The notes below the pieces were generated by a model. The model was not told the DNA's origin and searched no databases. It saw only the letters and a list, made by a program, of their open reading frames with translations. From positions 4,081,656 through 4,145,655 of the forward strand of contig NC_057753.1 of the NCBI RefSeq assembly GCF_004010195.1: a DNA stretch of 64,000 nucleotides. The letters run 5' to 3'. The number at the start of each line of letters is the position of its first letter. Position 1 is the first letter of the stretch. Positions 1-64,000 of this stretch are shown here, one piece after another. The position numbers were made by a program, and so were the translations under genes. Source of the DNA: Chiloscyllium plagiosum. Taxonomy: Eukaryota.

Positions 1-17
1 GCAGGCCCCTTGGGCTG

Positions 18-56
18 CAAGGCAGTAGTGCTAACCACTGAACCACCGTGCTGCCC
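18..56 (-). mobile_element. tRNA-derived SINE 5' head fragment (HE1/V-SINE type)
   Basis: Reverse complement GGGCAGCACGGTGGTTCAGTGGTTAGCACTACTGCC, same head as 17682 onward. Confidence 0.7.
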
Positions 57-347
57 CAAGCTTAGTGAGAGACAGAAAGAAATGGGGAATGAAGCCAGGG
101 TGGTGAAGAGAAACCATTTTCGCAATTGTTCACAGCGGGAAAGGAATCCAGCCAGGAGGTGTGTGGGGACGATTCAGAATACCTTCTTCAGACCACAAAT
201 CCCAATATAGCTTTGTAGGTCCTGCAGTTTCGGGATGTTTTTCCTGGGAAGACTTTGATTTTCGATCACCACCCTGATGCAGTGAGGATCACAGGATGGC
301 CCTATCATCTTTGCTACCAATTTCTTTCTGTTGTCTGCAATCACATC

Positions 348-1790
348 CAAGTGTGGATTGGACACAGCTGTTTGAAGGGAAGTCCACATGTGAGATGTGG
401 GAGGCTTTCAAAGATAGGTTAAAGGTAGTGCAGGATAGGCATGTCCCGTTGAAGATAAACGATAGGAAAGGAAATATTCGTGAACCGTGGATGACAGGAG
501 AAATTGTACGACTAGCCAAGAGGAAAAGGGAAAAGTACATAAGGTCCAGGCAGCTAAGAACAGAACGGGCCCTGGAGGAATATCGGAAGAGCAGGACAAG
601 TCTTAAACGAGGAATCAAGCGGGCTAAAAGGGGTCATGAAATAGCATTAGCGAGCAGAATTAAGGAGAATCCCAAAGCATTTTATTCTTTTATAAGATGC
701 AAGCGGGTAGCTAGAGAAAGGATTGGTCCACTAAAGGATAATGAAGGAAGGCTGTGTGTCGAACCTGAGAGAATGGGTGGGATTCTGAATGATTACTTTG
801 CATCAGTGTTCACTGAGGAGAGGGACATGAATGATCTGGATGGCGAAGCCGAGGGCATTCTGGTTCGGTTTTCAGATGATGCAGAGATCGGTGGACTGGC
901 AGGTGGCATTAAAGAGGCAGGAAGGTTGCAGAAATATTTAGACAGGTCAGGAAAGTGGGCAAAGAATTGTCAGACGAAATACAACGTGGGAATGTGAGGT
1001 CATGCACCTTGTTAGATAGAATAGAGGCATAGACTATTTTCTTAGTGGGGTGAAAATTCAGAAATGTGCAGTGCAAAGAGACTTGGGTATCCTGGTCCAG
1101 GTTTCTCTTAAGGTAACCTTGCAGGTTCAGTTCGTAGTTAGAAAGGCATATACAATGTTATTATTCATCTTGAAAGAACGAGAGTACAAAAGCCAGGATT
1201 ACCTCTGAGGCTTTATAAAGCTATGATCAGAGCACATTTAGATTATTGTGAGCATTTTTGCCCCATACGTCAGGAAGGATGTAATGGCCGTGGAGCAGGT
1301 CCAGAGGACGTTTACGAGAATGATCCTAGGAATGAAAAGTTTAACATATGAGGAGCATTTGAGGACTCTAGACTATACTCAATAGAGTTTAGAAAGATGA
1401 TGGAAGATCTGACTGAAACTTACAGAGTACTGAATGGTCTGGACATAATGAGTGTTGGGAAGAGACTTCCATTGGCAGGAGAGATGAGGAATCGAGGGCA
1501 CAGCCTTGCAGAAAGGGAAGACCTTTAGAACGGAGAAAAGGACAAGCCTCCTTAGCCAGAGAGTGGTGAATATGTGGAATTTATTGTCGTAGAAGACTGT
1601 GGAGGCCAGGCCATTGAGTATATTTAAAACAGAGATAGAGGAGTTCATGATTGTGAAAGGGATCAATGGTTACGGGGAGAATGTGGGAAAATAAGGTTAA
1701 AAAAACCATCAGTCATGATTGAATCACAGAGCAGACTCAATGGGCTGAATGGCCTAACTCCTGTGCAAACTTTGTATGGTCTTATGACTG
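348..1790 (+). mobile_element. CR1-type LINE ORF2 fragments (EN-RT linker fused to RT C-terminal region) and 3' end
   Basis: ORF 296..997: VDWTQLFEGKSTCEMWEAFK, EPWMTGEI, IKENPKAFYSFI, then jumps at about 830 to FSDDAEIGG; downstream degenerate CR1 C-terminal coding and tail. Confidence 0.85.
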
Positions 1791-2479
1791 ACAGTGACAA
1801 AGGATGCACGATGCTCATAAGGTTATACTTATGTCTATATCACATCAGTATATCATCGAGGTATGTTGTCCTGTCTGAACACAGAACTGTAGAGATGTAA
1901 CGCTATTGCCATACCATATTCAGGATTGTTGTGATCCCATTTAGGAGAGTAACTTGACTCGAATAGAAATTTATTGCAAGGGTCTGTTCGCAGTATCCAA
2001 ACAGAGCTTTGGAAGAATTTACAAAATGAGTGAGTTGACAATTAAATTCGACGCTTACTGCTATTTCTTAGGCCTCAATAGCTGACCAACCTTTTAACTG
2101 TGTTAACTGTACACTAAGTGCAGTATGCTGCAAATCAAGATCTAATTGGTGACTTTAACTTGCCCACTAAAGGGTAATGGCGTTACAAATTGAACATGTA
2201 ATCTTAATAAACATATCCACAGAAAATGCAAAAAGCTTTAAACCTTTGGGTACATTTTCTTTCTGAAATGCTCAGCTGATAAATTGAGATTTTTTGAGTG
2301 CTGATATGATATTATGGGAATTTAATCCTCAGATTCTCTGAGGGGAACACTGCAGCACAAGCATTAGAGGCAATATTCCATACCAGCGGATGGCTATATT
2401 GATGCAACAACCGTACTCCGTGCCTCCACATCCAGGCAAAGTTATCGACTTCATCCTTTAGCACGGGGAAGCTTAGAGC

Positions 2480-3735
2480 ATTGGGCGCTTTTGGGGTAAT
2501 GTCCACGGATCTTTGACAGTGGCTAGGAGAGATTAATATGATGGTTAAGCAGACGTGCGGGATACTAGCCTTTTTCAGTCAGGGCAGAGATAAAAGTGGG
2601 AAGGTTATATTTGGAGCTGTAGAAAACTCTGGTTCGTGCACAGATGGAGTATTAGCAAAAGGTGTGGCGCTGGGAAGGCAAAGCAGGTCAGGCAGCATCC
2701 GAGGAACAGGCGAATCGATTTTTCGGGGGTAAGCTCCATGGGATGGAATGTTTCAGAGAACATCTCTGGGACAAACGCCCCAAACAACCCTACCACCCTG
2801 TGGCTGACCACTTCAACTCCCCGTTCCACTCCGCCAAGGTCATGAAATTCCTGGGCCACCCCCACCACCAAATCCTAGCCACCCAACGCCTGAAGCAAAA
2901 AACAGGCCATCTTCCACCTTGGAACTCCGCAACCACACGGCATCAACGTCAATTTCTCCAGCTTCCTCATCTCCCCCCCCCCCCCCCAACCTTAGTCCCA
3001 AGCTTCCATCTCAGCCCTGTCCACATGACCTGTCCGGACTTGTCCTACCTGCCTATATCCCCTGTCCTATTCCCCCGCCCCATTTTCCTGATGAAGGACT
3101 TATGCCCAAAACATCGATTCTCCTGCACCTTGGATACTATCTCACCTACTGTGCTTTTCCAGCGTCACACTTTTTCCACTCCGAACTCCAGCATCTGCAG
3201 TCCTCACTGTCTCCTAGATGGAGGATTGTGTATTGTCTAGTCCCCAGTCAGTTGAAGGCTGTGATTTCACTGGGAAGATTTACTACAATGTCACGTGGGG
3301 AGATGCCTCTCTATGAAGAAACGCTGGATAGAATTGGAAAGCTTTTTTGCTTTCGGAGAACAGAATGTTGAGGTGGGACTCGATTATGAAAAGCAAGGGC
3401 CTGGTGAATAGAAAACAACTTTTCCGCTTCGGAGAAGAGTCAATACCAACGGGACATAATTTGAAGTTGAAAGGCACGAGGCTGAGAGGGAATTGAGTGA
3501 AAACATAGACACAGAGGATGTAATGTGGGTCTGGAATGCAATGTTTGGGATTGTAGTTGGGGCTACCCAAATTCACAATTTGTAAAATACTTGGATGAGC
3601 ACTTGAAGTGTCACAATATTCAAGGCTGTGGGCCGAGTTCAGGAATGTGAGACTCATATATTTCATGAAGTCTTGACTGTACAGGCTTGACGGACCAGAG
3701 GACCTCCTCTGCACTGCATGAATCTGTGATTCTAA
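2480..3735 (+). mobile_element. Old CR1 3' fragment interrupted by a Penelope-derived insert
   Basis: VKQTCGILAFFSQG motif before the insert; CR1 C-terminal sequence resumes at about 3228. Confidence 0.65.
2654..3215 (+). mobile_element. Penelope-like element 3' fragment with inverted terminal arm
   Basis: CFREHLWD...HPVADHFNSPFHS (distal GIY-YIG region). The start is the reverse complement of the terminal repeat at the end. TSD agatggag(t/g)att at 2642-2653 and 3216-3227. Confidence 0.8.
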
Positions 3736-3964
3736 GTAACATCAGCTGACTTTACGAGAATATTTCTAACAGCGTGCCCATCAGGTGTTTATCTCAGATT
3801 TTGTTTAAGCAAAGGCATTTATGGCAATAAAATCTATACAGAAATTTGATAAAACTGCAGGAAATCAACAAGAAAGTTCATTTTGCAGCCATTTTAATCC
3901 CCTTTATATTCTCAGAAGCATTTTTAAAATACCCAAGACCTTGATTAGAAGACAAAATCTTGCT

Positions 3965-4225
3965 TAGAAGTTAGAGTAGAGTCCCTCCAGTGTGGAAACA
4001 GGCCAAGTGGCCCAACAAGTCCACACCAACTCTCTGAAGTGTAACTCACCCAGACCTATTCCCCGTTGCTCTCCATTTACCGGACTAATGCACCTAACCG
4101 ACATATCCCTGATCACTGCACAATTCAACATGTCCACTTCTGGTAATCTGCACATATGTGGACTGTGGGAGTAAACCAGAGCACCCGGAGGAAACCCACG
4201 CAGACACAGTGTGATTGTGCAAATG
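3965..4225 (-). mobile_element. HE1/V-SINE copy
   Basis: V-domain (ggactgtgggag...cacccggaggaaacccacgcagacac) and CR1-like 3' tail (cagtgtggaaacaggcc). Confidence 0.85.
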
Positions 4226-4819
4226 TGAAAAAAAATATAATTATTGTAGTCTCACTTTCATTAACGAGAAACTGCAATTGATTGTTCAACCTGAATGCCA
4301 CCATGCTTCAGGCAAAGGCAGAGGTGAGGACAAAGTCCTCCACTGTAACCTCAGCTGGAACAAGCCCTGAAGTCACTCTGCTGACATCATGTTGTGTCAT
4401 GGACTAGCCATCCAGTGGACTTTGATGTAAACGCTCACACAGGAATACTCAGGAGATTGGTTTGTCGATGTGTACAGTAACAGGCAGGAAATGCGTAGAA
4501 GGTCCGAAACAATGAGCTCGTGCAACATACTTTTAAACTGCCGGATTAAACGTGAAAAAACAAACCCAACGACGGAAATATACCTTGCATAGTGTCATGA
4601 TAAATTGGCAGCCTTAAATGCAACAATTATGAAGCCACTTTCTATTCAAAAATTCAAGTGATTTTGCTTCTCTCGGGAGTCATAAGTGAGGAATCAATGA
4701 TTCCAAAATAATCAAGTCATCGCTTTCAGGAAACAAATCTGTAAAACTTCAATGCTATAATAAACATGGAAATGGTTTCAGAATTTGGTAGCGTGCAACT
4801 ATTGAAATGTGGTATTCCT

Positions 4820-5900
4820 CTATGTCTTAAAACAACGTGGTAACGCTTGGGCCTCAACAACTTCCTCTGGTATTGAATTCTGCAGACTCACTACTCTCTG
4901 GGTGATGAAATTTCTCGTCATCTCTGTCCTAAACCTTTTACCACTTATCCACAATCTATGAGCGCTAGTTTTGGCTCTCAACATCAGAAACTTACTTCCA
5001 TCAAGAAACTTGTCTAGTCCTGTTAGAAGGTTATCGGTTTCCATGAGATTGCCCATCATTCTGTGAAAACCTATTGAATACAATATCAATCGACTCAAAC
5101 GCTCCTGATCGATGAATCCTGTCCTCCCAAGAATTAATTTGATAAACCTTTGTTGCCTTTCCTGAATAACAAGGACACTCTTCCTCAGTTAAGGAGACCC
5201 AAAGGGCGCATAATTTCCAGCTGTGGCCTCTATACTGCCCTATATATTTGCAGTCAGATACTCTTTATCCTGTATTCAAAACCTTTCTCTATGGTTTTGG
5301 GATCAGTGGTGCTGGAAAAGCACAGCAATTCAGGCAGCTCGTCGGATGCTGCCTGAATTGCTGTGCTCTTCCAGCACCACTGATCCAAAATCTGGTTTCC
5401 AGCATCTGCAGTTATTGTTTTTACCTCCTTTCTCTATGGCTGCCAACAGAGTTTGCCTTCTGCACTGCCTACTGTATGTTCGCACTGCTTCTCAGTGGCT
5501 GGTGCACATGGATACCCAGGTTATATGAAGCATTCCTCCTTCTCAGATTACAGCCATTCAAATAATAACCTCGCACTTTTATCCTCAATATACTGCATCC
5601 TGCGTGAATTTTCCAACTTAATCACCCTATTGAAATCACTACAGCCATACCTGCACCATCCTCACAGCTGACTCTTCCACCCAGCTTTCAGTTATCTGAA
5701 ATTTCGAGATATTATATTTATTTCCTTCGTAAAAGTCAAGGATATGCATTTTGAATAGCTATATTTCTGTACTGATCCCTGCTGCACCCCACTAGTCTCC
5801 GCCTGTCATTCAGAAAACGACCCATCTTTCATTTTGTATATTTCCTGTCTTAATGTTCTATCCACCTCAATACAGTATCACCAGTCCATGCACTTTCATT
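4820..5900 (-). mobile_element. Degenerate CR1 RT/3' fragment
   Basis: ORF 4820..5098 FRTEMTRNFITQRVVSLQNSIPEEVVEA. Confidence 0.75.
5295..5426. mobile_element. Short palindromic Penelope-derived insert
   Basis: 39-bp arms 5300-5338 and 5348-5386 (1 mismatch); perfect 13-bp TSD cctttctctatgg at 5282-5294 and 5427-5439. Confidence 0.85.
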
Positions 5901-6407
5901 TTAAACATTTCTCTTTTATCCCAACCTCAATAACTTAACTGATGGAACCGAACGAGAGATAATGATATTGAGTAAAATGTACAACAAGAGCAATGATTTT
6001 GACTTGAAAGTACAGCACAGCCACGTGGTCAAACTCCATATAAAATAAACCAGTAATTAAACCGATTAATTATGAATTTAGGCAAAGATAAAAGATATGA
6101 TTTCCCGATTTATGATAGAAAGGTAAAATCCCCACATTTGCAAGTGAGGAAGGTAGTAGATGCTTGAAATGGCAGAATGAGAAAGGATTCGGGTTAAAAA
6201 AAAACTTGTGGCACTCTGACCACAGTCACAACTTAGTGAAGCTGTTCTCGACCGTGTTATGTTGATAAATTTGCATATTTTCTTTCAAGATAAACAATGT
6301 CAGTCATGTTCAGCATCGGTCAACATTCACGTTTTTGTCAAACTCATTTTCATTTTGTTGTGTCAACTTGAGTTAGTCAATTACATTATTAGGAATAAAA
6401 TTTAATT

Positions 6408-6565
6408 TAGAGTCATAGAGATGTACAGCATGGAAACAGAGCTGTCGATTCAACTCGTCCATGCAGACCAGAAATCCTCTCCTATCTGGTCCCATTTTCC
6501 AGCGCCTGGCCCATATCCCTCTAAATTGTTCCTATTCATATACCAAATCCAGATGCCTTGTAAAT
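6408..6565 (-). mobile_element. CR1 3' end fragment
   Basis: Reverse complement of the tail seen at about 18300-18435 (gtacatctctatgactct). Confidence 0.7.
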
Positions 6566-6639
6566 TAAAATTAAATGTAATTTTTAAAAGTGCCCCAGTA
6601 GCAAAAAAAAAGTAGTGTAATTAGATGACTCATTAACCA

Positions 6640-7440
6640 TGTAACACACAGCCTTGGAACAATACTTGTAGGCAGAGCTCGTAATGGGTTGTCCACTTAA
6701 CCTTCTGGTTAATGGCAGCCCCTCAGTTGCTGATCGTAGAGGAATCAGAGGTGTTGATGCAATCCAATGTCAAGGGAACATGGCTAGATTCTCTCTGGAA
6801 TCTGTCTGGCAATTCCATGGAGTGCATTGTACCTACCACATTTCAGTCTTACGCGAGATATTGCTTAGCGCTTTCTGAGCAAGGATACTGACAACTTCAG
6901 CATCCGATGACTTGAGATGCATGCAGAACATTGTGTATTCAGTAGCGAATATCGTGCCAGCTGCTCTCATGATGGAAAGAATACCATCTCCGAGAATTCG
7001 ACCCTCAAGAATTCTTGTGGTTATCAGCCCTGATATTGAAAGTATTTTACTCTGGCAACCACATATCTCTAGTTGTATGATTACAAAGAATGAATGTTTC
7101 CCCCTAATTCCCATTGATTCGAGTTCGGCTAAAGGTTATTATTGGGACTGTCAGTCACATTCTGCCTTGTTATGAATTGCGATGCATTCTCCCTTCACCT
7201 CTGAAGCTCAGCTCATTTGTCCAAGTTGGGACCAAGAATGCAATGAGGCTATTAGCTTTGATGGAGCAGAAACTGAACGTCAATGAATAGGTTATCGTCT
7301 AGCAAGTTCAGATTTCTCACACTGTTGTCATTCCTGTCACTAATTGACTGATGTTCAAGAATATACTGTTTGAATGTCAGTTAATTGGAATTGATTTATC
7401 TTGCTTTATTGAGAGAGAATAGGATTGGACGATTTTTCAA
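6640..7440 (-). mobile_element. Ancient LINE RT fragment (CR1/L2 group, different family)
   Basis: Degenerate RT peptides (MGIRGK...; LSIMRAAGTIFATEYTMF resembling the FADD region). Confidence 0.55.
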
Positions 7441-8682
7441 CAGAGGCCAGCAGAGAGACTTTGCTGAGACGTGTTGAGAAACAAGTCAGTTCAGTCACCA
7501 GTGAGGAAGAACCCTCCGGGCTTCAGTGAATAAGGAGAGTACGGTACGGTTCTTTTATATTTCTTAGTGTAAAGGGGCAGAGGTGGCAGGTAGGGCAGTG
7601 ATGTACGCCTTCTGCCAGATGTCGGAGATCAGGGAGCGGTCCAGTGTTCCTGATAACTATGTCTGTAGGAAGTGTGACTGGCCGCAGCTTCTCATAGACC
7701 GAGTTGTTTGGAGAGGCAGTTGGATACTCTGAGGAGCACACAGGGGCTGAGAGTGTGGCTACGGGAGGTGGTTACTCTAGTTACGGGAGGTGATCATACC
7801 ATGGCTTTAATCAGGTAGAGGGATGATCGCCAGGAGAGGCCGGCAAGTAGTTGATGAGCCTCCTGTGGCTTTTCCCCTCTCTAACAGATCACTGGAGAAC
7901 GTGACCTCTCAGGGGAGTGTAACAGCAGACTGACACCACAACTGGATCTGCTGTAAAGCAGGGTTGGACAAATTCCAAGCGACCGATACTGGCAGGAGAC
8001 ACGCTAGTTACGGCCACAGACTGGCGTTTCTGTGGCCGTGTTCGAGATTCTAGGATGGTGTGTTGCATCCCTGGTTCTAGGGTCCAGGATATCTCTGAGC
8101 AGATGTATGAACTTGTTAATGGGGAGGATGGGCAACCAGAGGTCGTTATGCACATTGGTACCAATGACATAGGTAGAAAGAGAGACGTGTTCCTGCGGAC
8201 TGAGTACAGGGAGTGAGGAAAAAAAAGTCTGAATTGCAGGACCGCAAGGGTAATACTCTCTGGATAACTACTAGTGCTACATGACAGTGAGGCGAGGAAT
8301 AGAACGATAGGAGAGATGAATGCGTGGCTAAGGAGCTGGGGCAGAAGACAGCGTTACAGGTTCTTGAATCATTGGGACCTCTTCTGGGGCAGGAATAATC
8401 TGTACAAGAGAGACATGTTGCACCTAAACTGGAAGGAACCAAATCTCCGTTGGGAGATTGACTACTGCTACTCGGGGTGTTTCTTACCTATCGTGGCAGG
8501 GGGCTGGGAACGAGAGCAGAGGGTCAGCAAGTGGAGGTATCGATGGACATTCGATATTTGGACCAGTAAATCAGAAAGTAAGGACAGTCCGAGATGAGTA
8601 ATTGAACATGGTGATATCAATGGGTTATTTCAACGCAAGGAGTATTATGGGTAAGGCAGAAGAGGTTTGGGACTATGATGTA

Positions 8683-8961
8683 ATTAGACTACCTACAGTG
8701 TGGAAACAGGCACTTCGGCCCAACCAGTCCACACCGCCCCTCTGTCAAGTAATCCACTCAGACCCATTTCCCTCTCAATGATGCGCCTAAAACTATGGAC
8801 AATTTAGCATGACCAATTCATCTGACCTGCAAGAGGAAACCCCATGCAGAAACGGGGAGAACGTGCAAACTCCAAACAGACCGTCGCCCCAGGCTGGAAT
8901 GGAACCTGGAACCCTGGTACTGTGAGGCAGTAGTGCTTACCACTGAACCACTGTACCGCCC
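8683..8961 (-). mobile_element. HE1/V-SINE inserted in CR1 EN region
   Basis: Head, V-domain and tail recognisable; interrupts CR1 coding sequence. Confidence 0.85.
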
Positions 8962-9374
8962 TGTTTTGACCATTACAGAGACTCGGTTGAGGGAAGGACA
9001 GGACTGACTGCTCAATTTTCCTGCGTTTCTTTTGTTTTATCCAGACAGCAAGGATGGTATAACAGGTGGGGGAGTTATATTACTAAACAGGAAGAATATC
9101 ATATCTTTACTCAAAGAAGACTCACTGGAGTGCTTATTCACTGAGTCACTAACAGTAGAGATAAAAAAAATAGTGCAATCATTCTGATTGGATTAAACTA
9201 TAGGCCCCCCCCAATAACTACAAACACATTGAGGAAACAATATGCATGCCGTTTATGGAAAGATGCAGTATAAACAGATTTGTCATAGTGGGTGACTTTA
9301 ACTCTGCCAATATTGACTGGATCTCCACGACAGCAAGAGGTTTTGACGTGGCAGGATGGGTTAAACGCATCCAT

Positions 9375-12300
9375 GGTGCCGAAAGGATGGTGTGGGGTGA
9401 GGGGGGAGGGGAGGTTTCAGAACTGTAGGGTAATGAGACCGGTTCTGGAGGAGGTGGGACCTGTAAAAACTGGATGGATTTAATCTCTGCAGGACTGGGA
9501 TTGATGTCCTTTGGAGGGTGGGGAAGGGAGTGTGGAGACTGCTGGCTGGTGTGAATAGGGAGAGTTTAAAATTAGTATGGCAGGGAGATGGGAACCAAAG
9601 GATTAGAACAGAAGATGCAGAAATCGACGGAGAGGTAGAAACTAGGGAAAACATTACTAAGGACAGGCAGGGAAATACTATTGAAACAGCAGGGAAAGTG
9701 GTCTGAAATGCACGTGTTTCAATGCAAGAAGTATAATTAACAGGGTAGATAAAACCAGACTGTTGGTTAGTACTTGGAATTACGATATTGTTGCAATTAA
9801 TGCTAAAAGAGGGACAGGACATGCATCTGAATCCCAGGAAATAGATGCTTCAGGTGTGAAAGAAAGGGATGTTAAAGGAGTGGAGGAGTTGCAATATTGG
9901 TAAAGGAATATCTGATAGCTGTACTGAGTGAAGATGCATCAGAGGACTCGTGCAGCGAGGCAGTATGGGTGGAACTTAGGAATAGGAAAGGTGAAATCAC
10001 AATGCTGGGGTTACACTGCAGGCCTCGCAACAGCCAGCGGGAGAAACAGGAGAGGATATGTGGACAGATTTTGAAAAGATGTAAAAACAGTAGGGTTGTT
10101 GTGGTGAGTCATTTAAACTTACCCTGTATTGACTAGGACCCACTTCGTGATAGAGGCTTGGATGGAACAGAATTTATAAGCACTATTCAGGAGGCTTTCC
10201 TGACACAGCATGTAAACAGTCCAACTAGGGAAGGGATTATACTGGACCTGGTTTCTGGAAACAAGCCCGGTCAGGTGAGTGAAGTTTCAGTGGGGGAGCA
10301 TTTTGGGAGTAAGGACCATAATATCGCGAGCTTGAATTTACTCATGGAAACGGATGACAGGAATCCTCGAGTGAAAATGTTAAATTTGGGGAAGGTGAAC
10401 TCCAACAGTATTAGGCAGGACCTGGAGAGTGTTGATTGGAGGTAGATTTTTGAGGATAAATCTACATTGGACATTTCGGAGTATTTCAAATGACAGTTGA
10501 TAAGAGTTCAGGAGTTGAATGCTCCCTTGAGAATGATGGTTTAGGATGTCAAGTTTCGTGAGCCTTGGATGATCAAGGATGTTATGAACTTAGTCAAATA
10601 GAAAAAATGGGAAGCACATGTAAGGTTTAAGAAGATGGGAACTGACAAATCCCTGTGTACAAGGAAAGTAGGAAAGAACTTAAGCAAGGAATTCGAAAGG
10701 CCAAAAGGGGTCATGGAAAATCATTAGCAAACAGGCTTAAGGACAATCACAAGGTTTTTCCTGCATATATAGAACAGCAAGAGGGTAGCCAGGGAAATGA
10801 TTGGCCGAATCAGACACAAAGGAGGGAATTTATGTGGGGATCCAAAAAGGTAGGTGAGGTCCTAAACGAATACTTTCTTCTGGTATTTATAAAAGAGAAG
10901 GAAATAGTGGAGGACGGTCTCAGAGACGGGAGTGTCGAATTTCTAAACAAAGTTGCTATTAAAATCGAAGACGTGCTATGCGTCTTAAAAAGTATTAAGA
11001 TGGATAAGTTCCCAGATCCTGATGGGATCCAGTTCAGAATATTGAGGGAGGCAAGGGAACAAATTGCTGGAGCGTTGATAGACATCTTTGTATCCTTTTT
11101 GACCAAAGATGAGGCTCCAGAACATTGAAGATTAGCTAATATTGTCCCATTGAGTGTAACAGGGATAATCCAGGAAATTACAGGCCTGTTAGCCTCATTC
11201 AGTATTAGGGAATTATTGGAAAAGATTCTCAGGGACAAGATCTATATGCATTTAGGATCACATGGACAGATTAATGATAGGTAGCAAGATTTTGTGCGGG
11301 GCAGGTCATGCCTCATAACTTGATCCAATTTTAGGAGGAATTGACGAAAATGATTGATAAGGGAAAAGCTGTTGATGTTGTCTACATGGACTTCAGTAAA
11401 GCCTTAGACAAGGTCCCTCATGGCAGACTGGTATCAGGTGAGGTATCAGGAACGACTTGGCAAAATGGTTGCAAAACTGGCTTAGTCATAAGAGACAGAG
11501 GGTAGCAATGCTTTTCGGAACGAGGACAGTGACTAGTGATTGTTCCATAGAGATCAGCGCTGGAACTTCTGCTGTTCGTGATCTGCATAAATGATTTGAG
11601 GTAAAACGTGGCTGATCTAATTGATGAGTTTGTGAACAATACAAAATTGGTGCAGTTGCAGATAGCAAGAAGGATTGTCAGAGCTTACAGTAGGACATGT
11701 ATATCATTTGGAAGTCTGGGCTGAAAAATGTCAGGTGGAGTTTACTCCGGATGTAGGTGAGGTGATGCATTTTGGACTGTCAAGTACACATGGAAATTGT
11801 AAAGTAAATGGCAGACCCCTTCGAGCATTGATATGAGGAGTGATCTGGATGTGCAAGTCCACAGATTACAGAAGGTGGCAGCACAGATTGATAAGATAGT
11901 AAAAAAGGGCTTTGGCACGCTTGCCTTCATTGGAAGGAACATTGAATATAAGGATAGATAAGTTATGCTGCAGCATTATAGAACCTTATTTAGGCCACAC
12001 TTGGAATATTGTGTAGTGTTCTGATCAACACACGACCGGAAGGATTTGGATGCTTTGGCTAGGGTACAGAAAAAGTTTATCAGGATATTGCCTGGTATGA
12101 GGGACTTGAGCTGTGAGGCAAGATTAGATAGACTAGGTTTGTTTTCACTGGAATGCAGGAGATTGAGGGGCGACCTTACAGAAGTTTCTAAGATTGTGAA
12201 TGTCATGCATAGAGTGGAAAGTATAAAGCTTTTTGTTAAGGTGGAGAGGTCAATCACGAGGGGACACAGATTTTAAGGTGCAAGGTGGTAAGTTTCAAAG

Positions 12301-12420
12301 AGATTTGTGAGACATATGGATCTTGTAAGTGAAGACAGTTTCAATAACGGAAGGGCGAAATGGGTCGGCACATGCCTAGTATGGTGAAGGGCCTCTTCCT
12401 GTGCTGTATTGCTCTTTGTT
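9375..12420 (+). mobile_element. Nested CR1 (end of ORF1 + degenerate ORF2 + 3' tail)
   Basis: SEAVWVELRNRKG, SPTREGIILDLV, DKFPDPDGI, RRLRGDL motifs; tail gggcctcttcctgtgctgtattgctct at about 12390-12420. Confidence 0.85.
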
Positions 12421-13334
12421 CATCCGATGAGGGTTTCTTAGAATAGTATGTGGATAGTCCAACTAGAGGAGGGGCCATTCTGGACCTTCTTTTGACTAAT
12501 GAGCATAGATTGGTGGCGAGCATTTCAGTGGGAGAACATTTTGGAAACTGTTGTAACAACTCCTTAAATGTTAAGATAGCTATGAATAGAGATAAGTCAT
12601 GAACTTGCGGGAAGGTACTAAATTGGGTGAGAATAAATTACATCAGTATTAGGCAGGAGCTAGGGAATGTTAGTTTGAAGAGACTATTATCAGGCATGTG
12701 GGAATTGTTTGAAGACCTACTGATCAGCGTTCAGACCAGAATGTTCCAGAAAGGAGGAAGGACAGGATGGCAAGGTAAGGGGAACTTGGATGACGACGGA
12801 GGTTGTGAATTTAGTCAAAAGGAGAAAAAATATGTCAGTTTCAGAAGCAAAAATCTGACAAAGGTTGTGAGTGATATAAAGAAAACAGGAAGGAAATCAA
12901 GAAGGGAATTGGGAGAGCAAGAAAGGATCATGAAATGACCTTGGCAAATAGGCTTAAAGAGAACCCCAAGGCATTCTATACATGTATTAGAACAAGAGGA
13001 TAACTATGGAGAAGTTAGGACCACTCAAGGTTAAAGGAGGGAACTTGTGCTTGGAAGCAGAGAATGTGGATGAAATCCTACATAAGTACTTTGCGTTGGA
13101 ATTCATTTGGAACATGCTGTGGAGGATGGTGAGATTTTATCCGAGCATGCAAGTATGCGAGGCCAATTTGAGATCAATAAAGTAGTGGTGTTGAATCTAC
13201 TGCAGTGCAGTAAGATGGAAATGACCCAGGACCCCATGGTATCTACCCTAGATTAATGAAACAAGGAAGTGAGGAGATTGCTGGGACCTTGACGAAGATC
13301 TTTGTATCCTCCTAAAAAAAATCTGTGGAGGCTG

Positions 13335-13512
13335 TAAATCAGAAAGAAAACCAGAAATTGCTGGAAAAGCTCAGCAGGTCTCGCAGCATCTGTGAAGAAA
13401 AATCAGAGTTTGCGTTTCTGAGGAAGGGTCACTTGACTCGAAAGATTAACTCTGATTTCTCACCACAGATGCTGCCAGACCTTCTGAGCTTTTCCAGCAA
13501 TTTCTATTTATG
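13335..13512. mobile_element. Palindromic Penelope-derived insert (second family) with hammerhead-like loop
   Basis: Arms agaaattgctggaaaagctcag...atcagagtt and aactctgat...ctgagcttttccagcaatttct flank CTGAGGA-AGGGTCACTTGACTC-GAAA. Confidence 0.75.
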
Positions 13513-14594
13513 TTATCCTTTGTCCTTGCTAACCACTGGCGAGTGGCTAATGGCCGCTACTCAAGAAGGGAAAAGGGATAATCCAGGAAACTAAAGACCC
13601 CTCGGTCTCACATCGGTGGTTGAAAGCCTACAGTAAGGAATTCTTAGGGCGAAGATTTACACACACTTGGTAAAGCATGACCTATTCAAGGACAGTCAGC
13701 ATAGCTTTTGAGTGGAGCAGGTCATGACTTACTAACTTCATTGAATTTGGTGAAGATGAATTTAATCCAAATAAGTATGAGGTCCTGCACTTTGGAATAA
13801 CAAATGTTAAGAAAATGTACACTGTTAATGGCAGAACCTGAACAGCATTGACATACAGAGTGATCTTGGGTCCAAGTCCTTTGCTCCCAAAAGTGGCCAC
13901 ACGCATCGATAGTGTGGGAAAGAATGCATCCGACATGTTTGCTTTTATTGGTTGGGGAACTGATTCCAAGCATGAACATATCATGTTGCAGCTTTTTTAG
14001 ACTTTGGTTAGGTCATGCTTAGAATATTGCATTCAATTCTGGTAGGCACATTTCAGGAAGGATGAGGAAGCTTTGGAGAGGGTGTGGAAGAGTGTTACCA
14101 GGATGCTGCCTAGATTACAGGGTATGACTATGCGAAGATGGAGGAATATGGACCAAGGGAAGGCATAACAGATTATTTCAATTTCTCATCATGTTGGGCA
14201 CTACATCCTGGGCAAAAGGGCCCGTTCCTGTGCTGTAGAGTTCAATGTTCTATGTTTTATGTTCAGTTTATTGGAAAGATGCAAGAGTGCTATCTGTTTT
14301 ATTCCGGAAGTTTATTCAATCTGGGTCACGCTTCATCAATTTAATTGGGAAATAATTTCATAACACGAAGCAATTGCAATGTCCAGTGTCATGAACCGTT
14401 TCTTTATATCACATTGAGCGAACTAAGTTCATCAGAATGCTGTCCCTTGTTATGTCAAGGCTACAAGGAACAGATTCATTATTCACTTGACACCTTTGGT
14501 TGAAGATGGATGCAAATATTTCAGTCCATTCTTTTGCAATGGTGACCACTGAGATTGGGGATATTGTTGCGGTGTTCCTCGACTAGATATTCGA

Positions 14595-15570
14595 TTGGAG
14601 AGTATGGTGCTGGAAAAGCACAGCAGGTCTGGCGGCATTTGAGGAGCAGAAAAATCGACTTTTCGGGCATAAGCCCTTCATCAGGAATGAGGCTGTGAGC
14701 CAAAACGTTGGAGAGAATAAATGGGAGGGGGCGGGGATGAGGAGAAGATAGCTGAGAGTGCGATAAGTAGATGGAGGTGGGGGTGATGGTGATATGTCAG
14801 AGACGAGGATGGAGGGGATAGGTGGGAAGGAAGATGGACAGATATGTCAGGTCATGAGGGTGGTGCTAAATTGAAAGGTTTGAACTGGGATGAGGTTGGA
14901 GGAGGGGAAAAGAGGAAACTGGTGAAACTCACATCAATTTCATAGGGTTGGAGGGTTCTGAAGCAGATGATGAGGAATTCCTCCATCAGGCGTCGGGTGG
15001 TAAGGGTGTGGTGATGGAAGAGGCTCAGGACCTTATGTACTTGGTTGAGTGGGAGGGGCAAATGAAGTGTTTGGCCACGGGGCGGTGAGTTTGGTCGGTC
15101 TAGAGATGTTCACTGAAGCGCTCTCCGAGTAGGCATCCTCTCTCCCCAATAAATTCTGATGGATATGGAAGACTGCTTTAGGGCCTTTGACAGCTGTGAG
15201 GGGGAGGTGAGGCGCAGGTTTTGCAATTCCTGCGGTGGCAGGGGAAGGTGTCTGGGCCCGGAGGACTCAACATTGTGTTCTCCAATTTCAAATAACCTTC
15301 CTGCCCATCCCTCAACTCCCTCTCCAGCCCCTCCCCCTCCCTTCCACTTCTCCCTGTCACCAAACGACGAACCAAATTGTACCCTCTACCTGTCTTCACC
15401 TATTCCCACCTCGCCATTCTGCCCTCACCACCCCTTTATCTGCAGCATCCCCCAGATCCACCAGCAAGTCCTGAAGAAGGGTTAGACATAAAAAGTCACC
15501 TTGTCCACCCCGTGGTACTCCCTGACTTACTGTGTTTTTTCCCCGACCTGCCTGTCTACTTTGGCTTAGT
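14595..15570 (-). mobile_element. Penelope-like element fragments (terminal repeat, GIY-YIG remnants, inverted piece)
   Basis: DTFPCHRRNCKTCA and TTRRLMEEFLI peptides; same terminal repeat as 44098-44850. Confidence 0.8.
14654..14688 (-). ncRNA. Minimal type I hammerhead ribozyme-like motif in Penelope terminal repeat
   Basis: attc-CTGATGA-A-GGGCttatGCCC-GAAA-ag-TC-gatt: both core boxes, 4-bp helix II and UH site present; helix III vestigial. Confidence 0.6.
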
Positions 15571-16509
15571 ACACTGAGTGGTCGAAAAGAAGTGTTGTTT
15601 CTGTCCTACCAGTGCATTGTATTAATTCAATGATGATTATTCAATCCCATATTCTCCATAATGGTAGCCCCTCTACTCTTCGAACTAATCATTCCCCAAT
15701 TTAAATCAATAAGGGAAGTCACATTCTGCTGTCTGCATTCTGTATTACAATGAACTTCATGTCTTCAGCGACTGCAACTCCAGTATTGACATCGAGCAAT
15801 AAATGCAGGTAGTTCTCCTATAATGCCGTGGTTGTATTCCACTGATTCCTCATTTAATAGATAACTACTTAATAGAGATAACAGGGCCAATGGGAAAAAT
15901 GAAATTGGGGCAGACCAGCAAAGAATAACATTCACCATCCCTCAAAAATCACTCAAGGCACTAACACAGGGTAATGACAAAGCCTGAATGTAAGTTTCAA
16001 TCATATTTATCCATGAAACAAAAGTAACTTTAACACAACACATTGAAAGATATTGTTAATACAGGGACAAAGGGACTTCATCATCACCACCACCTTCAGG
16101 TGCAGTTGTGGTTGCAGAGGTGGATGGCTGTGGTTGATTGTCTTCTGACTGTTTCTTCAGGGTTGGTTTAGATTGTGTGATGTGGAGGTACAAGAACAAA
16201 TTAAAATGGCAAATGGTATCTATTCGAATAATGCAGTCATGCAGAAATTATAACAAGAATATTTTGGTCTCAGAGTGAGAACATATATTAGTTTGATTTT
16301 TGAGATGGAGCAGCTCACTGTATAATACTGTACCACTCACATGCATGACTGCAGCTGACATCAGCTAATCCTTCAGTGACATTATAGTCAAATCGTGCTG
16401 CCGAAACATGCGTTATATGACAGCTGCCTATACTTCAGTAGTAGTAAAAGGAAGAGGAGGAGGATAAAAGAGGGGTAGGGGTGGGGAGAGAAGGAGTAGT
16501 AGTAGAGTC

Positions 16510-16640
16510 ACTTCATCTGTCTAAGGATCAGCACTCTGACAGCTCATGTATTCAAATAAACCTGCTGAACTATAACCTGGTGCTGTGTGACTTCCGATTT
16601 TGTCCACCCCAGTCCAACACCGACACTTGCACATAATAAT
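16510..16640 (+). mobile_element. Third short repeat family (Penelope terminal-repeat-like); other copies at 21843-21987 and palindromic at 24832-24990
   Basis: Shared aataaacctg-tg-actataacctgg...caccccagtccaacacc motif in three places. Confidence 0.6.
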
Positions 16641-16654
16641 CATAAACGCCACAA

Positions 16655-17616
16655 TGATCTGTTTTGGGAGCACTGCTGTTTGTCATTTTTATAAATGACT
16701 TAGACGTAGGTATAAGTAGATGGATTAGTAAATTTGCAGATGACACTAAAGTCGGTGAAGTAGTGGAATGTTTGGAAGAATGTTACAGGTTGCGGGGGGA
16801 TTTGGATAAACTGCAGAATTGGGCTGAGAGGTGGCAAATGGAGTTCAATTCAGGTAAATGTGAGGTGATGCACTCTGGGAAGAATGACAGGAAGGCAGAT
16901 TACTGGGTCAATGGAACGATTCTTGATAGTGTCGATGTACAGAGGGATCTTGTAGGCCATGTCTCTAGATCTCTGAAATTTGCCACCCAGGTTGATAGTG
17001 CTGTTAAGAAGGCATCCGGTGTGTTAGGTTTTATTGGTAGAGGGATTGAGTTCCAGCGCTGCAACTATACAAAACGCTAGTGTGGCCACACTTGGAATAT
17101 TGTGAACAGTTCTGGTCGCCATATTTCGGGAAGGATGTGGAAGCATTGGAAAAGGTGCAGAGGAGGTTTACCAGGATGTTGACTGGTCTGGAGGGAAGGT
17201 CTTATGAGGAAAGGCTGAGAGACTTGGGTCAGTTCTCATTGGAAAGAAGAAGCTAAAAGGGGATTTGATAGAGACATACAAAATGATCAGAGGATTACAT
17301 AAGGTAGACAGTGGAAGTCTTTTTCCTGGGATGATGACGTTAGCTCGTATGAGGGGGCATAACTACAAATTGAGAGGTGATAGATTTAATACAGATATCA
17401 GAGGCAGGTTCTTTACTCAGAGGATGGTAAGGATGTGGAATGCCATACCTGCCAATGTAGTTAACTCAGTCGCATTAGGAAGATTTAAACAGTCCTTAGA
17501 TAAGCACACGGGTGATGATGGGACAGTGTAGGGGGACGAGCTGAGAATAGTTCACAGGTCAGTGAAACATCGAGGGCCGAAGGGTCTGTTTTGCACCGTA
17601 TTGTTCTATGTTCTAT
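16655..17616 (+). mobile_element. CR1 RT C-terminal half + 3' tail
   Basis: LLFVIFINDLD...ISKFADDTKV, WQMEFN, FFTQRMVRMWN; tail ttctatgttctat. Confidence 0.9.
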
Positions 17617-18680
17617 AAGAACTTACACATTTAATGGTAGGGGCATGGTAGTGACGAATAGAGACTTAGGTGTTCACATAGTGGGCGGCACGGTGGCACA
17701 GTGGTTAGCACTGCTGCCTCACAGCGCCAGAGACCCGAAGGGGTAAATGTAGGGGTATGGGTGGGTTACGCTTCAGCGGGTCGGTGTGGACTTGTTGGGC
17801 CGAAGGGCCTGTTTCCACACTGTAAGTAATCTAATCTAATCTAATCTAATCTAATCTAATATATTTCTCTCAAAGCTGCATGACAGGTAGTTAAGAAGGC
17901 GTTTAGCATGCTTGTCTTCATTGCTTAGGCCATTGAGTTTAGGATTTAGTTCGACATGTTGAGGTTGTGCATGACGTTGGTAAGACCACTTTTTAAGTAT
18001 TGCGTACAGTTGTGTTTGCTCTGCTGTAGGAAGGATAATATTAATTGGAGAGGGTTCAGAAGAGAGTATCAAAATGTTGCCGTGACTGCGGAGGATTTGA
18101 GCCAAAGGATAAACTGGTAGGTCAGGACTTTTTTCAGTCGAGTGTAGGAGATTGAGAGGTGAGGTGATAGAGGTATATAAAATCATGTGAGGCATAAATA
18201 ATGTGAACAGCAAAGTTGTTTTCACTAGGGTGGGGATTGAGTACGTGGTGAAGGCTGGTACAATTGCAACATTTAGAATGTATTTGGATGGGTGTATGAA
18301 TAGGAAGCGTTTACAGAAATATGGGCTGAATGCTGGCAAATGGGACTTTAATATGTTGAGATATCTGCCTGGCATGGACGCTTTGGACTGAAGGGTCTGT
18401 TTCTGTGCTGTACATCTCTATGACTCTATGACTCCAGCGGGCATATTATTAAGGGGAGGGGCAGATTTAAATGGGACATAAGGGGATTTGCTTTCATACA
18501 AAGGGTGGTTAGTATGTGGAATGAACCGCTTGAGGAAATGGTAAATGCGGGTATGGTTATACCATTTTAAAGATATTTGGATCTGGACATGAATCGGAAA
18601 GTTTAAGAGGGATATGACGACATGCAGGTGAGTGGGCTTAGTTTAATTTGGGAATTGTTTTCGGTGTGGATGAGTTGAAC
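17617..18680 (+). mobile_element. Further CR1 3' fragments
   Basis: Degenerate C-terminal coding; tail ctctatgactctatgactc at about 18415-18435, then another 3' piece. Confidence 0.75.
17682..17860 (+). mobile_element. Internally deleted HE1/V-SINE with (CTAAT)n tail
   Basis: GGGCGGCACGGTGGCACAGTGGTTAGCACTGCTGCC head joined directly to the 3' part; (ctaat) tandem tail. Confidence 0.85.
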
Positions 18681-18856
18681 CATGCAGCAGGTTTATATGC
18701 ATTCATATGCCTACCCTGTAGCATTGAGCGACTAGAGCACTTGTACACTAAGGACTCTCTGATCTTCAGTAATGTTCAGAGTTCTTTCATTTATCATGCT
18801 TTTCCTTGTTTTTTATTTTCATCTGCCCATGTACATCAATTTACTTCCAATTTGAA

Positions 18857-18862
18857 TTTATT
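18857..18862 (-). terminator. Candidate polyadenylation signal AATAAA for gene A
   Basis: About 120 nt downstream of the stop; second candidate at 18812-18817. Motif only. Confidence 0.3.
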
Positions 18863-18983
18863 TGCCACTGACCAGAAAATCTGAGCAGCCTTTCTATGTC
18901 GTCCTGGCATTTCCCTCTTTAACATATAAAGCAAGTATACAGGTTGCAAAACGATTTACAGTTCTGGTTGGCTGTTATCGTTT

Positions 18984-19894
18984 TCATTTTTTAAACATTT
19001 CAGCAAATAAGTTCAATGGATATGTCACACCTTTTTTTATCTCATCTCTGATTTTACTCTGGGTCCCAGCATAAATAAACGGATTGATGCAGGAACTCAA
19101 TAACTGAAGCATGTATCCACTTTGTTGGACAATAAATATGGACTTACTGGCATCAGAAACAGAGGAAAACGGAATATTCGCAATTCGCACATAAATGATT
19201 GTGACAAAGTACAACAAATACAAAAGGATGAAGCTTCCCGAGATGCCAAAGAGTAAAACAATCGACTTTCTTCGCTTCTCCATCTCTGGATCACTCACAT
19301 TCTCTCCATTACTATGCATCCGGAGTCTCGTGCGGGCTCTATTGGCTGCAACAATATGTCTGACAGTCAAAGCATTAAGCAGTATAATCAGAATGAATGG
19401 AAGACACGGAGTTACAATGGAACGAATCCAGTCATAGGCAGCCCATTCTGGTGTTGTATAATATTCTATTTTATGAGAACAGAACCGGGGTGTATTATCG
19501 ATTATGTATACAGGTTCATATGCAAAATATGTGGAGATGTTTTTTAGGCAGGACAGTGCTGACACAATTCCGATCACCCACGATGCCACCTTCTCAGTGC
19601 AATATTTTAATTTCAACTTTTGGCAACAAATGGCCACAAATCGATCAAAAGTAAACGCGACTGTTAACCAGACAGAACTGTCAATGACTGCAAAATTTAT
19701 AGAATTGCGAACACTGCATACTGGTGTGAGAGATAGGAAACTCAATCGAAAATAAATGCCAGCAATCCGGTTTAATATCACGACTGTGACCATGACCAGG
19801 AGATCTGCCATTGCCATTGACACAAGGTAATATGTGATACATCTAGAGAGTCCACATTTTCTTCGGGATAGAATCACAATCACTGCCAGGTTAG
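18984..19894 (-). CDS. Orphan class A GPCR gene A, coding exon 2 (rest of TM1 to C-terminus; full protein 326 aa)
   Basis: Acceptor tttctctttattgcag|CTAAC (AG at 19896-19895). Open frame to stop at 18984; 70+911=981 nt, in frame. Motifs: MAMADLLV (TM2), TFDRFVAIC (DRY-like), TM3 and ECL2 Cys, NPFIY (NPxxY). Confidence 0.93.
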
Positions 19895-21036
19895 CTGCAA
19901 TAAAGAGAAAGATATTTATGAAGTTATTGTCATCGATCTCCTCAGAACAGTGAAAGGACTTTCAGCCCATTGAGTCTGCATTGCTAAACAAAACTTAATT
20001 ATTCAAATGTCATTTTCCAACACTTGATTCTTAGCTCGTAAGTGCACATCGTTTTTTTAATAAAAAATGTTAGGAGGCTGCCGCCCTTATAGGCAATGGA
20101 TTTTACATTCCTACCACCATGCTCGCCACTTTATCTGCCTGCCTTGTTGCATTAAGAGACAAGAGCACTTGTACCCTAAGGAGTCTCTGATATTCAGTAA
20201 TTCCCAGGGTTCTACCATTTATCATGCTTTCTCTTGTCTTGTATTTTCGTCTGCTCAAGTACATCAAATGACATGCGATTTTAATGTATTTACCACTGAC
20301 CAGAATATCTGACCTGTCTTTCTATGTTGTCCTATAATCATTTGGCATCTTCCTCACTATTTATGACACCATCAATTTTTGTATCATTGGTCAACTTGGT
20401 GACCGACAGTCCAAATTTCAGGTCTAAATCGTTTCCGGGTACCACAAACAGCAATCCCCCCCCCCCCCCACACACACACAGATGGTCAAGTAGCTCCACT
20501 GGACACAAGTTGCCAATCACAAACACAACCATCGAACACCATCCTTGGTTTCTTCCTTCTTAAGCCAATTTTGGATTCAATATCTAAACGTTTCATGGAT
20601 CCCTTGGGCTCTTGACTTTGCTTTCAGTCTACCATGTGGAATTTTATCAAGCGTCTTGCTTAAGTCCAGGGAGACTACAACGAATATGTGACCTTATCGA
20701 CACAACTGGTTGTCTCTTCACAAAAGTCAATCAAATTGATCAGACATGATCTCACTCAAAGAAAACCATGTTTGCTGTTCTTGATAAATCCACATCTTCC
20801 CAAGTACAGAGCAGGTATATCCCTCAGAATTGCTACTGATATTTCCACCGCACTGAGGGTAGACTGTTTGGCTTTCAGTTTTCTTGTTCGTACATTGCTC
20901 CTTTCTTGACTAATAATACGGCATTGGCTCTTATCCTGTCTTCTGACGGCTCTACTGTAGCCAGAGAAGACTTGCAAATTATGGCTAACGCCCCTATTTC
21001 TTCCTTTGGCGGATTCAATAGTCTGGATATATTTTA

Positions 21037-21178
21037 GGTGAACGTGAGGACTGCAGATGCTGGAGATCAGTGTCAAAAAGTGTGGCGCTGATGAAGGGCT
21101 TCTGCCAGAAACGTGGACTCTTGTGCTCCTGGAATGCAGCCTGACCTGCTGTACTTTTCAAGCGGCACACATTTGGAC
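21037..21178. mobile_element. Short Penelope-derived insert with hammerhead-like remnant
   Basis: CTGATGAAGGGCTTCTGCCAGAAAC at 21088; 15-bp TSD tctggata(t/c)atttta at 21022-21036 and 21179-21193. Confidence 0.75.
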
Positions 21179-21255
21179 TCTGGATACATTTTATCCCGCT
21201 CAGAAGAATTATCTCCTTTTAAGCTCACTGCTTATTTCTATACCCACATTGTCCC

Positions 21256-21513
21256 TTTAATTTGTGAACACTGACACAAAGTATGGATTTAGAACTCTCC
21301 CTGTGGCTTCCAGCTCCGTACAAAAAATTACAATTGTCTTCCATCGTGGGACATGTTCTTTCCCTCGTTATCATCTCATCTTTTATTTAATTTGTGAACA
21401 CTGACACAAAGTATGGATTTAGAACTCTCCCTATGGCTTCCAGCTCCGTACAAAAAATTACAATTGTCTTCCATAGTGGGACATGTTCTTTCCCTCGTTA
21501 TCATCTCATCTTT
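21256..21513. repeat. Tandem duplication, period 130 bp
   Basis: 21256-21383 and 21386-21513 match with 2 substitutions. Confidence 0.95.
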
Positions 21514-23365
21514 ATGTACGTGCATAATGACTAGACATTTTATTTTATTTGCCAATATTTTTTCATGCCCTCCTTTCTGTCTTTATTATTTTGTTATCAC
21601 CTTGCACAGTCTATACTCCTCTAGAATTTACGCTGTTTTGAGCTTCGACATCTCCCATAGCTTGCTTTTTCTTTCTCTTCATTCAATTCTGTGCATTGTT
21701 TGGTGTTGTGTTCCCACAATTTGCTGGACCAAACTCTCCTTTGATTTGAGCATGTTGGCCCTCTGCTCTCTGAATTCTTCCTGAAAGCGTCTCACAGATT
21801 CATATAAAATTATCTGTTCAAAGTTCACTCTTGCCGAACCATGAGCGTCCTGAGCGCTGCTCCTCCGTCAGGTGAAGCCGAAGGAGCAACGCCCCCAAAG
21901 CTTCTGATTTAGAATAAACCTGATGAACTATAACTTGGAATCGTGTGGACATGTCCACCCGAGTCAAACACCGGCACCTCCACATCATTGCTGAATCTTG
22001 ACTTATCTTGTTAAAATTAGCCTTCCTTCTTGTTTAGAAATTTGACGTCAGGTTCATTCCTACCTTTTTTCCATAATGATCTTGAATCTAACGGAGTTGT
22101 GATCAGTATTTGCAGAATGTGCATCCAAACGTTCCATGGCCAAAGAATTATGTCCACTGCAATCCCCACGAAGGTCTTTCTATGACTTGAGAATCAGCCC
22201 TACATGCTTTTAAAGTATTCCATTCCCTTGATAACCTTTTACCATATAATGACTCTAATTAACGCTGTGAAAGTTGAAATGTTCTACTATCACTACCTGT
22301 TACCTTTACAGTTCTCTTCCATCTTATTTGCTGTGCATTTCTCCCGAACTGTCAGGGGGTCCATGGTTCAACCCCAACAATGTGACTGCCTCATTTCGGT
22401 TTCTAAGTTCTGCACATGTGTCTTCACTTGAGAAGCCTCCTAAAATTTCAATCCTCCGAACTGCTCTAATTGGTTCTCTGATCAATATTGTGACGTTCAC
22501 TTGACATTTCCACCAGACCCTGTTTCGCCTGAAGACCCTGCATCCGGAAAGCTTTCAATACTGACCCTCTTTCAATCATGTTTCAGTGAATGCAATTGCA
22601 TCATGCCCCGAATTTAAATGTGCGCCTTCAAATAATCTGCCACGCTCGTGAGACTCCTTGCATAAAAATAATACAATGCCATCTGACGCCTAATTACTAT
22701 TTTTTTTACTCCCTTGTTGCATCTTCAAAGTTTATTTGTTCACCAGTCGTTTCTGAACGTGCTGTCTGGATTGCAAAGCTATACCAAGTTTAAACCTTCC
22801 CGAACAGCACATGCAAACATCCTTACAAGGATGTGGGTACTTTTTCAGGTTAGGTGCAATACACCCACCAACTACAGGTCTCCACGCCACCCACTCCTGG
22901 CACCCAAAGCAATCTAAGATCCTAAAAATATTAATCACGCATTTCTACATCAGCACTCCAGCTAAGCATTCATCTGGGATAAACCCTTTCTTTCTATACT
23001 CACGGGGTAATTCAGAGATTACTATTTTAAAAGTCTTTTTCTTTAATCTACTTCCTTGCTCCCTAAATTCTACATGCAAGACATCATCGCTTTTGCTTAG
23101 CTATGTCGTTGGTACCAATAGGACCACGATCACTGTCTGATTTACCTTCCACTACAGAATGCTCTGCAGCTTTCCAGTGATATCCACGACTCTATCACCG
23201 GGAAGGTAATCTCCGTCCTTAATCTCTATCTGTTTCCCTCAAAACTGTAGACTCTAGATGACTCTGTCCTCCTCTTCTTCCTGTCTTGTGCAGTAGACCA
23301 TGGTGCCATGAAGTTGACTCCAATGCTTTCCCCTGTACATTCATCTCCCCCAACAATGTCCAAAT

Positions 23366-24135
23366 CTATTAGAATGGGAGATAGAACACAGAACATGGAA
23401 CAATACAGAGCAAAACAGGCCCTTCGGCCCTCGAATTTGCGCCGACTTGTGAACGGATCTAAGCCGATCCCCCTACACAATCCCATCATCAGCCATATAC
23501 TTATCCAAGGACTGTTTAAATGCCCTTAATGTGGCCGAGTTATCTACATTGGCAAGCAGGGCATTCCAAGCCTTTACCACTCTCTGAGTAAAGAACCTGC
23601 CTCTGGCAAGTGTCTTAAAAATTTCACCCCTTAATTTGCTGCTATGGCCCTCGTACAAGCCAACGTCATCATCCTAGGAAAAAGGCTCTCACTACCCACC
23701 CTATCTAATCCTCTGATCAACTTGTATGTCTCTATTAAATCCCCTCTTAGCTTTCTTCTCTCCATTGAGAACAGATCCAGGTCCCTCAGCCATTCCTCAT
23801 AAGACCTTGCCTCTAGACTAGGCAGCATCCTGGTAAATCTCCTCTGCATCTTTTCCAATGCTTCCACATCATTCCTGTAATTGGACGACCAGAACTGTAC
23901 ACAATATCCCACGTGAGGCTGCAATAGCGTTTTGTACAGTTGCAGCATGACATCACGTCTCTGGAACTCAGTCCCTCTACCCAGAAAACCTAACCCACTG
24001 TATGCCTTCTTCACAGCACTATGAACCTGGGTGACAACTTTCAGGGATGTATATACATGGACATCAAGATCCCTCTGCACATCGACACTACCAAGAATCT
24101 TTCCATTGATCCAATATTCTGCTTTCCTGTTATTC
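23366..24135 (-). mobile_element. CR1 3' fragment (same subfamily as 16655-17616)
   Basis: ORF 23631..24191 VQRDLDVHV...LYKTLLQPHVGYCVQFWS...RKLRGDLIETYK. Confidence 0.9.
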
Positions 24136-26404
24136 AAACAAGGATGAGCACAAGAATCTCTTGACTTCTGCAACTCGACCCTGGTGACCATTCGGGTCCA
24201 TTTTTGGGTGTTCCACCGTGAATTGACTGGATGATAGATGCGTTAGCCAGGAGCTGCAAGTGGACACAATAGCTGCACACATGCTGTGAAGACCATCACT
24301 TCTCATATTTACCACATAGCACAGGAGAATATCATGAATGCAAGCTCTCCTGCAGCGATTTACTTTAAGTCCACTCGAAAGGAGTAAATAAGAATATTAT
24401 GAAATTACTTCTCATGCTCTGTGTCCTTACGCCCTTACCGTACTGAATTTTCATTCAAATCACGAATCAACCCTCATGCCACTTCTTTGTGATGCCAATG
24501 CTCGATTTATCTTCAAAATGATCAGGCCCCTGAAGCTGCTGCTGTTAAACTAGAACTTCCCTATTTCTGCTCAGTTGAAGTTTTAGTGTTGCGCCTGGAT
24601 CCTGACCTCGGATCCTGGCTCGGTCTAAATGTTCAGCTGAACCTGAAGGATGGTACATGACAAACGATAAACCACAAAAACCTCATTAACTATGAACTAG
24701 TATAAAACACGTAAAGTCTGTTGTCGTTTTCACTGCATTTCCCAAAATCGCATAAATACAGTATTACCCTGCCATGCTCACTCAGGACGTGCTATTTTTA
24801 TTGCTTTCGTGAAAGTTGACATGGACAGAACATGATTTTGAGGTGCCGGTGTTGGACTGGGGTGAATAAAGTTAAGAATCACGCAACATCAGATTATAGT
24901 CCAACAGGTTTAGCTGGAAGCTCCAAAAGCTAGTGCTTCCAAATAAACCTGTTGGCCTATAACCTAGTGTTCTGTGATTTGTAATTTTGGACAGAACGTG
25001 TTGGTGATAAGAACACTGCTGAGTCGGCTTCAAAAAGCAGCCTCCCCACCACCCATACCCCCTTGCCCTGGATTTTTGCATAAAATTGAAAATTGTAGTC
25101 GTGAATCTAAGCTCAGAATACACATCCTTTACGCTATTAACAACTGTAGATTATCCCCTTCACTGTTCTCCAAGTCAATAGTAAAATATTTGGATGGCAT
25201 AACAAAGTAAACTGGTCTGATACAGTTGATGGAGGAGAAAAAAGAACAAACTAAAGGAAGTTAAGTGAAACAAAATCGAAAACATTGAAACCAAATAACT
25301 GTGAAGAAGCCACGCTTGCGAGCAGAAACTAAAAAAGGGGATAAGGTGTTTCTTTTCAATTAGCTAATGCGCAATTAACGTGCCTTTGAAAAGTCTGCAT
25401 TTTGCTCGCACAAGAAATGCCCTAAAGAGAAGGGGCATTAGTCTTCTTGCCCCTTTGAGGAAGATATATTTTTACGATACAATGGCAAGTCAAAATTCTT
25501 CAGCGGACCTGCAGCTTAAACCACAGATTAAAACTTTCGTTTATCATCATCGTCATAATTGCAATCCCTAATATTGCCCCTTCAATATATTGTTTATTTA
25601 ATTAAGTTCAGTTCAGCGTTATTAAAAGAAAAATAATCCTTTCAATGAACGAGCCATTTCAGGTAATCATTTTGTAACTGGGAAAATCAGTGGTGAAATG
25701 AATCTACCTATCCAAGCTAACTAAAATCCAACAGTGCACCCACCCGCGTTGGCAATAATAGTTTGATATTTCACCTGCTCTGAAATAATGCTGCTAGATC
25801 AGTGTCTCTGCACAGTTCAAATACAATGATGTCAAGGTATCTTATTGATTTTCCACCCAAAACATATTTCTTAAGAGTGCAATCGATTTGAAATTACACT
25901 GTGAGTGTAGTACCCAAGTCAAACACAGTAACAGTACTGACACAATAGAATTACTTCCAGATCGTTATTGGGCAAATGGTCGAGTTAAAACAATGAATGT
26001 AAGTCTGTTACAATAAGTTTGTCTAAATTTAACGGTGACCAATTCTACCGATAATATGAGAAACAAACAGCACATCAAGAGGTGAAATGACAATTCCAAA
26101 TAAGACAGGTTCCACCATTAATATCGCCAGATTATGTTCGTAGCTGAAATGCATTACCATGATACAATGTTGAATTAATACTGTTGCTGCTACTGTATAT
26201 TGTAAGTTATGATAAATAGCAAAGTTTTTTTTATTCCAGTGAAACGAAATGTCTTAAATTGGTGAGTCACAGCATTTTATTGAATACAATTGGAGACGGA
26301 AGAACTATAATATAGAGAAGAAGAGCAAAAGAAATATCTTCTGTAAATGTAAACTTGAAGTACATAGATACGAAATAATGACAACACTAATTTGAATAAT
26401 TTAC

Positions 26405-26474
26405 CTGGAACTCCGATAGCAGCTAGGATAGGATAGTAAATGGCAAACACCAGACCTATTGGTAGTCCATGCAT
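26405..26474 (-). CDS. Orphan class A GPCR gene A (GPR139/GPR142-like), coding exon 1 (MHGLPIGLVFAIYYPILAAIGVP + 1 nt)
   Basis: ATG at 26474, 70 nt, ends CCAG|GTAAAT (GT donor at 26404-26403). The phase-1 G joins CT at the start of exon 2 to give Ala, producing TM1 ...GVPANLAVIVIL. 19/23 aa identical to the exon at 58225-58294. Confidence 0.9.
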
Positions 26475-26524
26475 TTCTTGTCAGAAGCTTTGAGAGTGCT
26501 CTGCACTTTCCTGCAAAGTGCTTG

Positions 26525-26562
26525 CATTTGTACCTGATGTCAGGCCCCTGAGAGACAATTAG
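26525..26562 (-). promoter_or_regulatory. Putative proximal promoter cassette of gene A: homeodomain TAATTG + O/E(EBF)-like TCTCAGGGGC + CTGACA + TATA-like TACAAAT
   Basis: Minus strand reads ctTAATTG-like cTAATTGtcTCTCAGGGGcCTGACAtcaggTACAAATg; aligns without gaps to the gene B upstream cassette at nearly the same distance from the ATG. Confidence 0.5.
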
Positions 26563-26959
26563 TTAGTTTAAATTTTACAGGCACCGAATGTATTCTAATA
26601 ACAATTTCCAGCTGATGTGCACCTGAACTTTTGTTTTGGTGAGACTTTTCTTTTCATGGGATGTGACAGAAAATGCTAAAGGCAATTACAAATTGACCTT
26701 TGAAATATTCCAGCAACGCATGTTTATGAGAAATGACAGCAGCTTGGGTTTTGGACTTGTACCTAAGTACTATTGACTGAGCGTGATGCATTTTATAGGG
26801 AGAAATGCGGCCAATTTCTTCCCTCTAACCATTCGTCGCCATGTAAGGTCACCACGTCGGTGTGCTCTTGATTCAAACTCTACCTTGCTTCAAACAGTTC
26901 CCCTCAAAAACCCCACATACCCGGATCTCAGAATCCGTTTGCACTAATTCCACAGAATC

Positions 26960-27132
26960 TTATGAGTATGGAATCAGGCCATTCGACATAACAAGTCCAC
27001 ACCGAAAAACATCGTGCCCTTCCACCCTATTCCTGCAACCCCCATCTAACCCACACAGACACGGGGAGAATGTTCAAACTTGACCAAGTCATCTGAGGGA
27101 GCAGTACTAACAACTGAGCCACCGGGCGGCCC
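26960..27132 (-). mobile_element. Deleted SINE remnant
   Basis: acccacacagacacggggagaatg and actgagccaccgggcggccc motifs. Confidence 0.6.
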
Positions 27133-28539
27133 CTTAATTATGTGCTTTTATTATGCACAGGTCCAGCTCAGTAACGTACATTAGGTATTCAGGATTCCGT
27201 ATGATGACCGACTCTGCAGATTTACTAATAACGTTACATTCACTATGGACCTGCGCAGTTACTGACAGCACGTCCGGTTCAGCACGGTTATGTTCATGGT
27301 GAACGTGTGCAGTTCAAAAGAAAACATTCACATCAACAGTTCACCGGGACAACATTCAGTTATGGCAGTGTTAGGTAGACCCAGAAGGGGATCTAACATA
27401 TGCTTAGGCCGGAGAACATGAAGAACGTGCCTAGATAATTTATTTTCAGGTTTGACGAGTGTATTTCAGTATGATTATATTCAGTGTGAACTTGGTCATT
27501 TCAACGGTTGCAATCAGTGTTTACCAGTCTGCAAAATTTGCATTCGGTTTTCACAAGTCCTGTTCTCGATAATTACGTTTTACGCAGACAACAATTTGAG
27601 CTCAAAATGATTACTGCAGTGGGACAGGACCTGGGAAAAATGGTTATTTTCAGAACAGACTGGTCAATCTCGTAAAATATACATTTGTTGTGAAGAAAAG
27701 CATAAAATTGTGGCAATTCTTAATACGTATGCCACTTGCAGGGCCACGACGGGAAGCATTGCAGTCAAACCCATCACAAAGGAAGATGGCTTCGATGTTA
27801 CAAGTTCATAAGTTTAACTCTATATTGAACTCGGCATCATGGCCAATTAAAAACGACTCTGAGCTCCTTCAACCGCAACTTTTCCCGATTCAAATTGTCA
27901 GAAGTATTCATTTGATAGGGCAAGAAACATAAATAATGCAGAAAAGAGGCGTGTAATGTATTGCAAGGTGGGTAGTTTCTACAATAACTCTTTTTTTTGT
28001 CTAGCTATGTTAGATATGGGCACGCTCGGTATTCATTTCACACTTTTTTTTCATTTAGTGACGATTTCAAAAAAAGTTGGACAACGTTCTGGCAGCAGCT
28101 AATAAATAAAGCATCCCTCAGGCAATAGCTTGAAAGTAACCATTTCCAAAATTAGAACAAAATCAACACATCCACGCTCTTGGAATTATGGACACCAGTA
28201 TCAATGATTGTCGCAGAGCTTCAAATGAGCCAGAGAATTACTCGTATTGACGTCAAAATACAGTCGTATGTGGAGAGTGAGAATTTTACATCCAAGCAGC
28301 TTTCAGCTGGACTCTCATCAAGAAACCATCTTAAGAATGTGAACGTATGTCCCCAATTAGTTTTTACCTAAATGGCTGGGAGTTGGAGATTCACTTGCAT
28401 GGAAAGTAAGAAAATCCAAGGGAAAGGAGAAATTGCTAATGATGGGATGAGAGTTACAAGAAAATAAAAAAAAAGGACAGTTTGTGAATGTCAAGGAACC
28501 ATACAAGCGTAGGGGCATTTGTTAATAGAACAATTTTAA

Positions 28540-30280
28540 AAATGTTATACCTTAATGCATGAATCATTCGGAATAAGGCTGATGGATTGAATGCAAATCG
28601 AGATAAATGAATAGAACCTCATAGCCATTACCGAAACATTCCTACAAAGACCTTGATACTGGAAACTTAACATTCTAGGATGATTGCCGTTCTGGAAAGA
28701 CGAGAGAGCTCGGAAGTGGGTGTGAGGGGATGGGATAGCACTATTAACAAGAGATGAAATATGGTCGCCTGTGAGACATGGTCAAGGTTTGGATGTTGTA
28801 CTGTCCATTTCGACAGAGGTTAAAAGAAAAAAAAAGAAAAGGAGAACCAAGCTATAAATGCTACAAGGCAACACATAATAGGAGCGTGTAGCAATTACAG
28901 TGCAATAACTATGGTGACGTTGATCTTTATGTGGTTTGGGTTAATCAATTTGGAAAGGGTAGCTACTACAAAAATAAATCATAGAGTGCCTTAGGGATTG
29001 TTTCCGACAGTAATATCTCTTGGACCCAATCAGGAAGCAGACTATTTCTGGTCATCAGTAATGAGCGAAGCTTAATACTTTACCTCACAGCAGATAATCT
29101 CTAAGAAGTGGCGAGCATAATATGGTATAATCTAATATCCAATTTGAGAGTTAAATCGTTTGGTCAGAAACAACTGTTTTAACTAAATAAAGTAAATTAC
29201 AATGAAATGAGGATATAATTAGCTAAATCAGATTGAGCAGTAGATGACCAGGAATGGCGGTATGCAAACAGTGGCGAACATTAAAGGAGGCAATTTTTAC
29301 TCTCTGAATAAGCATCAGATTCCAGTAAGGAGCGAACCAAGAATAGTTAAGGACAATATTAAGTTGGAAGAAAAAGCATGAAAAAGTCATTAATAACTCT
29401 GAAGACCAGCCAAGATTTAGAATTAAACAAAGAAGAACTAAAAAAATAACAAGAACACGATTATGCCACTTTCAGAATACTTTATGCAATTCTGGTCTCC
29501 CTCCTATTGGAAGGATGTTGTGAAACTTGGAAGAGTTCAGAAAAGATTTACAAGAATGTTGGCAAGTTTGGAGGGTTTGAGCTTTAGGGGGAGGCTGAAT
29601 AGGCTGGGGCTGTTTTCCCTGGAGCGTCAGAGGCTCAGGGGTGACCTTATAGACGTTTATATAAACATGAGGGGTATAGGTAAGGTAAATAGAAAACGAG
29701 TTTTCCCTGGGATGGGGGAATCCAGAACGAGAGGACATGGGTTTAGGGTTAGAAGGGAAAAAATGTAAAAGGGGCCTAAGATGCAACGTTTTCACGCAGA
29801 AATTGGTGTGGGTATAGAATGAGCTGCCAGAGAAAGTGGTGGAGGCTGGTACAATTTACAGCATTTACGATGTGTTTGGTTGAATATATAAATAGGAAGG
29901 CTTTAGAAGCATATGGGCGGGTGCTCGCAAGTGAGACTACATTAGGTTAGGATATCGCATGGACGAGTTAACTGAAGGGTTAGTTTCCATGCTTATATCT
30001 TGATGATTTTATGAATCTATAATCTACTTGGGGAAGTGAGTGAGGAATATAGAAACGTACAATAAAAGCTTCTTTATATTTGTATGAAAGAAGAGAGTAG
30101 CCAAAATGAACATAATCCCGTAAGAAAATTAATTTGGGAAGACATATATGGGGATCAAAAAAAAGAGGAGTTAAACAAATGCTTGTTTTAGCCTTTACTA
30201 TGGAACATACTTCGAACGTTCTATTAATGCTTAAAAAAGAGAAGGAATTAAATGCTATAACTACAGAAATACATATTTTT
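28540..30280 (+). mobile_element. Old CR1 EN/linker remnant with a younger CR1 3' fragment inserted at about 29460-30020
   Basis: Degenerate EN motifs (aatgcatgaatcattcggaataagg; atagccattaccgaaac); inner ORF QFWSPSYWKDVVKLGRVQKRFTRM. Confidence 0.7.
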
Positions 30281-30282
30281 TT

Positions 30283-30428
30283 GGATTAGATTCCTTATAG
30301 TATGGAAGCAGGCCCTTCCGCTCAACAAATCCACACCGACTCTCTAAAGAGTAACGCACCCAAACCCATTCCCCTACCCCCTATTTACCCCTAACTAGTG
30401 AATCTAACACTATTGGCAACTTAACATG
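30283..30428 (-). mobile_element. SINE 3' fragment
   Basis: gattagattcc...tggaagcaggccc...ccacaccgac tail. Confidence 0.7.
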
Positions 30429-31160
30429 TTCAACAGTTGGTGGTATCTGTTCGTCTGCTGAGAGCATGGATCTGTGCCTGGGAAGTCTTGCTTCAATCCT
30501 TGTTGGTAGAGCAGCATCTGTTGTAGCTCTAGAGGTCGACATAGGTCAGGCAGTCTCTGTTGCAGTGACTGCACTTGAAGGCGATGTCTCCGGTGTTATC
30601 TTGTTGCTGTTTTCTCGGCGTGTACACTTTTCTGCAGCAGCAAGCCTCTTCTCTTTTTAGGCCTCTGCATAATTCCACCCTCCAGAGAGAGAGAGCCGTC
30701 ACTTGCAATTTTCTCCCACCTCTCGATGTTCATGTTCAGTGACTTCATGTCTCTCTTGCAGATATGTTTGACATGAAGGTGGGACTGCCCTTCTGTTCAC
30801 TTGACGGAGGCCAGCTCCCCGTACAGCAAGTATTTCGGGATCCTTTTATCTGATATGCGGTATACTTAGCCCAGCCAGTGGAGGAGGTGTTGTTGGAGCA
30901 GGTTGAAGAGGCTGCATATGCGGGCGTGGGCCAGGACTTCATTGTTGGTGACTCAGTCAGTCCACTTGATGCCCAGGATGTGTCTCAGGCTGCGAAGGTT
31001 GAAGGCGTTGAGATGCCCCAGGTCTCGCTGCCATACAGCAGCGTGCTGAGGGCGCAGGCCCTGTAGACTGCAACCTTGGTGTGTGTCATCAGGTTTCTGT
31101 TCTCTCAGACTCTCTTTGTCAGCCTGACGAATGTTGAGGCTGCTCGTCCGATCCGTCTGT

Positions 31161-31381
31161 AGATTAGATTATATTCCCTATAGTGTGGAAACAGGCTCTT
31201 CGGCCCAACAAGTCCACACCGACCCTACAAAGAGCAACTCACCCAGACCCATTCCCTTACATTCACCCCTGACTGATGCACCTAAACCGGAGGAAATCCA
31301 CGCAGGCACGGAGAGAATGTGCAAACTCCACACAGACAGTTGCCCGAGGGGGTATTGAACCCGGGTCTCTGGCGCTGTGAG
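31161..31381 (-). mobile_element. HE1/V-SINE inserted in RTE
   Basis: agattagatt tail, V-domain, B-box-like gggttcaat; interrupts RTE RT C-terminus. Confidence 0.85.
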
Positions 31382-33400
31382 GTCTTGGAGGCTCGGAAGA
31401 GACTGCTTGTGATGGTGGAGCCAAGGTATGTAAACTCGTGGGCTACCTCCAGCTTGCAGTTGTTGACAGTAATGGCAGGGGTGTGATCAATGTCTTGGCC
31501 AAACGCGTTAGTCTTCTTCAGGCTGATGGTCAAGCTGAAGTCCTGGAAGGCCCTTGAGAAGCTGTCCATGAGGCGTTACAGTTGTTCTTCCGAGTGGGTT
31601 GCCAGTGCCGCCTCACCTGCAAACAACATCTCCCTGATGAGTGCTTCACGAACCTTGGTTTTCACCCTCAGCTGGGACAGACTGAACAGTCTCCTGCCGG
31701 ATCTGGTGTGGAGGTAGACAGCATCATGTTCCAATGGCGTGCTTCAGCATGACTGCAAAGAAGATGCCGAACAGAGTGGGGGAAGCACGCAGCACTGCGA
31801 ATGTGGAAGGCCTCTGAAGTAGGGCCATCAAACTCAACGACACCCTTCTTGTCTAATGTGAAATGACTGAAGCATCCTCAGGAATCTCGAGGGGCAACCA
31901 ATCCTGGCCAAGATTCTGAACAATCTGTCTCTTCTCATAATGTCGAAGACCTTCGTGAGGTCAATGAAGTTGACGTGGAGTGGTTGGATTTGCTCTCTGC
32001 ATTTCTCTTGTAGCCGTTGAAGGGAAAAGATCATGTCAATCGTGGAGCGTTCTAACCAGAAACTGCACAGAGACTCAGGGCATATCATTTTGGAAATTTT
32101 CTGCAGTCTGTTCAGCACCACACGGGCGAAGACCTTCCCAATAGCGTTCAGCAAAGAGATTCCCCTGTAGTTGTTACAGTCGCTTCTGTCCCCTGTGTTC
32201 ATATATTGGGTGGCAATGTTGCAGTCTCTCGTGTCTCACGGCACTGCTCCCTATTTGCAGCACTAGTGCACAAGTTAGTGCAAGTTGTTTAATAAGAAGC
32301 CCTGTGGACACTTGCTGGCCTCTGTTGGAAAGCCATCCAACCCTGGTGCGTCCCCAGTGGGCAGGCTACCGATTGATTTACCCAGCGCTTCAGCAGCCAG
32401 CCACGCATCCCATTCTTCTGCAACAGGCAGGCATACCACAGCGCGCTGTCTGAGGTGCTGTTTTCTCTGGAGTAAAGGCTGGAGCCCATCTCTCCATCTG
32501 CTTGTCTTTGTCTTGGATGGTCTCGCCTGTTATGGTTTACAGTGTTGCTCTCTTGCACTGGGTTGGACCGATGGTTTTCTTGATCCACTTGCACACTCCA
32601 CGGATGTTGCTTGAATCAAATGACGGCTGAAAGCTTTCGCATATTTGTAGACAGTAATAATTTGCAAAGCGTCTAGTTATTTTCTGACCCTTGCTTCTTA
32701 CAGTCCTTAGCGCTTGCAGTGTTGCCTGGGTGGGGTGGCGTTTGTGCTCGAGTAGGGCAACATGCTTTGCCTCGATGACCACGGTGAGATTACTTGAGCA
32801 CGCTTCAAGCCAGTCCTGTGTCTTGCCATGTTTCTTCCCAAATACCTTGAATGCCGTCCTATGGATATTGTCTCTGAGAGAGTCCGATCTCTGCCGAGCA
32901 TCTCCTTCCGGTGGGTCTGCAGGATTGCGTTTTCCAGTGACTTGATGATTTCTGCCTCTTTGTCTGGGTGTTGGGTCTTACTGACATCAATGCGCTTCTT
33001 GCCTGGAAGCTTGGTATAGTGCATCTTCTTTGGCCAAAGTCTGATCTTGCAGCAAACCAGAGAGGAATCCGTGTCACAGTCGACATTCTAAAAGGAGCAA
33101 GTCATGAACATATTTCTCAGGTGGTGATGTCTGGTGATTATCAGGTTCATCTGGTGCTAGTGTTTGGAGTAGGGATGTCAACAAGACACTTTGTGCTCAA
33201 CATTGGTCTGGAAGCAAATGTTAGTGACACACAATTTGTGGAGCAGAGCTCGAGCAGTCGTTGCCTGTTGTCATCCATCCTGCCAATCGCATACCACCAC
33301 AAGCAACTTAGTTAGGAGTCGTGGTTGGCACCCACCTGCCGTTGAAGTCGCCAAGTAGCGGAACTGTTCCTAACTTGCGATCCCCTGTATTATCATTGTG

Positions 33401-33630
33401 AGCAGTCTGCTCCAAGCCAGTAAAGTAATCAGCTTGTGAGGCCTTGGGCCTTTTTTGAAGAAGGCTGAATGGGTGACGTCATGTTCTCATGGAAACTCTT
33501 GTTGTTTAGTTTTAGACTTTAGCAGCAGGTCTGAGGTCCTGCTGCTGGATGTGGCAGCTCTTATTCCTCTGTCTCTTGCACCTACACATGGGGTTCTGTT
33601 CCTGCTGCCAGAATTATATGCAAGACGATG
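33401..33630 (+). repeat. Inverted copy of LTR segment 34240-34460 sitting inside the RTE endonuclease region
   Basis: ORFs 33455(+) and 34404(-) translate almost identically (MKKAEWVT.CSHGNSCCLVLDF.SRSEVLLLDVAA). Confidence 0.9.
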
Positions 33631-33786
33631 GAACCCCTCTTTGCATTTTATGTAGAGTCGAGGATTGGGACACAGGCGCTGACAAGGTTGACAAGCCAGT
33701 CGGATATGCGGTATCTGTCCCCATCTCACTGGGCTCTACTGTCTTGAACAGCGAGTTCTTCACGGCAGGGCTGACGCCATGCTACT

Positions 33787-34062
33787 TGGGGTGGCAAAGT
33801 GGCTCAGTGGTTAACACTGCTACCTCACAGCGCCAGGGACGCGGGTTCAATTCCAGGACCTCCCACCTTCATCTACCTATTGTATTCCCAGCTACCTTCC
33901 TTCAGCCTCAGCCCCCCGGCCCAGAAGCCTCATTCCAGATGAAGGGCTTATGCCCATAACATCGATTCTCTTACTCCTCAGATGCTGCTTGACCTTCTGT
34001 GCTTTTCCAGCACCATACTCTCGACTCCGATCTCCAGCACCTGCAATCCTCACTTTCTCCTC
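33787..34062 (+). mobile_element. SINE head (33787-33858) abutting a Penelope terminal repeat (33860-34062)
   Basis: gtggctcagtggttaacactgc...gggttcaattcc, then ccagatgaagggcttatgccc...ccagcacctgcaatcctcactttctcc. Confidence 0.75.
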
Positions 34063-34149
34063 ATATGCTATTCATACACTATACTTAAAATAGAGACAAA
34101 ATACTTAAGAAAGGAAATAATTGGCTTAATTGTAACTCTATTGAAATGC

Positions 34150-36110
34150 CTAAAAACGGTAGATAGTTGACTATTACTGATCAACTGTTCCAATATAATA
34201 ACATCCTATAATCACACCCAAAATCAAGTTCGTTAAATACATCGTCTTGCATATAATCCTGGCAGCAGCATGTGTAGCTGCAAGAGACAGAGGAATAAAA
34301 GCTGCCACATCCAGCAGCAGGACCTCAGACCTGCTGCAAAAGTCTAAAACTAAACAACAAGAGTTTCCATGAGAACATGCCGTCACCCATTCAGCCTTCT
34401 TCAAAAAAGGCCCAAGGCCTCACAAGCTGTTTGTATTACTGGCTTCTAGCAGACTGCTCTAAACCTCTGCCTCAATCTTTCTTCAGAAAAAGAGGGTAAA
34501 TTGCAACTCTTAAAAACCATAATATCGCAACACATCCACCCTTAGAAAAAGGAGTCATCAATACGCAAAGATGGCTTCGTTTTTTAAAAAACCTTTAGTC
34601 CTACTCTATTCGAATACTGCAATACATATAAAATACGTTGACGTTTCGCATGCAAACCTTCATGACTACAATACAATTCAGTCCATTTTTTCCCCTGCCA
34701 TTGAATACCTCCATCGCTTTTCGTCAAAGTTGAGGCAACGTGTCGACAATTGCGTTCTCTCGTCCTAATTCGAATGACTGCAATAATAAACTCCACCTAA
34801 ACAGTTTGATATTCTTATCGCCAAATTACTCCCACAAACGTTGAGCAGTTATGATCAATATTACATTTGTCTCAGGCACATTTTTGCAAAATAACTGATG
34901 AAATGTTGCAATGCCAACACGAAGTTTAAAGTCTCCTTCTCAATGTTGGAATATTTCTGTTGATGATTATTTGATTTTGTGGAAAAATAGACAACGACTC
35001 TTTCTATCTGCTCATCATCTTCTTGCAAAGGTATAGTATTGATACCCACATCACTTCCATCGAGAGCTATATTGAATCACTTCAAGTAATTAAGTTTTGC
35101 CAACATGGACATTGTGTTAGCAACATAGAAGGTTTAGGCTTTAGAATGCTTTGTGACATTCCTCCGTCCACTGAAAGTTTCTGCACTTCTTCAACAAGTC
35201 AGTCTGTGGAGCATGCACAACTCTAGAATTCGGTATGATCTTCCATTAAAAACCACACAGTTCGATGATTCGTAATACCATCCATTAGAACTTAGAATCC
35301 CTACAGTGTGTAAACAGGCCATTTGGCCCAACAAGTCCTCACCAACCTTTCCAAGAGTAACCAAAGATATGCGAATGTCCACAATGATTTTTGTTTTTGG
35401 TTTTCTTATGTTTGCTGAACAAGCCCCAAGTGGACATCTTATCATCGTAATCACGAACCACTACAAGATTGGCACAGGTTAAAAAAGAGGGCCATCTTTC
35501 GATATTCAATTGCAAGACCCAGGAAAGTGACTGAGGCTTTTACGAACTCGCTCTTAGCCAGGTTTATCACCAAGCCCACCTCTGAAAATTAATCAAGCAA
35601 TTCCTATAGATGCTGCAAATGTTTCTTCCATGTGTGACTAAAAATCATTGGATCGTGGATGTTCACTAATAATTGGGTAATCCTAAAATGACTTTATTGG
35701 TTCATCTATAAATCAGGCCGGCACATTTTTCGTACCAAAATGCATGACATTAAACAGGGACAGTCGATTCGGTGTCATGAAAGCTGCAGTTTCCTTCATT
35801 TTTTCAGATAATGGTACCTGCCAGTAACCTCTGACTACAGCCGACTTTGAAATATTCATTGCTTTTTTTCTCTTTCTTGATGCAAGTTTGCAGATGTGGA
35901 ATATTACATGAAACAGATTTCAGAACTGCATTTACTGTAGGTAGTCCACATATAATTGTTGAATATCATTTGGTTTCGTACTGTACTATAGGTCAGCTCC
36001 ATTCACTCCAGCTCACTTCGATTATATTGTCTTTAAGCTTGCAGTATATCTCTTTTTTAAACTGTGTCAATTTTGTAGTGGCCTATGACTACTTTGACAA
36101 GATGGCCGCT
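34150..36110 (-). mobile_element. Gypsy-type LTR retrotransposon remnant: RT-RNase H, polypurine tract and 3' LTR
   Basis: GYWQVPLSEKMKETAAFMTP (RT); VVYFSTKSNNHQQKYSNIEKETLNFVLALQHF (RNase H); purine tract aagggtggatg immediately before LTR start TGTTGCGATA at about 34531. A SINE tail is inserted at about 35285-35365. Confidence 0.8.
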
Positions 36111-37282
36111 TGGGGCTAGTTCAGTTAACGCAAGATAAGCGAAAGGATGTGACCGTTGTGTACAGCTGATGTTCACAGCTAGACTTGTGGTCTCCATGTT
36201 GACTTACTGGACAAAATGAGATTCCTTGTAGGAAGAAACATTAGGGAAATTAATCAGTTTTCAGTAATCAGGAAGCCCTAAGCATTTTAATAAGGGCAGA
36301 TTATGTCCGAGTTTAGCTACTGTCCCAATTTTGTCGTTGGTTGAAAACTAAAAGGAAAATTTTTAATTCTACAGTAATCTGAACTATTTAAGTAATTGTA
36401 GAACTAGAAAGGGAAACAACAAGTTAGTGTCAAATGATGAGTTACATTTATTGTCCAAATGTTTCTCGGCAATAAAGAGGCCAAATGTATTATTAGGGGA
36501 TAAATGGGAAAAAACACTACCACCACAATAAACGTTGGTCAGATTGTACGAAGTGAGGTCACGACTCAGAGATATCAACGGTTGAAACTTAGGCGCAGTT
36601 GCAGATAATTCGTAAAAAAAAACTTACATCCAATGACCAAGGGGAAACGTGGCAAAGACAGATTACAAAATACAGAGTGAAAACATGATTATGTCGCCTA
36701 ATAGTTTGTAACGTCTAAGTGAACTTTCATTTAGTGGGTTGGTAAAGTAGTACAGCGTTTACTTTTCACTCTTCTGAGTAGAATTCGAATAAATACTTTT
36801 ATTAAGAAAAGCATTTAGAGTGGAAAGAGAAGTTTTATTTAAAATTAATCAGGTGCTAACAGATTAATTTTAGATATACAGATTGGAAAACGTGGCGAAA
36901 AAATGCTCATATCAATGTCAAATATAGTGACCTGTTAGGGTTAACAATAAAGCCTCAATGAACTATTTAAGCTTCAGACACGGTGGAGCATGGTCAATTA
37001 CCCCCTCTATGAAAACAAACTCAAGGGCAAAGTAACCTTGTACCAGACCAGCATTGTGACATGTCCAATAATCCAGAATTCAGGATCGTTTAAAACAGGA
37101 ATAATGATTTGTGTTGATTTGATTATTCAAAACTACAGCAGAACACACATGTTTTCCTAACCTAAGTTTTTAATTTTCTGGTCGTTACCGCACCCCAGAG
37201 CATGCTACTGATGTTGTTTTAAAAACTCACAGAAACATTTACTCGTCTAGAATGATACTAAAACTGCTTCCATTGGGTTTAT

Positions 37283-37873
37283 ACTTTATGTACAGGGCCC
37301 CTGGTGAGACCATACCCGGAGTACTGCGTGCAGTTCTGGTCTCCAAATTTGAGGAAAGACATTCTGGCTATTGAGGGAGTGCAGCGTTGGTTCACGAGGT
37401 CAATTCCTGGAATGGCGGGACTACCTTACGCTGAAAGATTGGAGCGACTGGGCTTGTATACCCTTGGGCTGAGAAGATTGAGAGGGGATCTGATTGAGAC
37501 ATACAAGATTACTAAAGGATTGGACACTCTGGAGGCAGGAAACATGTTTCCGCTGATGGGTGAATGCCGAACCAGAGGACACAGCTTAAAAATACGGGGT
37601 AGACCATTTAGGACAGAGATGAGGAGAAACTTCTTCACCCAGAGAGTGGTGGCTGTGTGGAATGCTCTGCCCCAGAGGGCAGTGGAGGCCCAGTCTCTGG
37701 ATTCGTTTAAGAAAGAGTTGGATAGAGCTCTCAAGGATTGTGGAATAAAGGGTTATGGAGGTAAGGCAGGGACAGGATACTGATTAAGGATGATCAGCCA
37801 TGATCATATTGAATGGTGGTGCAGGCTCGAAGGGCAGAATGGCCTACTCCTGCACCTATTGTCTATTGTCTAT
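37283..37873 (+). mobile_element. Young CR1 3' end
   Basis: Uninterrupted 159-aa ORF (YCVQFWSPNLRKD...FFTQRVVAVWNALP); tail ctattgtctattgtctat. Confidence 0.92.
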
Positions 37874-39389
37874 ATCCCCTTATTTAAGAAAGTATGGGAA
37901 GCTGAATCCAACTCCCATGTTGGACTGCAAAGTTAAACTCGTTGTGACGATATATCGACATATGTGCCTCTGCTTATCCATCACTGCAGAACTGAAAGAT
38001 GTTTTTGCATTTTCATTCAGCTTTCTTATCAAACGGATCACATCAAATTTCCGTGCATTAATTTGATCAACTATTTGTTTCTCCAATCTAGGGAAATTCC
38101 ATTTGAAATTGAACGCTACTCTTCCGACGGAATTCCATCACGGTTATTGCAATACACCAATAAGAAATGCATTTCTTTCATAGACTCCTGTAAAGCCGCA
38201 TGACCCACTGTCGTCTAAAGCCAATTTCTGTGATAAATGCTTAAAATTGTTTAATTTTACTTGACAACTTTAGGCACGTGCTGAAATGTCTTGTTAAATT
38301 CATTGTACTCAAATTTGTGAATTTTTCTTTTAATTGATTATTAACAAATAGCATTTTAATCACCATTGACGGTCAACACACAGCTTTCTCAAACATCTCC
38401 ACGTTTAATTTGACTAGTTAGTCAAGTTTGTCAGAAGAAATTGGTGCTTGCAAGTTTGCATTCATCAGTATTTCTTTATTAGAACATCAGCTCATAGGAT
38501 TTATTTTCCTGCCGAAAGCAAAACGCTGCTCGTCCTTTGTTGCATCGTGTTCATTAATTTATTTTCAAATTGATATTGCACTGTAAAGTTTTCAACATCG
38601 CAACTAATTGATAGATCATACATGTCCAAAAAAGGCTAAACTTTCCCTCCATGACCTCGGTTCTCTTTTATCTGAACCCGCTTAACTTTCTCCTTTTATT
38701 GCTGTCAAAATATTTCCGGTGCATATCCTTGTTGCTCTATATCTCCGTCTTGACTTTAACATCTGCAGATGTTTATTTTTAAAATACTGTTTTAGTGATC
38801 ACGCATGCTCTGAATTTTTGCATTTAGTTAATTTACATTTGAAGAGCAAAGCTACTTGTTAGTAATCCTAACCAATTGGATAAATGTCTAGGATGATTCA
38901 GTCTTTGTATTTGGATTTACAAAGAATGTACGAAGGATTTTCATCTGCCGGGAATGCTCGCATAAAGCAATAACTGTACAAGTTATGATTCTGCCATTTA
39001 AATAAATAGATGTGTTTAAAGATGGATATGCTTTAAAATTGACAAGAATTCCATAGAAAAAGAGTATGAAGACATACATAGTGTACATTCCAAGTTTAAT
39101 GAAATTCCTGTTCGGGATTACCACATGAAATATGCACAGTTGGTCGATTCAATGAGAAACTGTTTCTGTGGAGCATGAATGGTTCATATATTCTTTTTTT
39201 CTCTCTGCAAGCCCGAGAATAGAAACAAAGGGACTATGAATGGTGAAAACATACAATTAACGTGAAAATAAAAGAAAAACAGAGGTGCTGAATTAAATTG
39301 CACTCACCTTTTAAAAATGTGTGTTAACTGGTTTCAAATTGCAGACCCATTAGTTTCTCCTGTAATATATGTTGTTAAGGTCTACCATC

Positions 39390-39562
39390 TTCATTCCAAA
39401 GATGTGCAGTTAAGGTGATTTAGCCATGGTAAGTTGCCCATAGTGTTAGGTGCATCAGCACGGGGGAAACGGGTCTGGGTGGGATACTCTTCAGAGAGTC
39501 GGTGTGGACTAGGTGGGCCGAAGGGCCTGTTTCCGCACTGTAGGGAACCTAATTTAATCTAC
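39390..39562 (+). mobile_element. SINE 3' half
   Basis: ccaaagatgtgcagtt...gggccgaagggcctgtttccgcactgtaggg. Confidence 0.8.
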
Positions 39563-39884
39563 AACTCCCAGTAGTTTTGCATGATGTGGCAATATACCTT
39601 TGTCCTTATGGCTGCGCATTTGAGATCATTACTAAAGAGAAGTGACAGGTTTGCTTTTTATGTTAATCAAGGAAATGCAGACATGAAAGAAAAAAGATTG
39701 TTTCACGTCCATAAAGTCCATAATGTGATGACAAAAGAATACTTTCACAGCGAGGATGCCGTAAAATATAAACCATTATGTATAAATAATATTTCAGTGG
39801 ACATACAAGTACAGTACAAGCTCAGAACGCACTCGACAAAAACAGTGATTGTTGCAATTCGCAAATGAGACGAATTCCATTCTC

Positions 39885-39997
39885 AGGTGAAAATGAGGAC
39901 TGCAGACGCTGGAGATCAGTGTCGTAAATGCGATGCTGGAAAAGCAAAGCAGGTCAGGCAGCATGCGAAGAGCAGGAAAATCGACGTTTTGAGCAAA
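39885..39997 (-). mobile_element. Penelope terminal-repeat fragment
   Basis: gaggactgcagacgctggagatcag...gcaggtcaggcagc...aaatcgacgttt. Confidence 0.7.
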
Positions 39998-40468
39998 GGT
40001 TTGGACGTATCAGGTGACAAAGTTGACGAATGGAATGTTGTGATTCTTGCAGAAGTGGCGTTCTCCAGGCTCATGTCAAGGTTAACGGAAACTATCTGAT
40101 CGACCGGAAGAATCAACATCTCCCTCACAGTATTATCAGGGGATTCAGAATACAAAAGCGTCAGTGAAAAAAAAAACATTCTGCAGATTAATTCTGTCGG
40201 TTTGGAGCTGGTTATCTGTAATCCCATATGTTTGCCAATGCTTTTTTTCCTTGATAACAAGGTAGTGGATTCGTGGTTGGTGGGGATGTTTGTGAAGATA
40301 CAATCGCTATTCCTTGCTTTTTCTGAAAAGGGTAGCATTGCTCGAAATTGTTTTTTGTCTAATTACCGAAGCATTCATTCTCTCCCTTTCTTACATCACA
40401 GATGAATATGGATATGGAAGAAAATATAGCAATTACAGACCACGTTTGATGATATTAAAGGTCAACGT

Positions 40469-40474
40469 TTTATT
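40469..40474 (-). terminator. Candidate polyadenylation signal AATAAA for gene B
   Basis: About 110 nt downstream of the stop, similar spacing to gene A. Motif only. Confidence 0.35.
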
Positions 40475-40583
40475 ACACAATCTCCAGGAAGTTGGAAATA
40501 ATGATTTTTTAGACCTCACAAGTTAAGAGTGATCAATCAAGTGAAACAGCAAAGAGGAAGTTGAATGTACGAGTAACTTACTT

Positions 40584-41503
40584 TTAGTATTTTAGACACT
40601 TATAGAATCTAACAAAGAGACTTAGTGAATATTTCACTCCATTCTTTAATTCATCCCTGACTTTACCCTGTATTCCTGCATAAATAAAAGGGTTTATGCA
40701 AGAACTGAGCAACTGCAGCATAAATCCGCTTTCTTCCAGAATAAAGTTAGAATCATTGAAATTTGAACCTGAGAAGTAATTAATATCTGCAATTCGGACA
40801 AAGACAACTGTTGCAAAAAACAACAAATACAACAAGATGAAGCTCCCGGAGATGCTAAAGAGTAAAGCAATGGACTTCTTCCGCTTCTCGATCTCAGGGT
40901 CACTCTGATTCTTCACAGTCTTCTGAACCCAGAGCCTCTTGCGGGCTCTATTCGCTATTAGAATGTTTTTGATAGTGAGAGCATTGAGCAGTAATATTAG
41001 AACAAAGGGGAGACAAGGCGTTAAAATTGTAAGAATCCAGTCATAAGTGGCCCATACAAGTGACGTATAAAATGTTGATTTTATGCTGCAGAACCAAGGT
41101 ATGCTTTTGGCTATGTACACTGGTTCATAAATAAAATATAAGAATACATTAACCAAACTGCTCAGTGTGTAGACGACTGCGACCACGCGCACTGCCATTC
41201 TCTTGGTGCAATATTTAATTTTGAGCTTTTGACAACAAATGGCCACAAATCTGTCAAAGGTGAAAGCGACAGTTAACCATACTGACATGCTGAAAGTTCC
41301 ATAGTTCAGGACAGAACGAAGACTGCATAATGGCGTGATGGACAGGAAACTGATCGGAAAAAATATGCCAGCGATTCGGTTTAATATCACAGCGGTGGTA
41401 ATGACCAGGAGATCCGCCACTGCTATTGACACCAGGTAGTAAATGATGCATCCAGAAAGACCACATGTTTTTCGGTACAGGATTATGATCACTGCTAAGT
41501 TAG
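40584..41503 (-). CDS. Orphan class A GPCR gene B, coding exon 2 (full protein 329 aa)
   Basis: Acceptor tccttttctgttctag|CTAAC (AG at 41505-41504); 70+920=990 nt, in frame. IAVADLLV, TFDRFVAICCQKLK, NPFIY. Paralogue of gene A (211/326 identities by manual ungapped count). Confidence 0.93.
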
Positions 41504-42029
41504 CTAGAACAGAAAAGGACAAAATAAAAGAGCAGAATTAGTGTGAGAGCAAGAGCAGGGAAATTATCTGTCCAATGCCAGCAAACATTTTCCAGGTCAT
41601 GGAAATACTTTGTAGAAATATTCTCTAATTGTCTGTTCTCTTCAATCTATGTCTGTTGTAAACATCTCTGTTAAAATTTATACAAAACACTTACCTTAAA
41701 ATGTGAAAATTTAGAATAACCATAACAAAGAATAGCCAGCTTAAAAAAAAATCCTACGGGGCCGAGCAACTGGTGTAACATAACGTTAGCACGTATTCCA
41801 ACTGATAATCGAGATGATAAAGAATATGACATGCAACAATTTGTTCAATCAACTATTCAAAGGCATTTCAACTTCAAGAAGGGAATTGTGCACGCAAGTT
41901 TGTTTCTAACTTTGAAAAGGGGATGTTTGTGTGTTGTTAGTTAAAGCAGAAAGCTCTTTCAACACCTACCTATCATCACGGTCTGAATTACTGAATTACT
42001 GAATTATTGCAGCTGTCCAAAACACTGGT

Positions 42030-42525
42030 GTTACTGTAATTGGAGTTCTGGTCACCGCATCATACGCAGGATACAGAAGCATTGGAAAGGGTGCAAAATA
42101 TGCTGTCTGGTATGGAGGGAAGGTCTTATGCGGAAAGCCTGAGGGTTTTGAGGCTGTTTCGTTCGAGATAAGAAGGTTATGTGGAGACTTAGTAGAGATA
42201 TACAACATGATCAGAGGAGTAGATAGGGTGGGCAGTGAGAACCTTTTTCTTCAGATGGTGATGACTCGCACGAGGAACATAGCTTTAAATTGAGGGGTAA
42301 CAGACATAGGACAGATGTCAGAGGTAGGTTCTTTACTCAAAGGGTAGTAAGGCGTGGAATGCCCTGCCTGTAACAGTCGTGGACTCTCCAACATAAAAGG
42401 ACATTTAAATGGTCATTGGGTAATTATGTGAATGATAATGGAATAGTGTAGGATAGATGTGTTTCAGATTGGTTTCACAGGTCGAGGACCGAAGGGCCTG
42501 TACCATGATATATGTTCTATGTTCT
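42030..42525 (+). mobile_element. CR1 3' fragment in gene B intron
   Basis: Similar to 17100-17616; tail atgttctatgttct. Confidence 0.8.
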
Positions 42526-42766
42526 GCCTTCTGTAGGTTACTCTGCAGACTTGTGAGCCACAACGATTCGGAAGAAACTTGTCTGTCACTAACGCTGAAA
42601 ATAAGGGTCTGAGAACAGGCACTGCACTGGAGTAAGTTCAGACGCCTATGAATGGATGCACTGACGAGCCATTGTCCGTGATGTGTAAATGTGTGGAATG
42701 TGTTGAGCAAATTTGTTAAGTTGCTCGATCAAATAAGCTCAAAAGATTGTGCGGCTGTGCAGATAT

Positions 42767-43582
42767 TGGTATGACAAGTAGACAAAACCCAAATTAACTA
42801 AACCAAACAGCCAGAAAAGCTCACCTCGTCTCATAATCTGTTAAAATATGAGTGACAGAGAACTCCCAAATTCCACCGTTTAAAGAAAATAACATCATTT
42901 TTTTCTAATTCGAAAAGTGAAAATTAAACAAAAACAATTTATTAATCTAAGGCCCACCCCTTCTCTTCGCTGCTGCCTGTCCAACTCCAACTCTCAAAAA
43001 ATGATATGTGGTTCCAATAAGACACTTCTTTAAATTATATTAACTTAATCTAAAAACCACACAGTTTCTGTTTTCTTCTGTGTCTTCAGTCTTCCAGCTG
43101 CTGATCTCCCCGCGTGGTCTTCGTTCTTTTGACTGCGTGTAGGTTTCACATGAAAACGTACCTTTGAAGTTGAGTGTTTTCTAATGTCTTTGCGAGCAAG
43201 GTATTATATTGGCAGTTGGCTACCTGGCTCTACGGTAGTTGCTTTCCATTTAATTTTCAATATACTGGATTGATATACCCAACATGATGCTTTAATGTCT
43301 TATCATTTGGTTGGTTTCCAGATTTTGCAACAATCAAATTCAAACTCCATTGGCTCTAGTATTGCCGGCATAATTTGAAGCAGTTGGTTAATTTTGAATT
43401 GCTGTCAACATAACAACCACAACTCAAGTATCCATTTCACAATCAACTGTGCCATATTTTCAATTTTCCAGTACATTCTGAGGCTGCCACCATGTTGTAT
43501 CCAGTGGTGTTTGTAATCTCTCAGTTCATTACGGCATTCAGTCTCACTTAAAGGTATAGTACACTCTTTCAACTTCATAACA
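42767..43582. mobile_element. Solo LTR (Gypsy-type), about 816 bp
   Basis: Termini TGGTATGA...TCATAACA (TG..CA, imperfect inverted ends), flanked by 4-bp TSD atat at 42763-42766 and 43583-43586. Confidence 0.65.
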
Positions 43583-43904
43583 ATATTGGAAAACTATATC
43601 AAAAGAAATACCTCACTGCATGTCCAATATGTTTGAATGCTTGCGATTTTTCCAGCTTATCGAGCAAACTTGCAACCATGTTCGAATACCTGGCGTACAG
43701 CAAAGATAACAATATTCTGTGTTCAGGGCAATTATTCAGAGAAATATTGGGCTTCATTTCAGAATTTTGTTTTAAGGCGTTAGGAGATTATTCTACATTC
43801 GAATTGCCTCGAAGAACAAGAAAAGTAAAAAAAAAGAGAGAACGTTTTGGAGAAAGCAGGTCTGGCAGCATTTTTGGAAGGATCAGAAGGGTCAACAGTT
43901 CAAG

Positions 43905-45995
43905 TCATAGTCATGGAGTTAGACAGCAAGGAATCAGATACTTCACTCCAATTCGTGCCCAAACACCAGATAACCTGAATTAGTCTGGTCCCATTTGCCA
44001 GTATTTGGCCTATATCTGTCGTAACCCTTCCCATTCATATACCCATTCAGATGCCTTGTAATTGTTGTAATTGTATCAGACTCATCCCCTTGCTCCGGTA
44101 AAAATAATGACTGCAGATGCTGGAAACCAGATTCTGGATTACTGGTGCTGGAAGAGCACAACAGTTCAGACAGCATCCGAGTAGCCGTAAAATTGGCGTT
44201 TCGGGCAAAAGCCCTTCATCAGGAATACAGGCAGAGAGCCTGAAGGGTGGAGAGATAAGTGAGAGGAGGGTGGGGGATGCCCTGGGATTGAAGTGTTCCG
44301 AGGTGGAAGATGAGGCGTTCTTCCTCCAGGCGTCTAGTGGTGAGGGAGCGGCGGTGAAGGAGACCCAGGACCTCCATGTCCTCGGCAGAGTGGGAGAGGG
44401 AGTTGAAATGTTGGGCGACAGGGTGGTGTGGTTGATTGGTGCGGGTGTCCCAGAGATGTTCCCTAAAGCACTCTGCTAGAAGGCATCCAGTCTCGCCAAG
44501 ATAGAGGAGACCGCATCGGGAGCAACGGATACAATAAATGATATTGGTGGATGTGCGGGTAAAACGTTGACTGATGTGGAAGGCTCCTTTAGGGCCTTGG
44601 GTGGAGATGAGGGAGGAGTTGTGGGCACAGGTTTTGCAATTCCTGTGGTGGCAGGGGAAGGTGCTAGGATGGAAGGGTGGGTTGTCGAGGGGCATGGACC
44701 TGACCATGTAGTCAAGGAGGGAACATTCTTTCCAGAAGGCGGAAAGGGGTGGGGAGGGAAATATATCCCTGGTTTGAGGTGGCAGAAATGTCGGCGGGTG
44801 ATTTGGTTTATGCGAAGGTTGGTAGGGTGGAAGGTGAGCAGCAGGGGCGGTAGCTCATTCCATGCGCACAACTCCCTCTGTCTGAAAAAAAACCCAGGTT
44901 ACTTTTAAGTAAGAGGAATGGTTAGTAACCTTGCAGATAAGAGCACAATTGGTTGTGTAGTAGGCAATGAAGAGGGTTATTCTCGCATCTTAACTCCCTA
45001 GTTTTGGACTCCCCTATCGCGAGGAAAAGGCCCTTTCCATGAATTGCACTATTTTATAAACTTCTATAAGGTCACCTCTGAAGCCCCCAACACGCAAGGG
45101 AAAACCACAGTTTATTCTGCCTCTCCCTATAACTCAAAACTTCCAATCCTGACAACAGCGTTATTAATCTTTTCACACTTCCAAGTTCAATAACATATTT
45201 CCTAAAGTAGGGAGACTAGAATTTAATGCAGTATTCTATAAATGGCCTAACCAATGTCCCGTATAGCTGCAAAATAACATTCCAAAAGCTATATCAATGC
45301 ATTCTCAATAAAGGCAAGTTATCTAAATGCCTTCTTCACTATCTTCTTCACTGCACTCTATTTGCAATTCCAGTTTCAAGCAACTCTGGATTTGTACCAC
45401 AAGGTCTCTTTGTACGGTAACACTCCCCAGGACTCTTCCATAACATACATACGTCCTGTCGTGATTCGCCTTAATAAAATGTAAGAGCTCAGATTTATCT
45501 CAATTAAACTCCAGCTGCAACGTCTCAGTCCATTCACCCATCTCATCAAGGCCGCACTATACCCTGAGCTAACTCTCTTCACTATCCAACAAGTTTGGTG
45601 TCATCGACAAACTTACGAACCATTCCTTTTATAATTTACATTCAAATCATTTATATAATTAACAAAAAGCAGTGAACCCAGCACCGATCCTTATGGCTCA
45701 CGACTGGTCACAGGCCTTCAGTCCGAAATGCAAACCTCCAACACTACCATCTGTCGCCTACCTTCAAACCCGTGTAACATCAAAATGGCTAGCTTTCTCT
45801 GGATTTCATGTGATTTAACCTTGCTAACCAGTCTATCATGTGGAATCTTTTCGAATGCCTTGCTGATATCCACACAGACAACTTCCACTGCTCTGCCTTC
45901 GTCAATTTTCTTTGTCAGTCCTTCGAAAAAAAACGACCTAGTTAGTACGACACGATTTCCCACGCGCAAATTCGTATTGACTATTTCTAATCAGT
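43905..45995 (-). mobile_element. CR1 RT/3' fragments interrupted by Penelope
   Basis: CR1 tail at 43905-44095 resumes at about 44851; IDEGRAVEVVCVDISKAFEKIPHDRL at about 45850. Confidence 0.75.
44101..44850 (-). mobile_element. Penelope-like element 3' part with GIY-YIG endonuclease and terminal repeat
   Basis: ORF 44219..44707: FPCHHRNCKTC, NIIYCIRCSRCGLLYLGETG, FREHL, PVAQHFNS; hammerhead-like motif at 44195-44226. Confidence 0.9.
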
Positions 45996-48945
45996 CATTG
46001 CAAAAGGGAAAAGGTGATGAAGTGGCATTGCCATCTAAAGCTGTAGGAAATTAGCACAATTTTTAGAAAGGATATTGGTCCTGAGAATGTGGAGTCTGTA
46101 TGGGTAGAGTTGAGAATTACCAAAGGGCAAAAAAACGGGTTGGTGCCATATATAGACTTACAAACAGCAGTGGTGATGTTAGGCATGGCATTAAATGGGA
46201 AATTAGCAATGCATGTGATAAGGTAATATCTGTGATCATGGGTGATTTTGATCTGCAGATAGTTTGGGCTAATCAAATTAGGCACAATGCCATCGAGGAG
46301 GAATTACTGGAGTGTACACAGGATGGTTTTCTTAACCAATATGCCGAGAAACTAACGAGAGAGCAGTCCATCTTGACTGGGGTTTGTGCAATGATAAAGA
46401 AATCATTGCCAATATAGCTGTGCCAGACCCCTTGGGAATGAGGATAACATGACAGAATGTTTTATCAAGATGGAGAGTGAGGTAGTTGATCCAGAGACTA
46501 GGGTGTTGAATCTTACTAAAGAAAACTAAGAGGATATGAAGCGTGCATTGTCTTTGATTGATTGGGGAGAGCTATGTAAAGGGATGACAGTGGATATACA
46601 ATAGCAAAACTTCAATGAACATATGGGGTAACTGCAACAATTCTTATTCCTGTCAGGCATAAATACAAAATGGGTAAGATGTCCAATCCATGGTTCACAA
46701 ATGAAACTGGAGACAGTTTCTGATCCGATGAAGATGCATATAGAATGACCAAGAAAAACGTAATAGGCCTGAGGACTGGGAGCATATTAGAATGCAGCAA
46801 AGAAGGACCAAGGGATTGATTAAGTACGGGAAAATACAATAAGAAAGTAAACTTGTCGGAATATAAAGATTGACACGAAGACTTGCTATAGGCACATGAA
46901 GAGAAAGATTGTTGAAGATAAATGTAGGTCCCCTACAAGTAGAAATGAGGACAAAGAAATGACTGAGTAACTGAATACATACTTGGGTTCTGTCTTCACA
47001 AAAAAAGAAATACAAATCAAATAAAAATGTTGGCGAATTGAAAATTTACTGAGAGGGAAGAACTGACTGAGATCAATATTAGCAGTGAAATGGTGCTTGG
47101 AAAACTGAGGGGATTGAGGGTGGATAAATCTCCAGGGCTTGATCATCTTCATCCCAGAGTACTTAACGAAGCGGCTCCAGAAAAAAATGGATGCATTGGT
47201 GTTCATCTTCTGAATTTCTATAAACTCTGGTTCAATACCTGCAGATTGGAGGGTAGCTAATTTGACTCCAATATTCAAAAAGAGAGGTAGAGGTAAACCA
47301 GGGAATTGTAGACAAGTAGGCCTAACATTTGTAGTGTGGGAAGTTATGGAGTCCATTATCGTTAGAGTTGAGCATTTGAAAAAGCAGTCGTAGGATCGGA
47401 CAGTGTCAGTATGAATTCATGAAGGAGAAACCACTGTGAACAAGTCTTATGGAATTCTATGAAGATGTAACTCGTAGACATTATGGGGGGGGGGGGGGGG
47501 CAGTCGATGTGGAATATTTGGACTTTCTGAAAGCGTTTGTCAAAGACCCAAATAAGATATATTTGTTTAAGACTTTCTTTGGGGACGGATAGAAAACTGG
47601 TTAGATTAGATTTCCTAAAGTGTGGAAACAGGCCCTTAGGCTCAACAATTCCACACCGACCCTCCAAAGAGTAACCCACCCAGACCCATTTCCCTCTGAC
47701 AAGTGCACCTAACACTATGGGCAGTTTAGCGTAGCCAATTCACCTAACTTGCACATCTTTGGACTGTGGGAGGAAATTGAAACACCTGGAGAAAACCCAC
47801 GCAGACATGGAGAGAATGTGCAAACTCCACACAGACAGTTGCCCGAGGCTTGCAGAGAGAAAACAAAAGAGTAGGAATTAATGGTCCTTTTCAAATTGGC
47901 AGGTTGTATCTAGTGGGGTACCACAGGTATCTGTGCTAGGACCTCAGCTGTTCACCGTATATATATATATACATATACAAATGAGTTGGATGAGGGAACA
48001 AAATATACCATCTTAACGTTTGCAGATGATAACAAGTTGAATGGGAGGGTGCACTGTGACGAGAATATAGAGATAATTAAGCATGGTCTGTACAGTTTGA
48101 GTGTGTGGCCAAATCAGTGGCAGGGGCAGTATAATTCAGATAAATGTGAGGTTATTCACTTTGGAAGCAACGACAAGAGGGCACATTATCATCTGAATGG
48201 CCATAAATTGATAGAGGAAAGTGTATAGTGGAACCTGGGTGTCCTTGTGCACCGCTCGCTAAAGGTAAGCATGCAGGTGCAGCAGGCATTAAAGAAGGCA
48301 AATGGCACATTGGTGAAGTTTTGAGTACAGGAGCAGGTAGTGTTGAAGCAGTTACACAGGGCCTTGGTGAGGCCAGACTTAGAATATTTTGTGCAGTTTT
48401 GGTCTCCATTCCTGAGGACGGAAGCTCTTGTTCTTGAGGGAGTGCAGTGAAGGTTCACCAGGATGATTCCAGTAACTGCGGGTCTGACATATGAGGAGAG
48501 ATTGACTTGATTCTGAGTATTTTCGAATGGAGTTCAGACGAATGGGAGGTGGGAGGATCTCATAAAGACTTATCAAATTTTAACAGAACTACACAGTATA
48601 AATGCAGTAAGGATATTCCAAATGGTAGGTGTGTCTGGAACAATGGGTCTCGGTCTGAGAATTTGTGGTAGATCATTTACAATGGAGATCAGGAGACATT
48701 TCTTCACCCAAAGAGTAGTGAGCTTGTGGAAATCACTACCACAGGAAACAGTTGATGCTGAAACATTGAAGGTGTCCAAAAGTGGCGAGATACAGCACTT
48801 GGGACAAATGGGACATTAGGATTAGAGGAGAGAGCAGGATTAGGTTATTGAGTCGGACAGTCGGCCATGATCGGGATAAATGGCGGAGCAGGCTGGAAGG
48901 AGTGGATGCCTCCTCCTGCTCCTGTATTCCATGTTTCTATGCTGC
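45995..48945 (+). mobile_element. Degenerate CR1 ORF2 (EN to 3' tail) with SINE inserted at about 47600-47850 (-)
   Basis: VIMGDFD, GFLNQY, ILTFADDNKLNG, FFTQRVVSLWKSLP. Confidence 0.85.
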
Positions 48946-49729
48946 ATTTCAAATAGATTTAAAGTACTTGCCTATCACCATCATAATAGTCCTGATGCCA
49001 AATTCGAACTTAACTTAGACATCGGTTCTCTTCTTTCCCATAACTGTTGGAAAACAAATAGAATTTTGATCCAGTCCGATATAACTTTTCAACAGGATGT
49101 CAACAGGATGTCAACAGAACGACAGGAATTCTTTGAATGAATCAGATCGGACTCAAACCAGTAGCAGAGTTTGACGCCCCACGCATTTGATCACAGTTAA
49201 TAAGCTTCTCTAGGAGTTTCTGCGTTTATCTCAGATTTCTGGTTTTTGGAGTATTTCATGTTAATTAACGCTGGAAAAGTACCAAATCAACATTGATTTT
49301 GAAGATAACACGAGAAGGTGAGGATGTATCAAAACTAATTAGTTTCATAATAGAACAGACGAAGAAACATAAAAATAGAGAGAACAGATCTCATTAATTC
49401 AATCGTCCCAGTAAAGAACAGGATCAAAATAATTTAAAAGGCCGACTATGAAGACGTACATGAATTGTTTCAAGGAATTCCTGATAACAACTTATTACAG
49501 TCCAATGAAGAAGGAGGTATTGCAGGACCTGACTCCAATTTTAAGTTTGTCAGCAAAAAGCTGATGCTAATCTTAGAATCGTAAAAGAATACAATTCTAG
49601 CCTCATAACTATTGACGCACTGTTGGAAAGATGATAAAGTAGTTTAATTTTTTTGGTTACAAATGTAAAGTGCATTACCTCCGCAGGGTGAAGATAAAAC
49701 TGTCACAAGTAAATAAACAAAGATTGACA

Positions 49730-49900
49730 AGGCGAAAGTAAGGACTGTAGATGCTAGAGATCAGAGTCAAGATTACAGTGGTGCTGGAAAAGCCCTTCAT
49801 CCTGATGAATGGTTCCTGCCTGAAAAATCTATTTTCCTGCCCTCGGATGCTGTCTGACCGGCTGTACTTTTTCAGCACCACTCTAACCTTGACTCTAATT
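49730..49900. mobile_element. Short Penelope-derived insert with inverted arms
   Basis: Perfect 11-bp TSD aaagattgaca at 49719-49729 and 49901-49911; degenerate cctgatgaa...gaaa core. Confidence 0.75.
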
Positions 49901-50029
49901 AAAGATTGACAGCCAAGTGTTTTAAATCGCAATGGCTTCTCTATTGTTGTTAAATAAATTACTTTGGTGGAATCGAATTAAAGTTTCGCATATTGAAAAT
50001 TAAACACAAAGATGGAAGCGTACTGTTAG

Positions 50030-53000
50030 GATCACGTTTGCTGGGCTCCGCGCTGCAACACCGACCCCACAGAGCCGGGACACTTTATTGTGAGTAAGAA
50101 ACACAGTAAAGGAGTGAGAAACTTGGAAAAACTCTGCTTACCTATGTCCTTGAAGCTGGAAAATATCGAATAAAGCAGGAAGCTCACCCAGGGCTGGGGC
50201 TTATGGCCCAGCCCTCTGAACCAGCAGGCTTGCTTACTCACTGGCTCCTGTTTGAGGCACTGGCCAAATCTCGTGAGGCCCTGTGGAGGCAGATCCAGGA
50301 AAATAAAATCGAGGAGAAGTTGGCTCCTGCATCTGCAATGCTGCAAGACCTGGGAAAAAGGAACGATGAACTCCAGCGTTGCGCTGAAGGGGTTGAGACT
50401 GATTCCTCCAAGAGCTGGATTGTAGCCCTGGAAACACAAGTCCGTGGTCTGTTGAATCTGGTAGATGATCTCGAAAACAAGGGCAGAAGAAAGAACCAGC
50501 ACATTGTTGGCATACTGGCGTGGATGGAAGGTGAGCGCCAGTGGAGTTCTTCGAGAAATGGTCCCCAGAGTTCCTTGATTTGGAGGTTGAGAAGTGAATG
50601 ATAACAATTGAAAGAACGCAGCAGATTGTGGCACGAAAGCCCAGAGCGTATGAACGCCCACGCCCTTTATTGGTGAGGTTTCATCATTATAATGAGAAGC
50701 AGATGTTCATGAACGACTCTCGAACTCAGGGGAGGGATTCAAGGACGTTGGTGTGGTGACTCCATGGTCATGTTTTTTTTCAAGACATCTCAGCGGCAGT
50801 GGTCCAGAAAAGGAAATCCTACATTGGCGTCAACAAGAGATTGAGACAGCTTAGGATCCAGTATTCTTTAAGATACCCAGCGGTGCTTTGGATCAATCTT
50901 AATTCATCCATACATTTGTTCAACTCGCCAGAGAAAGTGAAGAACTTTGTGGACACATTGACTTTAGTTGAACGGCCGAGTAGACGCTGAGGACGGAGCT
51001 GTTCGAGTTTGCTCTCCTTTAAAAAGGACTTGGTGAAGTCGCCTTTTTTCGTAATAAGTTGTGTAAAATGATGGCTGGGCTGGATAGAGTATTTATCTTT
51101 AATCTCGAATTTATGTTAAGGGATGAGTGACATATTTATTTGTAGTTTGCTTGTTTATAGTACTTACCTTGCTCTTGTGTGTTTGTTTTCTCTACCAGGT
51201 GGTTTGTGCATGTGGCACGACCCTAGCTGGTAGGAGTTAAGAGAGCGGTTGGGATGGTTAGTAGCCTTGTACGATGTGTAAGTGCCCCCTTTGAATCAGG
51301 GGGTAGATTCCTCCAATCAGTGCCTTTGACGAGTTTTAGCTGTAGTTATTTTAGTCTGTGTAGATTTTGGGTTTTGTGGATTCTTTTGCATTAAAGCTCA
51401 GGGATATGAGTTCAGGTTCTTCCTCTCTGGAGTCTCTATGGTGCGGTAAAAGGTTATGGCTAAGGATGTCAAGATTAGAGTGGTACTGGAAAAGCACAGC
51501 AGGTCAGGCAGCCTTCGAGGAACAGGAAAATCGACGTTTCGGCAAAAGCCCTTCATCAGGAATTCCTCAGGGATAGGAAGTTTATTGAATTCTTTTCTAC
51601 TGAGTTCAGGTTTTTTTTTTAGATATTAATTCAGGCTTTGGGAAAGAGCTAAATTCTCTGCTAGGCGGTTGGTTATTGCCTGTTCAGCCGGTAAGAAGCG
51701 ACAGATGGGTGAGCAGTAACACTTGCTCGAGATGTGTTTGAAAGTAGCTGAAAAGGTATATTTTGACAGGCCCTCGCTGGTTAAACTGCAGAGGAAAACG
51801 GCGCTTCGGTCTACTCTGAACTCCATGCTTACATTTGCAAGTCAAAGGCTGAGCATGGGGATAAGCAGACAAGTACCTACGATTCTAAATGGATTAATGC
51901 AACATTCCGGAAATTTTACTCTGAATTACGTCAACCTGAAAGCTGTGAGCCGTGGGCGGGTTAGAATTGAGTCTTTTTAAAAATAATTTGGATGTTCTTG
52001 GAGTGGTTCCTGAACAGGAATCTCTCCTCAAAGCCCCATTGTCAGAGCAGGAGGTGCCGGAGGCTATAAGGCAGCTCTAGAATGGGAAGGCGGCGGGTTC
52101 TGATCGGCTCCCCAGTGAGTTCTATAGATAATTTGTAATTTTATTGTCAAGGCCAATACTTAGTATGTTTCATGACCCACATAGTTTTGACCTCCTCCCA
52201 CCACCTCGAAGAGAAGTGAACATGTCTCTTGTTCGTAAAAAAGGAAGGACTCGGAGGACTGTGCCCCCTACAGACCCATTTCAAAATCCTATCCAAGAAT
52301 CTAGCATTAAGGCTAGGAATGGTACTGTCCGCCATCATTATGGAGGACCAGACGGGGTTCATAAAAGGTTGCAGATCGACTCATAATGTCAGGAGATTAT
52401 TTAACATGATCCAAGTATGTCAACTATGGTCATTACAAGGACTGGTGATCCCCATAGGTGCGGAATAAGCATTTGACAGGGTTGAGTGGCCATATCTTTT
52501 TCATACTTTGAAACGGTTTGGCCTGGGAAAGACCTTCATCAGGTGGGTGGAGGTTTTGTATACTGATCCTCTTGCCACAGTCGTCACCCATGATGGCCGA
52601 TCAAGCAGCTTTAATATTGGAAGGGGCAGTCGACAGGGCTGACCCTTATCACCATTGTTTTTCACATTGGTGATCGAACTGCTGGTGAACGCAATATGCA
52701 GGGATACCAATATAACTGCTCCAGAAGTAGGGGCCAAGTCCCATAAGATCGCGCTGTATGCAGATAACGTTCTTGTCTTCTTATCAAACCCAACAGTCTC
52801 AGTGCCACGCCTGATACAATGCATCGGTCTATTTTGTGGCTTCTCGGGTTTTAAGTTAGATTTGGCGAAGTCAGATGTCATGCCCATGGGTGGACTCCCA
52901 AGAGTGCTTGATCCTGAGGGTGGATCTCGGTTTCTTTTAGATGGTTGCAGGAGGGCTTTATATATTTAGGGATATTTATTAATCCAATTTCTGATTGGCT

Positions 53001-54750
53001 ATTTAAAGCCAGTTATGACCATCTATTCGACAGAATCAAGCAGGATCTTCATAGATGGGAGGCACTTGGATTGGTTGGATAGCCCTCAATAAAATGAACA
53101 TTGTGCCCCGCCTGTTGTATGCTATGTGAATGGTTCCTCTACCTTTTACTAAGCAAATATTTAGAAGACTGAATGGCTGGTTTAATTCTTTTATCTGGTA
53201 TCTGAAGCGGTCCTAACTAAATTGACTAAATTGCAGTTACCTTACAGACTGGGAAGAGAGGGCCTCCGGGATTTCAAAAAATATCAGTTAAGCTTGTTGC
53301 TATCTTACGTGAATGATTGGGCCCGGGTGGGAGAACCTCACTTACTTTAGTTGGACATCTCAGGCAAGATGCTCCCTTATTAGCCTGATGTTCTGAGACA
53401 AAATGGAAACAGTTAAGGAATATTGCCATAGCTTAATAGTCATCAATAATACCAAGGTGCGGTGGGTAATGCGTCAGAGTGAAATCAGTATTGCCAAACC
53501 ATCATTTGTGACACCCATAGTTGGCATACCGGCCTTTCAGTCAGGATGATGGACTGTGGGTTTAAACTATGGGCACCTAGGGGCGTGTCTTGCATCGGTG
53601 ATTTATTCAAAGGGGGCATATTGATGTCCTTTGACTCATGGGCTCAGAAACATGAATTGCCCAATAGAAATCTCTTTCGTTTGTTTCAAATCAGAAACTT
53701 TATATAAAATGGAGACCACGCTACTCACTAAGCTTCATAGGTCCGACATGAAGAAGATAGTGTTTAGTGCTGCGGATACTTTACCTGTTAGCAACACTTA
53801 TCATCTATTGGGAGAGGGTTCCTCGGATGAAACTAAACGGCTCTGTAAGGTGTGGGAGAGGGAGTTGGACGCTGAGATCTCTTCTGAAATATGGGAGGAT
53901 ATCTGGGAAAAAGCAAGAAGGATCTCGATTTTCATCAGGATTCACACTTTTCAATTGAAGATTCTCCACAGGTTCCATCTGGTCGCAGACCGCATTGCTA
54001 ACTATCAAGTGGGAGCATCTCCAATGTGTCCTAAACGCAAAATGAGTATGGATACGCTTACTTATTGTCTTTTGTCCGTTACAGACTGCTGGCATACTGG
54101 AGTGCTGTGGTGGGTGAATTAAAGAAGGCCATGGGGACAGAGGTCGAGATGGACCCAGTATCTCTTCTTCTTCGCTTTGTTAATTCACTTTCATTCGATA
54201 CAAACACACACAAAAAAAAGGCTTTTCAGTTTACTCACTTTGTGAGCCAGAATGAGCATTTTAGTAAGTTGGATGTCAGAAAATCCCACAGGGCTGGCGG
54301 GCTGTTGGAAGCTCGTCATGCAGCACATCCCCTTGGACATTCTTACGAGTATGATGCACCACAAACTGAGCATGTCCATAAGATGTGGCAGCCCTTTTTG
54401 CACTACCTGCGTACAGACTTGTCCGCCATACGATAAGAGCCTTTATCTAACCATGGCAATTCTATGAAATGAATCTGGTATCTAGAGGGGAGGAACTACA
54501 AACATATGAATATGTATAAACTTATACACTCGATGATGGAGGGCTTTTGCTTTGTTTTGCTGAGTTGTGTTATGGTTATTATCATTACTTTCATTGTTGA
54601 GATTTCTCATTTTTAGCTTAGTTATTAGTTATTATTTATTTGTGTAATTAGCAGACTTGCTTTTTAAATATTAGTTTGAATTGTTTGGTTTTGACTTTGT
54701 TGTAATATTCAAAGGAAGAAATCCTTCTTTTAAAAAGTATTAAAAAAAGA
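50030..54750 (+). mobile_element. L1/Tx1-clade LINE, degenerate (ORF1, ORF2 RT and C-terminal region; EN mostly missing)
   Basis: ORF1 LVDDLENKGRRKN, RPLLVRFHHY, IQYSLRYPA; ORF2 IIMEDQTGFIKG, HKIALYADNVLVFL, QLKILHR, CPK; A-rich end at about 54730-54750. Confidence 0.85.
51527..51566 (-). ncRNA. Hammerhead ribozyme-like motif (best-preserved core) in Penelope fragment 51472-51566 nested in L1
   Basis: ggaattc-CTGATGA-AGGGCttttGCC-GAAA-CG-TC-gattttcc: core boxes, palindromic ACGT at helix III, GUC site, partial helix I. Confidence 0.6.
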
Positions 54751-55534
54751 TATACACAACGAAACTCAGAGTTCTTTGGATGACAAGAGACTCAGGAACA
54801 GTTAAAGTCAGAAGTCAGGTTAATCTTTCAGCGAGACCAATATTGAGGATATCCAAAACAAAGCACAGTGAAATCAAAATGCAAATTACATTTTACATAG
54901 ATATGTACCAGAAACCTTCCTTTAATAGTCTAATCAGAGAAAAATAGCGTCAGTGAAGAACCAAGAAGAAAAATGATATCAAGAGACAATGACCTCACTA
55001 GAAACAATATCTACATTTTCAATCTGGGTCACCCAATCGGAAGTGACAACATGTCGTTCGTAGAATGTTACGATTTCATGGACTGTCCTCAGCTTCACCA
55101 ATCACCTGAGGTTTGGAGAGCCTCAGGTTGAACCACCACCGATCATCTGTCCAATCATGACAGAGGAGTTCCACAGCAACCTTTCATTTTAGGTTGTTTT
55201 TATTACTGCACGATGGGTAGACTACGGCACGATTAACACAACCTATTTGTGCTTTTCAGAACCTGATCGCTATAACATGTTCATGTTTCAGTGTAATTAT
55301 ATAAAAAAAATCTATTTATGATTTTGACAGAAGTGGAGCAATTCAACAACGGATTTTGAGAACATGATTAGTCAAAGGTGAAAGAAATCCATTATATATT
55401 TTTTAAAGGAATTCATTAATCATCTAATCGTTGCAAAGTATCGATATTTTGGCAGGTGTTTGGTCTTTTTTATGCCTGTTGATCTCAGGTAAGGGAACAT
55501 GAAAAAGATTGTAGTGAACAAAGCGGTTTGTCAG

Positions 55535-56226
55535 GGTAAAAACAAGGACTGCAGATGCTGGAAACCAGAGTCTAGATTAGAGTGGTGCTGGAAAAGCACA
55601 GCAGGTCAGGCAATAAATGAGAGGGGGTGGGGCTGGGGAGAAAGTAGCATAGAGTACAATAGGTAAATGGGGGTGGGGATGGATGTGATAGGTCAGAGAG
55701 GAGGGTGGGGGAATGATACCCGCACCAATCAACCTTACCGCCCTGTTGTCCAACATTTCAACTCCCCCTCCAACTCTGCCGAGGACATGCAGTTCCTGGG
55801 CCTCCTTCACCGCCGCTTCCTCCCCATCCGACGCCTGGACGAAGAACGCCTCATCCTCTGCCTTGGAACACTTCAACCCCATGGCATCAATGTAGATTTC
55901 ACCAGTTTCCGCATTTCCCATTCCCCCACCTTACCCCAGCTCCAGCCTTCCAGTTCATCTCCGCCCTCATGACCTGTCCTACCTGCCTAACTTTCTTTCC
56001 ACCTATCCACTCCACCCTCCTCTCTGACCTATCACCTCCATTCCCACCCCCATTCACCTATTGTACACTATGCTACTTTCTTCCCACCCCATCCCCATCT
56101 CATTTATCTCTCCACTGTAGGCACCCTGCCTCTGATGCTGATGAAGGGCTTTTGCCGGAAATGTCGATTTTCCTGCTCCTCCGACGTTGCCTGACCTGCT
56201 ATGCTTTTCCAGCACCATTCTAATCT
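55535..56226. mobile_element. Penelope-derived insert with inverted terminal arms and distal GIY-YIG fragment
   Basis: DTRTNQPYRPVVQHFNSPS; hammerhead-like motif at 56138-56168; 15-bp TSD aaagcgg(t/c)ttgtcag at 55520-55534 and 56227-56241. Confidence 0.85.
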
Positions 56227-58224
56227 AAAGCGGCTTGTCAGTCAGCCCTGCTATTGGGAGTTTGAATGCAATCAATTCATGTGATACCAGTTACCATATA
56301 CATCGCATAGCATTGATTTCAGTTACTCAATTATTTGTGATTTTTGAAATTACTCTGAATATGTTTGACACCACTATGGTCTCAGGTATGACATTTAGCA
56401 TCCTAACCAGCCATTGAATAGAAAGGTGCTTCAACGTGATCTCTTCTTCTTAAGTAAACACATTAACTTTGTATCCTATAATTTTGACTCATCTGTCAAT
56501 ACGAAGTATCTATTTAAACCAGCTCTGCCAAGAACTCTCCTTGTTGTCAATTTTACGAACAAGATTTGGATCAGTTCCTCTTTAATCTCCAGGACGACAA
56601 ACATCAGTTTCTATAAACGACGTCTGCCACAGAAAGTCTCATATACGTGAAACTACTACAAATACGTTCAACATGCATTCTAAATCTTCCACACCCTTGT
56701 AAAGTTATGAGGCCCTAAAGTTGATCATAATGCAACACTTGGATCAGAAATAAACTGTTTAAAAGAACAATCCATCCAAGAAACTGATCAATAACTACCA
56801 TTATCATGGCAAAGAAAGAGATGAAATACGAGTTCACATGAATGGGACTTTAGTAAAATCAGTACTGTCACATTGAAACTACATTTGTCCATTTGACTGT
56901 TAACTTATGTGTTTTCATCACTGCAAAAAATAAATCCCAGTGCAAAGATTTTTTGGATTTGCTGATACTTGCTGATTTATCCTTAAAGCCTTTAGTAAAG
57001 AACAATGCATGTGCACAGGTGTACACATCTCTCGCAGAAAGCCTCATCCAAGGAATCTTTCCACTCACATTTAGAAGTGTCCTCCTATGGAACATTTCAC
57101 TCTGCCATTGTAATGATTTTAAGTTCAGTCGGGTTTTCTAACTTCACTCTTTCATTTTAATTTTAATCACAAACAGAATTTCGAATCACTACAAGGGCCA
57201 TACGGTCACTTCGTATTAGTTGACACAGGTTGAATGTTGTACTTTAATGATGCCCTTCTCCTCATTGCATCAAGCACTGTCTTGATTCCTCACTGGACGT
57301 ACTCCTTTCTGATTACATTTTAACTCATTAAATATTTAAGCGTCATTCCATGGTAACTACAGATGATGAACCCAGACTTTTATATTTGTTGCAAATGTGC
57401 CATGCACTCAACTAGCTAATCGTTTTCCTTGGTGCAACAACAGTGTGACACTTCACCCAAATTACTATTGTAATGAACAAAATCAAACTACATTTACGTT
57501 GCCATTACATTTTGATAGGTGACAGATTCTCTCACTTGTTCAGGTCATGGCTCATACTAAAACTGACAGCGTATGCTTGATTCCTGCTCCGTCTCATGTA
57601 CACCTAGAAACTGCATTCTCACGCTATCCCTGAATGTGAAAGGTAATGGAAAAGCAGAGTTAAGCGAAAAAAAAAAGCTGGTGCACTGCAGGCACAGAAT
57701 TAATGCCAACTGCGAATGATGCGAGTGAATGCCTTTGGGCAAAGCACCATGGAAATAGATTGAGAAAGAATCGCAGAGTACAAATGCCAAAAACGATTTG
57801 CATTTATAGCATGAAACGATTAGGGTAAAGCAGCTAAATCGTGCAGTCGTTAAGATCACATTCGATCTTGAATGCAGTACACTAATTAAGTTAAAATGCT
57901 CTGATTAAAAAAAAAAAATTCTAAAATGTACCAGTTAAAAGAGAGGACTAATTTTGTACAAAAAAGGAGAACAATTTGCAAAAGTGTTGAAATTATTCCT
58001 TTGAATGAGCGAAAAAAATGACATTGTGAAGTAGCAGGGTTTGTTTAACCTATTTTTGTAATCAACCTATTCAGAGATATTAGGGCACGCCTCTGGAACA
58101 AGTGGCAATTGAATGAGAGTCTCTCAGTCCAGGGTTAGCGATACTACCACTGCTTCATAAGAATCAGAACACTGATGAGTTAATCGATTACCTTAATACC
58201 TATTAACTAATTTTTATACTTTAC

Positions 58225-58294
58225 CTGGAACGCCAATAGCTGCGAGGACAGGGTAATAAATGGCAAACACCAGACCTGTTGGTACTGCGTGCAT
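58225..58294 (-). CDS. Orphan class A GPCR gene B, coding exon 1 (MHAVPTGLVFAIYYPVLAAIGVP + 1 nt)
   Basis: Read by eye, not in the ORF track. ATG at 58294, 70 nt, CCAG|GTAAAG donor; same length and phase as gene A exon 1. Confidence 0.88.
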
Positions 58295-58342
58295 TTCTGT
58301 CAGAAAATCTGGATGCATTCTGTTTAGAAATACATGTTGGAT

Positions 58343-58380
58343 CTATTTATAATGCGTGTCAGTCTCTTGGGAGTTAATTG
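58343..58380 (-). promoter_or_regulatory. Putative proximal promoter cassette of gene B: CAATTA + TCCCAAGAGA (O/E-like) + CTGACA + TATA box TATAAATAG
   Basis: Minus strand reads CAATTAacTCCCAAGAGACTGACAcgcatTATAAATAG; TATA box begins 57 nt upstream of the ATG. Confidence 0.6.
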
Positions 58381-58859
58381 TATGTTTTGATTTTTTACAT
58401 TGATGACCGCATTTCTAACAGATTAACACAGCTACTTAACTTTGACTCAACTTTGCAATTGAATTGGTCATGAAGTCTTCTTCTTTGATCTGAGCGGATC
58501 TAATGTGAAACTCAGATGGTCTCCAACACCATCATAATGAGTTTTGTATTTTTATATTAAATTATCGACAATCTGTCTTGTTGTAACAGAACATCATACA
58601 TCAAGAATTAACATGCTTAGCCCTTCAATGTAGAGCAAAGTGATAACAGTAAAATGTATTAAAGAGGAGGCGCAAGAGTGTCGCAGAGTAAAGCAAACGT
58701 AAATTCTCCCTCCTGATCTTGATTTGATCCATGTGAAAGTTAATCACAAATAAAGTGATTGTAAAACTTTCTGAGACTGTGTACCTACATTAACATATCG
58801 TCTCTGTGTTGATTATGCATGAGTGCAGTGAAGTATGGTAATGTCAAGTGTTCATGGCA

Positions 58860-59830
58860 AATTTTCAGAATCACTTGTTTGTCATTTACATAATTGATTG
58901 CGATGAGAATATAGAAGGCATGGTTTGTAAGTTGTGGATGACACCAAAATTGATGGTATAGTGGACCTTGACGAAACTTATCTATTATTACAAAGAGATA
59001 CTGACCAACTGGTTCAAAGGGCTGAAGACTCGAAAGATGGAGTTTAATTTGGATAAATGCGCGATATGGCGTTTTCATAAAATAAACAAGAGCAGAACTT
59101 ATAATATTAAAAGGAGGACCTTGGGTGGTGTTGTAGAGCAGAGCGACCTAGGGGTTCAGGTACAAATTTATTTGAAGTCTTCATCATGCATAGATAGGTT
59201 GGTTAAGAAGGCGTTCAGCTCGCCTTCATTCCTCAGATCGTTGAGTGTCGGAGTTAGGACGTTGAATCGAGTTTGTAGAAGATGGTGAGGCCTTTTCTGG
59301 AGCGCTGTAATCAGTTCTGATCGCCATGTTATAAGAAGGATATTATTAGCATGGAGAGCATTCAGAAGAAATTTGCCAGGAGGATGGTGGGAATGGAGAG
59401 TTGTAAAGAAGGACGAGATAGGCTGACACATTTCTCACTAGAGCATGGGACATTGAGGGGTGAAATTATCGAGGTTTATAAAATAATAAGATGTATAGAT
59501 AAGTTGAATGGCAGGTGTCTTTGCCATAGGGTGGGGAATTTCAAGACCAGCGGAAACATTTTTAATGTGAGAGGAAAAAATATGTTCAAAAATGATGAGG
59601 TTATCTTTTAAACACAGGCAGTGTTTTATGTTTAGAATGAACTTCCTGAGGAAGTGTTGGATGCGGGTACAGTTTAAACAGACAGGAAAAATTTAGTTAA
59701 GTTCATGAGTAAAAATTGTTTGGAGGGATATGGACCAATCACAGGTCGGTAGGACTTGTTTAGTTTGGGATTATGGTTGTTATAGACTAGTTGGAACAAA
59801 GGGCCTGTGTCCGTGATGTTTGAGGACATC
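58860..59830 (+). mobile_element. CR1 RT/3' fragment upstream of gene B
   Basis: KMEFNLDKC, QSDLGVQV, TLRGEIIEVYKII. Confidence 0.8.
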
Positions 59831-61329
59831 ACTGTGGGTGTTATTGTTATCATAATGAAAGTGGGGAAAGATACTTCTCAAGGTGGTTACATTGTATGAG
59901 TTTTGCTGTCAGGCGCCAACACAACAGTGTGGATGTCTGCTTTACATCAAGCCGATCACATTCTCGATTTATAATGTAGGGGATTTATTGTAATCCGCTC
60001 TGATCAATGTGATCGGTTGTAGTTCAGTAAGGAAAGGTCAAGTTCAGCACCGTTTTATTTACAATGAACAAATGCAATTCAGGTCAATTAATTTAATTAT
60101 AAACAAAGTTGTTTCAGCAAGCTTATGCCTCTGTTGATTTGTTCAGTTTGCTGATAACAATTATGGTGGGCAGGAGTATATCAACAAATGTAGATACTTT
60201 GTCGATAATTCCACCTGAGCAGCATTGCGTTATTTTAATGCAGAACAGTTGCGGCTCTTTATGCTGGCATTTTGAGTTGAAATGAAGTCTGTTCAGAGAC
60301 ATTTGTTTTCATGTGCATATGCCCAAATCGAAGTCGCCTATTTCCAAAATGATTTGGTCCACTTTGGCGCCATTGCGTTTTGTTAAAAATAAACATAATA
60401 AGCACTTGAAATATCAGTGCTGAGTGGTGTTAGAACCTACTTGTTTTGTTGAGAGTCCGTTTTCCAGTGTTCACAGTACTCTGTTACATTTTTGTGAAAA
60501 GATCGTTTAGCAGGTTTCTGTTGGGTATGCACGAGTCTACATCATCAGACTTTGTTCAGTTAGTACGGACCCAGTTTCATCAATTGATCCATTCTATGTA
60601 GATTGGTCATCTTGAGCATAGTGTGGACTTCCATTAAATTCTCTCCCCATGCATCTCCGTCATTCATGCAATGTTCTCCAGTATTTTTGCAATTTCCACT
60701 TCTCTGCAGTTAATGTTGCTTTTCACCTTGGACATCGATCTTTCCCTCAACTTCCCACCAGAGCATTGAGGGCTCTTGCCCAATTCAACTTCACACTCCC
60801 TTTCTCCTATCGAAAATGCATTCACTTTGAGGGAGAATTGCATCTTACCTGTTATTTATTTCTTTTCCAAATTAATCTCATTGCTCTGGGGACTTCGATG
60901 GATAGTAACAACATCAACCTGCCCTTGAGACACAAAGTTTCTGAAGTTAAAATTTACCTTAAATTCTTTTCTTGATCCAAGCACAACCGAGACAGTACAC
61001 TAATTTGAGGAAAGACCAAATAAAATATGTCTTTTGATGTACTTTTAATTTTTCAATGAACTAAAATAACATGCAGCCAATTCCACGAGGCAATCTTTTA
61101 CCATGTTTTGAGAACGAAATTTTAAATCTACATTTTGTTGTAGATGTTACTGATACAGCACTGCTATAGGCTTAAAATGACATTATACTATACTAACCAA
61201 ATGTGTTCCACACGGATGTAGGCACAGAGCATACTTTCAAATCACAGTACATTCGCAAAATATGAACTAAATTCAAAGCATTTTCATACGTGGAGTTCCA
61301 GGAGACAAAATGCACAAATTATGCAACGT

Positions 61330-62584
61330 TTAACAACCAACAACTAGGTTGCACATCAACCAGACTACCAACAGTTAACCCTTAGTAGAGGAGTCATGGG
61401 CATCCATATCCAGACAGGAAAGATCTATTAAATTGGTCAGACATAAAAGCTGATCCCTCTCTCTTCAAGCCTGGCAAATAGAGTGAGAATCACAGCAAAT
61501 TCGCATTTCATGAAAAAACGTTTGGAATGATTTGACATTTTCTTTATTCTGTTTACTATTAATCCGTGTAGCGATTCTCGGGCTTTAAGGGGCTATATTG
61601 TTCTTTCTGTTTCGAAGACTAATTAAAAAGCACTGGTGAATAGCAGTCTGGGGCAATGTAAACAGCATGGGAAGCCTTGAGTTCTTGGTTAACAGCCTGA
61701 CTGGGAGTGGGTCGCTCTCACAGATCAGGATTTCTAGATTTTGCTTTTTCAGTACGATCAGTAGCTGTGGGGTTCTCAACTGATTTGGAAGCTTCAGTAA
61801 ATGTGTCTTGGCCGATATTCTCTCTAAATTTTCTGTTGGTACTTTGTCCGCCTGGATTGGAGAACTGCATTTGAGAATTTGTGCCTGAATTTTCCTTTTT
61901 GCCAAGCGGTGTGTTTATGGGATGCTACTATATTGGAAGAGTAAATTAGGAATTGTTTCTGTATCTATTATTCAGTGAAGTTTTCCTATAGATTTAAACC
62001 ACACTGAATTCCTCTTTCTTTTGTTTGCATTTTAACTGTAGTGTTGAAATAGATTGTGTTTTGCTAAATGACGAGTGGTTTTGCAAGTTGCCTGCCTTTA
62101 AAATAAGGATATTTAAGGGTCTAGGCTACCTTCGTAAAACATTTTGAGAGGGTCTGGTTAGGATAATAGAAAATTGAGTCCTGTTTTCGGGATCAAACTC
62201 TCTAATTCCAGTTTGGGATTAGCAATACTGGAGTCAAAGGCAGTGAGTGGTAGGCACTAGTGTCACAAAGCTAGTCTTTTTTCCCCTAAAAAAACTGTTC
62301 CTTGGCTCAAGGGTACTCTGCTCTTGATTTTTCTTTTCCGGGGGTAATAAATCCGGCCAACTCTGATCAGACTGGTTTGGTACAGAGATTAACAGGCATT
62401 GAGAGGCCTTTTTGTTTATATTTTAACAGGTGAGACTTCAGGCCAAAGTGGTTATGTTTTAGAAGTGAGCAGTAGAATGAAAGGGGAGTGGTCAGCTCTC
62501 TAGCTGAGCTGAGCAGTTTAATTCATTCCAGTACTGGTTGGCACACACACACATTCACACACACTCTATCTCTCTCTCTCTATT

Positions 62585-62626
<42 letters not shown>

Positions 62627-63000
62627 CATATATTCTCTCTCTCTCTTCTAACATCAAGCATGTTTTTCATTTGTACTGGTTTTTAAAGGACTTTGCTTAT
62701 TGGGACTGTTGTGTATATTCGGAACAGCATCCTTAAGTCTAGTTTGGATAGAGTGAGTTCTGTAGGGTGTTCTTCGTTGTGATTCGTGTTTCATTGTATA
62801 ATTTTGTGAATTTTGTTTTGTCTGCTTTAAACCTGGTAGTCAACTTCGCTAACCTAACCCGGGTAATTTCCATTGTACACTTATCGAAATAAATTGCAAT
62901 CTTATGAACTGGGCTCCCTGCTTAAGAATGTTTTGATTGTTTTGGCCCAGTCATAATACTAGTGTCTTTTGTTCGGGGGTTGAATTTGGTTTGTTTAAAC
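61330..63000 (+). mobile_element. Two adjacent LTR-like segments, each followed by a degenerate primer-binding-site-like sequence (ends about 62170 and 62957)
   Basis: Non-coding; parallel 3' ends (ttttgagagggtctggttaggataata / ttttgattgttttggcccagtcataata) each followed by ttcggg. Recognised by resemblance only. Confidence 0.45.
62542..62646. repeat. Compound microsatellite (CA)n(CT)n(TA)n(CT)n
   Basis: Directly visible. Confidence 0.95.
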
Positions 63001-63047
63001 AGGGAATGCCTTGTGCATTAATGGCTATTTCGGTTACCAAGAATCTT

Positions 63048-63980
63048 TTAGGGGTGGAAGAAGTGAACACGGCGAAATTGTTGGAATGGGAAAGTACTAC
63101 ATGACGAAGGAGATGACTTATTTAACATATTTAGGGTGGAAGCGAGCGAAGTACAGCTTCGTGAGGTAATCTGTGGGCTTGTAGCAGAGTGCGTTAATGG
63201 ATGTGTCCGTCCTTGATAGAGATTTGAGTGTCGAAGACAGACTGATTCTGAAGAGTAGTTCATAGTAAGCCTGATGGTGGGATGAAACCTGTTGATATTG
63301 CTACGTAGTTGTTTCGGTGATTCCTTGCCAAGAGTGGAAAGGATGTATCTGGTGTATAGATTGGTCCGTGTCCTGCGTAAAAAAGACGTCTTGCTCGTAG
63401 TTGTGCATGAAATTGTTGGTCGAATGGAGTGCAAATTGGTCGCCATGGCTATTCCGTGTGTCTGGATGAAGAACTGGTTGTTGAAGGTGAAGACATAGTG
63501 GTTGCGGTTGTAGTGCATGAGTTGTAGGATGGCGTCTGGAAATTGACAGTTGAGGGTGTTAAGAACCGAGGCTTTTGCAGTGATGCCATTCTCCTGGGGG
63601 ATCACGGTGCAGAGTGTTGAAACGTCCGTTGTGACATGGAATGTTCCTGGTTTGACTGGTCCGTGGATGCTGAGTTTCTGTAAAAAAATCCGTAATGTCA
63701 CGCCAGAAGGTGGGGTCCCTTGCACAATGCGTTTCAACATGTCTTCGACAGAACCATAGAGGTTGTCACACCGGGTTCCTGTCTCCGTGCTGTCGGAATG
63801 TATGACTCTAAGTGTTGGTTGGAGTACAGGGGGAACTCTAAATTCCAGGGATGCACTTTGTCCTTGGTAACGAAATGGCTGGATCACAGTTAGGCGTACT
63901 TCCTACTATGGTTGAAAATCCAGTAGAAATTCGGGCAACTGAGGTGTTTCAGGATGTTGCCTGATGATGTGATTACCAGG
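63048..63980 (-). mobile_element. Penelope-like reverse transcriptase fragment (frameshifted)
   Basis: VTTDVSTLCTVIP, VFTFNNQFFIQTHGIAMA, NINRFHPTIRLTMNYS match Penelope RT motifs. Confidence 0.85.
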
Positions 63981-64000
63981 TCACAAAGGCACAGACTAAA

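Follow-up and report, generated by a model that had tools for sequence, protein, structure and literature searches.

Two shark genes from a large, clustered family of GPR139-related receptors with a putative chemosensory role

The 64-kb window, by which we mean the whole stretch of DNA analysed, contains two complete two-exon class A GPCR genes, here called gene A and gene B, both of which lie on the minus strand and are laid out as follows.

18857..18862, minus strand: candidate poly(A) signal nearest the gene A stop, 122 nt beyond it
18984..19894, minus strand: gene A exon 2, from the end of TM1 to the stop; 302 codons in frame from 19892; AG acceptor at 19896-19895
19895..26404, minus strand: gene A intron, 6,510 bp, phase 1, GT..AG
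26405..26474, minus strand: gene A coding exon 1, with the ATG, the short N-terminus and most of TM1
40469..40474, minus strand: candidate poly(A) signal nearest the gene B stop, 110 nt beyond it
40584..41503, minus strand: exon 2 of gene B, read in frame from 41501 (305 codons)
41504..58224, minus strand: gene B intron, 16,721 bp, phase 1, GT..AG
58225..58294, minus strand: gene B coding exon 1, with the modelled ATG at 58294

The products are 326 aa (gene A) and 329 aa (gene B) long, the two phase 1 introns interrupt the same TM1 codon, and the start codons lie 31,820 bp apart. The proteins are identical at 211 of 326 residues (64.7%) with 0 gaps, which confirms the initial annotation in describing two complete same-strand 7TM genes about 32 kb apart, some 65% identical and free of indels. 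By the Nei-Gojobori method dN is 0.25 and dS 0.86 (ratio 0.29), and both genes are, judging from their codons, under purifying selection. Furthermore, the spliced model of gene A matches the zebra-shark protein P0001 at 299 of 325 residues (92%) and that of gene B the whale-shark protein P0113 at 272 of 315 (86%), each in a single gap-free block. An additional in-frame ATG is present at 58318, 24 nt upstream of the modelled start of gene B, and is probably not used, since the TATA distance places it near the likely transcription start.

That the two genes encode class A (rhodopsin-like) receptors is evident from Pfam 7tm_1 matches of 84 and 78 bits for the two exon-2 products (cut-off 30.5), from the 7TM fold of an AlphaFold model of gene A exon 2 (pLDDT 85), and from D2.50 and the D/ERY-like and NPxxY-like motifs, which read DRF and NPFIY in both genes. 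The gene A model reaches TM-scores of about 0.7 to peptide and chemokine GPCRs, the top of this fold search being generic and non-discriminating. Conservation extends over the intracellular half, with D2.50, D3.49-R3.50, P5.50, N7.49 and Y7.53. No Pfam domain of the canonical OR, TAAR, V1R, V2R or T2R families, nor any domain but 7tm_1, is matched by gene A or gene B at E<=0.001, and none of these five classes appears among the best 120 relatives or the best 60 solved-structure matches; by sequence, both genes fall outside them.

The remainder of the window is filled with dispersed repeats, which we take to be decayed LINEs, and a 204-bp direct repeat is found on both flanks of gene A exon 2. 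None of the remaining 9 ATG-initiated ORFs of at least 150 aa exceeds 233 aa or has a Pfam match. Since neither the profile search nor nhmmer detected a third receptor copy or a receptor fragment in the window, the window itself shows a pair and not an array. On a larger scale, protein clusters and shared contigs support the clustered expansion proposed initially. It is large and in this analysis confined to cartilaginous fishes, with members in sharks, batoids and a chimaera.

Of the 3,888 candidates returned by the family search, 2,295 protein clusters reach E<=1e-10. All but one of the best 120 relatives are named shark proteins, and 74 are from one horn shark, which thus has at least 74 distinct family members. 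Among the best 120, 54 of the 74 horn shark proteins list one 59.5-Mb contig and 10 whale shark proteins list one 11.7-Mb contig. At 50% identity, 111 representatives reach E<=1e-30; of 21 deep representatives looked up, 20 carry the name of a shark, skate, ray or chimaera, either their own or that of a cluster-mate, and 1 shows no species. Many subfamilies less than 50% identical have been kept across sharks, rays and a chimaera. In a DNA run with the same species label as the window, 103-108 contigs have other letters at the TM3 motif, a figure that is not a copy number. On these sequence grounds, the family is large, clustered and lineage-specific in the manner of vertebrate chemosensory repertoires. 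A profile scan of 37 of 64 parts of the metagenome contigs gave 7 loci, 4 of them at 23-24% identity and 3 short, none being a family member.

As had been anticipated, most of these proteins, namely 106 of the best 120 relatives, are auto-named 'probable GPR139', and chondrichthyan RefSeq and UniRef models called 'probable G-protein coupled receptor 139', 'neuropeptides capa receptor-like' or 'GPR15-like' are members of the family. The names are purely automatic, and we found no paper that treats the models as one family, nor any published description of the receptor family, in a searched literature that is thin in subscription journals. The supplements of the catshark and whale-shark papers could list these receptor genes.

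GPR139 appears to be the nearest characterised relative of the family, within a wider GPR139-related clade, since it is the best match of the family profile among solved structures (71.4 bits, the next reaching 58.5 bits). The likeness to GPR139 and GPR142 (human GPR139: PDB 7vug, 9m42) comprises the class A fold, the two exons (PMC7318219), and an aromatic residue at 3.33. There are also differences. W6.48 is replaced by Y in gene A and gene B, although it is W in 54 of 59 deeper family members; C3.25 is present in 55 of these 59 and missing from the aligned GPR139; and the family has an N-terminus about 19 residues shorter and many copies as opposed to one. Ligand contacts of GPR139, as described in PMC5430874 and PMC8807744, include R6.51 together with F3x33, H5x43, W6x48 and N7x38. 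At the latter four positions gene A has F, R, Y and Y, and gene B Y, L, Y and F, while 6.51 is Y in gene A and F in gene B; H187, W241, R244 and N271 of GPR139 are thus replaced in both genes, F109 is retained in gene A and is Y in gene B, and the five key ligand residues are mostly replaced (3 or 4 of 5). Gene A alone scores 26.7 bits against human GPR139, no better than against AT2R or CCR7, whereas human and zebrafish GPR139 are 70% identical according to PMC7318219. The single copy that marks GPR139 and GPR142 is likewise not seen, there being 74 horn-shark clusters among the best 120 relatives. Conservation, pocket residues and copy number hence all indicate that gene A and gene B are not orthologues of GPR139 or GPR142, and the suggestion that they stand outside 1:1 orthology to GPR139 is borne out.

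Two groups of genes named 'probable GPR139' are closer to the family. The sister of the family is an amphibian-sturgeon gene named 'probable GPR139' (XP_069092602.1, the P0223 group), with support of 99/99 in IQ-TREE and 0.96 in FastTree, in trees built without a true GPR139 sequence; we found no study of it in the literature searched. It shares the short N-terminus and a DPEM..R..S motif before TM6, but differs in having one protein cluster per species (21 group members among 25 matches listed) and a conserved pocket with K6.51 and N7.39, and is about 33% identical to gene A. Next closest, and bridging to GPR139, is another 'probable GPR139' (XP_005988539.1, the P0222 or coelacanth group) of sharks, bony fishes, coelacanth, amphibians and reptiles, which matches GPR139 at 70.4 bits and the next solved structure at 43.9 bits, and which may belong to the 'GPR210' orphans described in PMC6504862. 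This group has the same short N-terminus as the family, but mostly one cluster per species, R6.51 in 50 of 50 and about 31% identity to gene A. The very short N-terminus, put forward earlier as a sensory trait, is of the same length in the family and in its single-copy sister genes; being ancestral, it is no evidence for a sensory role and this argument must be abandoned.

The pocket is another matter. We compared mean entropy at 34 pocket positions, a list we compiled ourselves from class A numbering, with that at 52 other TM positions of the extracellular half. Among the 74 horn-shark paralogues the pocket is the more variable (1.12 vs 0.74, p=0.005), and the best 120 relatives together show a trend that is not significant (1.25 vs 0.96, p=0.083), whereas the relation is reversed in the coelacanth group (50 single-copy orthologues, 0.63 vs 1.21, p=0.0005) and in the amphibian-sturgeon group (21 sequences, 0.23 vs 0.64, p=0.00008); the p values are nominal, since paralogues are not independent. 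Gene A and gene B alone show a slight pocket excess, differing at 15 of 34 pocket and 19 of 52 other positions. Position 6.51 is illustrative, being R in 50 of 50 of the coelacanth group, K in 21 of 21 of the amphibian-sturgeon group, and F, L, Y or other in the family. Family variation is furthermore concentrated in the extracellular half, with entropies of 0.74-1.12 as against 0.40 in the intracellular half. The notion of pocket divergence therefore stands, and the alignments point to a hypervariable pocket on a conserved signalling core in the horn-shark paralogues, with a trend in all 120.

The upstream regions of the two genes share the following predicted elements.

26526..26532, minus strand: TACAAAT, a putative TATA-like element 58 nt before the gene A start codon
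26545..26561, minus strand: TAATTG T CTCTC AGGGG, the predicted composite of a homeodomain and an Ebf(O/E)-like site at gene A, -87 from the ATG
58345..58351, minus strand: TATAAAT, a putative TATA box 57 nt before the gene B start codon
58364..58380, minus strand: CAATTA A CTCCC AAGAG, the predicted composite of a homeodomain and an Ebf(O/E)-like site at gene B, -86 from the ATG

The composite motif lies 12 nt upstream of the TATA element, and its first base in gene B, 58380, is also the end coordinate of the interval originally flagged. The pattern YAATTR-N-Y5-R5, which was defined after both promoters had been seen, has 2 matches in the 64 kb, one per promoter, on the same strand and at -87 and -86, while altered spacers (0 and 2-8 nt) give 1 match in total, away from both promoters. 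On shuffling, 6 of 100 randomised sequences had at least 2 matches somewhere in the window, and the conservation of the promoter block between the genes (23 of 35 positions) was reached in 4% of shuffles and is marginal. The two promoters share ancestry, and the test rests on two related genes. Metagenome contigs, searched with the exon-1 pattern for further promoters, gave 0 matches. A 26-bp satellite looked for upstream of the promoter is absent here. The motif resembles the Lhx2/Ebf composite of the mouse Greek Islands (PMC5608512) in its homeodomain core, single spacer base, five pyrimidines and five purines. The Sfaktiria enhancer probe (PMC5608512 supplement 7), the one mouse probe compared, in place of a weight matrix, fits YAATTR-N-Y5-R5 with the same spacing, and its binding is impaired by a 2-bp insertion according to the same source. 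The mouse composite is however a feature of distal OR enhancers and uncommon at OR promoters, whereas here it is found beside the TATA element of non-OR genes. Both promoters (2 of 2) thus carry a candidate olfactory-type homeodomain + Ebf-like motif, in agreement with the initial annotation, to which such factors may bind. Ebf and homeodomain factors are also active in B cells and many neurons.

Our best inference, which is not a result, is that gene A and gene B, somewhat more probably than not, act in chemosensation as receptors of cues carried in the water, with olfactory neurons as the likeliest site. One ancestral GPR139-related receptor would have duplicated repeatedly from before the chimaera-shark split, and the copies would have given up the invariant basic residue at 6.51 while their pockets diverged, so that together they may cover many ligands, whether peptides, derivatives of amino acids or small polar cues of another kind. 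Expression of each gene would depend on Ebf and Lhx2/Emx2-type factors and be limited to sparse sensory neurons, with signalling by way of a shared G protein. A parallel exists in the nematode srw family (PF10324), which PMC2576165 describes as having arisen from neuropeptide receptors by birth-and-death expansion with rapid turnover, and for which peptides of the environment are the proposed stimuli. The feature neighbours of the present family include Srw-bearing clusters, but the origin is independent, and gene A and gene B have no Srw match at E<=0.001. Counting against our reading, catshark olfactory neurons are nearly all TRPC2/Go microvillous cells (PMC10116579). The catshark top-50 brain-and-nose list of PMC11979771 contains no GPCR whatsoever, which lends the chemosensory reading no support and is compatible with sparse expression.

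Expansion in clusters together with pocket variability, as seen in the family, is equally typical of immune receptor families, and Ebf1 is a B-cell factor. The genes might accordingly form an immune or barrier surveillance repertoire like the formyl-peptide receptors or MRGPRs, placed in leukocytes, mast-like cells, skin, gut or somatosensory neurons and directed at microbial or damage peptides, which we regard as rather unlikely. This reading could also claim the 23 paralogue-like reads at 19620 in one single-cell RNA run of unlabelled tissue, but these stem from about 2% of that run, lie on both strands (7 and 16) and include none matching gene A at 19620, and since a second RNA run of the same sample has 0 reads anywhere on 17900-21200, they may be DNA carry-over. 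A further one of the four runs compared with 17900-21200 (X7) had low depth, and we give the reads no weight as evidence of expression. Moreover, the homeodomain-Ebf spacing fits the olfactory enhancer probe, which speaks against an immune role.

The repeat-rich window and the direct repeat around gene A exon 2 would suit a largely non-adaptive expansion, in which unequal crossover of a GPR139-like gene in retrotransposon-rich clusters left mostly redundant or decaying copies. Such an origin is made improbable by the dN/dS of 0.29 for gene A vs gene B, by the close counterpart of each gene in another shark species (92% and 86%), by the persistence of many widely diverged subfamilies across sharks, rays and chimaera, and by variation that sits in the extracellular half. 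Co-orthology with GPR139/GPR142, and with it a role in brain or endocrine tissue as sensors of L-Trp/L-Phe or of melanocortin-type peptides, would explain the best structural match of the family profile and the shared two-exon organization, but seems very improbable in view of the mere 26.7 bits between gene A and human GPR139, the 70% identity that GPR139 itself retains from zebrafish to human, and the replaced ligand residues described above.

Returning to chemosensation, the more far-reaching claim is that of a fifth olfactory receptor family in cartilaginous fishes, GPR139-derived, outnumbering OR+TAAR+V1R+V2R, expressed as one gene per neuron and with the Lhx2/Ebf composite at its own promoters, which we put forward tentatively, as somewhat short of an even chance. 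If true, it would contradict the idea that sharks, with their small repertoire, gain sensitivity at the expense of discrimination, and it would date the composite element, used by mammals in distal OR enhancers, to the jawed-vertebrate ancestor. According to PMC10116579, sharks have well-developed noses but OR, TAAR and V1R genes in 'very low and stable' numbers, with 34 V2Rs in the catshark, and a whale-shark genome paper describes cartilaginous fishes as relatively poor in GPCRs (PMC8455134). At least 74 horn-shark members hidden under an automatic 'GPR139' label clash with this few-receptor picture whatever their role, and if they are expressed in the nose, they would change the account of shark smell and represent an independent origin of vertebrate chemoreceptors.

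Genes A and B, the two class A receptor genes on the minus strand of the window, are both interrupted in TM1 at the identical codon, and each is preceded by a putative composite motif, that is a homeodomain site joined to an Ebf(O/E)-like site.

Features of genes A and B
26545-26561, minus strand: gene A putative composite motif, -87 from the ATG
26474-26405, minus strand: gene A coding exon 1, 70 nt
Gene A intron, minus strand: 6,510 bp, phase 1, GT..AG, in TM1
19894-18984, minus strand: gene A exon 2, full product 326 aa
58364-58380, minus strand: gene B putative composite motif, -86 from the ATG
58294-58225, minus strand: gene B coding exon 1, 70 nt
Gene B intron, minus strand: 16,721 bp, phase 1, GT..AG, in TM1
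41503-40584, minus strand: gene B exon 2, full product 329 aa

The exon structure is supported by the fact that the spliced products align to public models in single gap-free blocks, gene A to the zebra-shark protein P0001 (299/325 residues) and gene B to the whale-shark protein P0113 (272/315), matches that also point to a carpet shark or a near relative as the source. The initial annotation of two complete same-strand 7TM genes about 32 kb apart, about 65% identical and free of indels is borne out, since 31,820 bp separate the start codons and the gap-free alignment has 211 identities over 326 residues (dN/dS about 0.29). Pfam finds 7tm_1 alone in both products, and the AlphaFold model of gene A exon 2 has a 7TM fold (pLDDT 85). 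There is no third family copy within the 64-kb window, and none of the best 120 matches listed is 100% identical to gene A. An upstream in-frame ATG of gene B (58318-58316), some 33 nt downstream of where the TATA box starts, would add 8 residues. Exon 2 of gene A is flanked by a 204-bp direct repeat (18702-18905 and 20130-20333, 82% identical), and since within the window each copy matches only its partner, they suggest that the exon's surroundings underwent a local duplication or a crossover. An inverted repeat pair (16882-17614 and 23390-24135, 81% identical over 747 bp) brackets the same exon, and the gene A intron holds a recent 130-bp tandem duplication (21256-21513, 98% identical).

Searching with gene A exon 2 gave 3,888 candidates, of which 2,295 clusters (90% identity) reached E<=1e-10. 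In the best 120 of these 2,295, from which names and taxonomy were tallied, 119 are named shark proteins and one is unnamed; the label 'probable/putative GPR139' applies to 106, as had been anticipated, and 13 carry other automatic names. The proposed clustered expansion is likewise evident, as horn shark contributes 74 of the 120 and 54 of these share one 59.5-Mb contig; 10 whale-shark proteins are assigned to one 11.7-Mb contig. At 50% clustering of the library, E<=1e-30 was reached by 111 representatives. Of the clade's 55 full-length representatives, 21 were checked for species, and 20 carry, themselves or through a cluster-mate, the name of a shark, skate, ray or chimaera, one being without species; because the clade spans all these names, the expansion would appear to predate the chimaera-elasmobranch split. 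In a DNA run labelled as the same species the TM3 motif yielded 103-108 contigs with differing letters, which is not a copy count and is compatible with many paralogues. The P0169 cluster (XP_072405952.1), which has a bamboo-shark member, includes a cluster-mate labelled RING-type domain-containing, possibly a fusion or a mis-joined model.

In trees of 138 (FastTree) and 41 (IQ-TREE) sequences, both lacking true GPR139, the family groups with an amphibian and sturgeon gene present once per species (0.96; 99/99), and its own monophyly is moderately supported (0.91; 84/73). This sister, the P0223 group (e.g. XP_069092602.1), is a conserved orphan GPCR whose polar pocket hardly varies (R2.61, K6.51, K6.55, E6.58, R7.35, N7.39). 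Its bearers are frogs, salamanders, caecilians and sturgeon, with one copy seen in each species. The next group, P0222 (e.g. XP_005988539.1), is a second orphan, mostly present as one copy per species; it ranges from sharks, bony fishes and coelacanth to amphibians and reptiles, and mammals and birds are missing from the named matches listed. It may correspond to a 'GPR210' orphan of PMC6504862. Two P0222-group models are fusions with TMEM183A isoforms, a hint that TMEM183A is the neighbouring gene. Against solved structures GPR139 is the top match of the family profile (71.4 vs 58.5 bits) and of the coelacanth relative (70.4 vs 43.9 bits). Gene A alone however scores only 26.7 bits against human GPR139, no better than AT2R or CCR7, whereas human and zebrafish GPR139 are 70% identical (PMC7318219), and genes A and B are therefore, judging from sequence, distant relatives of GPR139 and not orthologues.

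GPR139 activation requires F109, H187, W241 and N271 (PMC5430874) as well as R244 at 6x51 (PMC8807744), and the latter treats a 6.51 arginine as exclusive to GPR139 and GPR142. From the profile alignment and the column table these five sites read F, R, Y, Y, Y in gene A and Y, L, Y, F, F in gene B; a basic 6.51 is kept in both single-copy groups (R in 50/50 of the P0222 group, K in 21/21) and the position is among the most variable of the family. We compared entropy at 34 positions which we take to face the pocket, from class A numbering, with 52 others in the extracellular halves of TM2-7. Pocket positions are the more variable in the 74 horn-shark paralogues (1.12 vs 0.74, p=0.005) and, as a trend short of significance, in all 120 best matches (1.25 vs 0.96, p=0.083), and the controls are reversed (R6.51 group 0.63 vs 1.21, p=0.0005; K6.51 group 0.23 vs 0.64, p=0.00008), all p values being nominal since paralogues are not independent and the position list is our own. 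Within the family the intracellular halves vary little (0.40 and 0.52), and genes A and B alone differ with slight contrast (15/34 pocket vs 19/52 other positions). The suggested pocket divergence thus stands, and the reversal is the stronger point, as it would be expected of receptors that diversified in ligand while sharing a signalling core. Genes A and B belong to a subfamily with Y6.48, P7.50 and a nearly fixed Q7.42 (113/120); deeper members have W6.48 (54/59) and T7.50 (49/59), and just 8/59 keep P6.50.

Among the 87 best matches with a locatable motif, 78 have residue 25 at position 1.50, and no sequon occurs within the first 25 residues of 83 proteins beginning 'MH'. Single-copy relatives have N-termini of equal length (25-27 residues); the short N-terminus is ancestral and lends no support to a sensory role, for which it had been invoked.

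Upstream of exon 1 both genes share a block consisting of a homeodomain core, an Ebf-like site, CTGACA, five bases and a TATA-like element, the conservation of which is by itself marginal (4% of shuffles). The mouse Greek Island composite probe has a homeodomain core, one base, five pyrimidines and five purines, and a 2-bp insertion weakens binding (PMC5608512, probe in supplement 7). The composite pattern, defined post hoc with the promoters already seen and one mouse probe compared, has two matches in the 64 kb on both strands, one per promoter and in the same orientation, where 0.32 are expected by chance and 6/100 shuffles give at least two anywhere. Spacers of 0 and 2-8 give one match in total, not near the promoters, and the two copies differ at six positions, all preserving the pattern. 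The Greek Island-like pattern at both promoters fits the suggested olfactory-type promoter, within the limits set by the shuffles, the post hoc definition and the shared ancestry of the two genes. The mouse composite marks enhancers more than OR promoters (PMC5608512), whereas the predicted motif of genes A and B is at promoters. Nearly all catshark olfactory neurons are TRPC2/Go microvillous cells (PMC10116579). A single-cell RNA run without tissue label (about 2% sampled) gave 23 reads at 19620, on both strands and all with a paralogue letter, and a second run of the same sample gave none on 17900-21200; we draw nothing from these reads.

A chemosensory repertoire is the reading we consider most likely, and somewhat favoured overall; gene structure, expansion, pocket pattern and the presence of the motif are its observed elements. 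A single GPR139-related ancestor would have duplicated in clusters, the duplicates retaining the G-protein face and altering the pocket, and homeodomain and Ebf factors would activate each gene in sparse sensory neurons, with cell type, ligand and G protein as predicted features. The nematode srw family, a chemoreceptor-like expansion out of neuropeptide-receptor stock, is a precedent (PMC2576165). The variable pocket fits immune or barrier surveillance equally well and does not discriminate between the two functions, and such a repertoire is a less probable but serious alternative. That the expansion is largely neutral seems rather unlikely, and endocrine or brain sensing in the manner of GPR139 very improbable.

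The family proteins are already in public catalogues under automatic names only, and no description was found in the literature searched, although subscription journals and some supplements beyond its coverage might mention them. By term search 'GPR' is absent from the available text of the catshark sensory-genome paper, sharks from that of a 2025 GPR139 review, and a chemosensory review likewise held, in the part available, nothing but an unrelated reference; the whale-shark genome paper reports GPCR paucity in cartilaginous fishes (PMC8455134). This is a large overlooked receptor family, for which the P0223 group, as sister of the shark expansion, offers a useful way towards the ancestral ligand, and whose possible role in smell is answerable from existing data.

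Follow-up and report, generated by a model that had tools for sequence, protein, structure and literature searches.

A probable promoter of OR-like design, probably kept by selection, before two tandem non-OR receptor genes

Two neighbouring receptor genes share a short cassette at a like distance from their start codons. Is this a leftover of gene duplication, or a promoter that selection has maintained? The window analysed here, 64 kb at its full length, is repeat-rich eukaryotic DNA that carries the two minus-strand genes, A and B, in tandem. They are two-exon class A GPCR paralogues, with predicted proteins of 326 aa (A) and 329 aa (B), and their coding exons lie as follows:

18984..19894, minus strand: second coding exon of gene A, Pfam 7tm_1
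26405..26474, minus strand: first coding exon of gene A (70 nt), with a GT donor after it
40584..41503, minus strand: second coding exon of gene B, Pfam 7tm_1
58225..58294, minus strand: first coding exon of gene B (70 nt)

By family-specific Pfam domain, both receptors lie outside the OR, V1R/ORA and V2R/OlfC families: their exon-2 ORFs match 7tm_1 only, with 7tm_4, V1R and 7tm_3 absent (E up to 0.001). Their coding intron falls in the first helix, unlike in typical TAARs, and the GPR139-like label of shark genome annotations would presumably apply to them. Coding divergence between A and B amounts to a dN of 0.24 and a dS of 0.84, with 41/90 four-fold sites identical. Self-BLAST within the 64-kb window found neither a third paralogue nor a further copy of the cassette. 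A coding extension 5' of the ATGs was rejected, as the upstream frames of both genes contain stops. Gene B has an in-frame ATG at 58316-58318, 24 nt 5' of the common start; as an earlier start it was also rejected, having no equivalent in A.

Several repeats accompany the genes. A direct repeat pair (18702-18905 and 20130-20333; 204 bp, 82% identical) lies on either side of gene A exon 2, and could mark or promote exon-level rearrangement. The gene A intron contains a 130-bp tandem duplication (21256-21513, 98% identical). Related interspersed repeat fragments, which we take to be probably LINE-derived, occur inside and between the genes at 16882-17614, 23390-24135 and 42044-42532.

An earlier note had described the cassette as an ungapped 17/23 match between A and B at the same position upstream, and pairwise comparison of the upstream regions confirms this. 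The 23-mer starts at 26560 in gene A (ATG at 26474, minus strand) and at 58379 in gene B (ATG at 58294), that is, at -86 and -85 from the ATG. The further likenesses claimed there also hold. TACAAAT in A pairs with TATAAAT in B (beginning at 26532 and 58351), and the common end, TTCTGACA(A)GAAATG, occurs twice in the window, both times at the start codons (two matches in 0/100 shuffles). Upstream, TTTTACA, TTCTAA and CAGCT recur at identical offsets in both genes (-99, -119 and -135), with a chain score reached by 4/2000 GC-matched window segments. The CAGCT block of A forms a full E-box, CAGCTG, at 26609-26614, while that of B does not. The upstream features are:

26573..26613, plus strand: outer blocks TTTTACA, TTCTAA and CAGCT of gene A; offsets equal to those in B, constraint doubtful
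26556..26561, minus strand: homeodomain-type hexamer TAATTG, gene A
26544..26553, minus strand: EBF(O/E)-like site TCTC-AG-GGGC, gene A; 2 mismatches to TCCC-NN-GGGA
26538..26543, minus strand: CTGACA, the same in A and B; longest stretch of the cassette without a mismatch
26526..26532, minus strand: TATA-like box TACAAAT, gene A; starts at -58
26502..26503, minus strand: predicted start site, gene A; the A of the CA common with B is 26502
26475..26501, minus strand: predicted short 5' leader, gene A; similar to a consensus built in each run from 16-18 paralogue contigs
58375..58380, minus strand: hexamer CAATTA, gene B; TAATTG on the opposite strand
58363..58372, minus strand: EBF-like site TCCC-AA-GAGA, gene B; 1 mismatch
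58345..58351, minus strand: TATA box TATAAAT, gene B; starts at -57
58321, minus strand: predicted start site, gene B; A of the CA common with A

Dinucleotide shuffles reached 17/23 in 27/1000 cases at most 30 nt off the diagonal and in 44/300 over all diagonals, and a 1500 x 1500 bp comparison of A and B held three more such windows off the diagonal. It is therefore the position of the match, not its identity, that makes it notable. Since the two cassettes are homologous, they count as one observation rather than two.

Read as motifs, the cassette is TAATTG-TC-TCTC-AG-GGGC in A and CAATTA-AC-TCCC-AA-GAGA in B. The TAATT core does lie on opposite strands in the two genes, as had been noted; each hexamer is one change away from TAATTA, at opposite ends, which accounts for the flip. 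The EBF-like site is also present, although the TCYC-NN-GRG first proposed is best set in another register, as TCYC-NN-GRGM, 2 bp past the homeodomain hexamer in both genes. The two EBF-like sites deviate from TCCC-NN-GGGA at different positions. If TAATTA and TCCC-NN-GGGA are taken, as we assume, to be the homeodomain and EBF consensus motifs, each of the 14 specified positions is canonical in at least one gene, and nine are canonical in both. None of 4000 column shuffles (spacers 0-5, both orders) reached 14/14, in a test for which the motifs were picked post hoc, with the sequence already seen, and only the homeodomain/EBF pair was scored. Hexamer and EBF-like site combine, at spacers 0-5 and with no more than 2 mismatches, only twice in the 64 kb, namely in the cassettes of A and B. 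The window totals are 69 hexamers and 183 EBF-like sites with 2 mismatches or fewer, so the EBF-like site of gene A alone is unremarkable. Judged by these comparisons of sequence, the homeodomain-plus-EBF reading is supported over chance.

How close is this arrangement to known promoters? O/E and homeodomain sites are over-represented in mouse OR promoters (excerpts of PMC3247239 and PMC5318403), of which 246/314 have a conserved O/E site and among which TATA boxes are enriched (excerpts of PMC3247239). The likeness extends to a clustered GPCR family and to TATA in a subset and, if the predicted start sites hold, would include homeodomain and O/E sites at most 200 bp from the start (PMC3247239 and PMC5318403, as excerpted). 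In A and B a homeodomain site likewise stands beside an O/E-like site, with 1 (B) and 2 (A) mismatches to the consensus and a distance from the start that is set only by the predicted start site. In contrast to mammalian OR genes, A and B contain a coding intron and encode receptors that Pfam does not class as OR-type, and their predicted leader is about 28 nt long, without a non-coding exon. A and B have their two sites juxtaposed, unlike most mouse OR promoters (PMC5608512, excerpted).

Juxtaposed Lhx2 and Ebf sites are instead the mark of the Greek Island composite of mouse OR enhancers (excerpts of PMC5608512 and PMC7804114). The order is the same and the letters are similar: in A and B, too, a homeodomain site is directly followed by an EBF-like site, and in the Sfaktiria EMSA probe an imperfect EBF site comes after TAATTG (PMC5608512, in part). 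The spacer differs, being 2 bp in A and B and 1 bp in mouse (PMC11643329, in part), and the cassette thus resembles the Greek Island motif without being one. EMSA of the composite, in the excerpts of PMC5608512, assayed spacer changes of +2 bp and more, not +1. The setting differs as well: the cassette sits in a putative core promoter, 77-87 bp before the ATG, whereas the mouse composite belongs to intergenic enhancers.

These differences leave some room for other readers of a constrained promoter, such as a TGACA-binding TALE protein or other homeodomain proteins, with an incidental likeness to EBF sites. The longest perfectly shared run of the cassette is CTGACA, whose TGACA we take to resemble a MEIS/TGIF-type core; the EBF-like site of gene A has two mismatches, and the spacer is unlike that of the mouse composite. 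Against such readers, all eight positions of the canonical EBF site are covered by A or B, and we consider them improbable. EBF and homeodomain factors are themselves active in many tissues.

Whether the upstream block has been selected is a separate question. The earlier note had argued for selection because the cassette is better conserved than the spacers around it, and this argument turns out to be weak. Identity alone is no proof of selection, as the neutral baseline at four-fold sites spans 32% to 75%; pairwise identity across the upstream block (55/110) falls inside this range. Under a neutral model without indels, the probability that 285 bp contain a 17/23 window is 0.28 if identity is 45.6%, rising to 0.50 for 49% and 0.87 for 55%. 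Four-fold sites are also more alike toward the 5' end of the coding sequence: 9/12 are identical in exon 1, compared with 13/20 over the opening 150 nt of exon 2 and 18/57 beyond them (exon 1 against the 31/77 of exon 2, Fisher P = 0.03). These points speak for residual homology, that is, a duplication remnant or an old gene conversion at the 5' end, in which the motifs are chance likenesses.

Other lines of evidence, from flanks, indels, orthologue and motifs, nevertheless make the claim of selection probable. The first is that only the 5' flank, of four non-coding flanks, still aligns between A and B. Its local alignment score was reached by 4/1000 shuffles, against 616/1000 for the donor-side intron, 634/1000 for the acceptor-side intron and 984/1000 for the 3' flank. 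The 5' flank keeps one diagonal over 100 nt (12, 8, 9, 13 and 12 matches per 20), while in the intron flank beside exon 1 the alignment ends after 20 nt. As the four-fold gradient continues into exon 2 beyond this unalignable intron, one DNA conversion tract would not produce it. Indels are also scarce, with about two single-base shifts in 135 bp where roughly 6-9 would be expected (a rough estimate, P 0.006-0.08).

The orthologue of organism C, compared using contigs from runs X17 and X19 of one study, provides a footprint that is independent of conversion between paralogues. Among the differences listed (40 of 81), its flank background is 38 substitutions in 445 bp. Across 26479-26580 (102 bp) there are at least two substitutions among those listed, compared with 8.7 expected (P = 0.006), in a comparison that carries the caveat that the upstream block has no CpG. 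Cassette and TATA-like box together have 0/36 among the substitutions listed (P = 0.04), and the differences listed for 26479-26672 include zero indels. An extra contig at about 26551-26584 halves the support there and could mask differences; restricting the comparison to 26479-26550 gives 2/72 among those listed (P = 0.049; Fisher 0.06). This contig covers the end of the cassette that holds the homeodomain site, at single-copy depth and in all three DNA runs, and may be a further promoter copy or a chance AT-rich match. The outer blocks fare differently, with at least five substitutions in 26585-26605 among those listed. One of these falls within TTCTAA, making the outer blocks doubtful as functional sites and lending residual homology a further point. 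Weighing both sides, we think that residual homology is an unlikely explanation of the whole, and that the upstream block is probably under selection, as far as can be judged from the alignments.

The proximal part of the block holds the predicted start site. In both genes, 30 nt separate the first T of the TATA-like box from the A of the common CA, which is the standard TATA-initiator spacing. The TACA of gene A is probably not an assembly error, since organism C has no listed substitution there. Gene A also contains an out-of-frame upstream ATG at 26525-26527 (-53), which overlaps the TATA-like box and precedes the predicted start site. Single-cell run X22, of which about 6% was read, gave 0 reads on 26050-26880. 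Very unlikely is a rival in which the conserved end is the 3' splice site (…ctgacag/aaATG) of a 5' UTR intron and the true promoter lies elsewhere: B has a plausible CAG acceptor right at aaATG, AG is present in both genes and non-coding first exons are frequent in receptor genes as a matter of general knowledge, but the leaders are pyrimidine-poor (14/29 and 15/29) with 4 and 2 other AGs, whereas pyrimidines make up 20/29 and 25/29 at the real exon-2 acceptors, where other AGs are absent, real acceptor flanks are unalignable between A and B while the upstream flank aligns over at least 100 bp, and the TATA and EBF-like sites would be left without explanation.

The leader appears to be common to more genes than A and B. 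Three DNA runs gave 108, 105 and 83 contigs at 80% likeness or more, with 74, 82 and 62 of them below 90% alike. The depth pile-up is confined to the exon-1 bins, and the exon 1 region (26386-26478) draws most contigs. With 83-108 contigs per run, mostly of exon 1 only, the receptor family looks large, although this is a contig count that includes fragments, alleles and pseudogenes, not a gene count. Of these contigs, 17, 18 and 16 per run break off at 26478. Their consensus matches gene A across 26480-26509 in 21, 20 and 21 of 30 letters (compared by eye) and gene B in 15/30; agreement inside each consensus is only 0.52-0.53, and the display ends about 30 nt short of the cassette. It is this match to gene A that extends the leader beyond the pair.

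Layout, fixed spacing and lower divergence are the observed facts behind a promoter reading, and we consider it quite probable that the upstream block is a promoter. We also lean, with somewhat less confidence, towards a compact promoter of OR-like build (homeodomain, 2 bp, EBF, TATA) kept by selection. Under this model, about 105 bp 5' of the ATG would serve as the promoter of each receptor gene, derived from gene duplication and maintained by selection. A homeodomain protein, perhaps of LHX2/EMX2 type, would bind the TAATT hexamer and a dimer, presumably of EBF (O/E), the site 2 bp downstream. TBP would then occupy the TATA-like box, 11 bp beyond the EBF-like site. Transcription would start about 28 nt 5' of the ATG, so that the leader would be very short and unspliced. 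The cell type in which the homeodomain/EBF pair may drive expression would be neuronal and possibly chemosensory.

That the A and B family is expressed in olfactory neurons, or has an olfactory function, is a tentative suggestion by analogy, and we regard it as possible but rather doubtful. Equally speculative is a broader reading, in which a large orphan set of class A receptors in cartilaginous fishes, with dozens to more than 100 copies, forms an unrecognised chemosensory family using the olfactory homeodomain/EBF code of mammalian ORs. The ligands of such a family might be amino acids. GPR139, a two-exon gene, responds to L-Trp and L-Phe (PMC7318219, in part). Like the GPR139/GPR142 group, A and B are class A receptors with two exons, a trait that is not specific to this group; GPR139 is a single, highly conserved, brain-expressed gene, in contrast to these fast-diverging tandem paralogues with apparently many relatives. 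A literature search (Creative Commons papers and bioRxiv) found no description of this shark receptor family or its promoter, and such an expansion goes unmentioned in the excerpts of PMC6504862, PMC8455134 and PMC12294341. Surveys of olfaction in cartilaginous fishes have counted the four known receptor families, with few genes; in the catshark nose ORs were not detected and V2Rs dominate (both in excerpts of PMC10116579). The brain-plus-olfactory library of a catshark atlas has zero GPCRs among its 50 most abundant and specific genes (PMC11979771, in part). This argues mildly against strong nasal expression across the family, although sparse receptors would escape such a list.

The cassette is real, and it is probably a selected promoter of OR-like design placed before non-OR receptors. 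If the olfactory reading is true, it would help to explain why sharks smell so keenly with very few OR, TAAR and V1R genes, and the juxtaposed Lhx2/Ebf grammar would date to early jawed vertebrates. A GPCR family that is large, non-canonical and equipped with an OR-style promoter would be a testable candidate for a missing repertoire. Even if the family is not olfactory, the cassette supplies a compact promoter model for a family of receptors undescribed in the literature searched.

Follow-up and report, generated by a model that had tools for sequence, protein, structure and literature searches.

In which cells are the two receptor genes encoded in a 64,000-nucleotide stretch of Chiloscyllium plagiosum DNA (contig NC_057753.1; hereafter, the window) expressed, and what does the sequence ahead of them say about it? 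The genes belong to a family with more than 2000 database entries, which are filed as 'probable GPR139', and a promoter module made of recognizable sites is a cis-regulatory clue to where such receptors are expressed.

Two receptor genes with a common block ahead of exon 1

The receptor genes of the window, gene A and gene B, are both located on the minus strand and are both intact two-exon genes with a coding intron inside TM1. Their exon-2 products match Pfam 7tm_1 alone. Each first exon is preceded by a series of short motifs, which are listed here together with the exons (window coordinates):

58375..58380, minus strand: homeodomain-type hexamer CAATTA of gene B (TAATTG on the other strand), starting 86 nt before the ATG at 58294
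58363..58372, minus strand: O/E (EBF)-like 10-mer TCCCAAGAGA of gene B, one mismatch from the palindrome TCCCNNGGGA
58357..58362, minus strand: CTGACA of gene B, identical in gene A at 6/6 positions
between CTGACA and the TATA box, minus strand: spacer CGCAT of gene B, 5 nt
58344..58351, minus strand: TATA box TATAAATA of gene B, inside TATAAATAG (58351-58343), 57 nt before the ATG
58321..58322, minus strand: predicted initiator CA of gene B, with the start predicted at 58321 and a 5' UTR of 27 nt
58225..58294, minus strand: coding exon 1 of gene B, 70 nt, GT donor, followed by a phase-1 intron of 16,721 nt
40584..41503, minus strand: coding exon 2 of gene B; the spliced frame is open for 329 aa and encodes a class A 7TM receptor
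26556..26561, minus strand: homeodomain-type hexamer TAATTG of gene A, 87 nt before the ATG, in the opposite orientation to gene B
26544..26553, minus strand: O/E-like 10-mer TCTCAGGGGC of gene A (other strand GCCCCTGAGA), one mismatch from TCCCNNGRGA
26538..26543, minus strand: CTGACA of gene A, the same as in gene B
26525..26532, minus strand: non-canonical TATA-like box TACAAATG of gene A, five bases after CTGACA
26502..26503, minus strand: predicted initiator CA of gene A, 30 nt past the TATA-like box, with the start predicted at 26502
26405..26474, minus strand: coding exon 1 of gene A, 70 nt, followed by an intron of 6,510 nt
18984..19894, minus strand: coding exon 2 of gene A; the spliced frame is open for 326 aa

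The gene B module reads, 5' to 3' on the minus strand, CAATTA, AC, TCCCAAGAGA, CTGACA, CGCAT and TATAAATAG. Re-reading of positions 58380-58343 returned the sequence, order, spacing and strand given in the initial annotation, which had also correctly placed the hexamer 86 nt upstream of the ATG (58294), counted one mismatch between the O/E-like site and the EBF palindrome (TCCCAAGAGA versus TCCCNNGGGA) and noted the TATA box (58351-58343) beside the homeodomain and O/E sites. An independent contig from the same species (run X1, record 8), which spans 58224-58650, differs at two positions, 58381 and 58488, neither of which falls within the module. Counted from the first T of the TATA box, the predicted start of gene B at 58321 is 30 nt downstream. 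A start about 25-30 nt past the TATA box had been expected, and a CA dinucleotide is indeed found exactly 30 nt on in both genes, the start itself being a prediction. The predicted 5' UTRs of both genes measure 27-28 nt, and the O/E-like sites are located about 42-51 nt ahead of the predicted starts. In gene B, the homeodomain/O/E site is 21 nt from the TATA box and directly ahead of the coding exon of a non-OR gene. The CTGACA/TGAC element is presumably a TALE/Meis-like site or a CRE/AP-1 (CREB/ATF-type) half-site, both labels being putative.

The first 23 residues of gene B are common to the starts of homologous proteins. An upstream in-frame ATG on the minus strand at 58318 would add eight residues; it is probably little used, since it is only 3 nt past the predicted start. 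The N-terminal extensions of the RefSeq models P0057 and P0111 are also eight residues long. Directly before the ATG, both genes have a short block containing TCTGAC (58307-58295 and 26488-26475, minus strand), which holds a second TGACA and across which several shark models read a similar 'ELL.E' peptide. This block possibly represents an element of the 5' UTR or a downstream promoter element. Its interpretation as the splice acceptor of an upstream non-coding exon was rejected, short of proof: the true acceptors have pyrimidine fractions of 0.85 and 0.70, compared to 0.48 and 0.52 before the ATG, an AAG occurs in gene A, and the reading frame of several RefSeq models runs across the block.

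Paralogous contigs of run X1 align at 58215-58309, i.e., at exon 1, and none of them aligns upstream of it at 80% likeness. Near the donor, intron 1 of gene B contains a high-copy repeat, probably a SINE, at 58051-58170, where many contigs match; the gene A intron carries a 130-nt tandem duplication at 21256-21513 (two copies, 98% alike). Tandem satellite arrays were not found upstream of either promoter (58400-60300 and 26600-28500). Open frames at 296-997, 23631-24191, 44219-44707 and 63048-63740 resemble, by eye, decayed retrotransposon fragments.

Conservation of the module between genes and its possible presence in other sharks

The O/E-like 10-mer alone occurs at chance level: four copies were found in the 64-kb window compared to 3.3 expected, and 44 of 100 shuffled sequences reached four. 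Both strands were also scanned for a homeodomain hexamer followed within 0-3 nt by an O/E site with at most one mismatch, which gave two matches compared to 0.6 expected. This count is not significant by itself, since seven of 60 shuffles reach two; with two mismatches allowed, the signal is gone (four found, 5.1 expected), and when the 2-nt gap is required or the TATA box added, none of 60 shuffles reaches two. It is the location of the two matches that exceeds chance: they begin at 58380 and 26561, at distances of 86 and 87 nt upstream of the ATGs of genes B and A, and each has a 2-nt gap. The scan was defined after both promoters had been seen, and the shuffle counts are therefore post hoc; the weight is on position and divergence.

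The modules of genes A and B are in ungapped register, with 23 of 38 positions identical. Within this alignment, CTGACA is identical at all six positions and the five-base spacer at none, and identity over the 100 nt upstream is 34/100. The two proteins share 211 of 326 residues, the fourfold-degenerate sites of the genes are identical at 41 of 90 positions (K2P about 1.0, near-saturated), and a BLAST comparison of the two 2-kb upstream regions gave no match at E 0.01. When the gene B module was mutated at the fourfold-site rate, 0.05% of 200,000 trials retained the homeodomain and O/E sites together, and no trial retained all four elements; with divergence set leniently to 25%, these fractions rose to 9% and 0.5%. 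Furthermore, gene A carries the hexamer and the best-matching O/E reading in the opposite orientation to gene B, and the fit to the consensus is kept in both.

A view into other sharks was obtained from N-terminally extended gene models, in which sequence upstream of the true ATG may translate the promoter. A 25-position pattern was derived from genes A and B, and the best back-translation of each extension was scored. The mis-extended horn-shark model XP_067870107.1 (P0115), whose extension resembles one reading frame of the gene A promoter, fits at all 25 positions (0 mismatches) when placed precisely at -86; 400 shuffles came no closer than four mismatches, and 4011 offsets across the other 27 extensions no closer than five. 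This result is one of compatibility, since back-translation picks the most favourable codons; the null is equally lenient. Among the five extensions of the subfamily that reach -86, one fits fully, one partially and three do not fit. The partial fit is the zebra shark (Stegostoma) model XP_059497707.1 (P0124), which keeps TGAC, TATA and initiator in register and has four mismatches at the homeodomain and four at the O/E positions. The core of the module may thus be TGAC plus TATA, as P0124 retains these without the homeodomain and O/E positions. The extensions of P0043, P0089 and P0123 did not match the pattern; splicing or frameshifts in the non-fitting models, or genuine variation among promoters, may account for this. 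Positional conservation across paralogues, which had been set beforehand as a check, is accordingly seen in gene A and P0115, in part in P0124, and is missing from P0043, P0089 and P0123. A protein search with the promoter-derived P0115 extension, one of three candidates, returned only the query itself, and metagenome scans for exon 1 and for the protein gave no usable match.

The fixed-register block before exon 1 is well supported as a conserved and selected proximal promoter; the conservation above background comes from two DNA sequences and one back-translated model.

A shark and ray expansion related to GPR139

A search with the exon-2 product of gene A matched 2136 proteins. Among the 120 matches listed, 119 were named, all from sharks, and most carried the RefSeq label 'probable G-protein coupled receptor 139'; the best among the matches listed was a Stegostoma protein (91%). 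The family occurs as tandem copies, and the Atlas clusters that match it are likewise named 'probable GPR139'. The best match of solved structure is human GPR139 (7vug, 9m42; E 6.6e-11, a distant, gapped alignment), and motifs in TM1 and TM3 are common to genes A and B and the GPR139/GPR142-related clade of class A receptors. Membership in the OR or TAAR families was rejected: applying motif patterns that we take to be the signatures of these families, none of four OR motifs and not the one TAAR motif was found in either protein, and the coding intron is located in TM1.

True GPR139 is reported to have two exons and 70% identity from human to zebrafish (PMC7318219). The shark genes share the two exons, the best solved-structure match and the RefSeq label with GPR139; unlike GPR139 and GPR142, however, their family is massively expanded rather than single-copy, and the similarity is distant and gapped. 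Orthology to GPR139 was rejected on these grounds (E 6.6e-11 with gaps and 2136 family matches, as opposed to a single copy of high identity). By sequence, genes A and B are members of a GPR139-related group of class A receptors that has expanded in sharks and rays.

A quick tree was calculated from 55 selected rows, among which true GPR139 and GPR142 were not included. Genes A and B, whose group shares the 70-nt first exon, fall into a 20-row clade of shark 'MH-start' paralogues (SH-aLRT 99). This clade is nested in a 41-row clade (SH-aLRT 97) of mostly shark and ray proteins, two salamander rows and several unnamed representatives. The nearest well-supported clade outside is a conserved 'GPR139-like' one, whose members are 31-34% identical to the shark family and which possibly corresponds to GPR210A/B (PMC6504862; the identifiers are unmatched). 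The GPR139-like clade has about one gene per species and its own shark member, and the expanded family is therefore a separate lineage. GPR139-like proteins (P0223, P0288-P0405) are found in sharks, coelacanth, ray-finned fish, amphibians, turtles and squamates, and no mammal or bird member occurs among the named rows of the 120 matches listed; two of the models are annotated as TMEM183A isoforms, which suggests TMEM183A as a neighbour. Salamander proteins (P0221, P0273-P0276; Pleurodeles, Ambystoma, Lissotriton) join the shark/ray-expanded clade on a long branch and not the single-copy clade. The expanded lineage may predate sharks and have largely disappeared from bony vertebrates.

The variability of the binding pocket was assessed in 72 aligned rows (70 full-length top matches to gene A plus genes A and B, a biased sample), with positions numbered by offset from anchors and with a list of 21 positions that we presume to face the pocket. 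These positions average 1.45 bits compared to 0.64 at 180 other transmembrane positions (0/20,000 permutations), and compared to 0.90 at 58 non-pocket positions of the outer half (18/20,000 permutations). With its large size, tandem copies and variable pockets, the family looks like a sensory repertoire; the variability of the pockets also fits immune or other sensing roles. No published description of the shark expansion or its promoter was found in the literature covered, which leaves subscription journals and many supplements outside. The closest paper is a survey of vertebrate GPCRs that describes fish and coelacanth subtypes GPR210A/B and in whose available text the word 'shark' does not occur (PMC6504862).

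Candidate regulators and site of expression

Several known regulatory systems resemble the shark module. The motifs found to be enriched in mouse OR promoters are O/E and homeodomain sites, and a conserved O/E site is found within 200 bp in 246 of 314 promoters (PMC3247239); O/E-like sites are also present in 39 of 39 V1R promoters examined (PMC3247230). As in these promoters, O/E-like and homeodomain sites of the shark genes are located less than 200 bp from the (predicted) start in A+T-rich surroundings, and as with mouse OR and V1R genes, the genes form a clustered multigene family of class A receptors. By its sequence, the shark element appears to resemble a proximal promoter of the OR/V1R type. 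It differs in that its sites are in fixed register with TGACA and a TATA box, whereas mouse OR promoters usually have no positioned TATA box (PMC5318403). Furthermore, the shark promoter is predicted 27 nt from the ATG of a gene with its intron inside TM1, whereas in mouse OR genes non-coding exons intervene and the distance from promoter to start codon averages 4.2 kb (PMC3247239).

The shark element is also similar to the Lhx2/Ebf composite of the Greek Islands, in which a TAATTG-type hexamer adjoins a degenerate EBF palindrome (PMC5608512, PMC11643329, PMC7804114). However, the gap is 1 bp in the Greek Islands (one probe sequence and one statement in the text) and 2 bp in both shark genes: hexamer and EBF 10-mer are 1 bp apart in the Sfaktiria probe (PMC5608512, supplementary file 7), and a 1-bp Lhx2/Ebf gap is stated in a preprint (PMC11643329). 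A mouse composite widened by 2 bp was a poorer competitor for the fusion protein, the spacing having been tested at +2 bp and not at +1 bp (PMC5608512). Moreover, the mouse composite is enriched in distal enhancers compared to OR promoters, whereas the shark element is promoter-proximal. A strict Greek Island composite was rejected, given the 2-bp gap and a position that is not in an intergenic OR-cluster enhancer. What remains of the 'composite' named in the initial annotation is a homeodomain site closely beside an O/E site; the spacing and the mouse association with enhancers instead of OR promoters speak against the term. The regulatory code as such is known; what is new is its presence on a GPR139-related shark lineage and its fixed register with TGAC and TATA.

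Since the module resembles the switches of mammalian smell-receptor genes, the family would likely comprise further smell receptors. We lean, by a modest degree, towards the module being an EBF plus homeodomain proximal promoter that would drive these receptors in olfactory sensory neurons. TBP would bind the TATA box and transcription would start at 58321; an EBF (O/E) dimer on the 10-mer would be flanked by a homeodomain factor, for example Lhx2 or Emx2, and by a TGAC-binding factor, the upstream factors covering about -59 to -36 from the predicted start. The receptors would thereby be switched on in an olfactory neuron, probably a microvillous one, and the paralogues would each recognize a water-borne ligand of their own; such ligands may plausibly be amino acids or peptides, as with GPR139, their distant relative. 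The microvillous type is proposed because catshark olfactory neurons are all reported to be TRPC2- and Go-positive (PMC10116579).

Single-cell RNA runs X5 and X6 (one sample of unspecified tissue; 2% and 6% of reads) gave no reads at 58051-58650, and coverage in run X7 is confined to an intronic repeat; these runs carry no weight for or against expression. In catshark, the list of the 50 genes most specific to a 'brain and olfactory epithelium' library contains no GPCR; this is weak counter-evidence, because V2Rs are missing from that list as well (PMC11979771). V2R/OlfC expression is reported to be robust and dominant in the catshark nose, and an extra receptor family is therefore not required to explain it (PMC10116579).

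All of the conservation evidence is blind to tissue. Many kinds of neuron employ EBF and TAAT-binding proteins, and EBF is active in B cells too. A real EBF plus homeodomain promoter could be active elsewhere, in chemosensory cells of skin, gill, mouth or gut, in other neurons or in B-lineage or immune cells, which we consider rather unlikely, if worth serious attention. Expression of GPR139 is known from brain and pituitary, that of GPR142 from pancreas and gut (PMC7318219), COE/EBF genes serve as markers of sensory neurons far outside the nose (PMC7776563), and mouse sites co-bound by Lhx2 and Ebf are, in the portions of the data available, common outside OR clusters. On the other hand, a closely apposed pair of homeodomain and O/E sites is the pattern of OR regulatory DNA as far as the consulted reports describe it, and the size of the family and its variable pockets fit a repertoire of sensory neurons.

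It is also conceivable, and in our view improbable, that a conserved TATA promoter uses its upstream sites for other factors, presumably of AP-2, Ikaros/RBPJ or CREB/ATF type (putative names), the likeness to OR promoters being incidental. P0124 keeps TGAC, TATA and initiator but not the homeodomain or O/E positions, gene A reads TGACATCA, which is near a CRE, and has a G+C-rich 10-mer, and the O/E 10-mer taken alone occurs at chance frequency. However, the changes in 10-mer and hexamer among gene A, gene B and P0115 keep a fit to the EBF and TAAT consensus in one orientation or the other. Moreover, the consensus of AP-2 sites is GCC...GGC, and the gene B site, which starts with TCC and ends with AGA, is unlike it. 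That the block is functionless, a chance match or a passive inheritance from a recent duplication, is already largely refuted and hardly credible. In its favour, the motifs are short and their surroundings rich in A+T (GC 0.38), the two promoters share ancestry, and both had been seen when the scan was designed; against this stand the near-saturated synonymous divergence, the unalignable flanks, the 0/200,000 neutral retentions and the compatibility of P0115, from a different shark order, with a module at -86.

In fish, four olfactory receptor families are recognized, OR, TAAR, V1R/ORA and V2R/OlfC, and in the available account the shark family is not among them (PMC10116579). If the reading as an olfactory promoter holds, the family would share cell type and repertoire logic with these four. 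We regard it as an even bet that there is a fifth, so far unrecognized olfactory receptor family in sharks and rays, which would come from the GPR139/GPR142 lineage, would be far larger than their OR, TAAR, V1R and V2R sets combined, would have adopted the EBF plus homeodomain code of mammalian smell receptors independently and would be expressed as one or a few genes per neuron. The module narrows a guess of 'chemoreceptor-like' to a predicted start, predicted binders and a predicted tissue. If this proves true, the olfactory repertoire of sharks, animals thought to have few smell receptors, would be undercounted by a large factor, and the EBF plus homeodomain code would be older than the OR family or would have been reused independently of it.
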